Source: a virus (taxonomy: Duplodnaviria > Caudoviricetes). Taken from it: 64,000 bases of DNA. The position numbers and the translations under genes are program-made. Position 1 is the stretch's first letter, and each line of letters begins with the position of its first letter. The stretch is taken from positions 1-64,000 of IMG/VR virus record IMGVR_UViG_3300025390_000003; one strand, given 5' to 3'. Positions 1 through 64,000 of the stretch are shown piece after piece. Under the pieces are notes generated by a model, which saw only the letters and a program-made list of their open reading frames with translations, searched no databases and was not told the origin of the DNA.

Positions 1-266
1 AAGTGCTACTGATTTGTCTTTCTTAAGTGTATCCAGTAACTGGAATAATACAACAACTACAGTAAAATCTAATAGTGCAAATTGGAATAGTGCTTATACA
101 AATTTGGTTTCTAATAGTGCTGCTTATTTAAGTGCTACTGATTTGTCTTTCTTAAGCGTCTCTTCAAACTGGAATACTGGTTATGCTTATTCTACTGCTT
201 ATAATCTAAGTGCTTCTAATTATAATAATACCTTCTCTACCGTTCAAAGTAATAGTGCGAATTGGA
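1..266 (+). repeat. Degenerate coding repeats (LSATDLSFLSVSSNWN / NSANWN)
   Basis: aagtgctactgatttgtctttcttaag occurs at 1 and at 130; aatagtgc(a/g)aattgg occurs at 71 and at 251. Confidence 0.8.
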
Positions 267-2146
267 TTTTAAATACCACAACAATATCAGGGGTAAATGG
301 GCTATCGGGTGGTGGTAATTTATCAACAAACCAAACACTTTCTTTGGATTTTACCAGATCAAATATTTGGACTGGACAACAAACATTCAATACTACTAAT
401 GCGTCAACAGTAGGGAGTATAATTAAAGGGACAACATCACAGACAGCAGATTTATTACAATTTCAAAATAGTGCAGGTTCAGTAATGCAAAAAATCAAGG
501 CAGACGGAACAACAACCATAATAGGAACATCTGCTACAGAAACGCCGATATTGGGGTCTGAATTGTTGACTACTGCTCAATGGACTTCAGCAAATTGGAC
601 TGGAAATTTCACAACTGGATTTTCTCATATATCTTCAGCAACAATCGATTCATTAGTAAGTAATATATCCGCCGTAAAATCTTTATATTATACATTAAAT
701 ATAACAATTTCAAATAGAACAGCGGGATCAGTAACTATGAATTTTGGTGGATTATCATATCCAACCATAATATCTTCTAATATATATGCAGATATATCAA
801 CATCCACATCACCATTTATTATAATACCAACTAACGATTTTTCTGGAACTGTTATTGTATCCGTAAAACAAATAATAGCCCCATCCAATCCAATTTTATC
901 GGTTATAGATAGTTTAGGAAATACCATAAATGAAATAAGAACTGGTGCATCAACACGATATAGTACATTTATAGGAGTCGCTGCTGGCGGATATCATACA
1001 AAAGTATTATTTCCTGTAGGCGCATCAAACAATGCATTTGGTTATACTGCATTACAACATCTTACTATGGGTACACAAAATGATGCTTTTGGTTCTGGAG
1101 CAGGAACGAGTATTACTTCAGGAAATAATAATGTTTGTTTTGGGTATTTTGCTGGAAATGGTATTACCACAGGTGGAGATAATGTATGTTTAGGCGCATA
1201 TTCTGCACCAATAAATAATGGGAGCTATAATATATCTATAGGAGCATATTCATCACAAAGCAACACTACTGGAGGATATAATACATCAATTGGTAATTGT
1301 GCAAGTAATAAAAATACTGTTGGTAATTTTAATGTATCTATGGGAAATGGAAGTTTATTTTCAAACCTTAGTGGAGGTTTCAATATAGCATTAGGGAACA
1401 CATCATTATATACCAGTCTTGGTAATAATAATATAGGACTTGGCGCACAAGCAGGGTATTTTTGGACTGGTTCTAATATGTTATTTGTTGATTCGGTTGC
1501 TAATTACAATAGAAAAACTGTAGCAGATAATCTATCAGCATCAATTATTACTGGTGTTATGGCGGTAAGCCCCGTTAATCAAATTCTCACATTCAATGCG
1601 TTAGTTGGTATTAATGCACAATCACCTTCTGCACAATTCCAAATAAATCCCATAACAACGTCAACAGTCGGACAGATTATCAGTTCTATATCAGGACAAA
1701 CAGCGGATTTATTACAATTTAGAAACAATGCGGGAACAATATTAGCAAACATTAATAATAGTGGTGCGTTATCCGCAGCAAGTATAACTAAAACTGGTGG
1801 AACTGCTTCACAATTCCTTAAAGCGGATGGTAGTGTCGATAGTAATACATATTTGACATCAAGTGGTGGATTAACATTAGCATATACAGCACAAACTGCA
1901 AATTATGGAATACAATCTACTGATTATCTAATAAATTGCACAACAAATTCATTTAGTGTTACGTTGCCATCAGCTACGAGTATTGCAGGTAAAGTGTATA
2001 TAATCAAAAATTCTGGAACTGGAAACATTACAATATTAACGACATCATCACAAACTATAGATGGACAATCTAGTGGGTATTGGATTATATCTAACAAAAA
2101 TTCGATGGAACTAATGTCTGATGGTGCAAATTGGATAATAACGTAA
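1..2146 (+). CDS. Tail fibre / adhesin-like protein, N-terminus outside the window
   Basis: The frame is open from the window edge. It has S(A/S)NWN repeats, two copies of 'QTADLLQF.N.AG', N-x-A/S-x-G beta-roll repeats and a C-terminal 'VTLPSA...KVYIIKN...TIDG...SDGANWII' fibre domain. Confidence 0.75.
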   Translation, partial: SATDLSFLSVSSNWNNTTTTVKSNSANWNSAYTNLVSNSAAYLSATDLSFLSVSSNWNTGYAYSTAYNLSASNYNNTFSTVQSNSANWILNTTTISGVNGLSGGGNLSTNQTLSLDFTRSNIWTGQQTFNTTNASTVGSIIKGTTSQTADLLQFQNSAGSVMQKIKADGTTTIIGTSATETPILGSELLTTAQWTSANWTGNFTTGFSHISSATIDSLVSNISAVKSLYYTLNITISNRTAGSVTMNFGGLSYPTIISSNIYADISTSTSPFIIIPTNDFSGTVIVSVKQIIAPSNPILSVIDSLGNTINEIRTGASTRYSTFIGVAAGGYHTKVLFPVGASNNAFGYTALQHLTMGTQNDAFGSGAGTSITSGNNNVCFGYFAGNGITTGGDNVCLGAYSAPINNGSYNISIGAYSSQSNTTGGYNTSIGNCASNKNTVGNFNVSMGNGSLFSNLSGGFNIALGNTSLYTSLGNNNIGLGAQAGYFWTGSNMLFVDSVANYNRKTVADNLSASIITGVMAVSPVNQILTFNALVGINAQSPSAQFQINPITTSTVGQIISSISGQTADLLQFRNNAGTILANINNSGALSAASITKTGGTASQFLKADGSVDSNTYLTSSGGLTLAYTAQTANYGIQSTDYLINCTTNSFSVTLPSATSIAGKVYIIKNSGTGNITILTTSSQTIDGQSSGYWIISNKNSMELMSDGANWIIT

Positions 2147-2159
2147 CATAAATATAACT

Positions 2160-2265
2160 ATGAGCTACTTTAATACGATATCAACTGTCTATAGGATCAA
2201 ACGGAGAGAGTATAATTGATTTAACATCATTAGACATATACATAAACTTTTCAGAGGATATATAA
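2160..2265 (+). pseudogene. Possible deletion remnant of a gene
   Basis: TAAATA at 2149 plus ATG at 2160 gives only 19 aa. The +1 frame stays open to TAA 2265, just before the next ATG. Confidence 0.3.
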
Positions 2266-2268
2266 TTT

Positions 2269-2583
2269 ATGGCAATACAAAAAATAACAGACTTAGGAAA
2301 CGGGTATACCGCAGAATATTATCGTATTATAAGATTTAACACTTTAATTAATAGTAATACTGAAATTGTTCTTGCTCTATATAAAGACAAAGCAACAAGA
2401 GATATAAATGATAATGGATATGTAACAGTAAAATATTTTACTATGAACATACCTAAAGAAGTCTTAATTTCTGGTAATATGTTTACATATGCATATCAAC
2501 AAATAATGTTACCAAATCCATTAACAAATGAAGATGGCAGTATAACAGAACAAAATTTCTTTGCGGATGCTATAATAGTTTAA
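2269..2583 (+). CDS. Hypothetical protein, possibly fibre-associated chaperone
   Basis: 104-aa ORF just downstream of the fibre gene; the call is positional only. Confidence 0.5.
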   Translation: MAIQKITDLGNGYTAEYYRIIRFNTLINSNTEIVLALYKDKATRDINDNGYVTVKYFTMNIPKEVLISGNMFTYAYQQIMLPNPLTNEDGSITEQNFFADAIIV

Positions 2584-2585
2584 TT

Positions 2586-3029
2586 ATGGTTATTAACTAT
2601 GATCCCAATATTTATGGAACATTCTTAGAAGGGTTCGTAATTTCTGCTGTGCCTCAACCTACAAATGTAACTCCGACATTTGCAACAATTGGAGTGTCAA
2701 AAGATTTAATTATATCAGGAAAAAGTTTCTTTAGAATTGGTTCCGTATACCTTTCTGGTTCTCCATATACGCCATCAAGCACAATATATAATCCATTTTC
2801 TGCGTATCATACATTATCTGCCAATTATCCACCATTTAATGCATTACAAATATCCACAAGTTCGATAAATGTTAATTCTGATAGCCAAATAACAATAACC
2901 ATTCCACCACCTTCTGCAACAGGATATTTTGATATTATAATTCAAAATTTGGCAGGATACGGAAAATTATCAGAGTTTAGTGAATATTATCAAAATGGAA
3001 TTTTAGCATATATTGATAATAGCATTTGA
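2586..3029 (+). CDS. Ig-like (IPT/TIG-type) virion protein
   Basis: 'IISGKSF...SDSQITITIPPPSATGYFDIIIQNLAG' resembles an IPT/TIG beta-sandwich. Confidence 0.55.
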   Translation: MVINYDPNIYGTFLEGFVISAVPQPTNVTPTFATIGVSKDLIISGKSFFRIGSVYLSGSPYTPSSTIYNPFSAYHTLSANYPPFNALQISTSSINVNSDSQITITIPPPSATGYFDIIIQNLAGYGKLSEFSEYYQNGILAYIDNSI

Positions 3030-3082
3030 AACATTACATTTTTTAGTTAAATAATTGTTAATACTAAACAGTAAATAATATA

Positions 3083-5425
3083 ATGATACAGAAACCTTAC
3101 GCACCCGCCGCAATACCATCAGGAGGACAATACCCACAAACACAGGGATTTCCACAGACTTCTCTATTAGGCGCATTTGTTTCTAAATTACCTTACGCAT
3201 ATCAGATTATTGATACAATGGTAAGAAAAAATCCAAAATATGAGATTTTTAGAGATGTAACACCAAGAAGAGATGATTTAATTGGCGATGAATCTATTTT
3301 TATATCACAACCAAACGATCCAAATCTCGCTGGTAATCCTTCTGGTAATATAATAATAAATAAAGATTATCAAGCTTTTGTTTACGCTAATGTCGATAAA
3401 GATAAAACAAATCGTTTGATGGATTATCGAAGAATGTCCTCTTATGCTGAAATGTCGGATTGTTTAGATGAAATTTGCGACGAATGTATTGTAAAAGACG
3501 AAAATGATAATATCGCAACTTTCCAATTAAGAGGCGAATACTCACAAGAAGCAAAAGAAAAAGTAGAGAAGGAATTTAAAAGATTCGTAAACATTTTCGA
3601 TTTAGAAGATTCAGGATGGGAATATTTTAGACAGTTTTTAATTGACGGTGAAGTATTCTTTGAAAATATTATAGACGAAGAACGTCCTGAATTGGGTATT
3701 GTTGGTGTTGTGAATATTCCTTGTGAGTTGATAAATCCTGTATATGCAAACACACAAAATGAAATAATAAAAGGATATTTACTAAACAAACCAATAATCC
3801 AACCAGTAAATAGCATAAACAAACAAAACAAAGAAGAATTGTTGTTTCTACAAAAGAGTCAAGTTACCTATGTGCATTCCGGTATTTGGAACGAATTTAA
3901 AACCATTCGTTTGCCATATATAGACAATGCAAAACGAGCTTATAGACAATTATCATTAATAGAAGATAGTATTGTTATATATCGATTAGTAAGAGCACCT
4001 GAACGTTTAGTATTCAAAGTTTTTACAGGAAATATGCCAGCACCCAAGGCAGAAGCATATTTAAAACGCCTCATGCAGCAGTATTGGTCTAGAAAAAATT
4101 ACGATACTACAAATGGAGGAACGGGACCGGGTGGAGGACGAGTAACTAATGTATACGATCCACAGAGTATGTTGGATTCTTATTGGTTCCCAAAAGATGC
4201 ACAAGGTAATGGAACTGATGTAACTACGTTACCTGGTGGATGTTTAGCAATGGATACAAAAATTCCATTATTAGATGGCAGAACATTAACATTAACCGAA
4301 CTAACAAAAGAATACAATGAAGGAAAACAGAATTGGGTATATAGCACAAATCCAGATAATGGAGAAATAGTTCCTGGATTAATTTCATGGGCTGGTATAA
4401 CACAAAAATCTGCAAAAGTTATGGAATTGACTTTTGATAATGGAAAAACATTAATTGTTACCCCTGATCATAAATTCCCAATTTTAGGAAAAGGGAAAGT
4501 TGAAGCTAAAGATTTGATAATTGGTGAAAGTATGATTCCGTTCTATACTAAAGAAGAACCCACGAATAACAATCGATGCTTAATATCTGTAAAATACTTA
4601 GATAATCATATTGAAGTTGGAACCCTAACTATTGATAAAGAAGAAGAATACCATAACTATCACACTTTTGCGACAGATTGTGGGGTATTCACTTATAATA
4701 GTAATTTGGGTCAGCTTGATGATCTAAATTATTTCCTTAAAAAACTATATAAAGCAATGAAGGTTCCTGCTAATCGTTTTATTACTGATGCAGGTGGCGC
4801 AGCAAAATTCACGGATGGTACAGAAATAACTAGAGAGGAATTACGTTTTGCGCGGTATATTATTCGTATACAGAGACAATTTGCTACTAGTATTCGTGAT
4901 TCTTTCATAGTTCACTTAAAATTAAAGAAACTTTGGAAAGAATTAAAGCTTCGTGAACGTGCAATTAATGTAGAAATGAACGTTCCAACTTCTTTCATGG
5001 CAATGAGAGAACAAGAACTCTTAAAACTTAAATTTGAAAACTTTGGAACCGCAACACAGAACCAATCAATGGCACCTTCTTATGCACAAAAGTATTATTT
5101 GGGATTAACGGATGAACAGATGCAGGAAAATAGAGAATGGTTAAGAAAAGATGCTGCATTAGAATGGGAATTGACACAAATTAAGGCAAGTGGTTCAAAT
5201 TTCAGAGAACAAATTGCGGCAGCAGCAGGACAAGCAACACCAGCAGGAGGTTCTGAAGGTGGAATGGGTGGAGGAGGAGGCGCATCAGGAGGAGAAATAC
5301 CACCAGAAGCAGGAGCATCAGAAACACCACCTGAATTTGGATCAGGAGATGTAGCACCAGAAGTAGGAACAGCACCAGAGGCTACAGAAACGCCGGAAAC
5401 CCCACCCGCAACTCCTACAGCATAA
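3083..5425 (+). CDS. gp20: T4-like portal vertex protein (gp20) containing an intein
   Basis: Portal motifs: 'EDSIVIYRLVRAPERLVF', 'TLPGG..NLGQLDDLNYFLKKLYKAMKVP', 'EITREELRF'. Confidence 0.95.
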   Translation: MIQKPYAPAAIPSGGQYPQTQGFPQTSLLGAFVSKLPYAYQIIDTMVRKNPKYEIFRDVTPRRDDLIGDESIFISQPNDPNLAGNPSGNIIINKDYQAFVYANVDKDKTNRLMDYRRMSSYAEMSDCLDEICDECIVKDENDNIATFQLRGEYSQEAKEKVEKEFKRFVNIFDLEDSGWEYFRQFLIDGEVFFENIIDEERPELGIVGVVNIPCELINPVYANTQNEIIKGYLLNKPIIQPVNSINKQNKEELLFLQKSQVTYVHSGIWNEFKTIRLPYIDNAKRAYRQLSLIEDSIVIYRLVRAPERLVFKVFTGNMPAPKAEAYLKRLMQQYWSRKNYDTTNGGTGPGGGRVTNVYDPQSMLDSYWFPKDAQGNGTDVTTLPGGCLAMDTKIPLLDGRTLTLTELTKEYNEGKQNWVYSTNPDNGEIVPGLISWAGITQKSAKVMELTFDNGKTLIVTPDHKFPILGKGKVEAKDLIIGESMIPFYTKEEPTNNNRCLISVKYLDNHIEVGTLTIDKEEEYHNYHTFATDCGVFTYNSNLGQLDDLNYFLKKLYKAMKVPANRFITDAGGAAKFTDGTEITREELRFARYIIRIQRQFATSIRDSFIVHLKLKKLWKELKLRERAINVEMNVPTSFMAMREQELLKLKFENFGTATQNQSMAPSYAQKYYLGLTDEQMQENREWLRKDAALEWELTQIKASGSNFREQIAAAAGQATPAGGSEGGMGGGGGASGGEIPPEAGASETPPEFGSGDVAPEVGTAPEATETPETPPATPTA
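4241..4699 (+). mobile_element. Mini-intein (153 aa, no homing endonuclease) in the portal
   Basis: Block A CLAMDTKIPLLDG, block B TPDHKF, C-terminal GVFTYN followed by Ser. Removing it restores TLPGG-SNLG. Confidence 0.93.
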
Positions 5426-5442
5426 TTGGTTAAATAATATAT

Positions 5443-6306
5443 ATGGCAGTTTTACCGTCAGGTTCAGGATTTCGTGGAGGAACATCACTAAATACAAGCA
5501 TTTCGTGTTATGATGATCTAGCTTTACGTATTAAACATCAATTAGGATATCCACTAATCAACATTGAAATATCGAATGAACAATTATTTGATAATATTTC
5601 AAATGCTATCGAATATTTTACTAAATGGGCTGGATATACTGAAGAATTCTTAGTGTTTGATACCAAGAAATATGTTAGTGGGGTGGGTATTGATATTGCA
5701 ACACTAATAAATCAAACACCAGAAATGTATAGTAGTATGGTTTCAGGACTTTCTACAGGCTTTGATTATGATTTGAATGTTTATCGAAAGGTTGTTGATT
5801 GTTTTTCATTTGATATGGGGGAATCTACTGGTATTAACACACTTTTCTCAATGGAACAAGCAATGGCACAACAAATTTATTCTTCCTATATGATTGGCAA
5901 CTTCGGATTTGATCTTACAAGTTGGCAAGTATTAAAAGGATGGATTGATACTAGAAAAAGAGTATTAGCACAAACCCCACACTTTAGATTCGATAATAGA
6001 ACACAAATATTGCGAATTATTCCTGAACCAATACCAACAGAATCATATTTAGGACTTGTTGGATGCTACTTAGAACGTCCTATTAGAGATTTAGTAAGAG
6101 AACTGTGGGTGCAAAAATATTCTTTGGCTTTAAGTCGTATTTCTGTTGGTGCCGTACGTGAGAAATTTTCCGGGACCACCTTATTCGGTGGAGGAACTAT
6201 TAGCACTTCTATATTAGCACAAGGATTTCTCGAAAAAGATGCACTCGAAAAAGAATTAATGAACTCTTATCAGGACAATTTACCCCCCTTATTTTTTCTC
6301 GGATGA
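5443..6306 (+). CDS. gp13: Neck / head-completion protein (gp13-like)
   Basis: 'LGYPLINIEI...QL...I..AIEYF' N-terminus and 'WVQKYSLAL...KFSGTTLFGG...PPLFFLG' C-terminus. Confidence 0.85.
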   Translation: MAVLPSGSGFRGGTSLNTSISCYDDLALRIKHQLGYPLINIEISNEQLFDNISNAIEYFTKWAGYTEEFLVFDTKKYVSGVGIDIATLINQTPEMYSSMVSGLSTGFDYDLNVYRKVVDCFSFDMGESTGINTLFSMEQAMAQQIYSSYMIGNFGFDLTSWQVLKGWIDTRKRVLAQTPHFRFDNRTQILRIIPEPIPTESYLGLVGCYLERPIRDLVRELWVQKYSLALSRISVGAVREKFSGTTLFGGGTISTSILAQGFLEKDALEKELMNSYQDNLPPLFFLG

Positions 6307-6314
6307 TTTTAAAA

Positions 6315-6824
6315 TTAAATTTTATCTTTCAATATATAAACTTCTGTGTAATCACCAATTGCTTCTTCTAATGCATTAAGTTTATGCATAGCATCTTTTC
6401 TTGAAGTTACATTCACATAAACATCAAAAACAAAAGTCTTTCCATGTGATGCTTTCTTTTTTGTTACATCCGTTCCCCTATCTTCAATAGTAAATTCACC
6501 ATCACCTATTTTACCATCCAAAGCTGGAATAATTATTTTAGTTCCAAAGGGAAATTTTGGATGTGCGGCGATTGTTATTCCTTCTTTTGCCCTTCCTTTA
6601 ATAGATGATGCGATTCTATCCCCTCCAGCTTCTCTTTTATGATAAAACGTAATTCGAGCAACCATTTTTTGTTGAATTGCTGATAAAGGAGGAACGGAAT
6701 TCTGATGCATATGTTTTTTAAACTCTTTATAGTTAAATGCCTTGTTATTACCACTTTTCATAGAAGCACAAGAGCATAAAAAGAGTGATAACATCGATAT
6801 TAATATGTAATTTATTGTTTTCAT
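6315..6824 (-). CDS. 3D-domain (MltA-like) lipoprotein, putative lytic transglycosylase
   Basis: Signal peptide with lipobox-like LCSC. 'RITFY...TIAAHPKFPFGTKIIIP...IEDRG...FDVYV' matches the 3D domain pattern. Confidence 0.75.
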   Translation of the reverse strand: MKTINYILISMLSLFLCSCASMKSGNNKAFNYKEFKKHMHQNSVPPLSAIQQKMVARITFYHKREAGGDRIASSIKGRAKEGITIAAHPKFPFGTKIIIPALDGKIGDGEFTIEDRGTDVTKKKASHGKTFVFDVYVNVTSRKDAMHKLNALEEAIGDYTEVYILKDKI

Positions 6825-6918
6825 ACCTAGGTTTTATTTATCCAAACCTCCAATTTTAACAAAAATTTAAAAAAATACAAGAAAATTCTCACTTTACATA
6901 TAAATACATACAAATAAG

Positions 6919-6926
6919 TATAAATA
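6919..6926 (+). promoter_or_regulatory. T4-type late promoter TATAAATA (one example of >20 TAAATA sites)
   Basis: Exact T4 late consensus ending 5 nt before the gp21 ATG at 6932. Confidence 0.75.
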
Positions 6927-6931
6927 ATAAC

Positions 6932-7606
6932 ATGGGATTAAAATTCATAGTAGAAGACGTTCACGAAGATATTGACTTCTTAGTAGAAGAACAAAATAAA
7001 ACTGGTGAGAGAAAAACTTTCATAACTGGTCCTTTCATGATGGCTGGTAGTCCAAATGGTAATGGACGTATTTACAACATTGATGAAATGGTTAGTGAAG
7101 TGGATCGATATACAAAAGAAATGATTTCATCTCGCAGAGCAATTGGAGAAATGAATCATCCACAAAGCACAGAAGTAAATCCAGTTAATGCATGTCACGT
7201 TGTTGTCGAGTTAAAGCGTAATGGAAACTATTTTATGGGAAAATCACAAGTATTATCCTCTCCTATGGGTAAATTACTTGAAAGTTTCATTCATGATAAA
7301 ATCAAACTTGGTATTTCAACTAGAGGATTAGGGCATATTGCAGAATCAAGTGGTGGAAAAAATGTATCCAATTTCCGTTTAATTTGTTTAGACGTAGTTC
7401 ATCAACCATCAGTTCAAAATGCGATGTTAGAATCAGTAATGGAAAGTAGAGAATGGGCAATACGTCCTGATGGTTCTATTATCGAATGTTCAATGGATGC
7501 ATATAAAAATTTAGATAAAAATTTAAAATCTATTCCAAATAAAATGCGCGACGAATATTTAAAAGAACAACTTTTAAAATTCATCAATGCAATTAAAGCA
7601 GCATAA
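6932..7606 (+). CDS. gp21: Prohead core protease (gp21)
   Basis: 'NGNGRIY', 'GEMNHP', 'LGISTRGLG', 'DVVHQPS' catalytic motifs. Confidence 0.95.
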   Translation: MGLKFIVEDVHEDIDFLVEEQNKTGERKTFITGPFMMAGSPNGNGRIYNIDEMVSEVDRYTKEMISSRRAIGEMNHPQSTEVNPVNACHVVVELKRNGNYFMGKSQVLSSPMGKLLESFIHDKIKLGISTRGLGHIAESSGGKNVSNFRLICLDVVHQPSVQNAMLESVMESREWAIRPDGSIIECSMDAYKNLDKNLKSIPNKMRDEYLKEQLLKFINAIKAA

Positions 7607-7614
7607 ATAATATT

Positions 7615-7770
7615 ATGAATAACCAAGAAAAACAAGCAATACAACAATTCATAGCACATATGTCTGTAAAAGATTATGCAAAAGCAGAGAAATCTTTACA
7701 AAATGCTGTGGAAGAAAAGCTAAAAGAAATAATTCGTAAAGAAACTGCCTCTCCAAACGAAGAAAAATAA
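7615..7770 (+). CDS. Small prohead core protein (gp67/gp68-like), not in the ORF track
   Basis: 51-aa helical ORF MNNQEKQAIQQFIAHMSVKDYAKAEKSL... between gp21 and gp22, with TAAATA at 7604. Confidence 0.65.
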   Translation: MNNQEKQAIQQFIAHMSVKDYAKAEKSLQNAVEEKLKEIIRKETASPNEEK

Positions 7771-7799
7771 CACAAAAAGGTTAAATAAATTTATACACC

Positions 7800-8939
7800 A
7801 TGAAGAATTTCAAAGAACTCTTAAAAGAACAGTTTACAGACTTAAGCGAAGATTCCTTAATTGCTATCAACGAAGCCTTTGATTCCGCAGTTGAAGAAAA
7901 GGCAAAGCTTCAAGTCGAATCTGCTATCATCACAAATGAAGAAGCACAAACTAAAGCAATCAATGAATTAAAAGAATCTATTGATGCTGACCATACTGAA
8001 AAATTAGAAAAATTAGTAGAAGCTATCGATCAAGACCACGCTTTCAAATTCGAATCTGCAATTTCCAAACTTGACGAAAAACATGCTGGTATGTTGAAGG
8101 AAGCAATGGCAGCAATCGACGAAGATCATGCTGCAAAATTCCAACAAGCATTAGATCGCATTGACGAAGAACATACTACAAAAATGTCAGAAGTAGTTAC
8201 TGCTATTGACGCTGACCATGCAAAGAAATTTAAATTAGCATTCAATAAATTAGACGAATCACACACCAACAAATTACAATTAGTGATCGATAAATATGAA
8301 TCACTATTAAAAGAAGAAGCTGTTGCATATAAAGAAAGCATCATTGAAGACATTGATGGTTATATGAACGTTTATTTAGAAAAATTGATCCCTAAAGATC
8401 AAATCTCGGAAGCCGTTGCAAACATCAAGGCTAAAAAAACTTTGAACCAAATTAGAGACTTAGTTTCCATCAGTGAAGAATATATCGACACTGAAGTTAA
8501 AGAAGCACTCCAAGATGGTAAAAAAATAATTAATTCTTTGAAAAAGGAATTGAACGAAGCACTTAAAAGCAATGTTGAAGTCAACAAGAAGTTGAACCAA
8601 ACAGAAGCTGCTTATTTGCTTGAACAAAAAACAAAAAATTTAGCAGACGCTACAAAGGCGCATGTTAATAAGCTACTTAGAAATAAGTCACCCGAATTTA
8701 TTCAGGAAAACTTTCAGTATGTAGTTGAGATGTTCGAAAAAGAAAGCATCGAAAAAGAAGAAGACGCAAAAGAAAAGATTATGTCAAAACGAATCAATGA
8801 TTCGATAGACCGTCCTGAATTTGTGTTCGAAGCTGAAACGATAGCTACTTATCCAACTGAGAAGGAAACCTCTCCTGTTGGGGGATATCTGAACGAGATG
8901 AAGAAAAAAGATGGGGGTAGATTAAGTTTTACTCGCTAA
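7800..8939 (+). CDS. gp22: Prohead core scaffolding protein (gp22)
   Basis: Acidic coiled-coil between protease and capsid genes; 'FDSAVEEK', 'IDGYMNVYLE'. Confidence 0.85.
   Translation: MKNFKELLKEQFTDLSEDSLIAINEAFDSAVEEKAKLQVESAIITNEEAQTKAINELKESIDADHTEKLEKLVEAIDQDHAFKFESAISKLDEKHAGMLKEAMAAIDEDHAAKFQQALDRIDEEHTTKMSEVVTAIDADHAKKFKLAFNKLDESHTNKLQLVIDKYESLLKEEAVAYKESIIEDIDGYMNVYLEKLIPKDQISEAVANIKAKKTLNQIRDLVSISEEYIDTEVKEALQDGKKIINSLKKELNEALKSNVEVNKKLNQTEAAYLLEQKTKNLADATKAHVNKLLRNKSPEFIQENFQYVVEMFEKESIEKEEDAKEKIMSKRINDSIDRPEFVFEAETIATYPTEKETSPVGGYLNEMKKKDGGRLSFTR
7980..8294 (+). repeat. Seven tandem 15-aa (45-bp period) repeats [IL]DxxH in the scaffold
   Basis: IDADH/IDQDH/LDEKH/IDEDH/IDEEH/IDADH/LDESH are spaced exactly 15 aa apart. 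Confidence 0.9.
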
Positions 8940-8991
8940 TCGCTTTATACTCAATTTAAAGGTCGAAAAAAGGAAAAAAATACACAAAACT

Positions 8992-10446
8992 ATGGAAAAT
9001 CTTCTACACATCGATAAAGTGAGAGCAGAACAACTTGTTGAAAAGTGGAGTCCAGTATTGGATTACACTTCAGACAAAGTTTCCGCTATTACCGACGATC
9101 ATACAAGACTCAACACCGCTATCTTGCTTGAAAACCAAGAGAAATGGTGCTTCGAAGCGGGTAATACTAGTGGTGCAGGTGGTGTTTTCGGTTCTGGTGG
9201 CAGCAATGCAACTCAGTTCTCTAATGACACTTATGCTACTGGCGATGCTCGTTTACCTAAAGTTCTGATTCCAATGATTCGTCGTACTTTCCCCGAACTC
9301 ATCACAAATGAGATCGTGGGTGTGCAGCCAATGACAGGTCCAGTCGGACTTGCCTTTGCTTTGCGCTACAAGTACGAAGCATCTCCTCTTGGTTATTCTG
9401 GTGGGTCTACCGATGGTAGCTTATCAAATAGCGTTGTAGGTGGAGCACAGAACATTAGTCAGGGAGCAGAATTAGGTTACAATTACTTGAACACCGCTTT
9501 CACTGGTACATCCAGTCAGGCGTTGACAGGTGATTCTACTTATTTCGTTAACCCTGTCGAAGACACTGGTGTTGCACAGTTATTGAGCCAATTTGAATTA
9601 ACTTCAAACATCCCTCAAATGACTGTATCTTTCGAGAAAACTGCTGTTGAAGCAGGAACTCGTAGGTTAGCTGCTCGTTGGTCTGTCGAACTCGAACAAG
9701 ACTTGAAGAACATGAATGGTATTGATATCGACAGCGAGTTGACAAACGCGATGTCCTATGAAATCCAAGCGGAAATCGACAGAGAAATGATCATGAGAAT
9801 GATTCAGGTCTGTTTGAACGCTGGAGCTAACATTGGATATAGCATTTGGAATGCTGCAAGTGCTGACGGTCGTTGGTCTGGAGAACGTGCTCGTGACTTC
9901 TACAACAGAATTGTTGTTGAAGCTAACAGAGTCGCAATCCGCAACCGCCGTGGTGCTGCAAATTTCATAATTGCAACTCCTCGTATCTGCGCTATTCTTG
10001 AAACACTACAGAATTTTTCTTGGCAGTCCGTAAATGGTAATGTTAACACAACACCAGTCGGTATTGCTAAGGTAGGTTCTATTGGTGGTAGATTCCAAAT
10101 TTATCGTGATACAAGAACAGAAGCTCAAATCAATCAGGGAACAGCACCTTATGGTGCTCCTGGTAAGAATGCTAGTTACCACCCACAAGGTCGTGCTGCA
10201 ATCGATTACGCTCTATTAGGTTATAAAGGACCTGAGTATTATGATACTGGAATCGTTTATTGTCCGTATATTCCTGTGATGGTTCAGCGCACAGTTGGAC
10301 CGAATGACTTCTCTCCAAGAGTTGGTTTAATGACACGTTATGGTGTTGTTGATCATATCTTTGGTGCAAATCTATATTATCATTTGGTAATATGCCAAGG
10401 TTTGGGAACTGCATTCACACCGGGACAAACGGCAGTATACCTCTAA
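8992..10446 (+). CDS. gp23: Major capsid protein (gp23)
   Basis: 'TAILLENQ', 'VGVQPMTGPVGLAFALRY', 'ELEQDLKNMNGID', 'EIDREMI', 'YCPYIP', 'GLMTRYG'. Confidence 0.98.
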   Translation: MENLLHIDKVRAEQLVEKWSPVLDYTSDKVSAITDDHTRLNTAILLENQEKWCFEAGNTSGAGGVFGSGGSNATQFSNDTYATGDARLPKVLIPMIRRTFPELITNEIVGVQPMTGPVGLAFALRYKYEASPLGYSGGSTDGSLSNSVVGGAQNISQGAELGYNYLNTAFTGTSSQALTGDSTYFVNPVEDTGVAQLLSQFELTSNIPQMTVSFEKTAVEAGTRRLAARWSVELEQDLKNMNGIDIDSELTNAMSYEIQAEIDREMIMRMIQVCLNAGANIGYSIWNAASADGRWSGERARDFYNRIVVEANRVAIRNRRGAANFIIATPRICAILETLQNFSWQSVNGNVNTTPVGIAKVGSIGGRFQIYRDTRTEAQINQGTAPYGAPGKNASYHPQGRAAIDYALLGYKGPEYYDTGIVYCPYIPVMVQRTVGPNDFSPRVGLMTRYGVVDHIFGANLYYHLVICQGLGTAFTPGQTAVYL

Positions 10447-10488
10447 GGTCTGCTCGAAAACGCGAACTAAGTTCACACAAAAATATTG

Positions 10489-12102
10489 CTATGGTAAAGG
10501 ACACTGTAAAAGGTGTCCTTTACTTTTTGTACACATAACGAACTTATAATTACCACAATCCCAAATTCTAGTATATCCATTCGCTATCATATTTTTATTT
10601 TCTGATAATTCGGGATTGTATATTTCTAATTTCTTTTCTTGTATAGACTTTCTGAATCCGAATCTGTATAATCTTTCCAAATATGTTTTAGTATAGTAAT
10701 AATTAGGTGTTGTTACGTGTGCTAAAGTGAATCCTAATTGTTTATATAGGTTTCCTTGTGACCATCTTCTATCAGCATATGAAGTTATTGATATTGGATT
10801 ATAATGAGTTTTAAAATGTGATAACAATTTTCCCGCACCACCCACAATAGAAAAATTATTAACGGAACAATATCTTATTAGTTCATATACATCTTTAGTA
10901 TTATTAGAACCCAAGACTATCCGTAAATTAGAAAAAGTCATAATAGCAACCATACGATCCTTATAAAATAGTCCTAAGTTTATTGGAGTATTTACATTTC
11001 CTTGGATATGATATTTATTCAAAAATTTGCTTTTAGTTTTATTATCTATTTCTTTTACTATACATTTTCTTGCATATATTCTTCTATTAACTTTTCCTAA
11101 TATATGTTTAATTCTACTGAATACTATTTGTTCTTTTGATATTAATTCATCTTCGAATATTTGTAATAGTTGAATTCCTTGAGATTCCGCATTTTTAGTC
11201 TTTTTAATATGGTAATTTTTATCAGGTATACATTTCTCACTATGCCAATACAATCCATTAATTTCTATACCAATTGATTTGTCTGGTATATAAAAATCTA
11301 TCTCCTGTCCTGTTGTTAATATTTTTCGTGTTCTATATTCATAAGAAACGCCTAAACTTTCTAAGAAACGTTTCATTTTTATTTCGCTTTTAGTTCCTTT
11401 GGGTGAGCAATACGGACAATATAGTGGGTAATTATTGTTTAACCATCTTTGAAAATGTTTACTACAGTGCTTACATTCCCAATTGTAAAGAATGTCATAT
11501 GATCCCGCTCCTTTATATTCTTCTCTAGTAAAAAGTGGAATTAGATCAGGATATTTCTCGTTCAAAGAATTATAATGTTTATCCAATGATGTTTTAGACA
11601 ATGCTGCACCATTACTATTCCGTTTTATGTCTCCTGATTTTATTCTGTTTTTATATTCTTCGGTTTTTGTATAATTATCAACACCATATTTTTGTATGTT
11701 GGTATTTCTGATCTTATCTTTTCCATATTCACTAGATAAAACATTACCAGTTCCATATTTTATTATGTTTGTTTTTCTTTTAACATCTTGTATTGTATCC
11801 ATGTCTTTAAATCTGCATGAATTTGAACAATATATAGGATATCCATTATTAGCATTAAAAACAACTGGCGAATTGCATATTCTACATAGTGGTATTGATG
11901 TAATGTCATTTATAAAGCAGTATACTCTTCGTGAAAATGGTGTAGTATTAGAATCCAAGAACAAAGTAGCCTGTAATATTTCTTTATATGATAATTCTCC
12001 AAAATTATCAATAAACAATTTCGGTTTCATGAATCTCGTAGAACCTTTATATTTCGTTTCTAAGAAATTCTGTATATTATGTTTTAAATCTTGGAATATC
12101 AT
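10489..12102 (-). CDS. Hef-like free-standing endonuclease: zinc fingers, KYG repeats, Vsr/DUF559-type nuclease, GNAT/Mom-like C-terminal domain
   Basis: CxxC pairs, 'KYGVDN', 'EIDFYIP..SIGIEINGLYWH', 'ELIRYC', 'SYADRRWSQG.LY..LGF', 'RIWDCG'. Confidence 0.75.
   Translation of the reverse strand: MIFQDLKHNIQNFLETKYKGSTRFMKPKLFIDNFGELSYKEILQATLFLDSNTTPFSRRVYCFINDITSIPLCRICNSPVVFNANNGYPIYCSNSCRFKDMDTIQDVKRKTNIIKYGTGNVLSSEYGKDKIRNTNIQKYGVDNYTKTEEYKNRIKSGDIKRNSNGAALSKTSLDKHYNSLNEKYPDLIPLFTREEYKGAGSYDILYNWECKHCSKHFQRWLNNNYPLYCPYCSPKGTKSEIKMKRFLESLGVSYEYRTRKILTTGQEIDFYIPDKSIGIEINGLYWHSEKCIPDKNYHIKKTKNAESQGIQLLQIFEDELISKEQIVFSRIKHILGKVNRRIYARKCIVKEIDNKTKSKFLNKYHIQGNVNTPINLGLFYKDRMVAIMTFSNLRIVLGSNNTKDVYELIRYCSVNNFSIVGGAGKLLSHFKTHYNPISITSYADRRWSQGNLYKQLGFTLAHVTTPNYYYTKTYLERLYRFGFRKSIQEKKLEIYNPELSENKNMIANGYTRIWDCGNYKFVMCTKSKGHLLQCPLP
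10494..10528 (+). terminator. Rho-independent terminator after the major capsid gene
   Basis: gtaaaggacac / gtgtcctttac 11-bp stem followed by TTTTT. Confidence 0.85.
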
Positions 12103-13694
12103 TGGTTATAAGTTTTTATGAATTTATAATGTCCACAGTCCCATATTCTAGTATATCCATTTAGAATCATATTTTCATTTTCAGTCAAGTCATGATTATA
12201 TGTAACTAGTTTATCTTTTAATAAATGTTTTTGGAATCCGAATCTATGTTTTCTGGTATCATTAATGACATACCAGTAATTGGGAACGGTTATACCTTTC
12301 AATTCAAAATTAAGAGATTTATAAAGATTCCCAATTGACCATCTTCTATCCGCGTAAGAAATAAGTTTGGATGGTGTATATGTCTTTTCAAAATACGAAA
12401 GCAATTTTCCTGCTCCTCCGATAACAGTAAAATTAAAAATTGTACAATATCTAGCAAGTTCACATTCTCCAATTTTTTGGTTTTTATATCCTAATGCTTG
12501 TCGAGTTGCGGAGAATGTCATTACAGAAACTAAATGGCTCTTATAATACAATCCCAATGAAACTTTACTTTTGTCGTTTCCTTGTATGTGATATTTCCTC
12601 AAGAATTTACTTTTAGTTTCCGTATCTATTTCTTTGACTTCGCATTTTCTCGCATATATTTTTCTTGATGTTTGTTTAAAGATATGTTTTAGTCTTGATT
12701 TACATATTTTATTTTTTTCTTTCCATTCATCTTCAAAAATATGAATTAATTGTATACCTAAATCTTCGCAAAGTTTTGTTTTTTGTGAATGATACCATTT
12801 AGTTTTTCCCATTTTATCTGAATGATAATATAATCCATCCAATTCTATTGCTACTGACAATTCAGGAATGTATACATCTAATTCCATAGGTGATATTACA
12901 TCTCTTGTTTGTTCGATTATTTTAAAACCAAAAGTCTTACAATAGTCTATCAATTCTTTTTCTATAATTGATTGTCCACCACTTTCTATTTTTGGGTGGC
13001 ATGTAAAGCACCTTGGTATTTTTCCATCATCAAGATTACTTTTTGTTATATTTCCGCATGATATACATTCAAAATCATATATAGCATTAACACCTTTATA
13101 ATCATCCTTCGTGAATAACAACTTAAAATTCTCCAATCTTGTATTGTTTGTTAATTTATTGAAAAAATTCTGTAAAAATTTTTCTGTTCTTTCTTTTACT
13201 AGATGTTTTTGATTTTCTTTATGCCATTTTTGTATTTTTTCTTGAACTTCTGGAATTTTAGAAGGATTATCCACTCCATATTTCTCGATCCATATGGGTT
13301 CCATAAAGGTTCTATCAAATGGCGAAGTAACTCCTATAGATTTTAAAGTGGTTTCTTTCTTTTTATCTTTAACTTCTTGTATTTTAGAAACATTATCCAC
13401 TCCATACTTTTTTTGTATAGCGTCCTTTTTTATTTGTTTTACTACATCTGATCTATTCGAATGCCCCTGTAGAAATTTAGTTTTCCAAGGTGTTTTTATG
13501 GGATTTTCGCAACCACAAAGGCATAATATAGGGGAGATTTGATGATTTTGGACATACCACCAGCGAGTTTTAAAATTTGTATTGTCTGGTAAGAATTTAG
13601 TATCCTCCAATACCTTTTTATATATCCCATACCATTTAGATTTGGGATTTCTTGAATTAACTACTTGGATAAATGTTGGATACTCTGGTTCCAT
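12099..13694 (-). CDS. Second Hef-like endonuclease paralogue (start probably ATG 13694)
   Basis: Same architecture: 'KYGVDN' twice, 'ELDVYIPELSVAIELDGLYYH', 'ELARYC', 'SYADRRWS', 'RIWDCG'. Overlaps the first paralogue by ATGA. Confidence 0.75.
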   Translation of the reverse strand: MEPEYPTFIQVVNSRNPKSKWYGIYKKVLEDTKFLPDNTNFKTRWWYVQNHQISPILCLCGCENPIKTPWKTKFLQGHSNRSDVVKQIKKDAIQKKYGVDNVSKIQEVKDKKKETTLKSIGVTSPFDRTFMEPIWIEKYGVDNPSKIPEVQEKIQKWHKENQKHLVKERTEKFLQNFFNKLTNNTRLENFKLLFTKDDYKGVNAIYDFECISCGNITKSNLDDGKIPRCFTCHPKIESGGQSIIEKELIDYCKTFGFKIIEQTRDVISPMELDVYIPELSVAIELDGLYYHSDKMGKTKWYHSQKTKLCEDLGIQLIHIFEDEWKEKNKICKSRLKHIFKQTSRKIYARKCEVKEIDTETKSKFLRKYHIQGNDKSKVSLGLYYKSHLVSVMTFSATRQALGYKNQKIGECELARYCTIFNFTVIGGAGKLLSYFEKTYTPSKLISYADRRWSIGNLYKSLNFELKGITVPNYWYVINDTRKHRFGFQKHLLKDKLVTYNHDLTENENMILNGYTRIWDCGHYKFIKTYNQ

Positions 13695-13701
13695 GTTTGT
13701 A

Positions 13702-13729
13702 ATTATCACACAGAATCATAATATGTCAA
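13702..13729 (-). promoter_or_regulatory. Sigma70-type promoter TTGACA-16-GATAAT
   Basis: The -10 box ends 7 nt upstream of ATG 13694. Confidence 0.6.
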
Positions 13730-13732
13730 TCC

Positions 13733-14032
13733 CTATCTTAATTTTTGCAAAGTTGAATTGAAGAAATGGGTAACTTCTTCTTTGCAATTATATTTTTTAA
13801 CAAACGATTGAAAAATATTATCGTATAAAGTTGCTGTTTTAAACTTCACAAAATTATCTTTTATATACAATCTATTAGAAGAATCAAGAAACGCATCTTC
13901 TAATTTTTTTAACAAATCTTCTTTAGATTTTGCTAATTCGAATTGCAAATCTATTGGAATTTCGAATTGCAAATCATACCAAGGAGTTTCGCAAAGATAT
14001 TGTTTTAATTTTTCATTGAAGTTTTTACTCAT
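13733..14032 (-). CDS. Hypothetical protein, possible head-internal protein
   Basis: 99 aa, TAAATA upstream, N-terminus MSKNFNEKLKQYLCE. Confidence 0.6.
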   Translation of the reverse strand: MSKNFNEKLKQYLCETPWYDLQFEIPIDLQFELAKSKEDLLKKLEDAFLDSSNRLYIKDNFVKFKTATLYDNIFQSFVKKYNCKEEVTHFFNSTLQKLR

Positions 14033-14075
14033 ATCTTAACATATTTAAGCAAAAATGAATAAATAATTATACATT

Positions 14076-14606
14076 ATGATAAATCAAACTTATACGAACC
14101 AATCAGTTTTAAATACTTCTGCTACAATCGCATCAATTAGTGCAAACGTAGGAACAGGATTTTATTTCACATCCGCAACTTCTCCTAATATTGTTGCTGT
14201 TGAATATAACACCAATGTTCCATATTTAAGTGCTAATGCTATTACTCCTGCATTAACCGCTTATAATGCTGCGTATACCACATGGACAACAACTTCTGGT
14301 GCTTCTGCGTTGTCTGCTGCTGCTTTGACTGCTTATAATGCTGCACAAGTCACACTTACCTCTACTATAAACAATTCATTTTCTGCATATACATATACTA
14401 ACACCGCAGGATTAACTTTATCTTCTGGTGCAGGAACAATTCTCGTAGACAGATCATATGTTGGAGATATTATAAACTTCAGAAAAACTAACAGACATGG
14501 GTTCTTAGCATATTTAGGTGCTACAGGAACATTAACATTGACTGCTAATGGGTTACAGGCTTGGGGACCTGAAAATACTCGTCTTCGTCTATTAGGATAT
14601 TTCTAA
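14076..14606 (+). CDS. Probable virion (capsid decoration-like) protein
   Basis: Ala/Thr-rich, TAAATA at 14060, own terminator. It is the first plus-strand gene after the capsid gene. Confidence 0.5.
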   Translation: MINQTYTNQSVLNTSATIASISANVGTGFYFTSATSPNIVAVEYNTNVPYLSANAITPALTAYNAAYTTWTTTSGASALSAAALTAYNAAQVTLTSTINNSFSAYTYTNTAGLTLSSGAGTILVDRSYVGDIINFRKTNRHGFLAYLGATGTLTLTANGLQAWGPENTRLRLLGYF

Positions 14607-14624
14607 TATATACTAACAAATATG

Positions 14625-14665
14625 AAGAAAGCCTCTTGATTAATTTCATGAGGCTTTCTTTTTTT
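14625..14665 (+). terminator. Rho-independent terminator
   Basis: aagaaagcctc / gaggctttctt stem followed by a T run. Confidence 0.85.
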
Positions 14666-14689
14666 AGTTTTTACTGCTAAATAATGTAT

Positions 14690-15295
14690 ATGTCTACATG
14701 TAATTATACAACCCTAATAAATGATACTGATTGTATTGGTGATTCGAGAATTGTAATTAATACCAATTTCACTAATTTAGATAATGCGCTCTGTAATGTT
14801 TATAATCCATTTGTGGGTATGGTAGTTGCATTTCCTTCAACTATAGCACCCACAGGATTTTTAAAATTAAATGGAGCAACTATTAATAGAACCACATATA
14901 GTAATTTATGGAATTTTGCACTATCTAGTGGAAATCTTGCTACAACAGAAACAGAAAAATCTTTATCCGCTTGGGGGAAATTTGGGCCGGGGGATGGGGC
15001 AAATACATATACACTTCCTGATTTGAGAGGGGAATTTATTCGTGGTTATGATGATGGTCGCGGCATAGATTTAAGTAGACTAATTGGAACATGGCAAGTC
15101 GATATGTTTAAAAGCCATATTCATAGATTGTTCTCATATTCATTAAACAATTCTCCTGATGGTGCAGTTCCTGTAGAACCTTTATTAACAGAAAATTACA
15201 TATACAATACTTGGGGAGGGTTGCAAATAGAAGCTACTGGAGGAGTGGAAACTAGACCTAGAAACATTTCATTATTATATTGTATAAAATATTAA
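14690..15295 (+). CDS. Short tail fibre with phage tail collar domain and shared N-terminal anchor motif
   Basis: 'APTGFLKLNGATINRTTYSNL', 'LPDLRGEFIRGYDDGRGID', 'ETRPRNISLLYCIKY'. Confidence 0.85.
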   Translation: MSTCNYTTLINDTDCIGDSRIVINTNFTNLDNALCNVYNPFVGMVVAFPSTIAPTGFLKLNGATINRTTYSNLWNFALSSGNLATTETEKSLSAWGKFGPGDGANTYTLPDLRGEFIRGYDDGRGIDLSRLIGTWQVDMFKSHIHRLFSYSLNNSPDGAVPVEPLLTENYIYNTWGGLQIEATGGVETRPRNISLLYCIKY

Positions 15296-15687
15296 TGAAA
15301 ATTTATAATTACCATAAAGCCTCTGGAGAATATATCAATCAAGATATTGCTGATGAATCCCCATTAGAACAAGGAGTATATCATATTCCTGCTTTTGCAA
15401 CCACTATAACTCCTCCTGAATATAATTTAAAAACACAAAAAATATTTTTTATTAATGGGGAATGGAAAATTGAAAATATGTGCAGTTCATCTATAACATG
15501 GGAACAAATTCGTATAAAACGCAACAATATATTAAAAGAAACTGATTGGACACAACTTATTGATTCACCAGTAGATAAACAACAATGGTCTGCATATAGA
15601 AAGGAATTGCGAGATATAACAAAAAAATTCACTAATCCTTCTAATGTCATTTGGCCCGAGATTCCAAATTCAACAATAAGTATTTAA
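15295..15687 (+). CDS. Tail fibre assembly chaperone (Tfa-like); start probably 15295
   Basis: 'MKIYNY...GEY...IPAFAT...PP', 'RIKRNNILKETDWTQL.D...W.AYRKELRDI...VIWPE.P'; TAATG overlap with the collar gene. Confidence 0.85.
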   Translation: MKIYNYHKASGEYINQDIADESPLEQGVYHIPAFATTITPPEYNLKTQKIFFINGEWKIENMCSSSITWEQIRIKRNNILKETDWTQLIDSPVDKQQWSAYRKELRDITKKFTNPSNVIWPEIPNSTISI

Positions 15688-15688
15688 A

Positions 15689-16966
15689 ATGGGATATGGT
15701 AATTATAGTTTAAACAATGCAGCAAGCGATCCTAATACTCTAGGTGATCTTATAGACATTCGTTGTGGGAAAGATGCGCCAGCAATGCGTAACATCATTT
15801 TTGGGTCTTCTACATTTACTTTATCAGGACAATCAACTCAAGCCAAATCTTTGATGTCTAGTGGTAGTATCGATAGTTCAAATGCGATAACACCAGAAAA
15901 CCATTTATTATTAACACAAAAGTATGCAGCATTAACACAAATAGCAACACAAAATCATGTGATACAACCACAAACGGAAGATAGTGTTAATGATACAAAA
16001 ATAACAAGAACCCCTGTTGTTGCGCCCACTACAATAGAAACAAATCTACACGATGTAACAAAACCAGTTTCCCCCTTTATAGGATCAACTTTAGGAACAT
16101 TAACCGGAGCATCAAGAGGAGCAACAGGATCAGGAATACCTAGTATTGTTCATACATTTTTAGAAAGAACAGATACAAAATCAGCAATCGGATTAGGTGC
16201 AGCATATCAATCAGTGAAGATTGATGAAATGTCTAAATTACCATCTTCGGTTATGGGCAGTATCGGTGCAATTACAAATACAGCCGGAACGCTATTAAAT
16301 GATGTGTATGCTGGAACACAAGCTGCAATACAAATAACAAATAGACTAAAAACCAATCTAATAGTATTAGTAGAAAAAACTGCATTTGCTGCACTAGATA
16401 CATTTATTCCATCGAGTGTTATGATATCTTTCGGGAATTTTAATATATCATTATCAGTATCATTAGATGGATTATTAGAAAAAAACCTCAATAAACTCAC
16501 TAGTTCAGAAAAATTTAATAACGCATTTGATTCCGCAACAAAACAAATCACTGATGTATTAAAAACACCACAAAAACTAATACAACAATTTATAGTTCCA
16601 CATTTAAACGCTGGACAATCCAGACTACATAACCCAACTGCGGCATTCGATAAATTATTACCACCAGATATTCATGCGTCCATTAATATCGCCGCAAATT
16701 CTTCTAATGTTGGATTAGGTGGAGATGGTGGAGGTTCTTTGTTTACGAAATTAGAAACATCATTAAAAGGAACGGTAGTAGATGGAATAATGAAAAATTA
16801 TTCATTACATATAAATTTAATGCCACATATGTTTAAAAGTGGTAAACCAATTCAACCATCTACATTTAGTATTGGATATAGACAATCTAGTTATCCTACT
16901 AGCACAACATTTAATGGAGAAGTATATCGACAACCGGATTATATACCAACACCAATATTATATTAA
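15689..16966 (+). CDS. Hypothetical baseplate-associated protein
   Basis: 425-aa ORF directly upstream of gp5; no motif recognised. Confidence 0.5.
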   Translation: MGYGNYSLNNAASDPNTLGDLIDIRCGKDAPAMRNIIFGSSTFTLSGQSTQAKSLMSSGSIDSSNAITPENHLLLTQKYAALTQIATQNHVIQPQTEDSVNDTKITRTPVVAPTTIETNLHDVTKPVSPFIGSTLGTLTGASRGATGSGIPSIVHTFLERTDTKSAIGLGAAYQSVKIDEMSKLPSSVMGSIGAITNTAGTLLNDVYAGTQAAIQITNRLKTNLIVLVEKTAFAALDTFIPSSVMISFGNFNISLSVSLDGLLEKNLNKLTSSEKFNNAFDSATKQITDVLKTPQKLIQQFIVPHLNAGQSRLHNPTAAFDKLLPPDIHASINIAANSSNVGLGGDGGGSLFTKLETSLKGTVVDGIMKNYSLHINLMPHMFKSGKPIQPSTFSIGYRQSSYPTSTTFNGEVYRQPDYIPTPILY

Positions 16967-16969
16967 CAT

Positions 16970-18895
16970 ATGAAAGAATATTACGGAAATTATTTAGGTA
17001 TAGTAGTATCAACTCAAGACCCTGAAAGTAGAGGAAGAGTTAAAGTATACATACCACACATCATGCCAGTGTTAAACCAAAATCTTTTAAAATTATTTGG
17101 TGATCAAGCAGAAGATATTATTTCATTTAATGCTGTTGGTGGAAACCTATCAAATGGGATGCCAGAAAATGCTAGATTGTATTTAGAAAAAATATTACCA
17201 TTTGCAGAACCCGCTTCACCAATTATAGGTGGTTCTTCTCCTGGTGTATTAGACTCTATTGGAAATTTCTTACAAAATGCCATTGGTGGGGGGAGTTATG
17301 ATAAAAATGCCATTGGTGCTGGAAATACTGGTGTAGTCGCGCAACCAAGCCAAAATAATACATCACCAAATAATCCAAGTAACGGTAAATTGGATAAAGC
17401 AAATCCATCGCAATTAGTTCCTATTGGTGGTGGACATTATTTAAATCCTTATGTTGCAGAAAAATGGAAGGCATTAAAAGCTGAAGCGGATGCAGCAGGA
17501 GTAAAAATTTCTGTTACTGACTCATATAGAACTTATGCAGAACAAGTTGATGTCGCACAAAGAAAAGGTATATATGGAAAGGGTGGATTGGCAGCAACTC
17601 CAGGAAGGTCTAATCATGGACTTGGTAAAGCATTAGATTTGGAATTTAGTGGAATGACTGGATATCAATGGATGTTAACAAATGCTCCTAAATACGAATT
17701 CTCGCAAATACATCCCAATATACCTTATGGCAATTCAGAATTTTGGCATTGGCAAATCCCTTCTGCACCCATGACTTCTTCAGCAGTAAATACACCTGAA
17801 GCACCACCAGTAAATAATAATGTCGCTGCATCGCCACCCCCACCAGAAGCAAATTTGGATAGTTCCGCAGCTACAGACAATTCAAAAATGTCTGATGGTT
17901 CCGCAACCCCTGTAACAACTACTCCATCATCCACACCACCCGCTCCAGTGACCTCTACTAGCCCTTTTGGTAGAATCACCTTATATGGGTATGAAAAGAA
18001 AGGACAAGCTGATTACGACACAAATTCTGCAAACGGAATAGGTATACAAAATATAAAATTAGTTCCCAATACAAGTTTCGCAGTTTCACCAGATATAGAA
18101 TCATTATTTAGAGCAAACGGAATTGCACCAAAAGATACCGTTCAATTATCTTTGGGAAATGGAAATATAATATCAGGAACTTGGGATGATCGAACAGCAA
18201 AGAATTTATCTGGAAGATTTGATATTTATAGTCCATCAAAAGACTATCCACACATAGATCAACCAGTAATGGGATTTGGGAAAGGGGATGGTGCTATGGT
18301 AACATCCTCTGCACAAGTAATGACAACTACTGATGTTGCTCCTGCTCCTTATGACACAACAAACGTACCAAAAGGGGTATTTTGTATTCCTGCAATTGGT
18401 GCTTTATTATGGTGTTTCTTTAGAGAAGGAAACCCACTATTTCCAGTTTATTTTGCCGCATCATATAGAAGTTCAGAATGGAGTGGTGCATACAAATCAG
18501 CTAGTCCTGGAATTGGGTTTGATCCTTCTTTAATGGGGAATGATACCATAAACAAAACTAGTTTATTACCAAACAAAGGTGGTGGTATAATTTCAACTGA
18601 AGGAAAGGATTTACATGAAGTGTCATTAGTTTCATTTGCTGGAAGTCATTTAAAATTTAGCGAAAACCATACTATGTTATATGCTGCTGATGATTTTCAT
18701 GCACAAACTGATGGTAATATATTCAATATTGGATTATTAAACAGAGAAACACACACTAAAGGAATTGATAATACTGTAATAAATGGAGATTGTTATATAA
18801 AAGTTGGAAATGTGACGGATTCTAGTGTCCATGATGCAATAAATACAATTGAAACATTAATAGGAGAAATAAACAACGAAATGTTGAAACCATAA
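16970..18895 (+). CDS. gp5: Baseplate hub/spike gp5 N-terminal part with inserted M15 peptidase and 3D/DPBB-like domain
   Basis: OB-fold 'YLGIVV..QDPESRGRVKVYIP' resumes at 'GVFCIPAIGALLWCFFREGNPLFPVY'. M15 motifs: 'SYRTYAEQ', 'SNHGLGKALD', 'EFWHW'. Confidence 0.85.
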   Translation: MKEYYGNYLGIVVSTQDPESRGRVKVYIPHIMPVLNQNLLKLFGDQAEDIISFNAVGGNLSNGMPENARLYLEKILPFAEPASPIIGGSSPGVLDSIGNFLQNAIGGGSYDKNAIGAGNTGVVAQPSQNNTSPNNPSNGKLDKANPSQLVPIGGGHYLNPYVAEKWKALKAEADAAGVKISVTDSYRTYAEQVDVAQRKGIYGKGGLAATPGRSNHGLGKALDLEFSGMTGYQWMLTNAPKYEFSQIHPNIPYGNSEFWHWQIPSAPMTSSAVNTPEAPPVNNNVAASPPPPEANLDSSAATDNSKMSDGSATPVTTTPSSTPPAPVTSTSPFGRITLYGYEKKGQADYDTNSANGIGIQNIKLVPNTSFAVSPDIESLFRANGIAPKDTVQLSLGNGNIISGTWDDRTAKNLSGRFDIYSPSKDYPHIDQPVMGFGKGDGAMVTSSAQVMTTTDVAPAPYDTTNVPKGVFCIPAIGALLWCFFREGNPLFPVYFAASYRSSEWSGAYKSASPGIGFDPSLMGNDTINKTSLLPNKGGGIISTEGKDLHEVSLVSFAGSHLKFSENHTMLYAADDFHAQTDGNIFNIGLLNRETHTKGIDNTVINGDCYIKVGNVTDSSVHDAINTIETLIGEINNEMLKP

Positions 18896-18896
18896 C

Positions 18897-20216
18897 ATGA
18901 GCAATAAAAGAACCATACCATGTCCAAGTTGTAGCGGGAAAATTTTAGAAAACAAAAAAGAAAAATCTTTTTTAGAAATGATGAAAGGTGCAATAAAATC
19001 TCCTGTATTGCTTCTTAAACTCGTTATTACCCCACCTAGACAATCCAATATAATAGATAAAAAGACTATTTATAAAGGTGCTTGCCCTGATTGTGGAGGA
19101 ACGGGAACTTTTATCGATCCTACGGACACTAACCAGCAAGAACAAAAAGCAGTAGAAGTTGCACAAAAAAATGCGTCTGCTGTAATGGACGCTGAAGCAA
19201 AATTAAATACAGGAGGATTTACCAATTCAAGACATATATCAGTTTTAGGAAATCAGGTTGTAGAAATTGGTGTAGGATTCAATAAATTAAAATCATATGC
19301 TGTAGTTGAAGGCGCAAAACCAGTAAAAGCTAAAATTAATATTGGATCAGGAGGAACGACAGGAGGAACAGCAAAAACAAACCAAATAAATGCGACGAAT
19401 CCTTTAGCAACTCCGGGTGGACAATACTATATAAAATGTAGTAATAAGTTTACTCTTGTTGCTGGTGCTCAAGGAATAGAATTGAATACATCCGGCAATT
19501 TAAACATTGCTGGAGGTATAACAAAAATTACTGGTGCTGAAATGAACATCGGATCAAGTATAGGAACAACAACTATAGAAGGAAACCATTTAAAATTAAC
19601 TGGAAAAACTATAGAATTAACTCCTGCAAATGGAAGTTCTACTGGTCAAGTGCAAGTAAATGCAACATTAGGTGTTGATGGTAATATGATAGTATCTGGT
19701 GGAGCACATATTGATGGAGAATTACATTTCATTTCTGCTACTACTACAAGACTCGACCCAAAACCTACTAGCTTTGGTGCATTGCCATTTGAAACTACTG
19801 GAAAAGCACAATGGGGAGGAACACCAAAAGAAGCATCTAAATCTGCTATAAAAGATTTACAAACAGTGGTAAAAGAATTTATCAAAGACCCTAGTATGTT
19901 TATGTCAACTCCAAGAGGAGCAAATATGTTAGCAGAAAGGATGTCGCATATTGCATACACACTATCATCTCCAGTTCCAGTGGGATATGTCGGATCAGGA
20001 ATTTATGGCAATTCTACTGTGTATGTTTATCCACATCATCACACAATGCCAGAAACCGCACACGTTCATTCAATGGATTTACCAAATATTAAATTGTTTG
20101 ATACTGATAAACAGGTAAGAGAACAAGCATCTGATTGCCAAAAACCTCATCCAGTTCCTACCGTTAATGGTGGATTATCAATATTAACGAACTACGGTAA
20201 AAGCATGATAGGTTAA
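18897..20216 (+). CDS. Probable spike C-terminal (beta-helix/tip) protein with CxxC zinc finger
   Basis: Follows gp5-N. It has CPSCSG and CPDCGGTG, Gly-spaced beta repeats, and a late HHH..HVH cluster. Confidence 0.6.
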   Translation: MSNKRTIPCPSCSGKILENKKEKSFLEMMKGAIKSPVLLLKLVITPPRQSNIIDKKTIYKGACPDCGGTGTFIDPTDTNQQEQKAVEVAQKNASAVMDAEAKLNTGGFTNSRHISVLGNQVVEIGVGFNKLKSYAVVEGAKPVKAKINIGSGGTTGGTAKTNQINATNPLATPGGQYYIKCSNKFTLVAGAQGIELNTSGNLNIAGGITKITGAEMNIGSSIGTTTIEGNHLKLTGKTIELTPANGSSTGQVQVNATLGVDGNMIVSGGAHIDGELHFISATTTRLDPKPTSFGALPFETTGKAQWGGTPKEASKSAIKDLQTVVKEFIKDPSMFMSTPRGANMLAERMSHIAYTLSSPVPVGYVGSGIYGNSTVYVYPHHHTMPETAHVHSMDLPNIKLFDTDKQVREQASDCQKPHPVPTVNGGLSILTNYGKSMIG

Positions 20217-20644
20217 GAACTAAAAACCCTTACATATTCGTGCATCAGTTTTTTTGTTAATTCTTTCCTGCTATTATCATCATCAATAACAGATTCAGGA
20301 ATACTTGCAATCATCTGTATTAAATTTATATAACCTTTATATTTTTTATCATCATATTTCCCAATATTATTAGTAAATTGTGATTTATAAATATCTTCCA
20401 CTTTTAATTTAGGAGAGCTATATACAGCATTTAACACACTTTGTTGTAATTTGTTCTGTATGTCAACTATATCATCTTTTTTAGTTTCTATATCAAAATC
20501 TTCTGGTATTTCCACTGAGCTTAACATAGGAAATTCATGATTCTCACCAAAGACATCAAGTAACAATTTATCCCAAGGATGTATATTATCTTTAGAAAGA
20601 GTATCAATACTATCATTAATATCTTTCAATTCATTATTATCCAT
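20213..20644 (-). CDS. Hypothetical protein
   Basis: 143-aa ORF filling the space downstream of phoH. Confidence 0.6.
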   Translation of the reverse strand: MDNNELKDINDSIDTLSKDNIHPWDKLLLDVFGENHEFPMLSSVEIPEDFDIETKKDDIVDIQNKLQQSVLNAVYSSPKLKVEDIYKSQFTNNIGKYDDKKYKGYINLIQMIASIPESVIDDDNSRKELTKKLMHEYVRVFSS

Positions 20645-20662
20645 ACAAGTAATTAACTAACT

Positions 20663-21457
20663 TTATATATTATGTTTCATTTTTTCTTCTCTTAATTGCT
20701 TGAACTTTTTATTTACAAACTTACAAATTTCTGATCTTACAATATCATCTTCATCTAACTCCACACAATGAATCCCAACATCTTTAGAATCTTGTGCATT
20801 AAACAAATCATAAACTTCTTGAAATCCAGATTTTCCGTATGGTAGATCACTTTGGTCTGGATCGCCACATAATATAACTTTGGAATATTGTCCGATTCTG
20901 CTCAATAATGTAAATATTTCTCTTACCGACATATTCTGTAATTCATCAGCACATATAAACTTTACAGAAAAATGTAATCCCCGAGCAAAGTTAATAGGGC
21001 ATATAGTAAGTCTATTATCCTTTTCTAATTTAGAAATTTCAGACTGTGACAATAACTCTTCTAATTTATCTCTAAATGGAGCCATATAGTAAGAAACCTT
21101 ATCTGACATACTTCCAGGTAAGTATCCCAATTTAGAATCCGAACTTTCAACTGCTGATCTAACCAAAACTAAATCAGACACCTTTCTTAAATTCAACAAT
21201 TGCAATCCCAAATACATCGCCAACATAGTTTTACTAGTTCCTGCAACTCCTTTCATAAACAAGATTTTGGTATCTTTATCTAAGAATATATTTATTATAT
21301 ATTTTTGTTTTTCTGTCCAAGGTAATTCTTTAATATTTAAATCATAACTAATTTTAGGACTTTGATGAACATACGGAGAGTTATCCGTTTTTGTTTTATT
21401 TTCTAATGTTTTAGTTTCCGTCGCTTTACTCTTTCGAGCAGATTTCTTGGTAGACAT
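20663..21457 (-). CDS. phoH: PhoH family ATPase
   Basis: 'GVAGTSKT', 'LGYLPG', 'FARG', 'DELQN', 'LSRIG..SKVILCGDPDQSDL', 'DIVRS'. Confidence 0.95.
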   Translation of the reverse strand: MSTKKSARKSKATETKTLENKTKTDNSPYVHQSPKISYDLNIKELPWTEKQKYIINIFLDKDTKILFMKGVAGTSKTMLAMYLGLQLLNLRKVSDLVLVRSAVESSDSKLGYLPGSMSDKVSYYMAPFRDKLEELLSQSEISKLEKDNRLTICPINFARGLHFSVKFICADELQNMSVREIFTLLSRIGQYSKVILCGDPDQSDLPYGKSGFQEVYDLFNAQDSKDVGIHCVELDEDDIVRSEICKFVNKKFKQLREEKMKHNI

Positions 21458-21557
21458 ATATAATATAAGTTTATTCTTACATTACTATTTATTAAAACTT
21501 TCATAAATTAATACACCAAACAAGAATATTTTATTACAATATTACTAAATAAATAAA

Positions 21558-21716
21558 ATGAGCCTAAAACATCACGAAATAGAAGCAATAGTCGAAGAAA
21601 TTGTAGACTATATAACAGACGAAATTCAAACCCATTTCAGTAAAGAAGCGGATATAAATTATGCACTTGATTTTCTACTAAGCAAAGTAGAAAAATTAGA
21701 TGTTGATGATTTTTAG
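21558..21716 (+). CDS. Small acidic hypothetical protein (52 aa), not in the ORF track
   Basis: MSLKHHEIEAIVEEIVDYITDE... preceded by TAAATA; fills the gap between neighbours. Confidence 0.6.
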   Translation: MSLKHHEIEAIVEEIVDYITDEIQTHFSKEADINYALDFLLSKVEKLDVDDF

Positions 21717-21717
21717 G

Positions 21718-22290
21718 TTATCCTTGCAAGCCTTGAGTGAAACTTCCTGTCGCTTCTCCTGCTTGTACTGGTTGTCCTGCTATAGGTGGTGCAGTTTGAG
21801 GTTCTTGTGCTAATCCTGCATTATTCGCATTTGGCAACATTGATGGATTCTCTTCGCTTGTGGGTGTTGGTCCCTTTGCTTCTGACTTAATATCTTGCAT
21901 CTTTTCAATAACATCATTAATTTGAGATTCTAATTGATCATCAGCAATATCTATAACATCACCAGCTTTATTCAAATTTCTAATTGTTATCTTATAATCA
22001 TTATCCACACGACTTCTAGTAACGGTTATTTGATAAGAAAGTTTTAATGTATCATTTGTCCATAAAAACGCATTGATATCTTTAGATATTGTTGATGGGA
22101 TTTCTATTTTTTTTATTTCTTCTCCAAAATGTTCTTGTAGTTCCTCAAAAAGTTTGTCTGCAACGTCTGAAGTAGTGTTCGCATTAAAATCATCAGGGTT
22201 TGGTATAGCACTATCATTAGCTTCATATATAGCATTAACAGATTCCAAACATTTCTTCAAATACGCATCAAATTTATTCATATATCTCAT
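21718..22290 (-). CDS. Hypothetical protein, possible head-internal protein
   Basis: TAAATA upstream; probable start is MNKFDAYLKKCLE at 22281. Confidence 0.6.
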   Translation of the reverse strand: MRYMNKFDAYLKKCLESVNAIYEANDSAIPNPDDFNANTTSDVADKLFEELQEHFGEEIKKIEIPSTISKDINAFLWTNDTLKLSYQITVTRSRVDNDYKITIRNLNKAGDVIDIADDQLESQINDVIEKMQDIKSEAKGPTPTSEENPSMLPNANNAGLAQEPQTAPPIAGQPVQAGEATGSFTQGLQG

Positions 22291-22328
22291 TATATTTAAC
22301 TTATGGTGATAAATATTACAACAATAAG

Positions 22329-23735
22329 ATGATAACTACAGATTTTAATATTTTAAGTGGAGTTACCGTATCCTCAAATTTTCAATGGGGCGGGAGTTAT
22401 CCTGTGTTATCGGCTGTTCCTGCTAATACCATATCGAATTATATATCTGGTTATGCTCCTGGATTATCAGTATGTTTTATAAATCAATCAAATCCTGATA
22501 TATTAAACACTGGAGATGAATTGTATTATACTTGGGATTTTGGAGATTTTTATAACCAATCAACAAACACAATTATCACTTCATCATCTACGAGTATGGT
22601 ATATCATTTGTATACTATGCCTGGGATATATAATGTAACATTAACACAGCAAAAAAAAGTTAAAACCACCACCATACCAAGTTTAAGTGTTAATAATTGT
22701 TTTGGTAGATATTGTATTAACTGGACATGGAACAATTTACAATCTAATAGTGTAAATTATTTAAAATGGAAAGATGTTAGTAGCCAATCCACAGTTAATA
22801 AAACAACAAAATGGGCAGAAATACCAATTTATGGTAGTGAATGTAACAATTCAAATTTCTCACTATATACTTACAATATCACAAAAATATCAGCCATAAA
22901 CGTAATAGAAACGTCTCCTATAGCAAATTTAACAACAATATATACTCCCGCAACAGGAGTCTCACCATTTACTATTGAAATGTCTCCATCAGGAACCATA
23001 TGTGGTAGTTTTCCTATCGAAAAAATAGTTTGGGATTTTGGTGATGGAAGCACACCAAAAATCGTAAGTAGGTATAACACACCGGATTTAACAATATTCA
23101 CCAATACCAACACATTTTCTTCGGACATCAACGATCCTAGAAACTATAACGCAACATACACATATAAAAGAACCGAAATATCAACATTTTATCCCTCAAT
23201 TACTGCATATTGTATGAATACCAATCAAAATAGTATATCACAAACAACTGTGGGGTCAATAAATTTACCATCAATAAGTGCAACACCAATACGACTGCTA
23301 AAAGTAAGAAATGATATCAACGGAAACCTATATGGAATACAAATTGGTAACAACTTCGGATTAGTAACAACATTAAAGAATCGATATATTCCAACCAATT
23401 ATGTAGTATATAGCGATTTGGGATCACCATTCCAGATTATTGTAATTGAAAACCCAATTGCACGTTATGGAACATTAGGAACACAAAAAATAACAAACAA
23501 TATTCCACCACAAAGAATTAATGTTATCAATAGTAATTTAGGAAATCCGTTTCAATTAACTGTAACAGAAGATATAATTACCGGATATGGAACATTAGGA
23601 ATAGAAGAAATTTACACATACAGCCCACAAGAAATTAACATTATTATATATAGCAATTTAGGTAATCCGTTCCAATTAACTGTAACAGAAGACCCAATTA
23701 TGGGATATAACATATTAGGAGTAGTAAAATTATAA
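22329..23735 (+). CDS. PKD-domain virion protein
   Basis: Two 'WDFGD' PKD motifs, 'HLYTMPGIYNVTL', and three C-terminal repeats. Confidence 0.75.
   Translation: MITTDFNILSGVTVSSNFQWGGSYPVLSAVPANTISNYISGYAPGLSVCFINQSNPDILNTGDELYYTWDFGDFYNQSTNTIITSSSTSMVYHLYTMPGIYNVTLTQQKKVKTTTIPSLSVNNCFGRYCINWTWNNLQSNSVNYLKWKDVSSQSTVNKTTKWAEIPIYGSECNNSNFSLYTYNITKISAINVIETSPIANLTTIYTPATGVSPFTIEMSPSGTICGSFPIEKIVWDFGDGSTPKIVSRYNTPDLTIFTNTNTFSSDINDPRNYNATYTYKRTEISTFYPSITAYCMNTNQNSISQTTVGSINLPSISATPIRLLKVRNDINGNLYGIQIGNNFGLVTTLKNRYIPTNYVVYSDLGSPFQIIVIENPIARYGTLGTQKITNNIPPQRINVINSNLGNPFQLTVTEDIITGYGTLGIEEIYTYSPQEINIIIYSNLGNPFQLTVTEDPIMGYNILGVVKL
23407..23720 (+). repeat. Three ~40-aa repeats S(N/D)LG.PFQ..V.E..I..Y..LG
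   Basis: Visible in both protein and DNA (23531 vs 23651, about 120-bp period). Confidence 0.85.
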
Positions 23736-23739
23736 ATAT

Positions 23740-25035
23740 ATGAGTAGTAAAATTACATATTCTACAGTAGCTGCAATCAATCCTGTTAAATTGGGATATG
23801 AATATTACAGAACCGAACCAACAAACGAAAGTGGTTCTGTGTATAAAGAGGGATATTTTCTTTATAGCTCACCATTTTTTGATGGATTTAAAGATTTCAC
23901 AATAAACAAAGGAAATGCATTATTATTAACTGATGCGATTTCTTTAACTTCTTTATTTGTTAATGATACATTTTTAGTAGATGATTTACTATTCGCTTCG
24001 GTTATTAAAATATCTCCTAGGAATTCTTCCAACAATTATGCAGCAGAAAACCAAAAACATCAAATAATTCTATCAAATTCTCCTCAAAATTTTGAATTGA
24101 AAAAAATTGATAATAATACCACATTTATAATCACAAACGAAAAATATTTACAAATATCACCAAATTATCCATATGAAATAACCACAAGCACAGAAGGAAT
24201 ACCAGATTCTGAATTATATTTAAGAACATTCAATTATTACTATAATAATGGATTTATAACATTCTCCATACTAACACCAGAAGGATATCGTTATTTAAAT
24301 TTCGGAACTGATGGTATTCTACGAGCTACTGGTGTTGCTTTTAACGAAAATGACATCAACGGATATTTATTAGCAATTATCAGCAACACACAAAAAACAA
24401 ACACATCAATAAACGCTAGTAATTATTTTAGAAATGATTGGATTCGATATTTCATGGATTTAAAAGACAATACAAACAATAAAAACACAAAAATAAATAC
24501 GATAATATCAAATCCTCCAACTAATTATCTCGTTAGCTTTCCTATCAATAACGTGACTTCTACCAATGAAGTAAATATAAATATCGCAAACTTAAAAACT
24601 AATTATACACCAACAGGTGCCAATGGTATAGAAATAGAACAAAGTAATTTAGTAGGATATTTATCATCAATTTATATGATATCCGATTATAGTGCTTCAA
24701 CAAATGATTTTAGTGATAATAATGGATTTTCTACTATCGGACAACTACCTGTACAATACAATAGAACATTGTATACAAATCCATATACTTATGATGTGAT
24801 AGCAACAGTTTCTTATACGAGTATTGATGATTGTTTGATGATAAACGACTCTCCTGTTGGAACCCCCATAAATATTACATGGGGATCATACATATATAGG
24901 GGATATACATTACCACCATCAGGATATTCATTCTCTTTATCTGCATCAGAAACTTTTAGTATAGGCATTGGAAATTTGGTAGATAGATATGTCGGTATAA
25001 CTGGAGGTACGGTGAAATTTATTCATAACATTTAA
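23740..25035 (+). CDS. Hypothetical virion protein
   Basis: 431-aa Asn/Ser/Thr-rich ORF in the structural cluster, TATAAATA upstream. Confidence 0.6.
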   Translation: MSSKITYSTVAAINPVKLGYEYYRTEPTNESGSVYKEGYFLYSSPFFDGFKDFTINKGNALLLTDAISLTSLFVNDTFLVDDLLFASVIKISPRNSSNNYAAENQKHQIILSNSPQNFELKKIDNNTTFIITNEKYLQISPNYPYEITTSTEGIPDSELYLRTFNYYYNNGFITFSILTPEGYRYLNFGTDGILRATGVAFNENDINGYLLAIISNTQKTNTSINASNYFRNDWIRYFMDLKDNTNNKNTKINTIISNPPTNYLVSFPINNVTSTNEVNINIANLKTNYTPTGANGIEIEQSNLVGYLSSIYMISDYSASTNDFSDNNGFSTIGQLPVQYNRTLYTNPYTYDVIATVSYTSIDDCLMINDSPVGTPINITWGSYIYRGYTLPPSGYSFSLSASETFSIGIGNLVDRYVGITGGTVKFIHNI

Positions 25036-25064
25036 TCAAAATTTCATCTATAAATATTAATAGT

Positions 25065-27593
25065 ATGCCAACCAAAATTCAACAAAGAGATTATTATAAG
25101 ATATTTTCAGGACACAACCAAAACGATGGTTATGAGAAGATACATTTGGGGTATGAAGCATCAACCACAGAAACAATACTAACAAAAGACCAATATACAT
25201 ATTTTCATTATCCATATTTCTCTGAAAGCCACCCATTAAGCGCATCAACTTTAATAAATAATGGTGCTACTGCGGGGTCAATACCAGCAATGGCAGATAG
25301 GATATATAAAAAACTTGGTGGATATGGAGACAATACACCTTGGGGAAATGCTACTGGATTAATAGATGGAACTTGGTTGTGTAGTTGGCTATATTCCCCT
25401 GCTGCTGATGTTGCTCCGCAGTGGCTTGATAGATATTATAGTCCAGGTAGAATTGCATATGAGGAAGCTTTAATGGGGCTTGTCGATTTTGGAACATATA
25501 TCACCTACGATTCCGCATTTATAGATATTCCAACTACTTTAATGTTAGAATCTGGTGTGTTATATACATATTTTCACAATGGAGAGTCAACTGCACAAAA
25601 TATTGTATCTTCTTTTGCTGGAAATGATGGTTCACATTTACGCTTGGAGTCAAAAAATTGGAATATAAGTGCTACAGACACTTCAATATATAATAACCCA
25701 ATATCTTTTCCTAAATATAGCAAAGAATTCGTCACTACTCCAACAGACTACACAATTTACGAACCTTATGGTGCATTAAATTTATCAAACACCACATTTC
25801 TAGATGTTAGAGTTGGATATAACGAAAATCTTAATATAGATAATGAATTTACATTATCATTCGACGTAAAAAATGATGATTGGGCAAATGCAAGTTCATC
25901 ACAATTAGTAGGAAATTATACTGGAGAAGGGGGGTATGGAATATATTATGATAATTTAAAGTTCTTTTCCTTTTTTGTAATACCAGAAACATATTTTGGG
26001 CATTTGTTATTTTTTAATCAAAATGGAAATGCGTATAACGACACCGGAACACAAAGCCTACCAAACATCCCAAGCAATCCATCACAAATCGCAATAAATG
26101 GGGAAAACGAATTATTTTTAATAGATAATACCTCAATATACAGTAAAGTTTATAAATGCAATCATCTTGGAAATATCCTTAATACATACACATTAAGTAG
26201 TATTAACCAAGAAACATCAAATTGGATATTATCACTATCAGGTAATAATGTAGTGGTTGCTGGAACTACAGATCAAATACTTTATACATTTGATAATTAT
26301 CTAAATCTGATTACTACCGAACCCTTTAATACCCAAAATTCATCAGATATACAAATAGCATACGATCTTGATGGAAATTTCGTAAGTATATCGGGTTGTA
26401 ACGATTTAAAATATGACAATATAGGACAACAATGGACAGTTGATACTAATGGGATATTATACTATGATGGAACTATATTTTCTACAATATCCGCTGTACA
26501 AAAAATTGCCATTGACCCCGAGAATAATTTGTGGGTGTTATCAGAAAAGAATACTGTTAATAAGATAAATGTAATTACAAAATCAATAATAAACACATTC
26601 GAAGTAGGAAATTTAAATGAAGATACAATAATAAAACGAAATATAAGTTTCATAAATTCCTATGATAGATCGACAAATTCGCAAAAATGGGTGGGTTTAA
26701 TTTTACATTATTCAACAACAGAAAAATTTTTATATCGAGTTTCTTTATTAGGAGATATTATTGATGTAAACCAATTAGAATCAAATATTAATGGATTGGC
26801 ATTTCCCGATCAAATAACACAGAAAAATAAATTTTCCTTTAATTTTGATGGAGATTTTACTGGATATGAATGGAAAAGGATATTTAATACGATATTGTAT
26901 AACAACAAGCCGCAATTAAAATTTAAAATCGCGGTATACCAACTTAATAATGTTGGAGACATAGGAAAAACAACAACATTAAGAACATACCAAGTTTCCG
27001 TTCCGGTAGATTCCTTTCTAGATAAAACTTGGTATGCTATAGTAGGAACATATAAAAATAATGTGATGAAATTAGGTATAAATTCTTTTAATAACGGAAC
27101 TACGAATATCCCGTATAATTATACAATAAATCCTCTAAAATTTAATGATATATTTTTCGGAACTTCTAATGGAAAATCATCAAATTTTAATTATGAAACA
27201 AACACAACAAGTATAATATTTAATGGATACCTAAATAGAATACGTTTATATGATTATGAAATTCCAGAAGCTTTTCATATAGGATTCATTAAAGAATATT
27301 TGATAGCAGAAGATTTAATATGGGATATAGATACTGGAAATTTACAATACATAGAAAGAATTGAAAGATTTTTTAAACATAAACTATCTGGAGCAAAAAG
27401 CGGATTCTATAATATAAAACTTTCTGGTTTAAATATCACCGACCCAAATGCACGTTTATTAATAGAACAAAATATAAAAGCTGCGGTTGCATTAGTTCAA
27501 CCAGCACATACTGAATTGTTAAATATAGAATGGATCGAACCAAATTATAATATAGACAATGAAATATTAGAATTACATAATAAACTTATTTGA
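25065..27593 (+). CDS. Virion protein with LamG-like and beta-propeller segments
   Basis: 'EFTLSFDV', 'WYAIVGTY...FNGYLNRIRLYD' (LamG-like); 'IAIDPENNLWV' (propeller). Confidence 0.6.
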   Translation: MPTKIQQRDYYKIFSGHNQNDGYEKIHLGYEASTTETILTKDQYTYFHYPYFSESHPLSASTLINNGATAGSIPAMADRIYKKLGGYGDNTPWGNATGLIDGTWLCSWLYSPAADVAPQWLDRYYSPGRIAYEEALMGLVDFGTYITYDSAFIDIPTTLMLESGVLYTYFHNGESTAQNIVSSFAGNDGSHLRLESKNWNISATDTSIYNNPISFPKYSKEFVTTPTDYTIYEPYGALNLSNTTFLDVRVGYNENLNIDNEFTLSFDVKNDDWANASSSQLVGNYTGEGGYGIYYDNLKFFSFFVIPETYFGHLLFFNQNGNAYNDTGTQSLPNIPSNPSQIAINGENELFLIDNTSIYSKVYKCNHLGNILNTYTLSSINQETSNWILSLSGNNVVVAGTTDQILYTFDNYLNLITTEPFNTQNSSDIQIAYDLDGNFVSISGCNDLKYDNIGQQWTVDTNGILYYDGTIFSTISAVQKIAIDPENNLWVLSEKNTVNKINVITKSIINTFEVGNLNEDTIIKRNISFINSYDRSTNSQKWVGLILHYSTTEKFLYRVSLLGDIIDVNQLESNINGLAFPDQITQKNKFSFNFDGDFTGYEWKRIFNTILYNNKPQLKFKIAVYQLNNVGDIGKTTTLRTYQVSVPVDSFLDKTWYAIVGTYKNNVMKLGINSFNNGTTNIPYNYTINPLKFNDIFFGTSNGKSSNFNYETNTTSIIFNGYLNRIRLYDYEIPEAFHIGFIKEYLIAEDLIWDIDTGNLQYIERIERFFKHKLSGAKSGFYNIKLSGLNITDPNARLLIEQNIKAAVALVQPAHTELLNIEWIEPNYNIDNEILELHNKLI

Positions 27594-27624
27594 ACTAATA
27601 GATTTTTATTAATAAATAATACAA

Positions 27625-30600
27625 ATGTTAACCGCAATAGATATCAATTTTAAATTAAACAATCAAGATTCTTTAGAGAACTCTTCGTTTTATTTGTTGA
27701 CATCCAACAATCTATATTCTGCTAAAATTTCTCCATATTCGTTTACAGTAGATTTAACTATACCAGACAATTATGTTATGTATTATATACTTAACCATAA
27801 TCCATCTACTATTTCATATGATATATCTTCATCTTTATTACTAAATTTATTAAGTGCTTCTTCAATATATCCTTCAGTTTGTTGTGTATCGTTAACATTG
27901 GAAGCCAGTGGATTGTCTGCAACAACAGATTTATCCGCTATAATTGTCCCATATTTTCTTTCAGTAGGAACTTTTGAAGCATTTCCATCGTTATATTTTG
28001 ATAATTTAGGAAACCAACAAATACTAACCCCTTCAAATTATAGACAAAATAGTATTGGAGTTCAATTCTATGGAGAAGGACACACAGAAACCATAAATTT
28101 AACAGCACTATCAAGTTTATCTATAGGACAATCATACGTATGGTTTATTAATGGAAACACGACAGCATATCCAACAACAGCAATAAACCAAAATTATTCT
28201 ACAGTAAACATACAATCTTCTACAACCGGAATTATTACAAAAATTCCAATAGGATTACTAATTACGGATTATATATTTTTATCCAGTTCTCCCAAGTATT
28301 ATAGAGATGATATTACTGGAAATCCAATATATTATCCACATTATATTTCTACCATTGATCCTAATGGAACCGAATTACAATCTAACACCAAAACATTTCA
28401 AAGCATATATATATTGCCGTATGATATAGACATAAAATACAATTTTTATGCGGGTGCTAATGGGAAATTCCAATTACCAAAAACTCAAAATTTATCTGGA
28501 GATTATGGTATAGAATGGTTTGATGCTACATTAACAGTATCTATAAGTGGAGAAAGTGTAGATACGTGTTATGGGCTACACGATACTATATGGAGATGGG
28601 AGGATTTAGACAAAAACAACCCCAATAACACTTTTGTAAATAAACCCTCTTCTTGGCACAACACAGAATTGACAGCAACATATCCTAAACATTGGGGATA
28701 TGAAGCGTCTGTATCTGCGACCAAAATTACACCAATACATAAAAAATTGGTATCGACTAAATGGGAATTGCAAAATGTTTCTACTAATTGGGCATATTCT
28801 CCATTTACGTATTATTACAACACAACTGGTTCAGAGAATTCTGATAATTATCCATATTTTTTACAATATAATAATGATGGAACCAACATAAACACTTGTA
28901 ATTTATATGATTCAAATATAATAAATGTTGGTGCAAATACGATTATTACATGTAGTCTTTCTGCACAACAAGGAACATGGAATACCAGAGATGTTGAAGT
29001 TGATGTATTAGGAAGCTTTACTATAGATTCTTCAAATTTAATTACCTTATATACTGCTAATAGATATGTATTAAGTGGGACGCAAATTACATTTCAAATT
29101 GTTGGATGGAATAAAAATACATTATACTATATAGACGATAGTGAACATGATTTGATAACAACATCAACTGAATTCTATACAATATCATATAAAACCCTTG
29201 GAACTAAAACGTTAAAAATCTCTGCCCAAAACATGTCAGGTATTGATACTTACAAGTTTGACAGCATTATAAATGTGGTTTCAGAATACGAAGCAACTAA
29301 TATATCCGATGTTGAATATCGTTCAGAATATTCTCCATTAATTATTCCATACCCAACCCCTCCATATGTAGCTCCAAATGATTGGGCAGTAGAAGACAAC
29401 ATAAATTCTATTATCAGTAAAATGTATCAAAATTTGAATTATCTGAACATTATAAGTTCTGTTCTAAATAGTGGATACACTGAATATTATGGTTGGCTCG
29501 GATCAACAAATAATACAGTCGTAACATGCAATACAGAAAAAACTTGGGATGGACTAATGTGCAGCAACACAGAACAAATACTTTGGGACGATTTTAATTG
29601 CACTACTGGAAGGTTTAGTGCTTGTGCAACATACGATTTTCTAACATCTTCATCAGCACAAACCACACAGAATTGTTTAGGGTTATATTGTATACCTTGG
29701 AACTGGAAATCTTTAAAATCCACATCTCCAACATCAGAAGTTACGTGGGGCAACACAAAATTTGGAAAAACTTTTGCAAAAAAATGGGGGAATGACGGAT
29801 CATGCAAATCCTCAACTAATGATACGTTCGAAATCAAATCATGTTTAGATATAGGACAGTGGAACGTGAATATACAAAGTTCTAGAAATTCCGACACACC
29901 AATAATCGATGATACATTCGAACAAATTAGATGTGGATTCAATACTTCTGTGCCATGTATATATACCGGAATAGCAAGTAAAAACAATATAATATATGCA
30001 ATATTATCGACACAAATAATGGTATTATCTTCTGATTATACCGCAACATTATTATCAAACGCAACAACAAACTATTATGGAGGATTCAACAAATTCCAAG
30101 ACCTTAAAGGAATTGCAATTGATAGTAAGGGTAAAATATTTGTATTGGATAGAACATTAGGAAAGGTTTTTGGTATGACGTTAGATTTATCCTCAGATTC
30201 TCCTTGGACTATATACACAGAATGGGGAGGAGTTGGTGGGATCAACTCAACAACTAAATTTTATCATCCAAATGATATATACATAGACCAAAATGATAAT
30301 GTATATATTACAGATACTGGAAATCATTGTATTAAGAAATTCACAAATAATGGTATATGGACTAATACTATTATTGATGAGGATTTTAACATAAACTACC
30401 CATTGAGTGTTATTACTGATAAAAATGGATTACTTCATGTATTAACAACCAAAGAAATACGGGTATATAACAACAATTATACATTAGAATTTGTTTATAA
30501 TTTTACTCAATACTCATCCGAAGTTCCAATTAAAATAAATTCTAGTTATAGCAAAGATTGTGTATATGTAACATTTAAAACCCAAGTATTAAAATTCTTT

Positions 30601-31062
30601 AAGAATGGTGCATTTGCTGGATATATATTAGACGGAACAAGATCATGTGTCGAATCTACTATATGCGCTATTCAAGACGAATATCGAAATATATTAATTC
30701 CTGATGGAGATAAAATCATAAAATTTGTAGATATATTATCACGGAATAGAAAAAATGTAGACTTACCCGCATCATATTGGAATCTAAATGATATGTTAAT
30801 ACACAAAGAAGAATATATACAGAATTGGATATACAACAAAAGTCTACAAAAAGTTTGGGATAACATAGAAATATTCAGAAATACGTTAATGTTTGATGAT
30901 AATATTCCATGTAAAAAACCATCTACGTTTATTCATCCAAAAACTGATATTTTCATAGGACAAAATGAAATCGTGTCATATACTGTATTAAATAGACTTG
31001 TTGGGTATCTTTGGGACAATTTTAACACATTATTGTCATATTTCGACCCAAACTGTAAATAA
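27625..31062 (+). CDS. Large NHL-repeat virion protein
   Basis: 'KGIAIDSKGKIFVLD', 'FYHPNDIYIDQNDNVYITDTGNHCIKKF' NHL repeats. Confidence 0.75.
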   Translation: MLTAIDINFKLNNQDSLENSSFYLLTSNNLYSAKISPYSFTVDLTIPDNYVMYYILNHNPSTISYDISSSLLLNLLSASSIYPSVCCVSLTLEASGLSATTDLSAIIVPYFLSVGTFEAFPSLYFDNLGNQQILTPSNYRQNSIGVQFYGEGHTETINLTALSSLSIGQSYVWFINGNTTAYPTTAINQNYSTVNIQSSTTGIITKIPIGLLITDYIFLSSSPKYYRDDITGNPIYYPHYISTIDPNGTELQSNTKTFQSIYILPYDIDIKYNFYAGANGKFQLPKTQNLSGDYGIEWFDATLTVSISGESVDTCYGLHDTIWRWEDLDKNNPNNTFVNKPSSWHNTELTATYPKHWGYEASVSATKITPIHKKLVSTKWELQNVSTNWAYSPFTYYYNTTGSENSDNYPYFLQYNNDGTNINTCNLYDSNIINVGANTIITCSLSAQQGTWNTRDVEVDVLGSFTIDSSNLITLYTANRYVLSGTQITFQIVGWNKNTLYYIDDSEHDLITTSTEFYTISYKTLGTKTLKISAQNMSGIDTYKFDSIINVVSEYEATNISDVEYRSEYSPLIIPYPTPPYVAPNDWAVEDNINSIISKMYQNLNYLNIISSVLNSGYTEYYGWLGSTNNTVVTCNTEKTWDGLMCSNTEQILWDDFNCTTGRFSACATYDFLTSSSAQTTQNCLGLYCIPWNWKSLKSTSPTSEVTWGNTKFGKTFAKKWGNDGSCKSSTNDTFEIKSCLDIGQWNVNIQSSRNSDTPIIDDTFEQIRCGFNTSVPCIYTGIASKNNIIYAILSTQIMVLSSDYTATLLSNATTNYYGGFNKFQDLKGIAIDSKGKIFVLDRTLGKVFGMTLDLSSDSPWTIYTEWGGVGGINSTTKFYHPNDIYIDQNDNVYITDTGNHCIKKFTNNGIWTNTIIDEDFNINYPLSVITDKNGLLHVLTTKEIRVYNNNYTLEFVYNFTQYSSEVPIKINSSYSKDCVYVTFKTQVLKFFKNGAFAGYILDGTRSCVESTICAIQDEYRNILIPDGDKIIKFVDILSRNRKNVDLPASYWNLNDMLIHKEEYIQNWIYNKSLQKVWDNIEIFRNTLMFDDNIPCKKPSTFIHPKTDIFIGQNEIVSYTVLNRLVGYLWDNFNTLLSYFDPNCK

Positions 31063-31083
31063 TACGATAAATAATACAAATAT

Positions 31084-31593
31084 ATGGCATGTTCAATCGT
31101 TCAATCTATAGCATCTACAGAATGTGTAGGAAATTCATTAGTAAAAATTAATGGAAATTTTTCGGCATTGGAAACTGCTGTATGTGAATTACAGAACAGT
31201 TCAAATATTCCAGTTGGTGGAATTATAATGTATTCTGGATCATTATCAAATTTCACTTTAGGCGTTGGTACCACTCCTGATCTTATTAATTTTGCACTTT
31301 GTGATGGAACTAACGGGACACCAGATTTGCGCGACAGATTTGTATTGGGATCAACAACTACTATAGCAGTTTCTGGTGGTTCATCAACTACAACTTTAAC
31401 AATAGATCAAATACCTCCACACCAACATAGCCAAGATGGTAATAATGCATGGGGAGTCGGAACTGGTTCTGGTAACGGAAGTCCCGCACTTCGTCAAGGA
31501 TATGGTGGTTCTACTGGATGGACTGGTGGAGGACAACCATTTAGCATAATGCCTCCATATTTAAAATTAGCATACATAATGAGGATAGTATAA
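31084..31593 (+). CDS. Short fibre with collar-like domain and shared anchor motif
   Basis: 'IPVGGIIMYSG', 'LCDGTNGTPDLRDRFVLG', 'HQH', 'MPPYLKLAYIMRI'. Confidence 0.8.
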   Translation: MACSIVQSIASTECVGNSLVKINGNFSALETAVCELQNSSNIPVGGIIMYSGSLSNFTLGVGTTPDLINFALCDGTNGTPDLRDRFVLGSTTTIAVSGGSSTTTLTIDQIPPHQHSQDGNNAWGVGTGSGNGSPALRQGYGGSTGWTGGGQPFSIMPPYLKLAYIMRIV

Positions 31594-31596
31594 ATT

Positions 31597-32154
31597 ATGA
31601 GCAATTGTGGATTTACATCATTAATAGACATAAATTCTTATCTTGGAGACTCGTTACTAACTATTAATAACAATATGAGTTCTCTTGATATTAATTCATC
31701 GGACTTATACACATTACTAACATTTTTAACGGGTGAAGTGTTAAAATCTAATAATACAATATTGTCTACGGATAATATTATTACTAGTATGGTATTATCC
31801 GCAATTATTGGAACAAAATTTTGTCTTATTACATCAACCGGAACATTATTAACAAGTATAAGCGCAGATTTTGTAAATAATACAAACTATCAAATTGAAA
31901 CATTTACAATACCAAATTCTATATATAACGACACAACAAAAATCGCCACTAGTGCAAGTTTATTGATATTCAGCACTACTATATCATCAACACCTTCTGG
32001 TTATAATAATTCTATACTATTTACTATAGAAGGTATTGGTGGAGTCACAAAGTTCATACTACCAAAAAACCAAACATATAACTATTCTTGGTATTTCAAA
32101 AATAATATAGGAATAACAGAAATCTCTAACATTTATTTGATAGGATATATATAA
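31597..32154 (+). CDS. Short fibre-like protein with shared anchor motif
   Basis: N-terminus 'LIDINSYLGDSLLTINNNMSSLD'. Confidence 0.6.
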   Translation: MSNCGFTSLIDINSYLGDSLLTINNNMSSLDINSSDLYTLLTFLTGEVLKSNNTILSTDNIITSMVLSAIIGTKFCLITSTGTLLTSISADFVNNTNYQIETFTIPNSIYNDTTKIATSASLLIFSTTISSTPSGYNNSILFTIEGIGGVTKFILPKNQTYNYSWYFKNNIGITEISNIYLIGYI

Positions 32155-32158
32155 CAAT

Positions 32159-32827
32159 ATGAGTAATTTAAATTTAACACAACAAATACAAGAAACTATG
32201 TGTATTGGTGATTCATTACCAATATTAAACAACAATTTTACGAATTTAGATAACATAACATGCAATCTTAGTTCTATTTCATCTTCTATTATTACTAATA
32301 TAACTGCATTAGGAAATCTCTTCTCGACTAATATATCAGGAATAACTAATCTATTGAACAATGCAGTAGTTGGAGTATCCGCAACAGGAATTACATCACT
32401 ATCATCGACTATTAATATGTTTAGTAGAACTATGGTAAGTGTAAGAGGATCAACTCAATGTTATATGCCTAATGATGCATATCCTTTTGTGGGATATACT
32501 GGAACCATAACACTACCAACAAATGTTCCAAATACTGCAAATTATATTATTTTACGAGCGAATATTTCCGACCAAAGTTATGTTGATCTATCACAAGTAA
32601 ATAGTCACGATGCGCCAGCAGAATTCAAAATCAATGGATATACAATCCCTGTCACAAAAAATCCTATCTCAACACTTAATGGCGCATCGTATATAATGTT
32701 ACCAAAACAAGCATTATACACTTGGAATTGGAGGTTTTTTTATACACAATCGATAACTACAGGATATTGCACACCAATGTCTTGCGTGAATACCCCATTT
32801 AATGTAGAAATTATTGGATATTTTTAA
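32159..32827 (+). CDS. Short fibre-like protein with shared anchor motif
   Basis: N-terminus 'IQETMCIGDSLPILNNNFTNLDNITCNL'. Confidence 0.6.
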   Translation: MSNLNLTQQIQETMCIGDSLPILNNNFTNLDNITCNLSSISSSIITNITALGNLFSTNISGITNLLNNAVVGVSATGITSLSSTINMFSRTMVSVRGSTQCYMPNDAYPFVGYTGTITLPTNVPNTANYIILRANISDQSYVDLSQVNSHDAPAEFKINGYTIPVTKNPISTLNGASYIMLPKQALYTWNWRFFYTQSITTGYCTPMSCVNTPFNVEIIGYF

Positions 32828-32874
32828 TACAACAAACAAAAAAGATACAAAAAGAGATAAATAATATTATAACT

Positions 32875-33753
32875 ATGAAAAATGAACTATCAAACATTTA
32901 TACAAACCAAGTGTTAATCAGCGAATCAAAAACAAAGAATTCTGCTAAATCAGCACCTACAGTAAAAGGTAACAAAGGCGCAACCACCAAGGGAGAATTG
33001 GAAGGTGCCGCAAAAGCTAAACCTACCAAAGGCGCAACAGAAAAGGTATCAAAAGATATCAAAAAACCAACTGAAGACAAAAAAATGTCACAAGTAAAAG
33101 GAAAACCAACTAAAATGAAAGAAAGTGCAATTCCACAAGCGTTCGACCAAATATTCCAAAGCATTATCAACGAAGAATTTGGTGATGATTTTGCAATAGA
33201 TGGGGATAAAGTAGAAGATGATCTTTCTGCTGGTGATGAATATGGTGATGAATTAGGAGACGATACCGATAAATCCACAGAAGAAGAAACCGAAGAAGGT
33301 GGAGAAGAGGAAGCAGAAGAAAGTGAAGATCAAGTTGCGGATGATTTAAAGGCTGTTGTTGCTCAATTACAAGACTTAATTTCTAAACTTACTGGTGCGG
33401 AAGAAGAGGAAGAAGCACACGAAGAAGGCGAAGGTGAAGAAGAAGAAAAGGAGGAGGAAGAAACCGAAGTAGCACCTGAAAAGGAAGAAGAGGCTGCTCC
33501 ATATGAAGAATCATTAGATTTAAAAGGAACTCTTTCTGAATTAAGCAAGAGTTTAGGTCAACTTCTTCAAAAGAAGGACAATAAAGTAAAAGGAACATTA
33601 GGAAAAGCCAAAGGTGGTAAAGCAAGTGAAGGAAACATCCCCGAACAAGATGGAACACCAAAAGCGTTCAATCCTGACATTAAGAAATTACAGAACCCAA
33701 AAGGTGCAAATACAGTTTCAACAATCAAGAAAGGCGAATACCTTTTCAAATAA
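32875..33753 (+). CDS. Charge-segregated protein (Lys-rich ends, Glu-rich core), probable prohead core/internal protein
   Basis: Composition, TAAATA at 32858, own terminator, and LISE/IINE gp21-like cleavage sites. Confidence 0.55.
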   Translation: MKNELSNIYTNQVLISESKTKNSAKSAPTVKGNKGATTKGELEGAAKAKPTKGATEKVSKDIKKPTEDKKMSQVKGKPTKMKESAIPQAFDQIFQSIINEEFGDDFAIDGDKVEDDLSAGDEYGDELGDDTDKSTEEETEEGGEEEAEESEDQVADDLKAVVAQLQDLISKLTGAEEEEEAHEEGEGEEEEKEEEETEVAPEKEEEAAPYEESLDLKGTLSELSKSLGQLLQKKDNKVKGTLGKAKGGKASEGNIPEQDGTPKAFNPDIKKLQNPKGANTVSTIKKGEYLFK

Positions 33754-33773
33754 AATAAAAATATAGTTCATTC

Positions 33774-33807
33774 AAACCCGCTCATTGTTATGATGAGCGG
33801 GTTTTTT
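33774..33807 (+). terminator. Rho-independent terminator
   Basis: aaacccgctcat / atgagcgggttt stem followed by a T run. Confidence 0.9.
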
Positions 33808-33822
33808 CGTTAAATAATATAT

Positions 33823-34509
33823 ATGGATAAAGTTCGTTATTTAAATAAAGATATTAACGCAAACGAGCGTAATAATTTTAGTCTATGGTGGAAAGAACAA
33901 ATTGAACATTACGGAACCGAAACGAATTATTATACTAATGGATATACGTTAACTTCTCAAGATTTTATATACGGAGAAGACCCAACTGCGAAATTCTTAA
34001 GTGCTGGAAAGATTATAATGGTAACAAATATCACTAACGATTCAATTTTATTATCAAAATTTGGTGTTATGGCAGATTGTGATATGACTGCGGTAATACA
34101 TATATCAAGTTTTTATGAGAATTTTGGCCCAGGAACAGAACCAAAAGCAGGTGATTTAATTGAATTGTCTGAATATGGGGGATATGGAGATAGACCAAAT
34201 GGAAGGGGAGCACCCATATATGAAATCACAGAAAGAGATGATGAATATCTTCCAATGACTAATAGATTATTGGGACATTATGTTTTTTACATTAAATGTA
34301 AGAGATTCGAATACAGTTTCGAATCTGGTGTTCATGCAGAACCTCTTAATAATCAAGTTAACGATACTACTGCATTTGGTAGATTGTCGGGTGGTTCTAA
34401 TCCTGAAGAAATCACACCATCTCCAAATGCATCAAATGCTGATATCGAAGGTGCTAAATTATTCGACTACAATCAGAATACGTTATCTAGTCCATATGGG
34501 AACTATTAA
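33823..34509 (+). CDS. gp14: Neck protein (gp14-like)
   Basis: 'EQIEHYG...YY', 'IYGEDP..KF', 'LSKFG', 'PKAGDLI', 'YEIT', 'IKCKRFEYS'. Confidence 0.85.
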   Translation: MDKVRYLNKDINANERNNFSLWWKEQIEHYGTETNYYTNGYTLTSQDFIYGEDPTAKFLSAGKIIMVTNITNDSILLSKFGVMADCDMTAVIHISSFYENFGPGTEPKAGDLIELSEYGGYGDRPNGRGAPIYEITERDDEYLPMTNRLLGHYVFYIKCKRFEYSFESGVHAEPLNNQVNDTTAFGRLSGGSNPEEITPSPNASNADIEGAKLFDYNQNTLSSPYGNY

Positions 34510-34775
34510 AGCCCCCAAGAATTATTCGAGGATCGAGCAGCAGTAACATCCGTAATATCAAAATATATTGTAGTAGAAGTTCCGACAGATTCGACTAAAA
34601 ATGCTCGGACTTTTTGCATTTTACGAGTTTGTGGGTCTATTCTATCTATCGTTGTCTCGTTTCCAATAAAATATTCTTTATTTCCAAACTCTCTAGCAAT
34701 AGCAGTTCTTAAAAATTGTGAAATGTCTTCGCTTCCTACTTGTGCTGCGGATACTTTATAAACTTTAGGTTCCAT
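34506..34775 (-). CDS. Hypothetical protein
   Basis: 89-aa ORF with TATAAATT upstream. Confidence 0.6.
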   Translation of the reverse strand: MEPKVYKVSAAQVGSEDISQFLRTAIAREFGNKEYFIGNETTIDRIDPQTRKMQKVRAFLVESVGTSTTIYFDITDVTAARSSNNSWGL

Positions 34776-34824
34776 ATTATTAATTTATACTATCGTTTAA
34801 AAAATTCAACTAAAATATACATAT

Positions 34825-34852
34825 TTGATTTTATTATTATACATGATAGAAT
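34825..34852 (+). promoter_or_regulatory. Sigma70-type promoter TTGATT-16-TAGAAT (extended -10 TG)
   Basis: The -10 box ends 6 nt before the RNase H ATG. Confidence 0.6.
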
Positions 34853-34858
34853 CGGTGT

Positions 34859-35758
34859 ATGAAAAAAAGATTAATAATAGATGGATCAAATGCTTTACAT
34901 AGAGCATATTGGATCGCTAACAACAAAAAAGACGTATTTGATAGAATAGGGACAATATTTATTTTTTTAAAATCCCTAAAAACTACAGTCGATAGATTTA
35001 AACCTGATGAAACATGGATAACTTGGGATAAAAAAATAAAATACCCATCAACAAACTTCAGAAAAGAATTAACAGGAAATGTATATAAAATACAGAGAGA
35101 TAAAACCAGAACTGAACAGGTGCATGAATGTCACGATAAATTAGTAGAATGGATAAAGCTTCTTGGTGTGTATCAATTATATCCATATGTTTTGGAAGCA
35201 GACGATGTTATTAGTTGGTTGACACAAAACAATAAAGATGGAACGAATATTATTGTGTCTATGGATAAAGACCTATTGCAATTAGTATCTGCAAACACTA
35301 TCATATACAATCCAATAAAGAGAGTTGACACAACAGCGTTAACATTTGAAGATACTATCGGAGTTGATATTAAGAATTATTTATATTACAAAGCATTATT
35401 GGGAGACACTTCAGATAATGTTGAAGGTATATACGGATATGGAAAGCAAAAAAGTAAAAAATTTGCGACTTTAGGGTTAGCTGCAATTTCCGAAGAATTA
35501 TCACCAGAAGAACTAGCAATATTCCAGAAAAATTTAAAGATAATGGATTTATCAGATTCTTTCACAAAAGAAATTGGTGAAGTGGAATGTTATCAACAAC
35601 AATTCATAGAGCAAACCCAAAACATAACACCAAAACTATCAGAATTTGAGAAAAAATGTGATAACAACGGATTTTTACAATTCTCTCGAAAGATTAATGA
35701 ATGGAAGGACGTATTTGAACATAAGGATAAATTACTCAATATTTTGCATGATTTGTAA
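34859..35758 (+). CDS. rnh: 5'-3' exonuclease / T4-type RNase H
   Basis: 'LIIDGSN..HR', 'YK..R', 'EADDVI', 'SMDKDLLQLV', 'LLGDTSDNVEGI.GYG'. Confidence 0.92.
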   Translation: MKKRLIIDGSNALHRAYWIANNKKDVFDRIGTIFIFLKSLKTTVDRFKPDETWITWDKKIKYPSTNFRKELTGNVYKIQRDKTRTEQVHECHDKLVEWIKLLGVYQLYPYVLEADDVISWLTQNNKDGTNIIVSMDKDLLQLVSANTIIYNPIKRVDTTALTFEDTIGVDIKNYLYYKALLGDTSDNVEGIYGYGKQKSKKFATLGLAAISEELSPEELAIFQKNLKIMDLSDSFTKEIGEVECYQQQFIEQTQNITPKLSEFEKKCDNNGFLQFSRKINEWKDVFEHKDKLLNILHDL

Positions 35759-35929
35759 TTATTTCAAACCTTCTAAAACAAAATACACATAATTTTCAAC
35801 ATCTAATTTTGTGACTTTTTGTTTTTTATAGTGTTTACATACCACATTTTCAAACTCCTTATCGTATATTATTTGTAGTGAGCATGTATCTTCGCTATTT
35901 TTATCTATATCTAATATTTCAAATTTCAT
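35759..35929 (-). CDS. Small hypothetical protein (56 aa), not in the ORF track
   Basis: MKFEILDIDKNSEDTCSLQIIYDKEFE... exactly fills the gap between neighbours. Confidence 0.6.
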   Translation of the reverse strand: MKFEILDIDKNSEDTCSLQIIYDKEFENVVCKHYKKQKVTKLDVENYVYFVLEGLK

Positions 35930-35930
35930 A

Positions 35931-36317
35931 TTATTGGAGTTTCTTAAATTTTATTTTTGGTAAAGCCTTTTCAAGCAATTTTCTATATTGTCTAATCGTC
36001 AATCGGTTTATTAATGAGGCTTCCAAGGATAATACTTCATTTTCACTCAATTCTGGCAATAATGAATGTATAAGTTCATGTACAAGTGTTGGTAATATAG
36101 GTTCTCTAGGATCGAGTTCTATATATGAAACATTTTTTGCTGGTAATGTAACAAAATATCCCCAATTTGTTCTTAGTTTTCTAAAAACTATATAATCAAC
36201 ATTATCTAATTGTTTATATAATAACGTAAAATACTTCAAAACTTCGGGTTTTGTCAATTTAAACGGACGCGGATCATCAGGTTTACACTTTTTCTGTAAT
36301 TTACTAATAATCGACAT
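35931..36317 (-). CDS. Small zincin-like (HExxH) protein
   Basis: 'IELDP...TLVHELIH...E'; TAAATA 5 nt upstream of the ATG. Confidence 0.65.
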   Translation of the reverse strand: MSIISKLQKKCKPDDPRPFKLTKPEVLKYFTLLYKQLDNVDYIVFRKLRTNWGYFVTLPAKNVSYIELDPREPILPTLVHELIHSLLPELSENEVLSLEASLINRLTIRQYRKLLEKALPKIKFKKLQ

Positions 36318-36385
36318 AAAACTATTTATCCCAACTTAAAAATAAAACAAATGAGATAATATTTAAATAAACGCTAAATAGTGAT

Positions 36386-36655
36386 ATGGAATTTGATAAT
36401 TTAGAGCTACAGAGTCACGAAGGGAAAGCAAAAAAACGCGCACCTTTCCCATTAGAAAACATTGACGAAGAATTAGCAGAAATATACTTCAAACTTAACA
36501 GTATAAAGGAACGTATACATCAAGCAAAGGTTAAAAATGCAGTGAATACAATATCAAAACGTAAAAAATTACTAAACCATATGTCGTTTAAAATTAATAC
36601 GTTATTAGGGGTTACAAAGGCTCTTGTATTTGATTTGGAGTGTCTGAAATTTTAG
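36386..36655 (+). CDS. Hypothetical protein
   Basis: 89 aa, TAAATA at 36375. Confidence 0.55.
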   Translation: MEFDNLELQSHEGKAKKRAPFPLENIDEELAEIYFKLNSIKERIHQAKVKNAVNTISKRKKLLNHMSFKINTLLGVTKALVFDLECLKF

Positions 36656-37094
36656 CAACTATATTTTCTAAAGGATTCTTTGTAGTTTCTATGGGTGTCG
36701 TTAATTGTGTGGTAAAGAATTGTAATTTAATTCCATTAACCTGACCACAATGTTCACAAGGAAATCTATTGTCTCTATTTAAAAATACTGGAACTATATT
36801 ATTTTTCTTACAATACGCACACTGCACTTGTATAGAAATCTTAGAAAGTGTCTCTAATGTCTCATTCTCTAATTTAGACATAGATATAAATTCTTTTTTT
36901 TGTATTATACTATTAATAACAATAAACCCAACATATTGTATTCCTATAGTTATGAAAAATGGAGGCCAAAATACACCTTTCCATAAATATATACCATAAG
37001 AAATGCAAGATGCAACAAATAATGTAAGTAATATAGAAACGCTTAGAATTTTAAATTCTAAACTTACAAAGAACGATTTGATTTTTTCAAACAT
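36612..37094 (-). CDS. Membrane protein with two TM helices and a zinc ribbon
   Basis: Two hydrophobic segments followed by CAYC...CEHC. Confidence 0.65.
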   Translation of the reverse strand: MFEKIKSFFVSLEFKILSVSILLTLFVASCISYGIYLWKGVFWPPFFITIGIQYVGFIVINSIIQKKEFISMSKLENETLETLSKISIQVQCAYCKKNNIVPVFLNRDNRFPCEHCGQVNGIKLQFFTTQLTTPIETTKNPLENIVAKISDTPNQIQEPL

Positions 37095-37124
37095 AACCTT
37101 ATTTATGTAATGAACTACAATATA

Positions 37125-37397
37125 TCAAGGTTTGTTTTTATATGTTTTCGAAATGTTAATTGGTGAAGATTTGAAGTTTTGATAATATATAACATCCGAA
37201 GCATTATCCACATATTTTAAAATTTCTAGGGGTTTTAGTTCAACTGTTTCGAAATCTATATTCCTTTCATCACATTTATCACCAATTATTTCCATAGCTT
37301 CTTGCAATGCTGCCCATCTGCTTATCTCATAATCACTAAGTTTGGATATGTTTATGTTAGATGGTTTTGTTGTCGTATCCGTCTCGTTTTTATTCAT
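37125..37397 (-). CDS. Hypothetical protein
   Basis: 90 aa; TTGACT-17-CATACT (37405-37433) lies 7 nt upstream of the ATG. Confidence 0.6.
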   Translation of the reverse strand: MNKNETDTTTKPSNINISKLSDYEISRWAALQEAMEIIGDKCDERNIDFETVELKPLEILKYVDNASDVIYYQNFKSSPINISKTYKNKP

Positions 37398-37445
37398 AAT
37401 TTATAGTATGCCAGAAAATCTATACTAAGTCAATTATATTTTTTG

Positions 37446-37712
37446 TTATTTAGAATTTTTATTATCTAAATTAGCAATACATACAGTATACACATCTTCT
37501 GGTAATTGTTCTATATATTCTAAAAGTTTAGTTGAAATAGAAGATTCGAAGGTTTTTTTACTAAGAGATATTGGAAATCTATCGGGTAGTTGCATGAAGT
37601 TATAACATAAATCATCGTTTTCTATATATATCAAAAATTCGCCTCGTTTATTTCTTGTGAATGCGTAAATTCCCCTTTTTTTAGGAATCGGAGTAAAAAG
37701 TTCTTTAATCAT
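37446..37712 (-). CDS. Hypothetical protein
   Basis: 88 aa; TTGACT-16-TATATT (37719-37746) lies 6 nt upstream of the ATG. Confidence 0.6.
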   Translation of the reverse strand: MIKELFTPIPKKRGIYAFTRNKRGEFLIYIENDDLCYNFMQLPDRFPISLSKKTFESSISTKLLEYIEQLPEDVYTVCIANLDNKNSK

Positions 37713-37752
37713 TAATATAATATATAAAAAATCAACAAAAAGTCAACAAAAA

Positions 37753-40700
37753 TTAATGTAATATGTTATAAACTATCATTTCTCGTAAGCTGCATGTTGG
37801 TAAGTTTTCTATATATACTTCAACTAGAGTATTATCACCACTAACATTTTTTATAATAGTAGAGTATACATATTCTTTTGTATTGTAATTATAGCTAATA
37901 ACTGGCCTATCGATAATCGACTGTGTTCCTTGTAATCCTTCAAACTCTAACACATCAACAGGTAAAACTGGAAAAGTTTTTATAAGTTTATGAGTATTTA
38001 AATCAAGGCTATATAATTCAGGATGGAATATACCAGAACTTAACCAAGCAACACTTATTATTATTTTTTTCTCCTCTGGAAAAAACCAAGTTTCTCCTGT
38101 TTTTGCAACATCATATCCACTTAATGAACCTAACGACAATTCTCTATTAAGATTTAATTCTATTGGTAGTGCAAGAGATATAAAGTTCGATTTATTTGTA
38201 TTGCTACTAATTTCTCCAAGAGTATAATCATAATTTAGTTTCTCGAATATAACAACACCAGAGGTTTCAAACATTATAGTATCATAAAACACATCAACAT
38301 TTCTAAGTTTAGTTGATAATTCTGCATATAAATTAGAATTTGAGTATGATAAAAACACCGAAGATAAAGATTCCATTGCTGGTTTGACTATCTGATTATT
38401 CGCTCTCGTCCATAATTCACCAAAAACTTCCTTTCTATCAACAGGAGAAACATTTTTTATATTCTTATACAATCCATATTGATTTCCGAATATATCTGAA
38501 CACCAAACATCAAGTTGATTTCCAGATTTTTTAAGAACTTGTGACTCTTCCCATGCTGGAACATTAACCTGACCAGCAAAGTTTACTGGATGATTGTTAA
38601 TATCGACCCATTGGCTATCCTGTACGCCTCCCCAAGGGCTTTGTTTACTATTTGGGGTAATAAGTCCCACATTACTATTTTTATGGGTTTCTATGCTTGA
38701 TTGATAAGGGATGAACTTCTGATATTGTTTAGAAACAGTTTTTTTAATATCTCCTGCTGCTTGTCCTGTAATCACCAAATTTTTCATCCATGTATTATCA
38801 TCTTTGATTATTTTATATGGTGTTGGTTGATCTGTTTTAGACAATCCTCTACCACCAATTCTACGAGTAGCATCCTCTGTAATATTCGACAACTGAGATG
38901 ATGAAATATCATATACATAAGTATAATTTTTTCCTGTATACACTGAAGTCCCTAAATTGTTTGGAATGAAATATCCACCACTTTCATCTTCTGTATATAT
39001 ATCTTGTAAAGTTGGTAATATCGCAAGGGAAGGATAATTTCTATTAGTCAAATTTGCCCAAGGCTGTTGACTTACGATAGCAGAACTTAGCGAAAAATCA
39101 TTCTGTGTTAATACTTGTTGATATTCTCTATTTGCTGTTATATCCCATGTGAATGACCCTAAAGCATTATAATATACTCTAACAGGCTTATTGTCCACAA
39201 AGTTACTAAGAGTTATATCGCTCGGAACATTTAATGCACTTGAAGCATTAATTAGTGAAACGTTCGATATTGTAGCCAGATTTGATATACCTTCATCATT
39301 AATTAAAATTTTATTCCAACTTAATGAATTTACCAAAATTTTTAATGTTACTGGTTGATCCCAAGTAAAATCAATATCGTTGTTTTGATACTCGACATAC
39401 ACACCAGTATGGAAACTCATATCGGATATTATTGGTTGAGTAACGATATTATGAATATCAACAACTCTTGGTATTGTTCCCCAACTCTCTACTGTATTGT
39501 TACCAGTAACTATAGATTTATCAGTAAATCCTTTAACCCAAATAGGTCTTGCTCCTAAATACTTGCCATCATATTTATATGTATTATAGTTCCATCCGTA
39601 TAAATTAGTAGCCAATACAAATCCAGGTACTGGTGTATTATATGAAGTAAGAGACGTTGAATATGTTTGTGTTACTGTTGATGTTATTGCTGGAATTTGT
39701 GTGAATATATATGATCCTCCACCAACAAGACCAGCAATAAGAGTTACGTTATATGTGCCTGTGACCGTTGGAGAAAATGTTAATATTGTTGTATTATCTC
39801 CAGTTTTGTTATATGAGACACCACTTGGATCGATAAGTGTCCAATTTAAAGAAGATATCGCTGATAATGCCACTGTAGGATATTGTGCGTCATTTGCTTG
39901 CAGGGCAGATGCATTAACTACATCCACAACAGGATACGCAACATTCACCGTAGGTATAGGAAATTGATCCATCACTACTAAATCATAGGTAGACCATATA
40001 CTGTGTCCATTAAGATTTATGTTTGTATCGTTTGGTGCTAAACCAGACAATGTAAAATTCGAAGTTGGTGCCTTTTCGTATAATAAAACATCTCCAGCAT
40101 TCAACTGCATATTAGAAGGAACCTTTGCATTATACCAATTCCCATTAGCATCTTTCAATGCTTTTATCCACTTAGCAGAAGTTGTATTAAATGGATATCT
40201 AACTACATAATCAGGAAATGGAATATCGTCTAAATCTTGCAATTTAGCTGTTGTTCTATAATATACATAAGATTTTCCGGTTTCTAGTGTAAATGTTTTG
40301 TTGGAAACTATAGTATTTGTAGACACCCAACTACCATTACCCCAATTCGGAGTAATTTCATTAGTTTTGAACCAAGTGAATCCTATACTATTTTGGTAAT
40401 CGTTTCCATCCAAACCTTTCCAATTATTCAAATCAAATTCGTTTGGTGAAAATGTATCTTCAGCTATAAAATCACCAAAACCGCCGAAATCTGTATATAT
40501 ATTACCATTATGCCCAAATGGGGTAAATTGAACTTGTCTACACTTACACAATGTATGATCTTTAGCATTTAATGTTTTTAGATATGGACAATTATTTTCA
40601 TGTAATAAAGATTTAAATGCTGTATTTGCTGAAGTTGGCTCTCCTGTCCATGCAAATCTAGTAACTAATCCTGATGCGAAATTTGATGTGAATCCATTCT

Positions 40701-42438
40701 GTTTTATAGATGCGACCTTTCCGTTTTGTATATAATCTCCTGATAACCATGCTGCTTCTAATGCGTCAGAATATGAAGATTGATAATTAGGAACTTTGTA
40801 TATTACATCCGCAGAACTTAAACTGTCGGAAGCTGTCGCATAAGGAACATATATAGTAGATAGTAACATTGATGCACATATGTCAAATGTATTATTATCA
40901 GGATATGCGCTTACTGAACTTACATTAGTATTATTGACTGTAAGATAGGGCCAAGAAATGGTTGTGTTACTACCAGAAATAATAGACAATTCAGTTTTTG
41001 TCACTTTATACAACCAAGCTTCTTGAACTTCACCAGTATATGTTGATGCATCATATGTAACTGGTGTGTCCCACATTCGTATTTTATCAGAGAATTTATA
41101 ATCTACGTTTGGATACGCACCTGAATCTACCAATGTTGCATTATTGATAGCGACTAATTCTACTGCACTCAAGCTAAAATCACTATTCCAATATTCAGTT
41201 TCTACTCCCTTTCTATAAACAACATTTAAAAAATCATAACTAGGATCAGAACTTAATGAAGGTCCAGTCCAAGCCAGCCCATCGCCACTTAACCCATATC
41301 CAATAAACGGAAATCTAAAAATCGTCTTTTGGTTTCCGTTTAATAGTGCATGCATTTTTAAATTCTCATACACATCATAATCATTGAAGTTTAACCACGC
41401 ACCCTGAATTCCCCTGTTAGTTTCTACAAATATAGTATCAGAAGTGTCAATACTCGATCCAGCAACACCCAAAGTTTCGATATTAGCAGAACTCAATGCA
41501 CTAGATTTATATATTGGGAGGCTTGTCGCATTGGTTACATACGCGCCGTAAGGATAATAGAAAACATTCGTTCCATTTGCGATATCAACTGTATAAAAAT
41601 CCGAAGAAACATTAGTAACTAGATTATTAACATTAAATTTAGATTCTGCTAAATATTTACTAGAAAAATCTACTAAATTATCTGAAGATAGATTGAATGT
41701 TCCTGCTTCATATGCCCAATTTAATGATGATAATGACAACCCCTTCGATTTAAAATATGCATCAGTTGTAATATCTTGTGTATCAATATATGCAGATAAC
41801 GGAACATCCACACTTCTATCAAAATATTGGTGATCGTCATACACATCCTCAATTTCTACACTAATCGAATCTTTGATAGCACTCAAATCTGGTAATGTAT
41901 TCCACACATTTGCTGGAACTGTAATATACGAATTATCAATTTTGCTATAATTTGATAATATAATCTCTTTTAACTCTTGAACAATACCTCTTGGTGATCC
42001 TGCAATATTATATTTTAATTTTGTATTCTTTAAATTTTTACGTAAACGCAAATAATATAAAGCAATATTTTTAAGTTTTTTAGCAAAGAAAGGGATAGCA
42101 AGCAATAATTCCTTTTCATCATTTAAATTTACTTGATTATACCAATTTTGTTTTTCATCATCAGTAAGATATATTTGAAGTCCATTTAAAAGGTTTAAAT
42201 ATTTCAACCTAAGTTTCTCTAAAGATGTTGTGGTTTTATCGGGTTTTTTAGTATACCAAGATATTAAGTATTGATTATATTGTTGATATTCCTGATTTGG
42301 GATAATACTTTTGAACGAAGCATACCAATTTTTAAAAGACAATGGAGCATCTTGATCAAAATCAGTAGATATCAATCTTTCTGGATTTGCATATTTGTCT
42401 AATTGCGTTAAAGCTTGGTTTTGATTATTCGTTTGCAC
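37753..42438 (-). CDS. Large baseplate wedge / structural protein
   Basis: 1561 aa, downstream of gp6 in the gp25-gp6 run, TAAATA upstream of a GTG start. Confidence 0.6.
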   Translation of the reverse strand: MQTNNQNQALTQLDKYANPERLISTDFDQDAPLSFKNWYASFKSIIPNQEYQQYNQYLISWYTKKPDKTTTSLEKLRLKYLNLLNGLQIYLTDDEKQNWYNQVNLNDEKELLLAIPFFAKKLKNIALYYLRLRKNLKNTKLKYNIAGSPRGIVQELKEIILSNYSKIDNSYITVPANVWNTLPDLSAIKDSISVEIEDVYDDHQYFDRSVDVPLSAYIDTQDITTDAYFKSKGLSLSSLNWAYEAGTFNLSSDNLVDFSSKYLAESKFNVNNLVTNVSSDFYTVDIANGTNVFYYPYGAYVTNATSLPIYKSSALSSANIETLGVAGSSIDTSDTIFVETNRGIQGAWLNFNDYDVYENLKMHALLNGNQKTIFRFPFIGYGLSGDGLAWTGPSLSSDPSYDFLNVVYRKGVETEYWNSDFSLSAVELVAINNATLVDSGAYPNVDYKFSDKIRMWDTPVTYDASTYTGEVQEAWLYKVTKTELSIISGSNTTISWPYLTVNNTNVSSVSAYPDNNTFDICASMLLSTIYVPYATASDSLSSADVIYKVPNYQSSYSDALEAAWLSGDYIQNGKVASIKQNGFTSNFASGLVTRFAWTGEPTSANTAFKSLLHENNCPYLKTLNAKDHTLCKCRQVQFTPFGHNGNIYTDFGGFGDFIAEDTFSPNEFDLNNWKGLDGNDYQNSIGFTWFKTNEITPNWGNGSWVSTNTIVSNKTFTLETGKSYVYYRTTAKLQDLDDIPFPDYVVRYPFNTTSAKWIKALKDANGNWYNAKVPSNMQLNAGDVLLYEKAPTSNFTLSGLAPNDTNINLNGHSIWSTYDLVVMDQFPIPTVNVAYPVVDVVNASALQANDAQYPTVALSAISSLNWTLIDPSGVSYNKTGDNTTILTFSPTVTGTYNVTLIAGLVGGGSYIFTQIPAITSTVTQTYSTSLTSYNTPVPGFVLATNLYGWNYNTYKYDGKYLGARPIWVKGFTDKSIVTGNNTVESWGTIPRVVDIHNIVTQPIISDMSFHTGVYVEYQNNDIDFTWDQPVTLKILVNSLSWNKILINDEGISNLATISNVSLINASSALNVPSDITLSNFVDNKPVRVYYNALGSFTWDITANREYQQVLTQNDFSLSSAIVSQQPWANLTNRNYPSLAILPTLQDIYTEDESGGYFIPNNLGTSVYTGKNYTYVYDISSSQLSNITEDATRRIGGRGLSKTDQPTPYKIIKDDNTWMKNLVITGQAAGDIKKTVSKQYQKFIPYQSSIETHKNSNVGLITPNSKQSPWGGVQDSQWVDINNHPVNFAGQVNVPAWEESQVLKKSGNQLDVWCSDIFGNQYGLYKNIKNVSPVDRKEVFGELWTRANNQIVKPAMESLSSVFLSYSNSNLYAELSTKLRNVDVFYDTIMFETSGVVIFEKLNYDYTLGEISSNTNKSNFISLALPIELNLNRELSLGSLSGYDVAKTGETWFFPEEKKIIISVAWLSSGIFHPELYSLDLNTHKLIKTFPVLPVDVLEFEGLQGTQSIIDRPVISYNYNTKEYVYSTIIKNVSGDNTLVEVYIENLPTCSLREMIVYNILH

Positions 42439-42467
42439 AATATTTCAATTATTTAATGTAGAAAATC

Positions 42468-45400
42468 TTATTGAACATCTACCCATAGATTTTTTGTTAG
42501 TAAATAATTGAAAATCGTCTCAATTATGCCATTATCCGCATACCAATCAGCAGAAAGCGTTCGGTCTAATGTAGTATATGGACTATCCCAATCTATAATA
42601 TTATTCACATTTACACCACTAATTTGATTGCCCCATAATTTATATTTAGATATAGAAGCCAAATCTAACATATTTTGTATATCAGTAGGAAAATCTACAC
42701 CATACGTAAAATTACTTTGGTCTATTTCTGCTGCTAATGATTGTAATTGTGATATTTCGCAGGTATCAATATCCGAAACATTAGTGTTAAAATTCGCAAT
42801 CTTTTCATATAACATTTTTCCAATGTCCTCAAAAGTATTATCATTACTCGATCCCGCATCACCAACAACAGCAGGAAGAAATTCATCAAACATTTTAGTA
42901 TTATTATACAAAACTTCAGGAAACGCCAAAGATTTCATATATGCAGCAAGATCGAAACTTTCATTAACCTTTCGAATTTCGTAACTATTATTAAAATTAT
43001 TAATAGAGAACGGAACGGAAACGCCAGAAATATTTATAAACTCTGTTGAATCCGAAGCATATTTTTGATACCAAACATTACCAGTCCAATCGCCAGTAAC
43101 ACTTGCTGATTTTGCGTAATTCGAGGATAAAACATCAACTGTAGTATTATCATCAGAAAGATAATACAATATGTTTGGTGATCTTTTAGCATTAATGACC
43201 TTTAATCCTTGCACACCATCAAAAGAAGAATCAGCATTAAAAATATATGCATTATTTGTAATTGCATCGATTACCCAAACTCTATTATAAACATCAACAG
43301 CCAATCCACCAATTTCTTCATCTTCCATCCCATCAAAATCTGATTCGAACGCAGGAGTTATTATATTTCTAACATTATTACTATTATTAAAATATACTGG
43401 AGTTAAAGACCAAGTTTTAACGTTTCCGCTTAATCTATCAACATAACCAAAACTTCTAACACCAAAAGAGAACCAAGGATTATTGTCTCTATCTAATGCT
43501 ATATATACTGGTCTATTAATTCCTGATATTGAACTCATTAACACTCCATTGGTGCTATACTTTTCGATTAATCCTCCTGAAATGGTGGAATTAAAAGATT
43601 CTGTTACCCATATATCATTTTGTTTATCAACTACAATATTAGTAGGAACTGAATTTGATGATAAAGAAATGGTATGCATTATCAAACCCCCTGATGAATA
43701 TTTTACCATTGTGCTAGAATTAGGATTACTGTATGTAACCCAAACATCTCCATTCCTATCAGTTTCTACAACAGGAGGCTTCATTAAATAATCATCTTCA
43801 TATATCCCAATTTCACTAGGAGTAATTGAAAATAATAAATTTAGATTGTTGTCGAACTTCAAAACTGATAATGAATTGTATAAAGATACCCATATGTTAC
43901 GATCTTTGTCTAGACTAATATATGATGGAGTAGTTCCTGACACAGATGGAATATTATCATCAAACACACTAGATAAGTTTAACGTGCTCAATAATTCACC
44001 ATAACTAGAAAATTTATATATTGCATCTTGTTCTCCATCTACCGCAATTATATCAAAATTATATGGATCAATAGCCAATCCATAAATACCAGAAAATCCT
44101 GATATAGAATAATTAAACGTATTATTACTTGATAGAATAGGAACCGTAAATTTATCAACAGTTCCTTCTATTAACAACCCATTATCTCTATAATAATCAA
44201 CGACTGGACACGCACCCGATACTGGTTGTGGTGTGTATGCTATTTTACTAACACTTCCTATATCTGGAGTAGGAACAATTACAAAGAAATTCGGAGCTAA
44301 ATTTGTTGGATATGCAAAATTATATGTCCCTGCTGATACGTTATTAATAGTAGTAGAAACATAAATCGACACAGTATCAAAGGCACTAGAAGAATTAATA
44401 GTAGTAAATTTATATCCACTATTATTATTAAATCCATTTTCATCAGTAGTTGTGAAATATAATGGAGCATCTTCACAAGAAATTGGAATCATTCCTGTAG
44501 AGGTAGAAAGTGCAAAATATATAGAACTTAATTGTCCTATTGCATTTGTCTCAGGATATGTAAAAACGATATTGCTTTGTGATGCGGTTTCAATATCTCC
44601 ACCAAAATTATATTCTCTACCATAACTATGTAATGTTATCATGGTAGGAATTTTAACATCTGTCCAATTTCTACTATAAATTTCATCGATGTAATTTCCA
44701 GTGACTCGCATAAAGTTAGGAAAAGAAACTCCCACTTGCCACACAGTAACCGCTCTCGATACTTTACTATTCGCAAAACTATTATAATCGTATATATTAG
44801 AATCATTCGGATAACTAAATCCTGATGTTTGTAAAGTTGCGGATATTAGTAAAGGACAATCAACTGTAGGCTTTCCGCTTCCTATACTATCCACATAATA
44901 CACTGATGCTTCTGCTGACATACCAACAATAGTAGTTTTTCCATCAACAGTCAAATAAATCGGGGAACCGCTTAATTCCAAATTTTCTACCGTATTAAGT
45001 CCTAAATCGTCTGTAGTAAATCTCCAAGTCGGATTAATAAAATTCCACTTTGATGGTATTTGACTATATGGGATAGATTTTGAATCCGCCGCAAATAAAT
45101 TAACTACTAATGGTTTATCTACTTGAAATGTTTGTAGATATATTACAAATGGGGTGTCTGTAGGTTTACCTGCAAGTCCATAAGATTTAGGCAATTTAGA
45201 AAACGTAATAAAATCATCAACATACGACTTTGCTGTTAGTTCTATATTTTGAGTGCTGCTATTGTTAGAAGAATCAAATCCAGATAACGTCACATTATAT
45301 ACACCAGGGTAGTTGTATACGTGAGTAAAATCAATTTCGTTATAAACAAAATTTCCATCACCCATATCCCATATTCTTTTAACGACATCACTCGAAGAAG

Positions 45401-45473
45401 TATCTACAAACCTAAAATCCGTCGCATAGATAAATCCTACATTATCAGAAGAAAGTGTAAAATTTGCAATCAT
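42468..45473 (-). CDS. Baseplate wedge (gp7-like) protein with PKD and beta-propeller domains
   Basis: 'WDMGDG...HVYNYPGVYNVTL'; 'DKDRNIWV/DRNGDVWV/DKQNDIWV' blades; C-terminal 'DIDTC...LQSLA' sheath-anchoring-type motif; follows gp6. Confidence 0.65.
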   Translation of the reverse strand: MIANFTLSSDNVGFIYATDFRFVDTSSSDVVKRIWDMGDGNFVYNEIDFTHVYNYPGVYNVTLSGFDSSNNSSTQNIELTAKSYVDDFITFSKLPKSYGLAGKPTDTPFVIYLQTFQVDKPLVVNLFAADSKSIPYSQIPSKWNFINPTWRFTTDDLGLNTVENLELSGSPIYLTVDGKTTIVGMSAEASVYYVDSIGSGKPTVDCPLLISATLQTSGFSYPNDSNIYDYNSFANSKVSRAVTVWQVGVSFPNFMRVTGNYIDEIYSRNWTDVKIPTMITLHSYGREYNFGGDIETASQSNIVFTYPETNAIGQLSSIYFALSTSTGMIPISCEDAPLYFTTTDENGFNNNSGYKFTTINSSSAFDTVSIYVSTTINNVSAGTYNFAYPTNLAPNFFVIVPTPDIGSVSKIAYTPQPVSGACPVVDYYRDNGLLIEGTVDKFTVPILSSNNTFNYSISGFSGIYGLAIDPYNFDIIAVDGEQDAIYKFSSYGELLSTLNLSSVFDDNIPSVSGTTPSYISLDKDRNIWVSLYNSLSVLKFDNNLNLLFSITPSEIGIYEDDYLMKPPVVETDRNGDVWVTYSNPNSSTMVKYSSGGLIMHTISLSSNSVPTNIVVDKQNDIWVTESFNSTISGGLIEKYSTNGVLMSSISGINRPVYIALDRDNNPWFSFGVRSFGYVDRLSGNVKTWSLTPVYFNNSNNVRNIITPAFESDFDGMEDEEIGGLAVDVYNRVWVIDAITNNAYIFNADSSFDGVQGLKVINAKRSPNILYYLSDDNTTVDVLSSNYAKSASVTGDWTGNVWYQKYASDSTEFINISGVSVPFSINNFNNSYEIRKVNESFDLAAYMKSLAFPEVLYNNTKMFDEFLPAVVGDAGSSNDNTFEDIGKMLYEKIANFNTNVSDIDTCEISQLQSLAAEIDQSNFTYGVDFPTDIQNMLDLASISKYKLWGNQISGVNVNNIIDWDSPYTTLDRTLSADWYADNGIIETIFNYLLTKNLWVDVQ

Positions 45474-45475
45474 AA

Positions 45476-47305
45476 TTAATAACCTAAAAATCCTTTATTG
45501 GTTTGTGTTGGTTGTATAACGATTTTATTTGCCAGATTATTATAATCAAATAGATATGGATATTCAAACAACCTAAACTGCATATTATTTGAAGTTTGTG
45601 TTAAATCTATTGTAGAATAATCAGGGTTCCATACAAACAAAGACAAACCTTGGAATAATACATCACTATCCACTCTTCCAGTATAGAAAGTATGCACACC
45701 ATCTATTTCTAATATTTTTTGTGTTATGATTTTTATATCCAATGTCTGTCCAAGTGTAATACTAGTTCTATCAAAATAATCTTTAAACACCCCAACTACA
45801 TCATTAACTATTGCAACATTATCTCTATTAGAATTTGGAGACTTACTAATATATAATCTACTAACACTTTCATCCGTCACTACAAAAGGATCGCCAATAT
45901 TGTATATACCAATTGCAACCGCTTTATACACTGGATCAGCATAAGCAATTTCCGCAGACATACATTTAGATGGTTGTATTGATGTGCTTATTAACTCTTT
46001 CTGTGCTGGTAATAAGTAAGATAAAGTTATATTATCCGTAGTTTTTGGCACCACAAATAAATATACATTATTAAAATTGCAAGCATCCGAAAATTGAATC
46101 TGATTAAATAATGCTCTACTAGACATTGTAGGATCGGTTAATCCCAAATCATAAAAATATTGTAAATATTCTGTAGTATATACCCAATTATTAACCACGA
46201 CAACATCTGAAATCAAATTCGCAAAATTTGTTTTTATAAACTTTGTATAATCCGCTTCATTTATTAGTCTATACTGACTTCTAAAAATTGCTGGAGCATT
46301 TTCTCTTATTTCATCCGCAGTTTCTACATCTTGTATAGGAGTTGATGCAGTATAGTTTGTAATTTTAACATTTGATAGATCATTATTTGATATACTATTC
46401 AAATAACTATTATTCAAAACATCCGAAAGAATTTGTGTGAACTGTGCGGTATTAAAAATTTGTGGCGAGGCATTTTTTAACGCTTGCTGACCAATAACTC
46501 CAGTGGTTCCATCACTTTTTAAATAATACAAAGCAACTACATCCCCTTCTTGCAGTTTTCTACCATTAATATCATTACCGAAAACTATTTCATATTGTTT
46601 ATTACCATTCAAACGGATTTCATATTTTTCCGCATTGCTACTTTCTAGATATAAATTAATAGTTTTTGTATATTGCACCCATGTTCCTGTAGTATATGGC
46701 TTGACATACACATCAACATTAAAATGATCAATATTAGTTCCAATTGGTGGAGATAATAACACAAGTTCATTACCTTCTCCTGTTGCGGTATATATTGGAT
46801 ATTCTTGGTATGATCCCTGAAACAACAAAGTTTGATTACTTAAATCGTCTAGTCCTTCAGTTACACCTGATAATGTCTTCACAAATGTAGCTTCAGTATT
46901 AAACGAAAATTTTACATTATTAACACTAACATACGAATATCTTGGTATCGTGTATATTCCTGCATTTAACTTCCCGACAGTAGCAGAGAAAGATAATGTA
47001 GATGTTTGATATCCTATTGGATTATAGTCTAACAATTTTACAATTCTATTTATATTCTCATAAAGTTGTGCTTCTGTAAACATAGATTCAGAAGCAGTTC
47101 TATTTAGATAATAAATTAATGTATTGAAAGAATATGCAACAATATCTATTATAGATGCTAAATTACTACCAATATAGTTTTGGTCTGTAAATACTTGTTT
47201 ACTATTAAGTCTATCGATAATCAATTGTCGTAATGAAGTGGCATCAAAAGCGGCATATCCACCTTTTGGTATATCGAAATTATTAAAATTGTTTATTGTT
47301 GACAT
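45476..47305 (-). CDS. gp6: Baseplate wedge subunit gp6
   Basis: 'D.NY.GSNL..IID..AY', 'ESMFTEAQLYEN', 'LLDYNP', 'FGNDING', 'ET.DEIRENAP..F.SQYRL...DY'. Confidence 0.9.
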   Translation of the reverse strand: MSTINNFNNFDIPKGGYAAFDATSLRQLIIDRLNSKQVFTDQNYIGSNLASIIDIVAYSFNTLIYYLNRTASESMFTEAQLYENINRIVKLLDYNPIGYQTSTLSFSATVGKLNAGIYTIPRYSYVSVNNVKFSFNTEATFVKTLSGVTEGLDDLSNQTLLFQGSYQEYPIYTATGEGNELVLLSPPIGTNIDHFNVDVYVKPYTTGTWVQYTKTINLYLESSNAEKYEIRLNGNKQYEIVFGNDINGRKLQEGDVVALYYLKSDGTTGVIGQQALKNASPQIFNTAQFTQILSDVLNNSYLNSISNNDLSNVKITNYTASTPIQDVETADEIRENAPAIFRSQYRLINEADYTKFIKTNFANLISDVVVVNNWVYTTEYLQYFYDLGLTDPTMSSRALFNQIQFSDACNFNNVYLFVVPKTTDNITLSYLLPAQKELISTSIQPSKCMSAEIAYADPVYKAVAIGIYNIGDPFVVTDESVSRLYISKSPNSNRDNVAIVNDVVGVFKDYFDRTSITLGQTLDIKIITQKILEIDGVHTFYTGRVDSDVLFQGLSLFVWNPDYSTIDLTQTSNNMQFRLFEYPYLFDYNNLANKIVIQPTQTNKGFLGY

Positions 47306-47308
47306 ATA

Positions 47309-47818
47309 TTATAAATTGTTTTGTTGTTGTATTACTACAAAAGATTGACTTTTAACATTGAATACAAAAGAAGATTGTACTGATGATATATTCAAAACTG
47401 GTATTTCCATCGTAATAGTTATTGTATATTGATTATCATCAGGTTGCGCTATTACATTTATATTTAATATATTTACTCTTGGTTCGTAAATAGCGACTTT
47501 ATTAAGTATTGTATTGCCGATTAACGAAGCTGTAGTTTCTGTAATTGGCTGAAATAAATAATATTCCAGATTCATTCCATACTCTGGAAATAAAAAACGT
47601 TGTCCAGGAAGTGTAGAAAACAAATTTTGTAATGAGTTTTCAATAGCTGCAACATCTTGACTTTGTTTTATATCTGCACCAATAATAGGATTTGGATATA
47701 TCACACCATTTGTCAAGGTTTTAGAAAATACCAAATCTAAGTATAAATCTCTGTAAAGAGTGTTATACTGAGTCTTTGTATTTGATATGTTTTCTAAACT
47801 TTTTATACGGATTGCCAT
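47309..47818 (-). CDS. gp25: Baseplate wedge subunit gp25 (start probably 47818)
   Basis: 'YRDLYLDL', 'AIENSLQNLFST.PGQRFLFPEYG..L..YLF', 'YEPRV'. Confidence 0.9.
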   Translation of the reverse strand: MAIRIKSLENISNTKTQYNTLYRDLYLDLVFSKTLTNGVIYPNPIIGADIKQSQDVAAIENSLQNLFSTLPGQRFLFPEYGMNLEYYLFQPITETTASLIGNTILNKVAIYEPRVNILNINVIAQPDDNQYTITITMEIPVLNISSVQSSFVFNVKSQSFVVIQQQNNL

Positions 47819-47869
47819 ATTATCTATATTATTTATTATAAAAATTGCTAAATAATAACACAAACAATT

Positions 47870-48415
47870 ATGAATACGAAATTTGATCTATTATACGAGA
47901 ACATGTTAGGAAGATATCAACAAGGAGGATATATTGTTGGTGATAGAGTAAGATTCTCAAAAGATGCGTTAAAACACCCTTCTATGAAGGATAAAGCAGA
48001 AGGATTTGTCAATCTTATCAAATCATGTATGGATGATGGATTTGATAAGATATTGAGAATTAGTGCATTAAAAAGTATACATCCTACTACAACTTCCGGC
48101 AACTTTCGTGGGGGAACAGAAGCACCTAGCGATATTTACGCGGATATTGTTATCGAAACAAATCCCGGACTATATGTATCTCCTATGACAGTTTCAGTTG
48201 GTATGTTAGAACTGCAAGATGATCAAGATGGAAGAGGTCCCGTTCCTGATAGTCTAAAAAGAAAGGAAAAATTAAACTATCCAGAGAAAGGAAAAGCTAA
48301 AAAGACTGATGGCGATGAAGACGAACACCTTAATAATGCAACCAAAAATACAAAATTAGACCACGGAAATAAGTGGGACGATAAAAAACCTGGTGGCGGA
48401 AATTTCAAAGCGTAA
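47870..48415 (+). CDS. Hypothetical late protein, possible head-internal protein
   Basis: TAAATA at 47849, N-terminus MNTKFDLLYE, own terminator. Confidence 0.6.
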   Translation: MNTKFDLLYENMLGRYQQGGYIVGDRVRFSKDALKHPSMKDKAEGFVNLIKSCMDDGFDKILRISALKSIHPTTTSGNFRGGTEAPSDIYADIVIETNPGLYVSPMTVSVGMLELQDDQDGRGPVPDSLKRKEKLNYPEKGKAKKTDGDEDEHLNNATKNTKLDHGNKWDDKKPGGGNFKA

Positions 48416-48433
48416 TCAAACAGCTTAAACATA

Positions 48434-48477
48434 GAAAACAAAAAATCTCAATATTATGTTGAGATTTTTTTGTTTTC
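48434..48477 (+). terminator. Terminator hairpin overlapping the nrdJ -35 box
   Basis: aaaaaatctcaa / ttgagatttttt inverted repeat. Confidence 0.75.
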
Positions 48478-48486
48478 AGGTATAAT
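48459..48486 (+). promoter_or_regulatory. Sigma70-type promoter TTGAGA-16-TATAAT for nrdJ
   Basis: Near-consensus boxes; the -10 box ends 56 nt upstream of the ATG. Confidence 0.6.
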
Positions 48487-48542
48487 TAATTGTTACAAGA
48501 GGTTGCAAAATAAATGCAATCACAGTAACAATAATTTTAAAT

Positions 48543-51125
48543 ATGTCAACAAAATCAACAACAGATGTGTTCACGAATGATTTTTCTCGTGAAATATGGG
48601 CAGATACGTATAAAGCAAATAAAGATAATACAATTTATGATTCATTCCGAAGAGTTGCAAATGCAATAGCTTCTGTAGAAGATGTAGAAAAACAAAAATA
48701 TTGGGAAGATAAATTTTATGATTTGTTGCTAGATTTTAAATTTGTTCCTGGAGGAAGGATATTAGCAAATGCAGGAACCGAATTCAAAGGAACGTCACTT
48801 ATTAATTGTTTTACTGGTGGTCATGCTACTTACGATTGCGATTCTATAGACGGTATTATGGAAGCACTTCGGTATCAAGTAAAAACATTAAAAAGCGAAG
48901 GGGGATATGGCGACAATTATTCTTTTATTAGACCAAGAGGAGCATTCATAAAAGGAATTGGAGTTGAATCTCCTGGCCCAATAAAATTCATGGAAATGTT
49001 CGATAAAAGTTCTGAAATTATTACTGCGGGGTCTGGTGAAGAAGCGAATAACAAAAACGCTAAGAAAAAAATAAGAAAAGGCGCACAAATGGGTATAATG
49101 GATTGTGTTCATCCATCTATTGAAGAATTTATTACAGCAAAACAAACTGAAGGAAGATTAACAAAATTTAACCTATCCGTAAATTTTAGCGATGAATATA
49201 TGGACAGGATCATTGAGATTAATAGGCTCGAAGAACTTGAACAAACAGAGGATATAAAGAACCAAATCACCAAAATGGACAAATGGGACTTGTGGTTCCC
49301 CGACACCACATTTGAAAAATATAAAGAAGAATGGGATGGGAATTTCAAATTATGGAAAGAAAAGCAATATCCATATAATGTGTATAAAACAATCTCTGTT
49401 AAAGGATTATGGGATTTAGTGATGAATTCTACATATAAAAGGGCAGAACCTGGAGTATTATTTCTTGATGTTGCAAACAAAACACATTGCTGGAATTATG
49501 CAGGAACAAGATCATGGATTTCTAGCACTAATGCATGCTCTGAACAAACGATGCCACAATTTTCAAGTTGTGATTTAGGAACCATAAATTTAACACAATT
49601 TATAAACAAAACCAAAACAGGGTTTGATATAGAAAAAATTAAAAAATCTGTAAAAATCGCCGTTCGGTTTTTAGATAATGTAAATTCATATACTACAGCA
49701 CCACTACCACAATATATGGATTCTATAACAAATCGTCGTAGAATAGGATTGGGAGTTATGGGTTGGGGGTCTTCTTTATATATACTCAAAACAAAATTTG
49801 CATCAGGAAAGGCGGAAAAAATAAAAGAAGAATTGATGCATGCCTTTACTGAAGCGGGTATTGAAGAATCTATTAATCTAGCAGAAGAAAAGGGTATGTT
49901 TAAAGATTGCGAACCTGAAAAACATGCGAAAGCATATTTTTGGGATCAGATTAACTTAAACCAAGAGTTAAGAAACAAAATGAAAAAATACGGAATTAGA
50001 AATTCTGCACTATTTTCCTGCCAACCTAATGGGAACACTTCGATATTAGCAAATATTATAACTGGTGGAATCGAGCCATTATTCTTACACTCATATATTA
50101 GAACATCTATCGTTAACGTATTACCAGAACATATACGAGAAGTATGCCCGAAATATTGGACGGGTGAATTTATCGAAACCGAATTGTTCAAATTTGTAAA
50201 AGAAGGATCGGATACTATTCTTAGGGGAGTAGATTCTGATGGAACTGTGTATAAAATCGATAAAAATAGAGGGCTTACCAAGGAAACTTTATGTGAAGAT
50301 TATGGGGTTAGTATACTCAAAAACGCCGGAGAATGGAACGAAAATGCTGACTATGCGGTTACAACATCAAATTTAACAGTAGAAGAACATTTAATAGATT
50401 TACGTGGTTGGGGGAAATGGTTAGATGCGAGTTGTAGCAAAACTGTAAATATACCAAAAGATTATAAATTTGAAGATTTTAAAAATGTATATTTAGATGC
50501 GTATAAATCAAAAGTATTAAAGGGTATCACAACATATCGAGCAGGTATCATGACGAATGTATTGGCTGCTACTACTAACGGAGAAGACACCACAAATTCA
50601 ATACCAAAACCAACCGCACCAAAAAGAGGAAAAAGACTTAATGCGGATATGCACCACATAACCATTAAGGGGAATAGATATTATGTTGCTGTTGGATTGA
50701 TGGACGGAATGTTATATGAAGTTTTCACTGGTAGTAATCATAATCACGAAGGGGATATAATCATCCCCAAAACCGTTAAATCAGGAATAGTGGTAAAACA
50801 CGGAACAGGAAAATATGTGTTCATCAGTGAAGATAAGGAATATTCATTAACGAATGGGCATAATGACCCCACTGCGGATGCCCTTACCCGAATGATTTCC
50901 ATAGGACTTCGGCATGGAGTTGAAATTAGTAATATAGTAAAACAATTAGAAAATACTACAGGGGATATGTTCACATTCTCTAAAGTATTATCAAGAACGT
51001 TAAAGAAATATATTAAAGATGGAACAGTTGTAGATGGAGAAAAATGTCCAACATGCGGAGGTAATATAATCAGAATGTCGGGTTGCTATACTTGCATGGA
51101 TTGTGGATATAGTAAATGTCAATAA
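48543..51125 (+). CDS. nrdJ: Class II (adenosylcobalamin-dependent) ribonucleotide reductase
   Basis: 'FVPGGRILANAG', 'LINCF', 'RKGAQMG', 'EPGVLF', 'TNACSEQ', 'CDLGTINL', 'RRIGLGVMG', 'SKTVN', 'KGITTYR'; C-terminal TSCPD-like domain and zinc ribbon; no beta-subunit gene adjacent. Confidence 0.9.
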   Translation: MSTKSTTDVFTNDFSREIWADTYKANKDNTIYDSFRRVANAIASVEDVEKQKYWEDKFYDLLLDFKFVPGGRILANAGTEFKGTSLINCFTGGHATYDCDSIDGIMEALRYQVKTLKSEGGYGDNYSFIRPRGAFIKGIGVESPGPIKFMEMFDKSSEIITAGSGEEANNKNAKKKIRKGAQMGIMDCVHPSIEEFITAKQTEGRLTKFNLSVNFSDEYMDRIIEINRLEELEQTEDIKNQITKMDKWDLWFPDTTFEKYKEEWDGNFKLWKEKQYPYNVYKTISVKGLWDLVMNSTYKRAEPGVLFLDVANKTHCWNYAGTRSWISSTNACSEQTMPQFSSCDLGTINLTQFINKTKTGFDIEKIKKSVKIAVRFLDNVNSYTTAPLPQYMDSITNRRRIGLGVMGWGSSLYILKTKFASGKAEKIKEELMHAFTEAGIEESINLAEEKGMFKDCEPEKHAKAYFWDQINLNQELRNKMKKYGIRNSALFSCQPNGNTSILANIITGGIEPLFLHSYIRTSIVNVLPEHIREVCPKYWTGEFIETELFKFVKEGSDTILRGVDSDGTVYKIDKNRGLTKETLCEDYGVSILKNAGEWNENADYAVTTSNLTVEEHLIDLRGWGKWLDASCSKTVNIPKDYKFEDFKNVYLDAYKSKVLKGITTYRAGIMTNVLAATTNGEDTTNSIPKPTAPKRGKRLNADMHHITIKGNRYYVAVGLMDGMLYEVFTGSNHNHEGDIIIPKTVKSGIVVKHGTGKYVFISEDKEYSLTNGHNDPTADALTRMISIGLRHGVEISNIVKQLENTTGDMFTFSKVLSRTLKKYIKDGTVVDGEKCPTCGGNIIRMSGCYTCMDCGYSKCQ

Positions 51126-51132
51126 CTGAAAA

Positions 51133-51168
51133 TGCGCACCCAATGAATCTATATTGATTGGGTGCGCA
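51133..51168. terminator. Hairpin between convergent genes
   Basis: tgcgcacccaat / attgggtgcgca 12-bp inverted repeat. Confidence 0.7.
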
Positions 51169-51198
51169 AAGCGGTTCTGGTGGAAAATGTGAGCTTGT

Positions 51199-51633
51199 TT
51201 AATAACCTAAAACAAACCAACTTATACCACCCGCAGAAAATGGGTCTACATTAGCATTCTGTATTTGTATCGACAGATTTGTTTGTGTGGCATTAGTAAT
51301 TATTTGAACCCAAGTATCATCAGCATTACCAACATTACCAACACCAGGAGAACTCTTTATCCACGTTGCTTGTTGATGAATACAAGCATTAGGAAAAACA
51401 ACGGGAAACGAAACTGTTACAACATTTTGACTATTATATATTAATGGTGTTTCACCCCACTGCATTATCAATCCACTACCAAATGTTTGATACCCAACAG
51501 AAGAAAGTGACGCACTACCACTCAATTGATGTATGAGATTGTCGAAATTGTTAGCATTAAAATTTATAGAAGACAACGAAGTTCCTATGCATTCCGTTGG
51601 CTGAATTGTAACTGTTCCGTAATAATTGCTCAT
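51199..51633 (-). CDS. Short fibre with tail-fibre C-terminal tip domain and shared anchor motif
   Basis: 'GYQTFGSGLIMQWG...VSFPVVFPNAC...WFVLGY'; N-terminus 'IQPTECIGTSLSSINFN'. Confidence 0.75.
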   Translation of the reverse strand: MSNYYGTVTIQPTECIGTSLSSINFNANNFDNLIHQLSGSASLSSVGYQTFGSGLIMQWGETPLIYNSQNVVTVSFPVVFPNACIHQQATWIKSSPGVGNVGNADDTWVQIITNATQTNLSIQIQNANVDPFSAGGISWFVLGY

Positions 51634-51639
51634 TTGTTA

Positions 51640-52164
51640 TTATTTATCCATTATTTCAACTTCAGTGGGTATAAATTCTCTACCTCTAATTATTTTTTCC
51701 TCTGGTTCTTCTAATCCTAACATTTGTTTAATTATTTCTTCTCTGGATGCTACTATAACTTGTGTGTTATTAGTAATAGTATTTGTTGGTGATGAGGCGG
51801 GTAATGCTTTCACCATTTCTTTTTTATTAGAAAAATCCAAAGCTTTTATTTCCTTTGTCATTTCATGTTTTTTACGGAGGATGTTTAATTTATTCAGTGA
51901 TTCGAGTGCTCCTGTAGTTGAAGTTATTAATGCTGCAAGTGCTGCGATTTCATCAGGGTTTTGGCCTTGTGTTATATAATCCTTTAATTCCTTTACTGAA
52001 TCCAAACTTAAATCTATCAATGCACTAGATTTCTTTAATATAAAATTCGACAATTCATCTTCCGTTGGTGCTGCTGCCTCTGGTGTAATATTTGGAATTT
52101 TTGGTGGATATCCAGCAGAAAGTTGATTTAGTAAAGTATCAATATTGTCAATTTCGTCATTCAT
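51640..52164 (-). CDS. Probable terminase small subunit (gp16-like)
   Basis: Helical hairpin followed by 'TNNTQVIVASREEIIKQM', which resembles the T4-like gp16 C-terminal pattern. Confidence 0.6.
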   Translation of the reverse strand: MNDEIDNIDTLLNQLSAGYPPKIPNITPEAAAPTEDELSNFILKKSSALIDLSLDSVKELKDYITQGQNPDEIAALAALITSTTGALESLNKLNILRKKHEMTKEIKALDFSNKKEMVKALPASSPTNTITNNTQVIVASREEIIKQMLGLEEPEEKIIRGREFIPTEVEIMDK

Positions 52165-52223
52165 GTAAAAATACTTAATTAAATAACTTGCAAAATCAAA
52201 CTATATATAATAATTATAATCAT

Positions 52224-52382
52224 ATGGAAACTATTATTAATACAATTCAAGGAACCTTCATCGTCCCAAAAGAAAAAGAATCAGCACTTATAAACTGGCT
52301 ACAAGCTAATGCGATTCGTCAAGGTTCTCAAAGAGTAGAAGAAGGTAATAATTATAACGGAACGCAATTAATTCACGATTAA
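52224..52382 (+). CDS. Small hypothetical protein (start probably 52224)
   Basis: METIINTIQGTFIVP..., directly upstream of the clamp loader gene. Confidence 0.55.
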   Translation: METIINTIQGTFIVPKEKESALINWLQANAIRQGSQRVEEGNNYNGTQLIHD

Positions 52383-52383
52383 T

Positions 52384-52411
52384 TTGATTTTTGGTAATTT
52401 TGATATATAAT
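52384..52411 (+). promoter_or_regulatory. Sigma70-type promoter TTGATT-16-TATAAT
   Basis: The -10 box ends 8 nt upstream of the clamp loader ATG. Confidence 0.6.
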
Positions 52412-52419
52412 TTCTTTAT

Positions 52420-53349
52420 ATGTTGAAATCTGATGAATTTAAAAATCTGTGGTGTGAAAAATATCGACCAAAACAATTTAGTGATTTAATTCTAAGTCCT
52501 GAAGATAAGGAATATTTTCAATCTCTAAAAGACAAACAAGAAATACCGCATTTATTGTTTGTTGGTCCTGCGGGTGTTGGTAAAACTGCATCTAGCAAAA
52601 TTATCGTCACTGATATTTTAGATTGTCAATATCTTTATATCAATGCTTCTGATGAAAACGGTATTGATACTATCCGTAATAAAGTCAATGGATTTGCACA
52701 AACGAAATCTATGGATGGTAAAATGAAAGTTGTATTGTTAGATGAGGCCGATGCTCTTTCAAATTCTGCTATGGACGCTTTAAGAAACGTTATTGAAGAG
52801 TTTGCTAAGAATTGTAGGTTTATTTTCACTGGAAACTACTTACATAAAATCAGCGCACCTATCAAATCGCGTTGCACACCAATAAATCTACTTCCTCCTA
52901 TTAAAGAAATTGGCGAGCGGGTATTTCACATTTTAACAGAAGAAAAAATCAAAGTTCCAGAAGAAGAACGCCATAAATTAATCAAACTGATCAAAGATAA
53001 TTACCCTGACATAAGAAGTATTATTGGAAGACTCCAACAATATTCACATACTGGTATCTTGTGTATTAAAGATATTTCATCTAAAACTATTGCAAAGATA
53101 ATATGCGATAAAATAGTAAAGAAAGAAGACATGTTTAAAATTAGAGAATATGTTATCGAACGAGAAGCAGAATTTTCTACTAACTATTTAAATTTACTAA
53201 AAGAAATGTTTGAAGTTTGGTATAAAGACTCTACATTAAACACTGATGATAAAACAAATAAGTTATTACAATTATCGGAAGGTATGTATAGAGATGCAAT
53301 TGTGATAGACAAAGAAATTAATTGGTTCTCTACTTGTTTGAAGCTATAA
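52420..53349 (+). CDS. gp44: Sliding clamp loader AAA+ subunit (gp44 / RFC-like)
   Basis: 'LWCEKYRP', 'GPAGVGKT', 'INASDENGIDTIR', 'LLDEAD', 'SRC'. Confidence 0.95.
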   Translation: MLKSDEFKNLWCEKYRPKQFSDLILSPEDKEYFQSLKDKQEIPHLLFVGPAGVGKTASSKIIVTDILDCQYLYINASDENGIDTIRNKVNGFAQTKSMDGKMKVVLLDEADALSNSAMDALRNVIEEFAKNCRFIFTGNYLHKISAPIKSRCTPINLLPPIKEIGERVFHILTEEKIKVPEEERHKLIKLIKDNYPDIRSIIGRLQQYSHTGILCIKDISSKTIAKIICDKIVKKEDMFKIREYVIEREAEFSTNYLNLLKEMFEVWYKDSTLNTDDKTNKLLQLSEGMYRDAIVIDKEINWFSTCLKL

Positions 53350-53357
53350 TTATTAAT

Positions 53358-53597
53358 ATGGCGAATTATTTTACAAATATTATTAATGAAGATGGATTAT
53401 TTGTTGGTATAATTTATGATGCAGCAACAACACAGGAAGTAAAAAGAACGGAAAAACTCACTAATAAGAATGATGTTGTGTTGTTGGTGCATGAATATCT
53501 AGCATCACTTTCTAAAGCTAAAAATAATATTAAATCTAGTTCATTGCGTTTTAATAATCCAACAACACCACAGCCTAATAAATGTAAGGTTTGTTAA
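53358..53597 (+). CDS. Hypothetical protein (start probably 53358)
   Basis: MANYFTNIINE..., ending in CKVC. Confidence 0.5.
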   Translation: MANYFTNIINEDGLFVGIIYDAATTQEVKRTEKLTNKNDVVLLVHEYLASLSKAKNNIKSSSLRFNNPTTPQPNKCKVC

Positions 53598-55345
53598 ATG
53601 TCTCCTTCGTCTTTTGGTATTGCAGTAAAGTTATGAATTTTAACAGCAGTGATATCGTTGTAATATGATGTTCCCTCGAAGATATGTTTAACATCAATAA
53701 CAAAATATTGACCTAATAGTTTATCATCAAAAGTAGAATCAGGATCAGCACCATTTAGTTTATCAATACCGATAAAAACTCCTGTATTTCTTAATGTTAA
53801 TCCTGTAACTCTAAAATTGATACCAGTATTTAAAAATATACCAAGTTTTAATAGATTTTGTATACCATAAGATTGCCTAATTCCATCTTCATCAATACCT
53901 CCATATAAACAAGAAGTTGGATTCATATTAGATAATCCCTTTGTTCTATTAAGATTTATCAAAAAATAATCTTCTTCACTTCCCGTTCCGTTATAAGATG
54001 CTTTATATAAATTCTTGATATATTTTTGTGCAATAAATCTTCTTGATGTTTCTACTCTATTCTCTAACAAATCCAATTTAAACATTCCTGTTTTCACGTC
54101 TGTACTATGAACAGGAGTAGTTTTAAATAATCGAGAATTTACATCACCCGACATATCCAATATGGTATATTTCAATATTTCGCTATATCCTTTTAGTTTA
54201 AAGTCTTTTTTTGCATTATTTGCTTTATTGACTGGAGCACGAACTGGATATACTTTCGCAGAATTTTTAGGATTTGTGCTATTTGTTAATGTATCAGAAA
54301 CAAAAAAATGTTCTCGTTGAAAATCCCCAGGAGTATCACCAGTATTTCCCGCTTTCTCAAAATATTTACTCATAGGTATTAAAGATACCTTACCTAGATA
54401 CATAGGTTGAGACTCCGAAGTTATGTTCATACCTCCAGTATTTCTATCTCTTCCATTGGATAATATACAAAAATCATGAATGTTTGCGCTTCCAGATTTA
54501 GGTTTACCAGATACTGATCCTATTTCTCCTTCGGTAAAAGCTACAGTGTCTGTTATTACACTAGTATGGTGAGATAGTGCATATTCTAAATCATCGGATG
54601 CCATAGAATCCGCAGTTGATGTATAAAATAATTTATCTGATCCATCATCCCACATATCACGTTCTTCGATTTTTGGCAATGCCTCTTGTAGTCCTGATAA
54701 TCTAAACAAATCACGAATTATCCATCCAGTAGCCTTTTTTCCATCCGGTCTACTATTTGGTGCTTCATTTTCTGACGCCATATAACTAGAGTATAATAAA
54801 TTTGTAGTTTTTAACTTTTGATATTTATAATCAACTAAATATAATTTTTTACATTTATTGGTTTGTGATGTTGGCATACCTTCCATACCTACTGGACTAT
54901 CTATATCTTCAATTTTCGTAATCGCAAAGGTATATTCCAATTTCCAATCTGTTATATCTAATCCTTGTGACACTAATGGAGCAAATGATTTTTCATTGGG
55001 TACAATTCTAACATATAAAATATCGTTACCATCATTTTTCAAAACTTTTAGTTTGGTTTTTTGTGCTTTGTTTGTGTTTAATAAATCTATAGTATCTTCC
55101 AACGCAGAACGAAAAACCAATTCTGCATTAGTCCACCATTTCGATAAACTGTCAGCTATAGTAAAACTAATAATACTTTGTGGGCTTAATCCTACTTTAT
55201 ATCTTACTTTTGGAGCATCCGAAGAATTAGGATCAAAAGACCCAAGATCAACATCCATCAAATAAAATTGTATATCATATATGTTATTAGCATAATCATG
55301 AGATATTATTTTATCAAAAATTGAAGTTTGATTATTTGTTGGCAT
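53594..55345 (-). CDS. Baseplate hub protein (gp27/GPD-like)
   Basis: C-terminal 'INFRVTGLTLR..G...LLGQYFVIDVKHIF....YYNDITAVK'; downstream of gp53. Confidence 0.65.
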   Translation of the reverse strand: MPTNNQTSIFDKIISHDYANNIYDIQFYLMDVDLGSFDPNSSDAPKVRYKVGLSPQSIISFTIADSLSKWWTNAELVFRSALEDTIDLLNTNKAQKTKLKVLKNDGNDILYVRIVPNEKSFAPLVSQGLDITDWKLEYTFAITKIEDIDSPVGMEGMPTSQTNKCKKLYLVDYKYQKLKTTNLLYSSYMASENEAPNSRPDGKKATGWIIRDLFRLSGLQEALPKIEERDMWDDGSDKLFYTSTADSMASDDLEYALSHHTSVITDTVAFTEGEIGSVSGKPKSGSANIHDFCILSNGRDRNTGGMNITSESQPMYLGKVSLIPMSKYFEKAGNTGDTPGDFQREHFFVSDTLTNSTNPKNSAKVYPVRAPVNKANNAKKDFKLKGYSEILKYTILDMSGDVNSRLFKTTPVHSTDVKTGMFKLDLLENRVETSRRFIAQKYIKNLYKASYNGTGSEEDYFLINLNRTKGLSNMNPTSCLYGGIDEDGIRQSYGIQNLLKLGIFLNTGINFRVTGLTLRNTGVFIGIDKLNGADPDSTFDDKLLGQYFVIDVKHIFEGTSYYNDITAVKIHNFTAIPKDEGDI

Positions 55346-55346
55346 T

Positions 55347-55691
55347 TTATTGTATAAGTTGTGTTAAAATTTCTTGCACTACTTGCGTTGTTGGTATTTT
55401 AAGAACTGTTCCTGGTATCAATGGAGCAAGAGGATTATCAATTTTATTCGCAAGTAAAATAATCCACCATAAATCTATAGTATCATAATTGCGATATGAA
55501 ACCAAAGGCCACGCATCTTGAGGAGTTATAACATATTGAGTAAAAAACGAATCTGGTAAATTATCAGGAAATATTATAGATTGTAATAAATTATAAAAAT
55601 AATATCCACTATCATCTTGATAAACATTAAAAACATTTTCAAAACGTGTAGCTTTTATATTAGGTAACTCGTATATTAAATTTTGGTTCAT
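55347..55691 (-). CDS. gp53: Baseplate wedge gp53 (LysM-like)
   Basis: 'Y.ITPQD.W..VSY..Y.T.DLWWIILLANKI.NP....PG..LKIP'. Confidence 0.85.
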   Translation of the reverse strand: MNQNLIYELPNIKATRFENVFNVYQDDSGYYFYNLLQSIIFPDNLPDSFFTQYVITPQDAWPLVSYRNYDTIDLWWIILLANKIDNPLAPLIPGTVLKIPTTQVVQEILTQLIQ

Positions 55692-55693
55692 AA

Positions 55694-56806
55694 TTATCGT
55701 CCTCCAATATATGGATTAGTTATAGAATCGCTGATAGATGGTTGAGAAAACGATTTTGCAATTCCTACTGGTGCTTGTGGTTGTCTTAATGGAGATGATG
55801 GAAGTTGTGTTGATTGGGTTTGTGTTGTTATTTTATTATTTTCTTTAAAAACTCTATTCAATAAATTCCTACTAGGCATAACCATATCAGTTAATGTAAT
55901 AGAAATCTCATATGCATCAGGAATATTAGCCTCCATGCCATTATCCAATATCATCCTTCTTATATTTCCCCTATTTTGAATTTTTAAATCTGAAATATAT
56001 GAACCGATTGAAGAATACTGACCAGGAATATTAACCATATAAAATACTGGAGGATACGCGGAAATGAATGTTATTTTTGCGTATAAATTTTGATATACAA
56101 TTTGATTACAAAATTCCCAATTCCTAAGAATATCACTAGATTTTATAGTATTAAACAGATAAAAATTTATAGTAAAAGTTTTATTTCCTGTGTTCTGCCA
56201 AATCATAGGTTTATCTAAAAATCCGGTTTTTGGATATTTGATACCTTCCGCGAATATTGCTGCTCCTGCAACCATATCAACACCATCACCAAGAATTTTT
56301 ACCCCTTCTCCAAATTTTCCTGATTGTGCTGCACTTTTTACCTTTTCTATCGCATCAGAAGCTGCCCATGTATTATTAACGCTAAAATTATCTTCAGTAT
56401 AATATGGAAACCAATAATTATAGTTAGTTGGTGCGCTATAATCAAACATACCTTCATATGCAACGTCTTTATTACTATGTTTTGAAAAATGTGATGTTAC
56501 ATCCACACTATTCAACAATCCGCCACCAACAGCCTTTACATTACTAGAATAATAACTAAAAGCATTTGTCAACATACTTTTTGTCATTTGATACTCTTGT
56601 AGATAAATTACTGGAGTTTTATTTTTCAATGCTTCTGTCATTGGTGATAATGTCCACGTATAATCATTAACGATATCCACATTTGTTAATGATTTTGCTC
56701 TTAACACCATCGATTCTAATACGTTACTTTCTACATTAGCATTAAATATGTCTATTTGTTTTTGATACCACGCAAGGTCTTGTGTTGTATTATTAGGTTC
56801 ACTCAT
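55694..56806 (-). CDS. Baseplate tail-tube cap / initiator (gp48-like)
   Basis: 'FTINFYLFNT...PP.FY.V.IPG...YISDLKI...IP..YEISITLTD'; lies between the tape measure and gp53. Confidence 0.6.
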   Translation of the reverse strand: MSEPNNTTQDLAWYQKQIDIFNANVESNVLESMVLRAKSLTNVDIVNDYTWTLSPMTEALKNKTPVIYLQEYQMTKSMLTNAFSYYSSNVKAVGGGLLNSVDVTSHFSKHSNKDVAYEGMFDYSAPTNYNYWFPYYTEDNFSVNNTWAASDAIEKVKSAAQSGKFGEGVKILGDGVDMVAGAAIFAEGIKYPKTGFLDKPMIWQNTGNKTFTINFYLFNTIKSSDILRNWEFCNQIVYQNLYAKITFISAYPPVFYMVNIPGQYSSIGSYISDLKIQNRGNIRRMILDNGMEANIPDAYEISITLTDMVMPSRNLLNRVFKENNKITTQTQSTQLPSSPLRQPQAPVGIAKSFSQPSISDSITNPYIGGR

Positions 56807-56810
56807 AATA

Positions 56811-59105
56811 TTAAGCGTATATTGAAGTTAAGAATTGGTTACGAACAGCATCTATAGCACTTGCAGTAGATTCTAATGCTTGCGCTTTCTGTTCTTGTTT
56901 TTGTTGTGTTGGATATACATTTACTCCTTGGGAATTTATTTGTTTACTCAATACTTCGATTAAAGCAAACATAGATTCCCCCAAAACTTTTAATCCGTTA
57001 TTTGCATTACCAGTGTTTTTATCAATGGATTCTAAAACTTTTGTATTATCTATATCACCACCACTTTTACCCAACATTTTATCGATTGCACCACCCGCTT
57101 TAAACCCAATAACAGAATCTTCACTGGAGAATTTAATAGTAGGAGAATTTGGACGAGAAATGAAATCATCAGCTTTATCTATATTATTTGGAGAAGCTTT
57201 AGTTTGTTCTTTTTCGTTTCCACCACCCGTTATATATTTCCATGCGTTAGCAACTTTATCTTTTACATTACCAATTATTTTAGAACCAATTTTTTTAACA
57301 TTTTCCACTACAGAATCTTTAATCCATGTTATCATATCCTCCAACACATCAAAACTATTCGCTACTTGGGATTCTCCTCCTGTTGCTGCATTAGTTTCTT
57401 TTAATAACCCAAATGCATCTAATACCATACCAACAACAGGAATTGCATGAGCTAAACTTATAAAACCTTCTTTATAATTTCCTTGTTTGAATTGTTCTAT
57501 AGAATTTATCAAAGATCCGATAAAAGGAATGTTACTAAGATTTTCCTTCATCCAATCATACATCATTGAAATACCATCCGTGACAAAATTAAATCCACTA
57601 TCTACTGTCGATCTTATATCTGATGCTGTAGCTTTTGCGTTATCATCATCCATACCAAAAGCACTTAATATAGAATCAATGGATGGAATACAATCACCCA
57701 AACGTTTAAAACCTTCTTTATAATTTCCTTGTTTGAATTGTTCTATAGAATTTATCAAAGATCCGATAAAAGGAATGTTACTAAGATTTTCCTTCATCCA
57801 ATCATACATCATTGAAATACCATCCGTGACAAAATTAAATCCACTATCTACTGTCGATCTTATATCTGATGCTGTAGCTTTTGCGTTATCATCATCCATA
57901 CCAAAAGCACTTAATATAGAATCAATGGATGGAATACAATCACCCAAACGTTTAAAACCTTCTTTATAATTTCCTCCAGAAAAAAGACCAATAGCATCAA
58001 CTAACGGACCAATAACTGGAAGGTCTTTTACTTTTTCTCCTATCCATTTACCAAAATCTTTAAGATACCCCATTATGATCAACCCCTTTCCTTTTCCACC
58101 GCCAGAAGGAGTTCCACCAGCTTTTACATCTAAAAACATATTGAGTGCGTCTATCGCATACGAAAGCACTGTTCCTAATCCTGGAACAGCCAAATTAACA
58201 CTATTTGCTAATGCTGATAGCAAATCCAATATACCACCAACAATATCACCTTGCTTAAATCTAGAAATCGCAAATCCCATACTGATTATCCCACCAAGAA
58301 CAGGAACCCCTTTAATACTTTTTGCTAAAAATCCTGCTACTTTACCGAAAATAGTTTTCAAAACCCCCTTTCCTGCTGATTTTTCCAACACAACAGCACC
58401 TTCCTTCGCAACACCACCACCAAAAAGACCCTTTAATCCACTAAATGCTTTACCAAAAATTCCCTTTACGGATTTACCAATAGCACCAAAAATTTTAGCA
58501 GGAAACTTCATAAAAGATTTGATATTCTTTAAAAATGTAGTTGCTGCCTTTTCCATCAATTTCAAACCACCTTGTATCCCAACTCGACTAACAAGTTTCA
58601 ACAATCCTTTAAACGGACCATCGGTTTCTAATCCCTTAACCAACGCAAAAATACCACCAGCAAGCAACGCAAGACCACCCAAAAATGCCATACCCCCCCC
58701 TCCACCTTTATCCGGTTCTTTATCCGGTTCTTTATCAGGAATTTTTTTACTAACAAAAGAAGGCAACACATCCTTCAATTCATGTAATCCTTCCTGTGTA
58801 AATCCTCCAATTGTAACAACCTTTGGCTTATCATCAGTATCTGTAATAGTCTTAGTTTCTTTATTTACATTATTCGCAGTTTTACCAATTCCAATATCAC
58901 TAAATAACTTACTTAAGGTATTTTTATCTTCTATATTATTATTTTTTGTAGAATTTGTTGTTGGAGTATTGTCTTTAATTTTAAGCGCAGCAACCTTACT
59001 TTCAATAGTTTTTGAAAGTTTATCCACAAATGTCTTACCAATCCCTTCAAAAAAAGAGTTTGGTAAAATTTTTGTAATGTCTATTGGTTGTGCTGCTGTT
59101 GCCAT
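56811..59105 (-). CDS. Probable tape measure protein
   Basis: Gly/Ala-rich amphipathic helices, hydrophobic segments, repeated 'IPFIG/LPVIG/IPVVG', and position in the tail module. Confidence 0.7.
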   Translation of the reverse strand: MATAAQPIDITKILPNSFFEGIGKTFVDKLSKTIESKVAALKIKDNTPTTNSTKNNNIEDKNTLSKLFSDIGIGKTANNVNKETKTITDTDDKPKVVTIGGFTQEGLHELKDVLPSFVSKKIPDKEPDKEPDKGGGGGMAFLGGLALLAGGIFALVKGLETDGPFKGLLKLVSRVGIQGGLKLMEKAATTFLKNIKSFMKFPAKIFGAIGKSVKGIFGKAFSGLKGLFGGGVAKEGAVVLEKSAGKGVLKTIFGKVAGFLAKSIKGVPVLGGIISMGFAISRFKQGDIVGGILDLLSALANSVNLAVPGLGTVLSYAIDALNMFLDVKAGGTPSGGGKGKGLIIMGYLKDFGKWIGEKVKDLPVIGPLVDAIGLFSGGNYKEGFKRLGDCIPSIDSILSAFGMDDDNAKATASDIRSTVDSGFNFVTDGISMMYDWMKENLSNIPFIGSLINSIEQFKQGNYKEGFKRLGDCIPSIDSILSAFGMDDDNAKATASDIRSTVDSGFNFVTDGISMMYDWMKENLSNIPFIGSLINSIEQFKQGNYKEGFISLAHAIPVVGMVLDAFGLLKETNAATGGESQVANSFDVLEDMITWIKDSVVENVKKIGSKIIGNVKDKVANAWKYITGGGNEKEQTKASPNNIDKADDFISRPNSPTIKFSSEDSVIGFKAGGAIDKMLGKSGGDIDNTKVLESIDKNTGNANNGLKVLGESMFALIEVLSKQINSQGVNVYPTQQKQEQKAQALESTASAIDAVRNQFLTSIYA
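57461..57975. repeat. Exact 246-bp tandem duplication plus a 23-bp third copy
   Basis: taaaaccttctttataatttcct starts at 57461, 57707 and 57953; the two full units look identical. Confidence 0.95.
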
Positions 59106-59186
59106 AATAAATAGGTATTACTATTATTTATTATGGATTTAATGAAATATAACAAAATTAGAACATTCTTAATAAATATTAAAAAT

Positions 59187-59609
59187 ATGAACAATTTTGA
59201 TGAATTATATCTAGAAATCTTAAATAAAATATCGTCACCAAAAATAATCACTACATATAAGGGCTTTGAAGGGAAAATCGACCCAACACAATACAATTCA
59301 AAAGAAAATATTATATATGTTAAACCTTCTTATAACCAGAAAAGTGATCCAGAAGGATGGATGGTTCATGAATATTCTCATGCGGATTCAAACGCAAAAG
59401 GAATTAAAGATGATAATAAACAATATCCCACAAACAATATTGAAATTTTGGCGTATACAAAACAATTCAAATGGTTAAAAGAAACGGGAAAATGTAGAAA
59501 ATTCAAAGATTTGAAAGATGTTAAAAAATTCCCCACATTAGCACAAAAATTCACAAGATATGATGGAGAATACGAACCAATACTAAAGAAATGTTGGGAT
59601 AATGCATAA
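59187..59609 (+). CDS. Zincin-like (HEYSH) protein, possible head-internal protein (start probably 59187)
   Basis: 'WMVHEYSHA...Y..N..E..AY'; TAAATA at 59173; N-terminus MNNFDELYLE. Confidence 0.65.
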   Translation: MNNFDELYLEILNKISSPKIITTYKGFEGKIDPTQYNSKENIIYVKPSYNQKSDPEGWMVHEYSHADSNAKGIKDDNKQYPTNNIEILAYTKQFKWLKETGKCRKFKDLKDVKKFPTLAQKFTRYDGEYEPILKKCWDNA

Positions 59610-59611
59610 AC

Positions 59612-59648
59612 GAACAATGCCAATAATATTTGATTATTGGCATTGTTC
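59612..59648. terminator. Hairpin between convergent genes
   Basis: gaacaatgccaataat / attattggcattgttc 16-bp inverted repeat. Confidence 0.75.
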
Positions 59649-59654
59649 AAATTT

Positions 59655-60110
59655 CTATTTTATAAGAAACCTTAAAGTTCTTATGTTTTCATCATAAGTA
59701 TAATTTATATAATCAGGATGAATGCGACGTAATCCATCAGCAATATAATAAACATATAATCCCTTACTATCTTTATCGGATTTTATAAAACTACTCATTT
59801 CTTCTTCCGTATTAAAATGTTTACTCATAACTTCATGAATTTTACCACCATAACTTACGATTGGACTTATAATATAACCCGATATGAAATCTTTATATTC
59901 TGATATATCATATCTTATGTTGAAGAATTCAGTTTTGTGTGACGAATTTATTTTTACCCATTCGTCATAATCGTAAATGATTCCGGCATCTGGAATTCCT
60001 TCTCCTTGTTCAAACTTCAATTCTCCCATTTCTTTTCCTAGTTCATAAATCACTGGAACTATATTTTCTGTCATATTATTTGTTGTTGTCATATTATTTG
60101 TTGTTGTCAT
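59655..60110 (-). CDS. Hypothetical protein
   Basis: 151 aa; the N-terminus MTTTNN-MTTTNN-MTE comes from an 18-bp tandem repeat. Confidence 0.6.
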   Translation of the reverse strand: MTTTNNMTTTNNMTENIVPVIYELGKEMGELKFEQGEGIPDAGIIYDYDEWVKINSSHKTEFFNIRYDISEYKDFISGYIISPIVSYGGKIHEVMSKHFNTEEEMSSFIKSDKDSKGLYVYYIADGLRRIHPDYINYTYDENIRTLRFLIK

Positions 60111-60162
60111 ATTTTAATATTTATAATTTCTATATTTTCTGGAATTTGTTTCATATGTTTGT

Positions 60163-60190
60163 ATTTTATCATATTTCCATAGTTTGTCAA
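60163..60190 (-). promoter_or_regulatory. Sigma70-type promoter TTGACA-16-TAAAAT (extended -10 TG)
   Basis: Perfect -35 box; the -10 box ends 8 nt upstream of an ATG at 60154. Confidence 0.7.
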
Positions 60191-60192
60191 CT

Positions 60193-61047
60193 TTAATCAT
60201 TGAAAAAAGAAGCATCCATCGGAAGTTCCCTTTTCAATTGCGCCACAACATCATTACCTTCCACATCCTTTTTAACAACTTCCACACTTATACTTGTCAA
60301 TTTTTCAGTAAGTGTCTTAAAATTTTCCATATATTTCAGAATCTTATTAATTATCGTCGTTGGAAATTTTGACACTATTGAAATTCTAGTTTTAAAATCT
60401 AATGTATCAAAATCAATTATCTGACCATCCGTAACCGATAAAGTCTTAATATATTTAGTAACTTCATTTATAAAAGCATTACCTACCAATTCCCTTAAAT
60501 CTTCTGATGTCTTAAGTTCAGATTTCGCAAGCTTTCCAACCTCATTCTCTAACTTATTTTCTGTTTTAATATTAGGAACGCCACAGACTATCTTATATGG
60601 AGGAACATCATCAATAATCAGTGTCTCAATCGCTCCCAAACCCTCTACAAAGCGTTCTAATACATCCGACAGGTCAACCACACCATCCTCTACAATCAAC
60701 CCATTTTCTTCAATTTCTTCCTTAGTATATTTAAAATTATAATCTTTAGATATACTGTTTATTCGTAATGTAACAAAATAAATAATCTTATCTAATGCTG
60801 TTAAATCATCAACTTTAAATGTTTCAGTAGTTATCACATTTTCCTTCATTATTTCATTAAAAGTAAGATTGAAAATAGATGTCTGTAATGGAGAATCAAC
60901 TAAACTTTTATACAACCGCTTTAATTGATCTGTGTTTAAAATTTTTGAAGGGATATTAACACCCAAAGAAGGAGCAAAAAATTCAAATGTGATTGTATCG
61001 TTAATTGTATCTAACGAACTTAAAATATTCTTAACATCTTGATTCAT
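60193..61047 (-). CDS. Baseplate hub assembly protein (gp26-like)
   Basis: 'PSLG..I..K.L...Q.K.L', 'LT.LD...Y.V.LRINSI', C-terminal 'ASFF'. Confidence 0.6.
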   Translation of the reverse strand: MNQDVKNILSSLDTINDTITFEFFAPSLGVNIPSKILNTDQLKRLYKSLVDSPLQTSIFNLTFNEIMKENVITTETFKVDDLTALDKIIYFVTLRINSISKDYNFKYTKEEIEENGLIVEDGVVDLSDVLERFVEGLGAIETLIIDDVPPYKIVCGVPNIKTENKLENEVGKLAKSELKTSEDLRELVGNAFINEVTKYIKTLSVTDGQIIDFDTLDFKTRISIVSKFPTTIINKILKYMENFKTLTEKLTSISVEVVKKDVEGNDVVAQLKRELPMDASFFND

Positions 61048-61073
61048 AATTATTATATTTAATAGCCATATTG

Positions 61074-62015
61074 TTATAAATCAACATAAGAATCGTCATT
61101 TATCGCAGTTTGTTCTCCTATATTTGAAGATTCTTGATTTGAATTTTCTTTCTGTATTGACATTTCCAACCGTTTTACAAATATTTGAAATTCTCCTGGT
61201 GTGCAATTTTCTACATATTCCGCAGACATATTAACATTCTTCGATAAATTATATATGTTATCATATAGAGATAATAAATCATCCAAAAATAAAATCTTGA
61301 CCAAAAATGAAAGATTATATACATTAACGTCTATTGGAATATTATACGTATCTGATATCATTTTATTGTTTAATATATCTAAAATATTAACACTCTTAAT
61401 ATTTAATATTTGTTGTTGTGTAGTTTTTAACAATTTGGTCGTTACTATTACTGGCAACTTACTAAATATTGCGCTTCTTTCTTCTATTGAAAGGTTTTTA
61501 TTTATTTCTAAGTTTAAAGTTTTGAATTTGGAACTTTTAATAAACTTTATAAAGATTATACCATCCAACCCAATGTCTGTCAAATTTAAATACGATAAAA
61601 GTTCGAAAATCGTTGGAAGTCGCAATTCAATTTCAAAATCTCCTGCTTGTATATACTTTGTTTGTATAAATGATTTCTTCACATCCTCAAACTTAGATAT
61701 TATTTTATTGATATCTAATGTAATTTTAGTTGGCATATCATTTTGAGTAAGCGTTAAATTTAAAACATTACCCAAACTAATACTACGTAAATTGAATAAT
61801 AATATAAAAAAGTCTATAAAATCCAATTCATCTAAATCTTGTGCTGAAAGTTCTACACGTTCTTGTAATATATTCCTAAGATTTAAAAATATAATCTTTG
61901 GATTTGGAACATCACCAAATAAACTTTTCAGTATTATTTTATAGTCCTTCACAAGAAGTTCTGAATATTGAATTTCTTTACCAAAAATATCAACAGTATT
62001 TAAAAATTTTGACAT
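61074..62015 (-). CDS. gp26-like hub protein with a gp51-like C-terminus
   Basis: 'LDFID...L..LRSISLG', 'IELRLPT', then 'LLSLYDNIYNL......YVEN.TP.E.QIFV'. Confidence 0.6.
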   Translation of the reverse strand: MSKFLNTVDIFGKEIQYSELLVKDYKIILKSLFGDVPNPKIIFLNLRNILQERVELSAQDLDELDFIDFFILLFNLRSISLGNVLNLTLTQNDMPTKITLDINKIISKFEDVKKSFIQTKYIQAGDFEIELRLPTIFELLSYLNLTDIGLDGIIFIKFIKSSKFKTLNLEINKNLSIEERSAIFSKLPVIVTTKLLKTTQQQILNIKSVNILDILNNKMISDTYNIPIDVNVYNLSFLVKILFLDDLLSLYDNIYNLSKNVNMSAEYVENCTPGEFQIFVKRLEMSIQKENSNQESSNIGEQTAINDDSYVDL

Positions 62016-62021
62016 TTACTA

Positions 62022-62831
62022 TTACAAATTTATCCCTGCGTTTATCGATAATCCATTTCTTGTCGTTAATCCCACATTTATAGAGTTTTCATAACTTGCG
62101 GATTCACTAGGAAAAAATGGAGGATTCCCATCAAATTTACCGTTTGCAATAATATCAGCACTGGAATCTATGTTGTAATAATTATATGCAAATGTAGAGA
62201 TTCTAATATGTGGTGCGGATGCTGCTGTGTAATTTTGTTCTTCTCCAGATATACTTACTGGACATACACCATAAAAACTATATTTTTGTCGAATATGTGG
62301 TGCAATTCCAAGAGAGGTCACACCTAATTTATAAACATATATATTAGTTCTATAATCCAAATCACTACCTTTAGGATATGCAATCATACCTAAATGTGAA
62401 GTCACTATCGTCCAAGGTCGCAACACATTTTCCGTAAAACTAACATTATTATCAACAAATGTTATTCTTAACGTATCAAAATCCTGTCTACCACCACCTA
62501 CGGTAGTTCGTATCAATCCTCCATACTGTGTCCCAACTGGATTTGGAGTAAACCCATCACTTGGTAATGTAACTGCTTGCGCAAACATACACCCTTTGTT
62601 AAATTGAAATACGGGCATTGTTGCAGTTTTTAATGCATTCTGTATATTCCACCCCTGTCCTCCAAATTTCGGTTCGTATTTCGCAACATTACCAATTACA
62701 CTAGGAAATTCATCAAAATATATAATCCATTGTGCTCCTTTTGGTAACGCGCCAGCAGGTTTCGACAATACTTGACTGAAAAAGTATCCTATTTGTTCGG
62801 AATTTTGACTGTAATATGCGGATTCTGCCAT
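62022..62831 (-). CDS. Tail-tube-like protein (gp54 / gp19 paralogue)
   Basis: 'AQAVTLP', 'LRITF.D...F...LRPW', 'YSFYGVCPVSIS', 'TFAYNYY'. Confidence 0.7.
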   Translation of the reverse strand: MAESAYYSQNSEQIGYFFSQVLSKPAGALPKGAQWIIYFDEFPSVIGNVAKYEPKFGGQGWNIQNALKTATMPVFQFNKGCMFAQAVTLPSDGFTPNPVGTQYGGLIRTTVGGGRQDFDTLRITFVDNNVSFTENVLRPWTIVTSHLGMIAYPKGSDLDYRTNIYVYKLGVTSLGIAPHIRQKYSFYGVCPVSISGEEQNYTAASAPHIRISTFAYNYYNIDSSADIIANGKFDGNPPFFPSESASYENSINVGLTTRNGLSINAGINL

Positions 62832-62863
62832 AATAATATAACTACTTATTATGGAATTTTAAA

Positions 62864-63391
62864 TTACTGTAATTTATACGCTCTCCAATAATGATATGCA
62901 AGAGTCGCAGGAATAGTAACAACAGTTCCCGCATCTTTAATGTCATAATTTGCTGTTGCAATATTTGTCACATAAGCACCATATAATCTATAACTACGTA
63001 TTGCTTGGTTTTGTTTGTTCATTAAACGTAAATCAATAAGAGATTCTGGCCCCGCAATATTATAATTTCCAGTGCTTGTCGCATCATCAAAAGTCGCAAT
63101 TTGATTTGCCTCTAATGCACTACGTATATCATATTTCGCATCACATCTAAAAGTAACTTGATATCCCGCAGACCCTGGATATTTTGCAGTCCCTGGAACA
63201 TTAAAATCCAATCCCATGAAAGGAACTGCAACATTATTAATTGCTCTATCTGGCAATACTGCGCTCTCAACATACACAAAATCATCCTCATTCAAAATTA
63301 CAGTACCTAATTGATAAAGTCTAAATTGAAATTGACGAGCGAAATCTCTTTCTTGCGAAACCCTATAGAAATCTGAAATATTTTGTGACAT
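62864..63391 (-). CDS. gp19: Tail tube protein gp19
   Basis: 'FARQFQFR', 'SAVLP.R.I..V.VPFMG', 'VTFRCD', 'Y.L.GAY', 'ATLAYHYW'. Confidence 0.85.
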   Translation of the reverse strand: MSQNISDFYRVSQERDFARQFQFRLYQLGTVILNEDDFVYVESAVLPDRAINNVAVPFMGLDFNVPGTAKYPGSAGYQVTFRCDAKYDIRSALEANQIATFDDATSTGNYNIAGPESLIDLRLMNKQNQAIRSYRLYGAYVTNIATANYDIKDAGTVVTIPATLAYHYWRAYKLQ

Positions 63392-63432
63392 ATACTATTA
63401 TTTATCATAGAAGTATTATTTTCTTTGACTTT

Positions 63433-64000
63433 TTATAAATTTTTATTACTGGTATTAGAATTCCACTCAAAAACATAATTACCACAATCATAAATCTTTA
63501 AATATCCCGCATTTTTCATGTTTTCCTCCGCTGTTTTATTTGGATCGAAATTACTCCCCAATCTTTTTGCCAACATATGCTTCTGAAACCCTACTCTATG
63601 TAACAACCTATCTCTTATTCTTGATGTAAAATACCAAAAATTAGGTGGAGAAATTCTAAGTAAATCGAATCCCAATTTATTATAAAGCCCCCCATTACTA
63701 TATCGCCTGTTCGCATAACTTATTATTTTTTGTGGATTATATGATCTTATAAAATATGAAAACAATTTAGACGCACCACCAACAACACAAGTATTCTGTT
63801 TGCAGCAATATCTCATCAATTCTAAAGTTGGTTTTGATCCAGTAATTTTTCTACTACCAAATGTCATAACTGATATTAATTCATCAGTTTTCTTATCAAA
63901 CAGCCCTATTTTATATTTTGAATTATCCTTCCCTTGTATATGATGCTCTATTAAAAACATATTCTTTGTATTATTATCAATATCTTTCACATAACAATTC
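63433..64000 (-). CDS. Third Hef-like endonuclease paralogue, C-terminal GNAT/Mom-like part only (runs off the window)
   Basis: 'FL..HHIQG', 'ISVMTFG', 'ELMRYC', 'VVGGASKL', 'SYANRRYSNG.LY..LGF', 'IYDCG'. Confidence 0.75.
   Translation of the reverse strand, partial: NCYVKDIDNNTKNMFLIEHHIQGKDNSKYKIGLFDKKTDELISVMTFGSRKITGSKPTLELMRYCCKQNTCVVGGASKLFSYFIRSYNPQKIISYANRRYSNGGLYNKLGFDLLRISPPNFWYFTSRIRDRLLHRVGFQKHMLAKRLGSNFDPNKTAEENMKNAGYLKIYDCGNYVFEWNSNTSNKNL

What the first reader, a model, noticed from the sequence alone, without database searches (positions are those of the whole stretch)
14690..51633. Plug-in fibre system: five dispersed genes share one N-terminal anchor but carry unrelated tip domains
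Seen: ORFs at 14690 (INDTDCIGDSRIVINTNFTNLD..C), 31084 (IASTECVGNSLVKINGNFSALE..C), 31597 (IDINSYLGDSLLTINNNMSSLD), 32159 (IQETMCIGDSLPILNNNFTNLD..C) and 51633 minus (IQPTECIGTSLSSINFNANNFD) begin with the same ~30-aa motif I-x4-C-[IV]-G-x-S-L-x2-I-N-x-N-F-x2-L-D, then diverge. The tips are a collar domain with its own Tfa chaperone gene, a second collar type, two related beta domains ending IGY, and a 'GLIMQWG' fibre tip. Established: the collar and GLIMQWG tips are standard in long fibres of unrelated phages. Inference: a short trimerising adaptor has repeatedly captured foreign fibre tips. This would give a set of shaft-less, interchangeable receptor-binding heads that dock at a common virion site, possibly locked by the conserved Cys.
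Basis: partly seen in the sequence, partly recalled or inferred. Interest (0 to 1): 0.8.

Follow-up and report, generated by a model that had tools for sequence, protein, structure and literature searches.

The report
Shared docking tag on phage fibre heads
Five small genes of an uncultured T4-like phage start with the same ~38-residue segment and end in different tail-fibre tip domains; this unannotated tag heads hundreds of metagenomic fibre proteins whose tips have been swapped, a new example of a familiar way for phages to change what they bind.

Summary
Five ORFs share a ~38-aa N-terminal module, and there are no others in the 128-kb genome. Each copy is recovered by a profile built from the other four (E 4e-13 to 1e-4; background at least 0.06).

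The tips are a Collar domain with its chaperone, a reduced collar type, two related beta-sandwich tips, and Gp53-like_C.

A profile of the module finds 675 protein clusters among 1.84 billion. It almost always starts at residue 1, on proteins of about 130-911 aa with very diverse tips. It has no Pfam or clear PHROG family and no tblastn match in GenBank phages.

Tip swapping is direct. P0005 and a 518-aa relative are 86% identical up to residue 39 and unrelated afterwards.

Models show an extended arm followed by a helix with a clean heptad core. Cys4 and Cys35 are kept or lost together.

The module weakly resembles the N-terminus of T4 gp10 (hhalign P 9e-5).

Three tandem copies form a conserved set in the gp9-wac slot upstream of gp13/gp14. 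Two other loci are hypervariable.

"One common site, interchangeable heads" is not supported; distinct sockets are more likely. Virion location and trimer state remain inferred.

This is a new variant of a known kind. The scan noted analogous tags in other phages, but not this module.

The parts
14684..15295 (+). P0001: N-module (14690-14809) plus Collar-type receptor-binding tip, 201-203 aa, no shaft
   Evidence: the likely true start is the ATG at 14690, by family consensus
15280..15687 (+). Tail-fibre assembly chaperone (Tfa / Phage_tail_APC) for the P0001 tip
   Evidence: phrog_4912 E 2e-17; PF16778 62 bits; the same pairing follows the 832-aa P0008 at the syntenic locus
31084..31593 (+). 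P0002: N-module (31084-31200, C-V-G-N-S-L subtype) plus reduced collar-type tip with HQH
   Evidence: orthologue P0153 in L090
31597..32154 (+). P0003: N-module (31597-31716, S-Y-L-G-D-S-L subtype, lacks Cys15 and Cys35), helix, beta tip ending IGY
32159..32827 (+). P0004: N-module (32159-32278), helix to about residue 71, beta-sandwich tip 79-221 ending IGY
   Evidence: tip weakly resembles the Bdellovibrio Bd2133 fibre tip
51199..51633 (-). P0005: N-module (51514-51633, I-G-T-S-L-S-S-I-N subtype, Cys15 only) plus Gp53-like_C tip
   Evidence: the syntenic gene in relatives is 509-530 aa with an unrelated tip
31066..31075 (+). Late-promoter-like GATAAATAAT 9 nt upstream of P0002
   Evidence: RATAAATAAT occurs 12 times against 4.5 expected; 0 of 100 shuffles reach 12
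51639..51648 (-). Late-promoter-like GATAAATAAT upstream of P0005
32875..34509 (+). gp13-like (by position) and gp14-like neck genes directly downstream of the triple; they define the T4 gp9-gp10-gp11-gp12-wac slot
   Evidence: phrog_679 head closure Hc2 and PF11649; T4 gene order
45476..47863 (-). gp6 and gp25 baseplate wedge genes; in relatives the P0005-type locus lies next to them
   Evidence: phrog_219 and phrog_261; loci L001-L074
16970..18895 (+). gp5-like hub/spike (OB domain plus VanY peptidase) downstream of P0001 and its chaperone

Best explanation
The five genes encode small, probably trimeric, late-expressed virion proteins of a distant T4-like myovirus. Each is a ~38-residue N-terminal docking module followed almost directly by a receptor-binding tip. 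The module is an extended arm (residues 1-15) plus the first turns of a coiled-coil helix with core residues L20, I23, F27, L30, V34 and L37. I propose that the module plugs each head into the baseplate periphery, in the way the related N-termini of T4 gp9 and gp10 seat those trimers on gp7, while the tips contact the host surface. P0002-P0003-P0004 would be a conserved core set with dedicated sockets. The P0001 and P0005 loci would be hypervariable slots where recombination just after the module exchanges tips, chaperone included. Shown: the module, its spread, its N-terminal position, tip diversity and tip swapping, synteny, and arm-plus-helix models. Inferred: trimer state, virion location, docking partner, and a Cys4-Cys35 disulfide.
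For: The module is real and there are exactly five copies. Its profile finds 675 clusters at E<=1e-3 and 67 at E<=1e-10 among 1.84e9 representatives. The match starts at residue 1 in nearly all of the top 150, on proteins of about 130-911 aa. Pfam on 139 members gives Collar 16, Gp53-like_C 3, Peptidase_S74 2, Rax2 propeller 2, Gp10_C 2, CBM_4_9 2, then RCC1, pectate-lyase-like, Kelch and H_lectin, with most members unassigned. The tips fall into 47 single-linkage groups among 152 proteins. Swapping: P0005 and P0113 are 86% identical over residues 4-39 and unrelated afterwards; P0081 and P0096 are 97% identical in the module and unrelated beyond about residue 64; only 15 of 37 pairs with at least 80% module identity have related tips. 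The neighbours are structural genes: gp5-like hub, gp13/gp14 neck, gp25/gp6 wedge. A late-promoter-like motif sits upstream of P0002 and P0005 as it does upstream of the gp13-like neck gene. AF2 models of P0004 and P0001 give an extended arm and then a helix (16-71 and 18-43), with pLDDT about 80 in the module. The only PDB sequence look-alikes are trimeric coiled-coil HR1 segments. gp10 link: hhalign P 9e-5, with module 16-38 aligned to gp10 13-39, and 0 of 200 column shuffles reach the score (26.7 against a maximum of 21.5). In T4, gp9 and gp10 share an N-terminal region and the N-terminal domain of gp9 binds a gp7 domain (PMC3004832). The conserved ordered triple recurs in L090 and G002. 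Multi-copy clusters occur at the wedge-proximal locus in L080 and L089. Cys4 and Cys35 are both present in 134 members, both absent in 12 and discordant in 5.
Against: There is no direct evidence that any of these proteins is in the virion or is a trimer. PF07880 does not match the five proteins or anything else in the genome. An HMM-to-sequence search does not retrieve gp9 or gp10, and T4 gp9 alone does not align at its N-terminus, so the gp10 link rests on 23 aligned columns. The one member that carries PF07880 (P0020) matches only the beta-domain part, and that domain is itself mobile and joined to many other N-termini. Three relatives with 45-55% gp6 identity have no module in 80-123 kb, so it is not a core baseplate feature. 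The swap statistics come from 50%-identity cluster representatives, which over-represent divergent tips. The Cys co-variation is not corrected for phylogeny.
Confidence: 0.6

Rival explanations
1. One reading: all five heads compete for one common socket and are interchangeable, giving mixed or switchable virions.
For: The same invariant residues (I10, G17, S19, N24, N26, L30) occur in all five and across the family. Copy number at the wedge-proximal locus varies from one to four, as expected if new heads can be added without a new socket.
Against: The tandem triple keeps its order and its module subtypes in relatives. Paralogous modules are 38-53% identical, while orthologous ones are 81-86%. 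In the T4 precedent, gp9 and gp10 sit at different places in the wedge: gp9 binds one gp7 domain, and gp10 contacts gp7 while carrying gp12 on its N-terminal domain (PMC3004832).
Confidence: 0.15
2. They are neck, collar or head fibres (fibritin-like whiskers or decorations), not baseplate proteins. The module would then anchor to gp13/gp14 or to the capsid.
For: P0002-P0004 lie immediately upstream of the gp13-like and gp14-like genes, which is also the slot of wac in T4. P0003 and P0004 have a ~50-residue helix before the tip, like a mini-fibritin. Fibritin is known for a conserved N-terminus and swapped C-terminal domains (PMC3797505, abstract). P0001 lies near gp23.
Against: There is no similarity to the wac N-terminus (hhalign score 12.2, and elsewhere in wac). 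The Collar and Gp53-like_C tips are tail-fibre or baseplate tip types. P0005-type genes sit next to gp25/gp6 in relatives.
Confidence: 0.12
3. They are capping adhesins that bind the distal end of a long fibre or of one of the giant structural proteins (gp38-like logic), or they dock on each other to form a branched complex as in CBA120 or RaK2.
For: The proteins are small, with conserved N-termini and variable C-termini. The large neighbours (842, 1145, 1001 and 1561 aa, with PKD, NHL or lectin-like parts) could carry them. Branched multi-RBP systems assembled through conserved N-terminal domains are established (PMC10253068).
Against: There is no D1 or XD domain; the module is only arm plus helix. 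Family members themselves reach 911 aa, with a shaft between module and tip, which does not fit a cap.
Confidence: 0.08
4. They are not virion parts: soluble lectin-like or host-surface-modifying proteins that merely share a leader-like N-terminus.
For: No proteomic evidence; most tips have no family.
Against: The identified tips are fibre-specific. A fibre chaperone gene follows P0001. The genes lie in a late structural gene context. There are no signal-peptide features.
Confidence: 0.05

Closest known systems
T4 gp9 and gp10 (Pfam PF07880 T4_gp9_10_N): two different baseplate trimers with a shared N-terminal region; the gp9 N-terminal domain binds gp7
   Same: Several different trimers of one T4-type baseplate share an N-terminal segment. 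The signature G-D-x-L ... K-I-N-x-N-F-x-x-L lies at the extreme N-terminus (hhalign P 9e-5). The genes sit upstream of gp13/gp14. Both are arm-plus-helix starts.
   Different: There is no PF07880 match and no following gp9/gp10 beta-sandwich. The module has three conserved Cys and lacks 4 residues present in gp10. The proteins are 144-222 aa heads rather than structural adaptors. There are five copies, with swapped tips.
Branched multi-RBP systems: CBA120 TSP1-4 and Klebsiella phage RaK2 gp526-534 (PMC10253068)
   Same: Many receptor-binding proteins in one genome are assembled through conserved N-terminal domains, some of them T4 gp10-like. The C-terminal parts are exchanged horizontally.
   Different: Their anchors are ~110-aa D1 domains (helix plus six-stranded sandwich), XD domains or triple-beta-helix domains, on large depolymerase tailspikes. 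Here the anchor is a 38-aa arm plus helix on mostly tiny proteins of uncultured T4-like phages.
P2/Mu-type fibre tip plus Tfa chaperone cassettes; T4 gp12 receptor-binding domain
   Same: The P0001 tip (Collar) and its downstream chaperone are of this type. The tip has tblastn matches in 656 GenBank phage records. Weak fold matches go to the A-1(L) fibre and T4 gp12.
   Different: In those fibres the tip ends a long shaft. Here it follows the anchor after about 5 residues.
T4 fibritin (wac)
   Same: Conserved N-terminal anchor, coiled coil, swapped C-terminal domain; same genomic slot.
   Different: No sequence similarity; no foldon; much shorter.
Bdellovibrio Bd2133-type chimeric fibre tips (PDB 8ok3, 8ond)
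   Same: Best structural match of the P0004 tip (VIA Z 6.8, rmsd 3.4 A, 98 residues; Foldseek E 1.4e-3). Also a coiled-coil fibre with a variable tip.
   Different: The score is middling and may reflect only a common sandwich arrangement. It is a bacterial predator fibre, not a phage protein.

Membership tests
T4_gp9_10_N (PF07880) | Profile match above the gathering cut-off | tested here: not met
   No hit in the five proteins at E<=0.1 and none anywhere in the genome at E<=1. T4 gp9 and gp10 as positive controls score 247 and 212 bits.
T4_gp9_10_N (PF07880) | N-terminal helix signature shared by gp9 and gp10 at the extreme N-terminus | tested here: inconclusive
   hhalign of module against gp10 N-terminus: P 9e-5, probability 59-82%, 23 columns; 0 of 200 column shuffles reach the score. 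gp9 alone does not align, and HMM-to-sequence searches fail.
T4_gp9_10_N (PF07880) | Beta-sandwich domain following the helix | tested here: not met
   Absent from the five proteins. Present in member P0020 (residues 51-113 on profile 71-139, 25.6 bits), but that domain is mobile.
T4_gp9_10_N (PF07880) | Binds the gp7 wedge protein | not testable with these tools
The candidate gp7-like protein has 1001 aa.
Phage tail collar fibre tip (PF07484) with Tfa-type chaperone | Collar profile match and an adjacent chaperone gene | tested here: met
   P0001 scores 48 bits against a cut-off of 24. The next gene matches PF16778 at 62 bits and phrog_4912.
Gp53-like_C (PF21882) | Profile match above the cut-off at the C-terminus | tested here: met
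   P0005 residues 52-144 score 52.1 bits against a cut-off of 24.9.
CBA120/RaK2-type branched tailspike anchors | N-terminal D1 (helix plus six-stranded sandwich, about 110 aa), XD or AD domains | tested here: not met
   AF2 models show only an extended arm plus one helix before the tip. No matching Pfam hit.
Fibritin (wac) | Sequence similarity to the wac N-terminal anchor; C-terminal foldon | tested here: not met
   hhalign score 12.2, at wac residues 362-390 only. Only the genomic slot matches.
Trimeric coiled-coil fibre proteins (general kind) | Heptad a/d hydrophobic pattern; homotrimer | tested here: inconclusive
   Heptad core L20, I23, F27, L30, V34, L37 in the consensus; helix in the models; look-alikes are trimeric HR1 coils. 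Oligomer state was not tested.

The most novel reading that the evidence does not exclude
The 38-residue module is an ancient, portable 'plug' derived from the gp9/gp10 N-terminus. It is stabilised by a Cys4-Cys35 disulfide that clamps the N-terminal arm to the coiled coil. It would let one T4-type baseplate carry five or more different receptor-binding trimers and gain new ones by a single crossover after residue ~39, making it a natural minimal tag for mounting arbitrary binding domains on a myovirus baseplate.
Probability: 0.25. Interest if true: 0.6.

Novelty: new variant of a known kind. Interest (0 to 1): 0.45.

Why it matters
Receptor-binding proteins of uncultured aquatic T4-like phages are mostly unannotated. 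A short, very recognisable N-terminal signature (consensus M-S-x-C-N-x-T-x-x-I-x-x-x-E-C-I-G-D-S-L-x-x-I-N-x-N-F-x-N-L-D-x-x-x-C-x-L) flags at least 675 protein clusters as likely virion-mounted binding heads. It also marks the exact junction at which tips are exchanged. This gives a handle for cataloguing host-recognition diversity in metagenomes and for studying how a baseplate accommodates many different heads. If the docking is confirmed, it also offers a compact natural mounting tag. The principle itself, a conserved anchor with a swapped tip, is textbook.

Tried and rejected
Trimer state and docking are therefore untested.
With P0004 alone it found no relatives in IMG/VR.
3. The search for homologous proteins on residues 1-40 of P0004: returned only the query itself, a limit of the word index.
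4. tblastn of two module variants against 50,697 GenBank phage records at E up to 10: no match. The profile against T4 and cyanophage S-ShM2 found nothing.
5. Collinearity argument through P0020 (module plus PF07880 beta domain): downgraded, because that beta domain also occurs behind collagen-like and other N-termini.
6. PDB sequence search with the module: only coronavirus HR1 coiled-coil look-alikes, taken as analogy and not homology.
7. Paired upstream partner idea (176-aa ORF before P0001 against 174-aa ORF before P0005, and against the L080 neighbour): no similarity.
8. Exact T4 late promoter TATAAATA: not enriched (14 matches against 20.8 expected). The variant RATAAATAAT is enriched.
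9. Foldseek on the P0004 and P0001 monomer models: no match at E<=1e-3, only weak fibre-type rows.
10. Literature searches and the pelagimyophage paper: no description of this module found. This is a limited search, not proof of absence.
11. Source annotations of 10 family members: unnamed or 'hypothetical protein'.
Full report
SETTING. The window is the first half of a single 128,251-bp viral contig with about 31% G+C. It is a distant T4-like myovirus. The major capsid protein (8992-10446) is about 35% identical to cyanophage gp23. Other T4-type genes are a portal carrying an intein, a gp5-like hub, gp6, gp25, a gp14 neck protein and the gp44 clamp loader. No close cultured relative exists in the GenBank phage collection. 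The exact P0004 protein is encoded on 23 metagenomic contigs that were read, so the phage recurs in nature.

OBSERVATION. All five ORFs and their shared N-terminus are real.
- An HMM of the five N-termini finds these five and nothing else in the whole genome.
- Leave-one-out profiles recover each omitted copy at E 4e-13 to 1e-4, against a background of 0.06 or worse.
- A profile built from 151 relatives gives the same five.

THE MODULE IS A LARGE, UNANNOTATED FAMILY.
- The 40-column profile matches 675 cluster representatives at E<=1e-3, and 67 at E<=1e-10, among 1.84 billion proteins. The match begins at residue 1 in nearly all of the top 150. Complete-looking members range from about 130 to 911 aa.
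- The consensus is M-S-T-C-N-F-T-Q-T-I-D-E-T-E-C-I-G-D-S-L-V-K-I-N-N-N-F-S-N-L-D-T-A-V-C-E-L.
- G17 is invariant. I10, S19, N24, N26 and L30 are conserved in 146-150 of 151 members. Cys4, Cys15 and Cys35 are conserved in 90-94%.
- Pfam has no family for it. P0003 and P0004 match no PHROG at all. Sources give no names. Two module variants find nothing by tblastn in 50,697 GenBank phage records.

TIP DIVERSITY AND SWAPPING.
- Pfam on 139 members finds Collar, Gp53-like_C, Peptidase_S74, Rax2, Kelch and RCC1 propellers, CBM_4_9, H_lectin, pectate-lyase-like and Gp10_C. Most members have no family.
- The C-terminal parts fall into 47 single-linkage groups.
- P0005 (144 aa) and P0113 (518 aa, with RCC1-like repeat motifs) are 86% identical over residues 4-39 and unrelated afterwards.
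- P0081 and P0096 are 97% identical in the module and diverge after about residue 64.
- Of 37 pairs with at least 80% module identity, only 15 have related tips. These are 50%-identity cluster representatives, so the fraction is biased; what matters is that such pairs exist.

LOCI.
- Triple locus. The P0002-P0003-P0004 triple lies directly upstream of the gp13-like and gp14-like neck genes. In T4 this is the slot of gp9-gp10-gp11-gp12-wac. The triple recurs in the same order and with the same module subtypes in L090 (184, 173 and 205 aa) and as a tandem triple in G002.
- P0001 locus. It lies downstream of gp23 and upstream of the gp5-like hub gene. The syntenic locus in another contig holds an 832-aa module protein plus chaperone.
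- P0005 locus. It lies between the clamp loader and RNR/gp25/gp6. In relatives this locus holds one to four module genes of 91-911 aa.
- The system therefore has a conserved core of three genes and two hypervariable slots. 'Shaft-less' is a trait of this phage, not of the family.
- Three relatives with 45-55% gp6 identity have no module in 80-123 kb at full HMM sensitivity. The distribution is patchy.

STRUCTURE.
- AF2 monomer models of P0004 (pLDDT 70.6) and P0001 (65.0) give an extended arm (residues 1-15 and 1-17), a helix (16-71 and 18-43) and then the tip.
- The consensus has a clean a/d heptad: L20, I23, F27, L30, V34, L37.
- The only PDB sequence look-alikes are trimeric HR1 coiled coils.
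- The P0004 tip is closest to the Bdellovibrio Bd2133 fibre tip, with middling scores. The P0001 model weakly matches the A-1(L) fibre and T4 gp12.
- Cys4 and Cys35 are both present in 134 members, both absent in 12 and discordant in 5. This suggests a disulfide that clamps the arm to the helix. It is an inference and is not corrected for phylogeny.

LINK TO T4 gp9/gp10.
- T4 gp10 begins with ...D-D-G-T-G-D-Y-L-R-K-G-G-I-K-I-N-E-N-F-D-E-L, and gp9 has ...G-D-I-L-F-D-G-G-N-K-I-N-S-D-F-N-A-I.
- Profile-profile alignment of the module against gp10 N-termini gives P 9e-5 over 23 columns. None of 200 column shuffles reaches the score.
- In T4, gp9 and gp10 share an N-terminal region, and the N-terminal domain of gp9 binds a gp7 domain (PMC3004832).
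- PF07880 itself does not match. The apparent collinear bridge, P0020, is weakened because its beta domain is mobile.
- I rate true homology at about 40-50%. The functional analogy stands either way.

EXPRESSION. RATAAATAAT is enriched (12 matches against 4.5 expected). It lies 8-19 nt upstream of P0002, P0005, the gp13-like gene and two other structural ORFs. This fits T4-type late transcription.

VERDICT. This is a real, statistically secure, widespread and so far undescribed N-terminal docking module on modular fibre heads. The general principle is well known from T4 gp9/gp10, fibritin, P2-type tip cassettes, and the CBA120 and RaK2 systems (PMC10253068). What is specific here is the module itself, its five dispersed copies, and the near-absence of shafts in this phage. 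Virion location, trimer state and docking partner remain to be shown.

Noticed in passing
module positions 5-7 and 26-28 (e.g. window 14702-14710 and 14765-14773 in P0001): Two N-x-[ST] sequon-like triplets are frequent in the module. C-N-[FYL]-T occurs in about two thirds of 151 members, and N-F-[ST] in about half. Another note on this genome reports a 12-gene glycosyltransferase island. Whether virion heads are glycosylated is pure speculation.
   Followed up: no
G002 (loci L075-L079): All five module copies of this relative lack both Cys4 and Cys35, whereas copies in the window are mixed (CCC, CCC, C--, -CC, -C-). Loss across all paralogues of one lineage hints at a shared cause such as the partner or redox conditions.
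   Followed up: partly
L080 12253-12747 and L089 14263-14745: An HSP20 small heat-shock gene sits inside or next to the module-gene clusters of two relatives, beside a Phage_tail_APC chaperone in L080.
   Followed up: no
window 3083-5425: The T4-type portal gene (gp20) carries an intein splicing domain (PF14890) after about residue 390.
   Followed up: no
window 16970-18895: The gp5-like hub protein combines the OB injector domain with a VanY-type D-Ala-D-Ala carboxypeptidase domain instead of the T4 lysozyme domain.
   Followed up: no
window 14058-14067, 27611-27620, 31066-31075, 32856-32865, 51639-51648: RATAAATAAT lies 8-19 nt upstream of structural gene starts and is enriched (12 against 4.5 expected). 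It is probably this lineage's late promoter core. The canonical TATAAATA is not enriched.
   Followed up: partly
proteins P0276-P0306: The small beta domain with the motif A-D-T-S-[AG]-G-x-F-T-I-T-L-P (the beta part of PF07880) is itself a widespread mobile tip. It is found behind collagen-like repeats and several unrelated fibre N-termini.
   Followed up: partly
window 14615-14683: A strong hairpin followed by a T-run (a terminator-like site) lies between the 176-aa ORF and P0001, which then has its own TAAATA just before the ATG.
   Followed up: no
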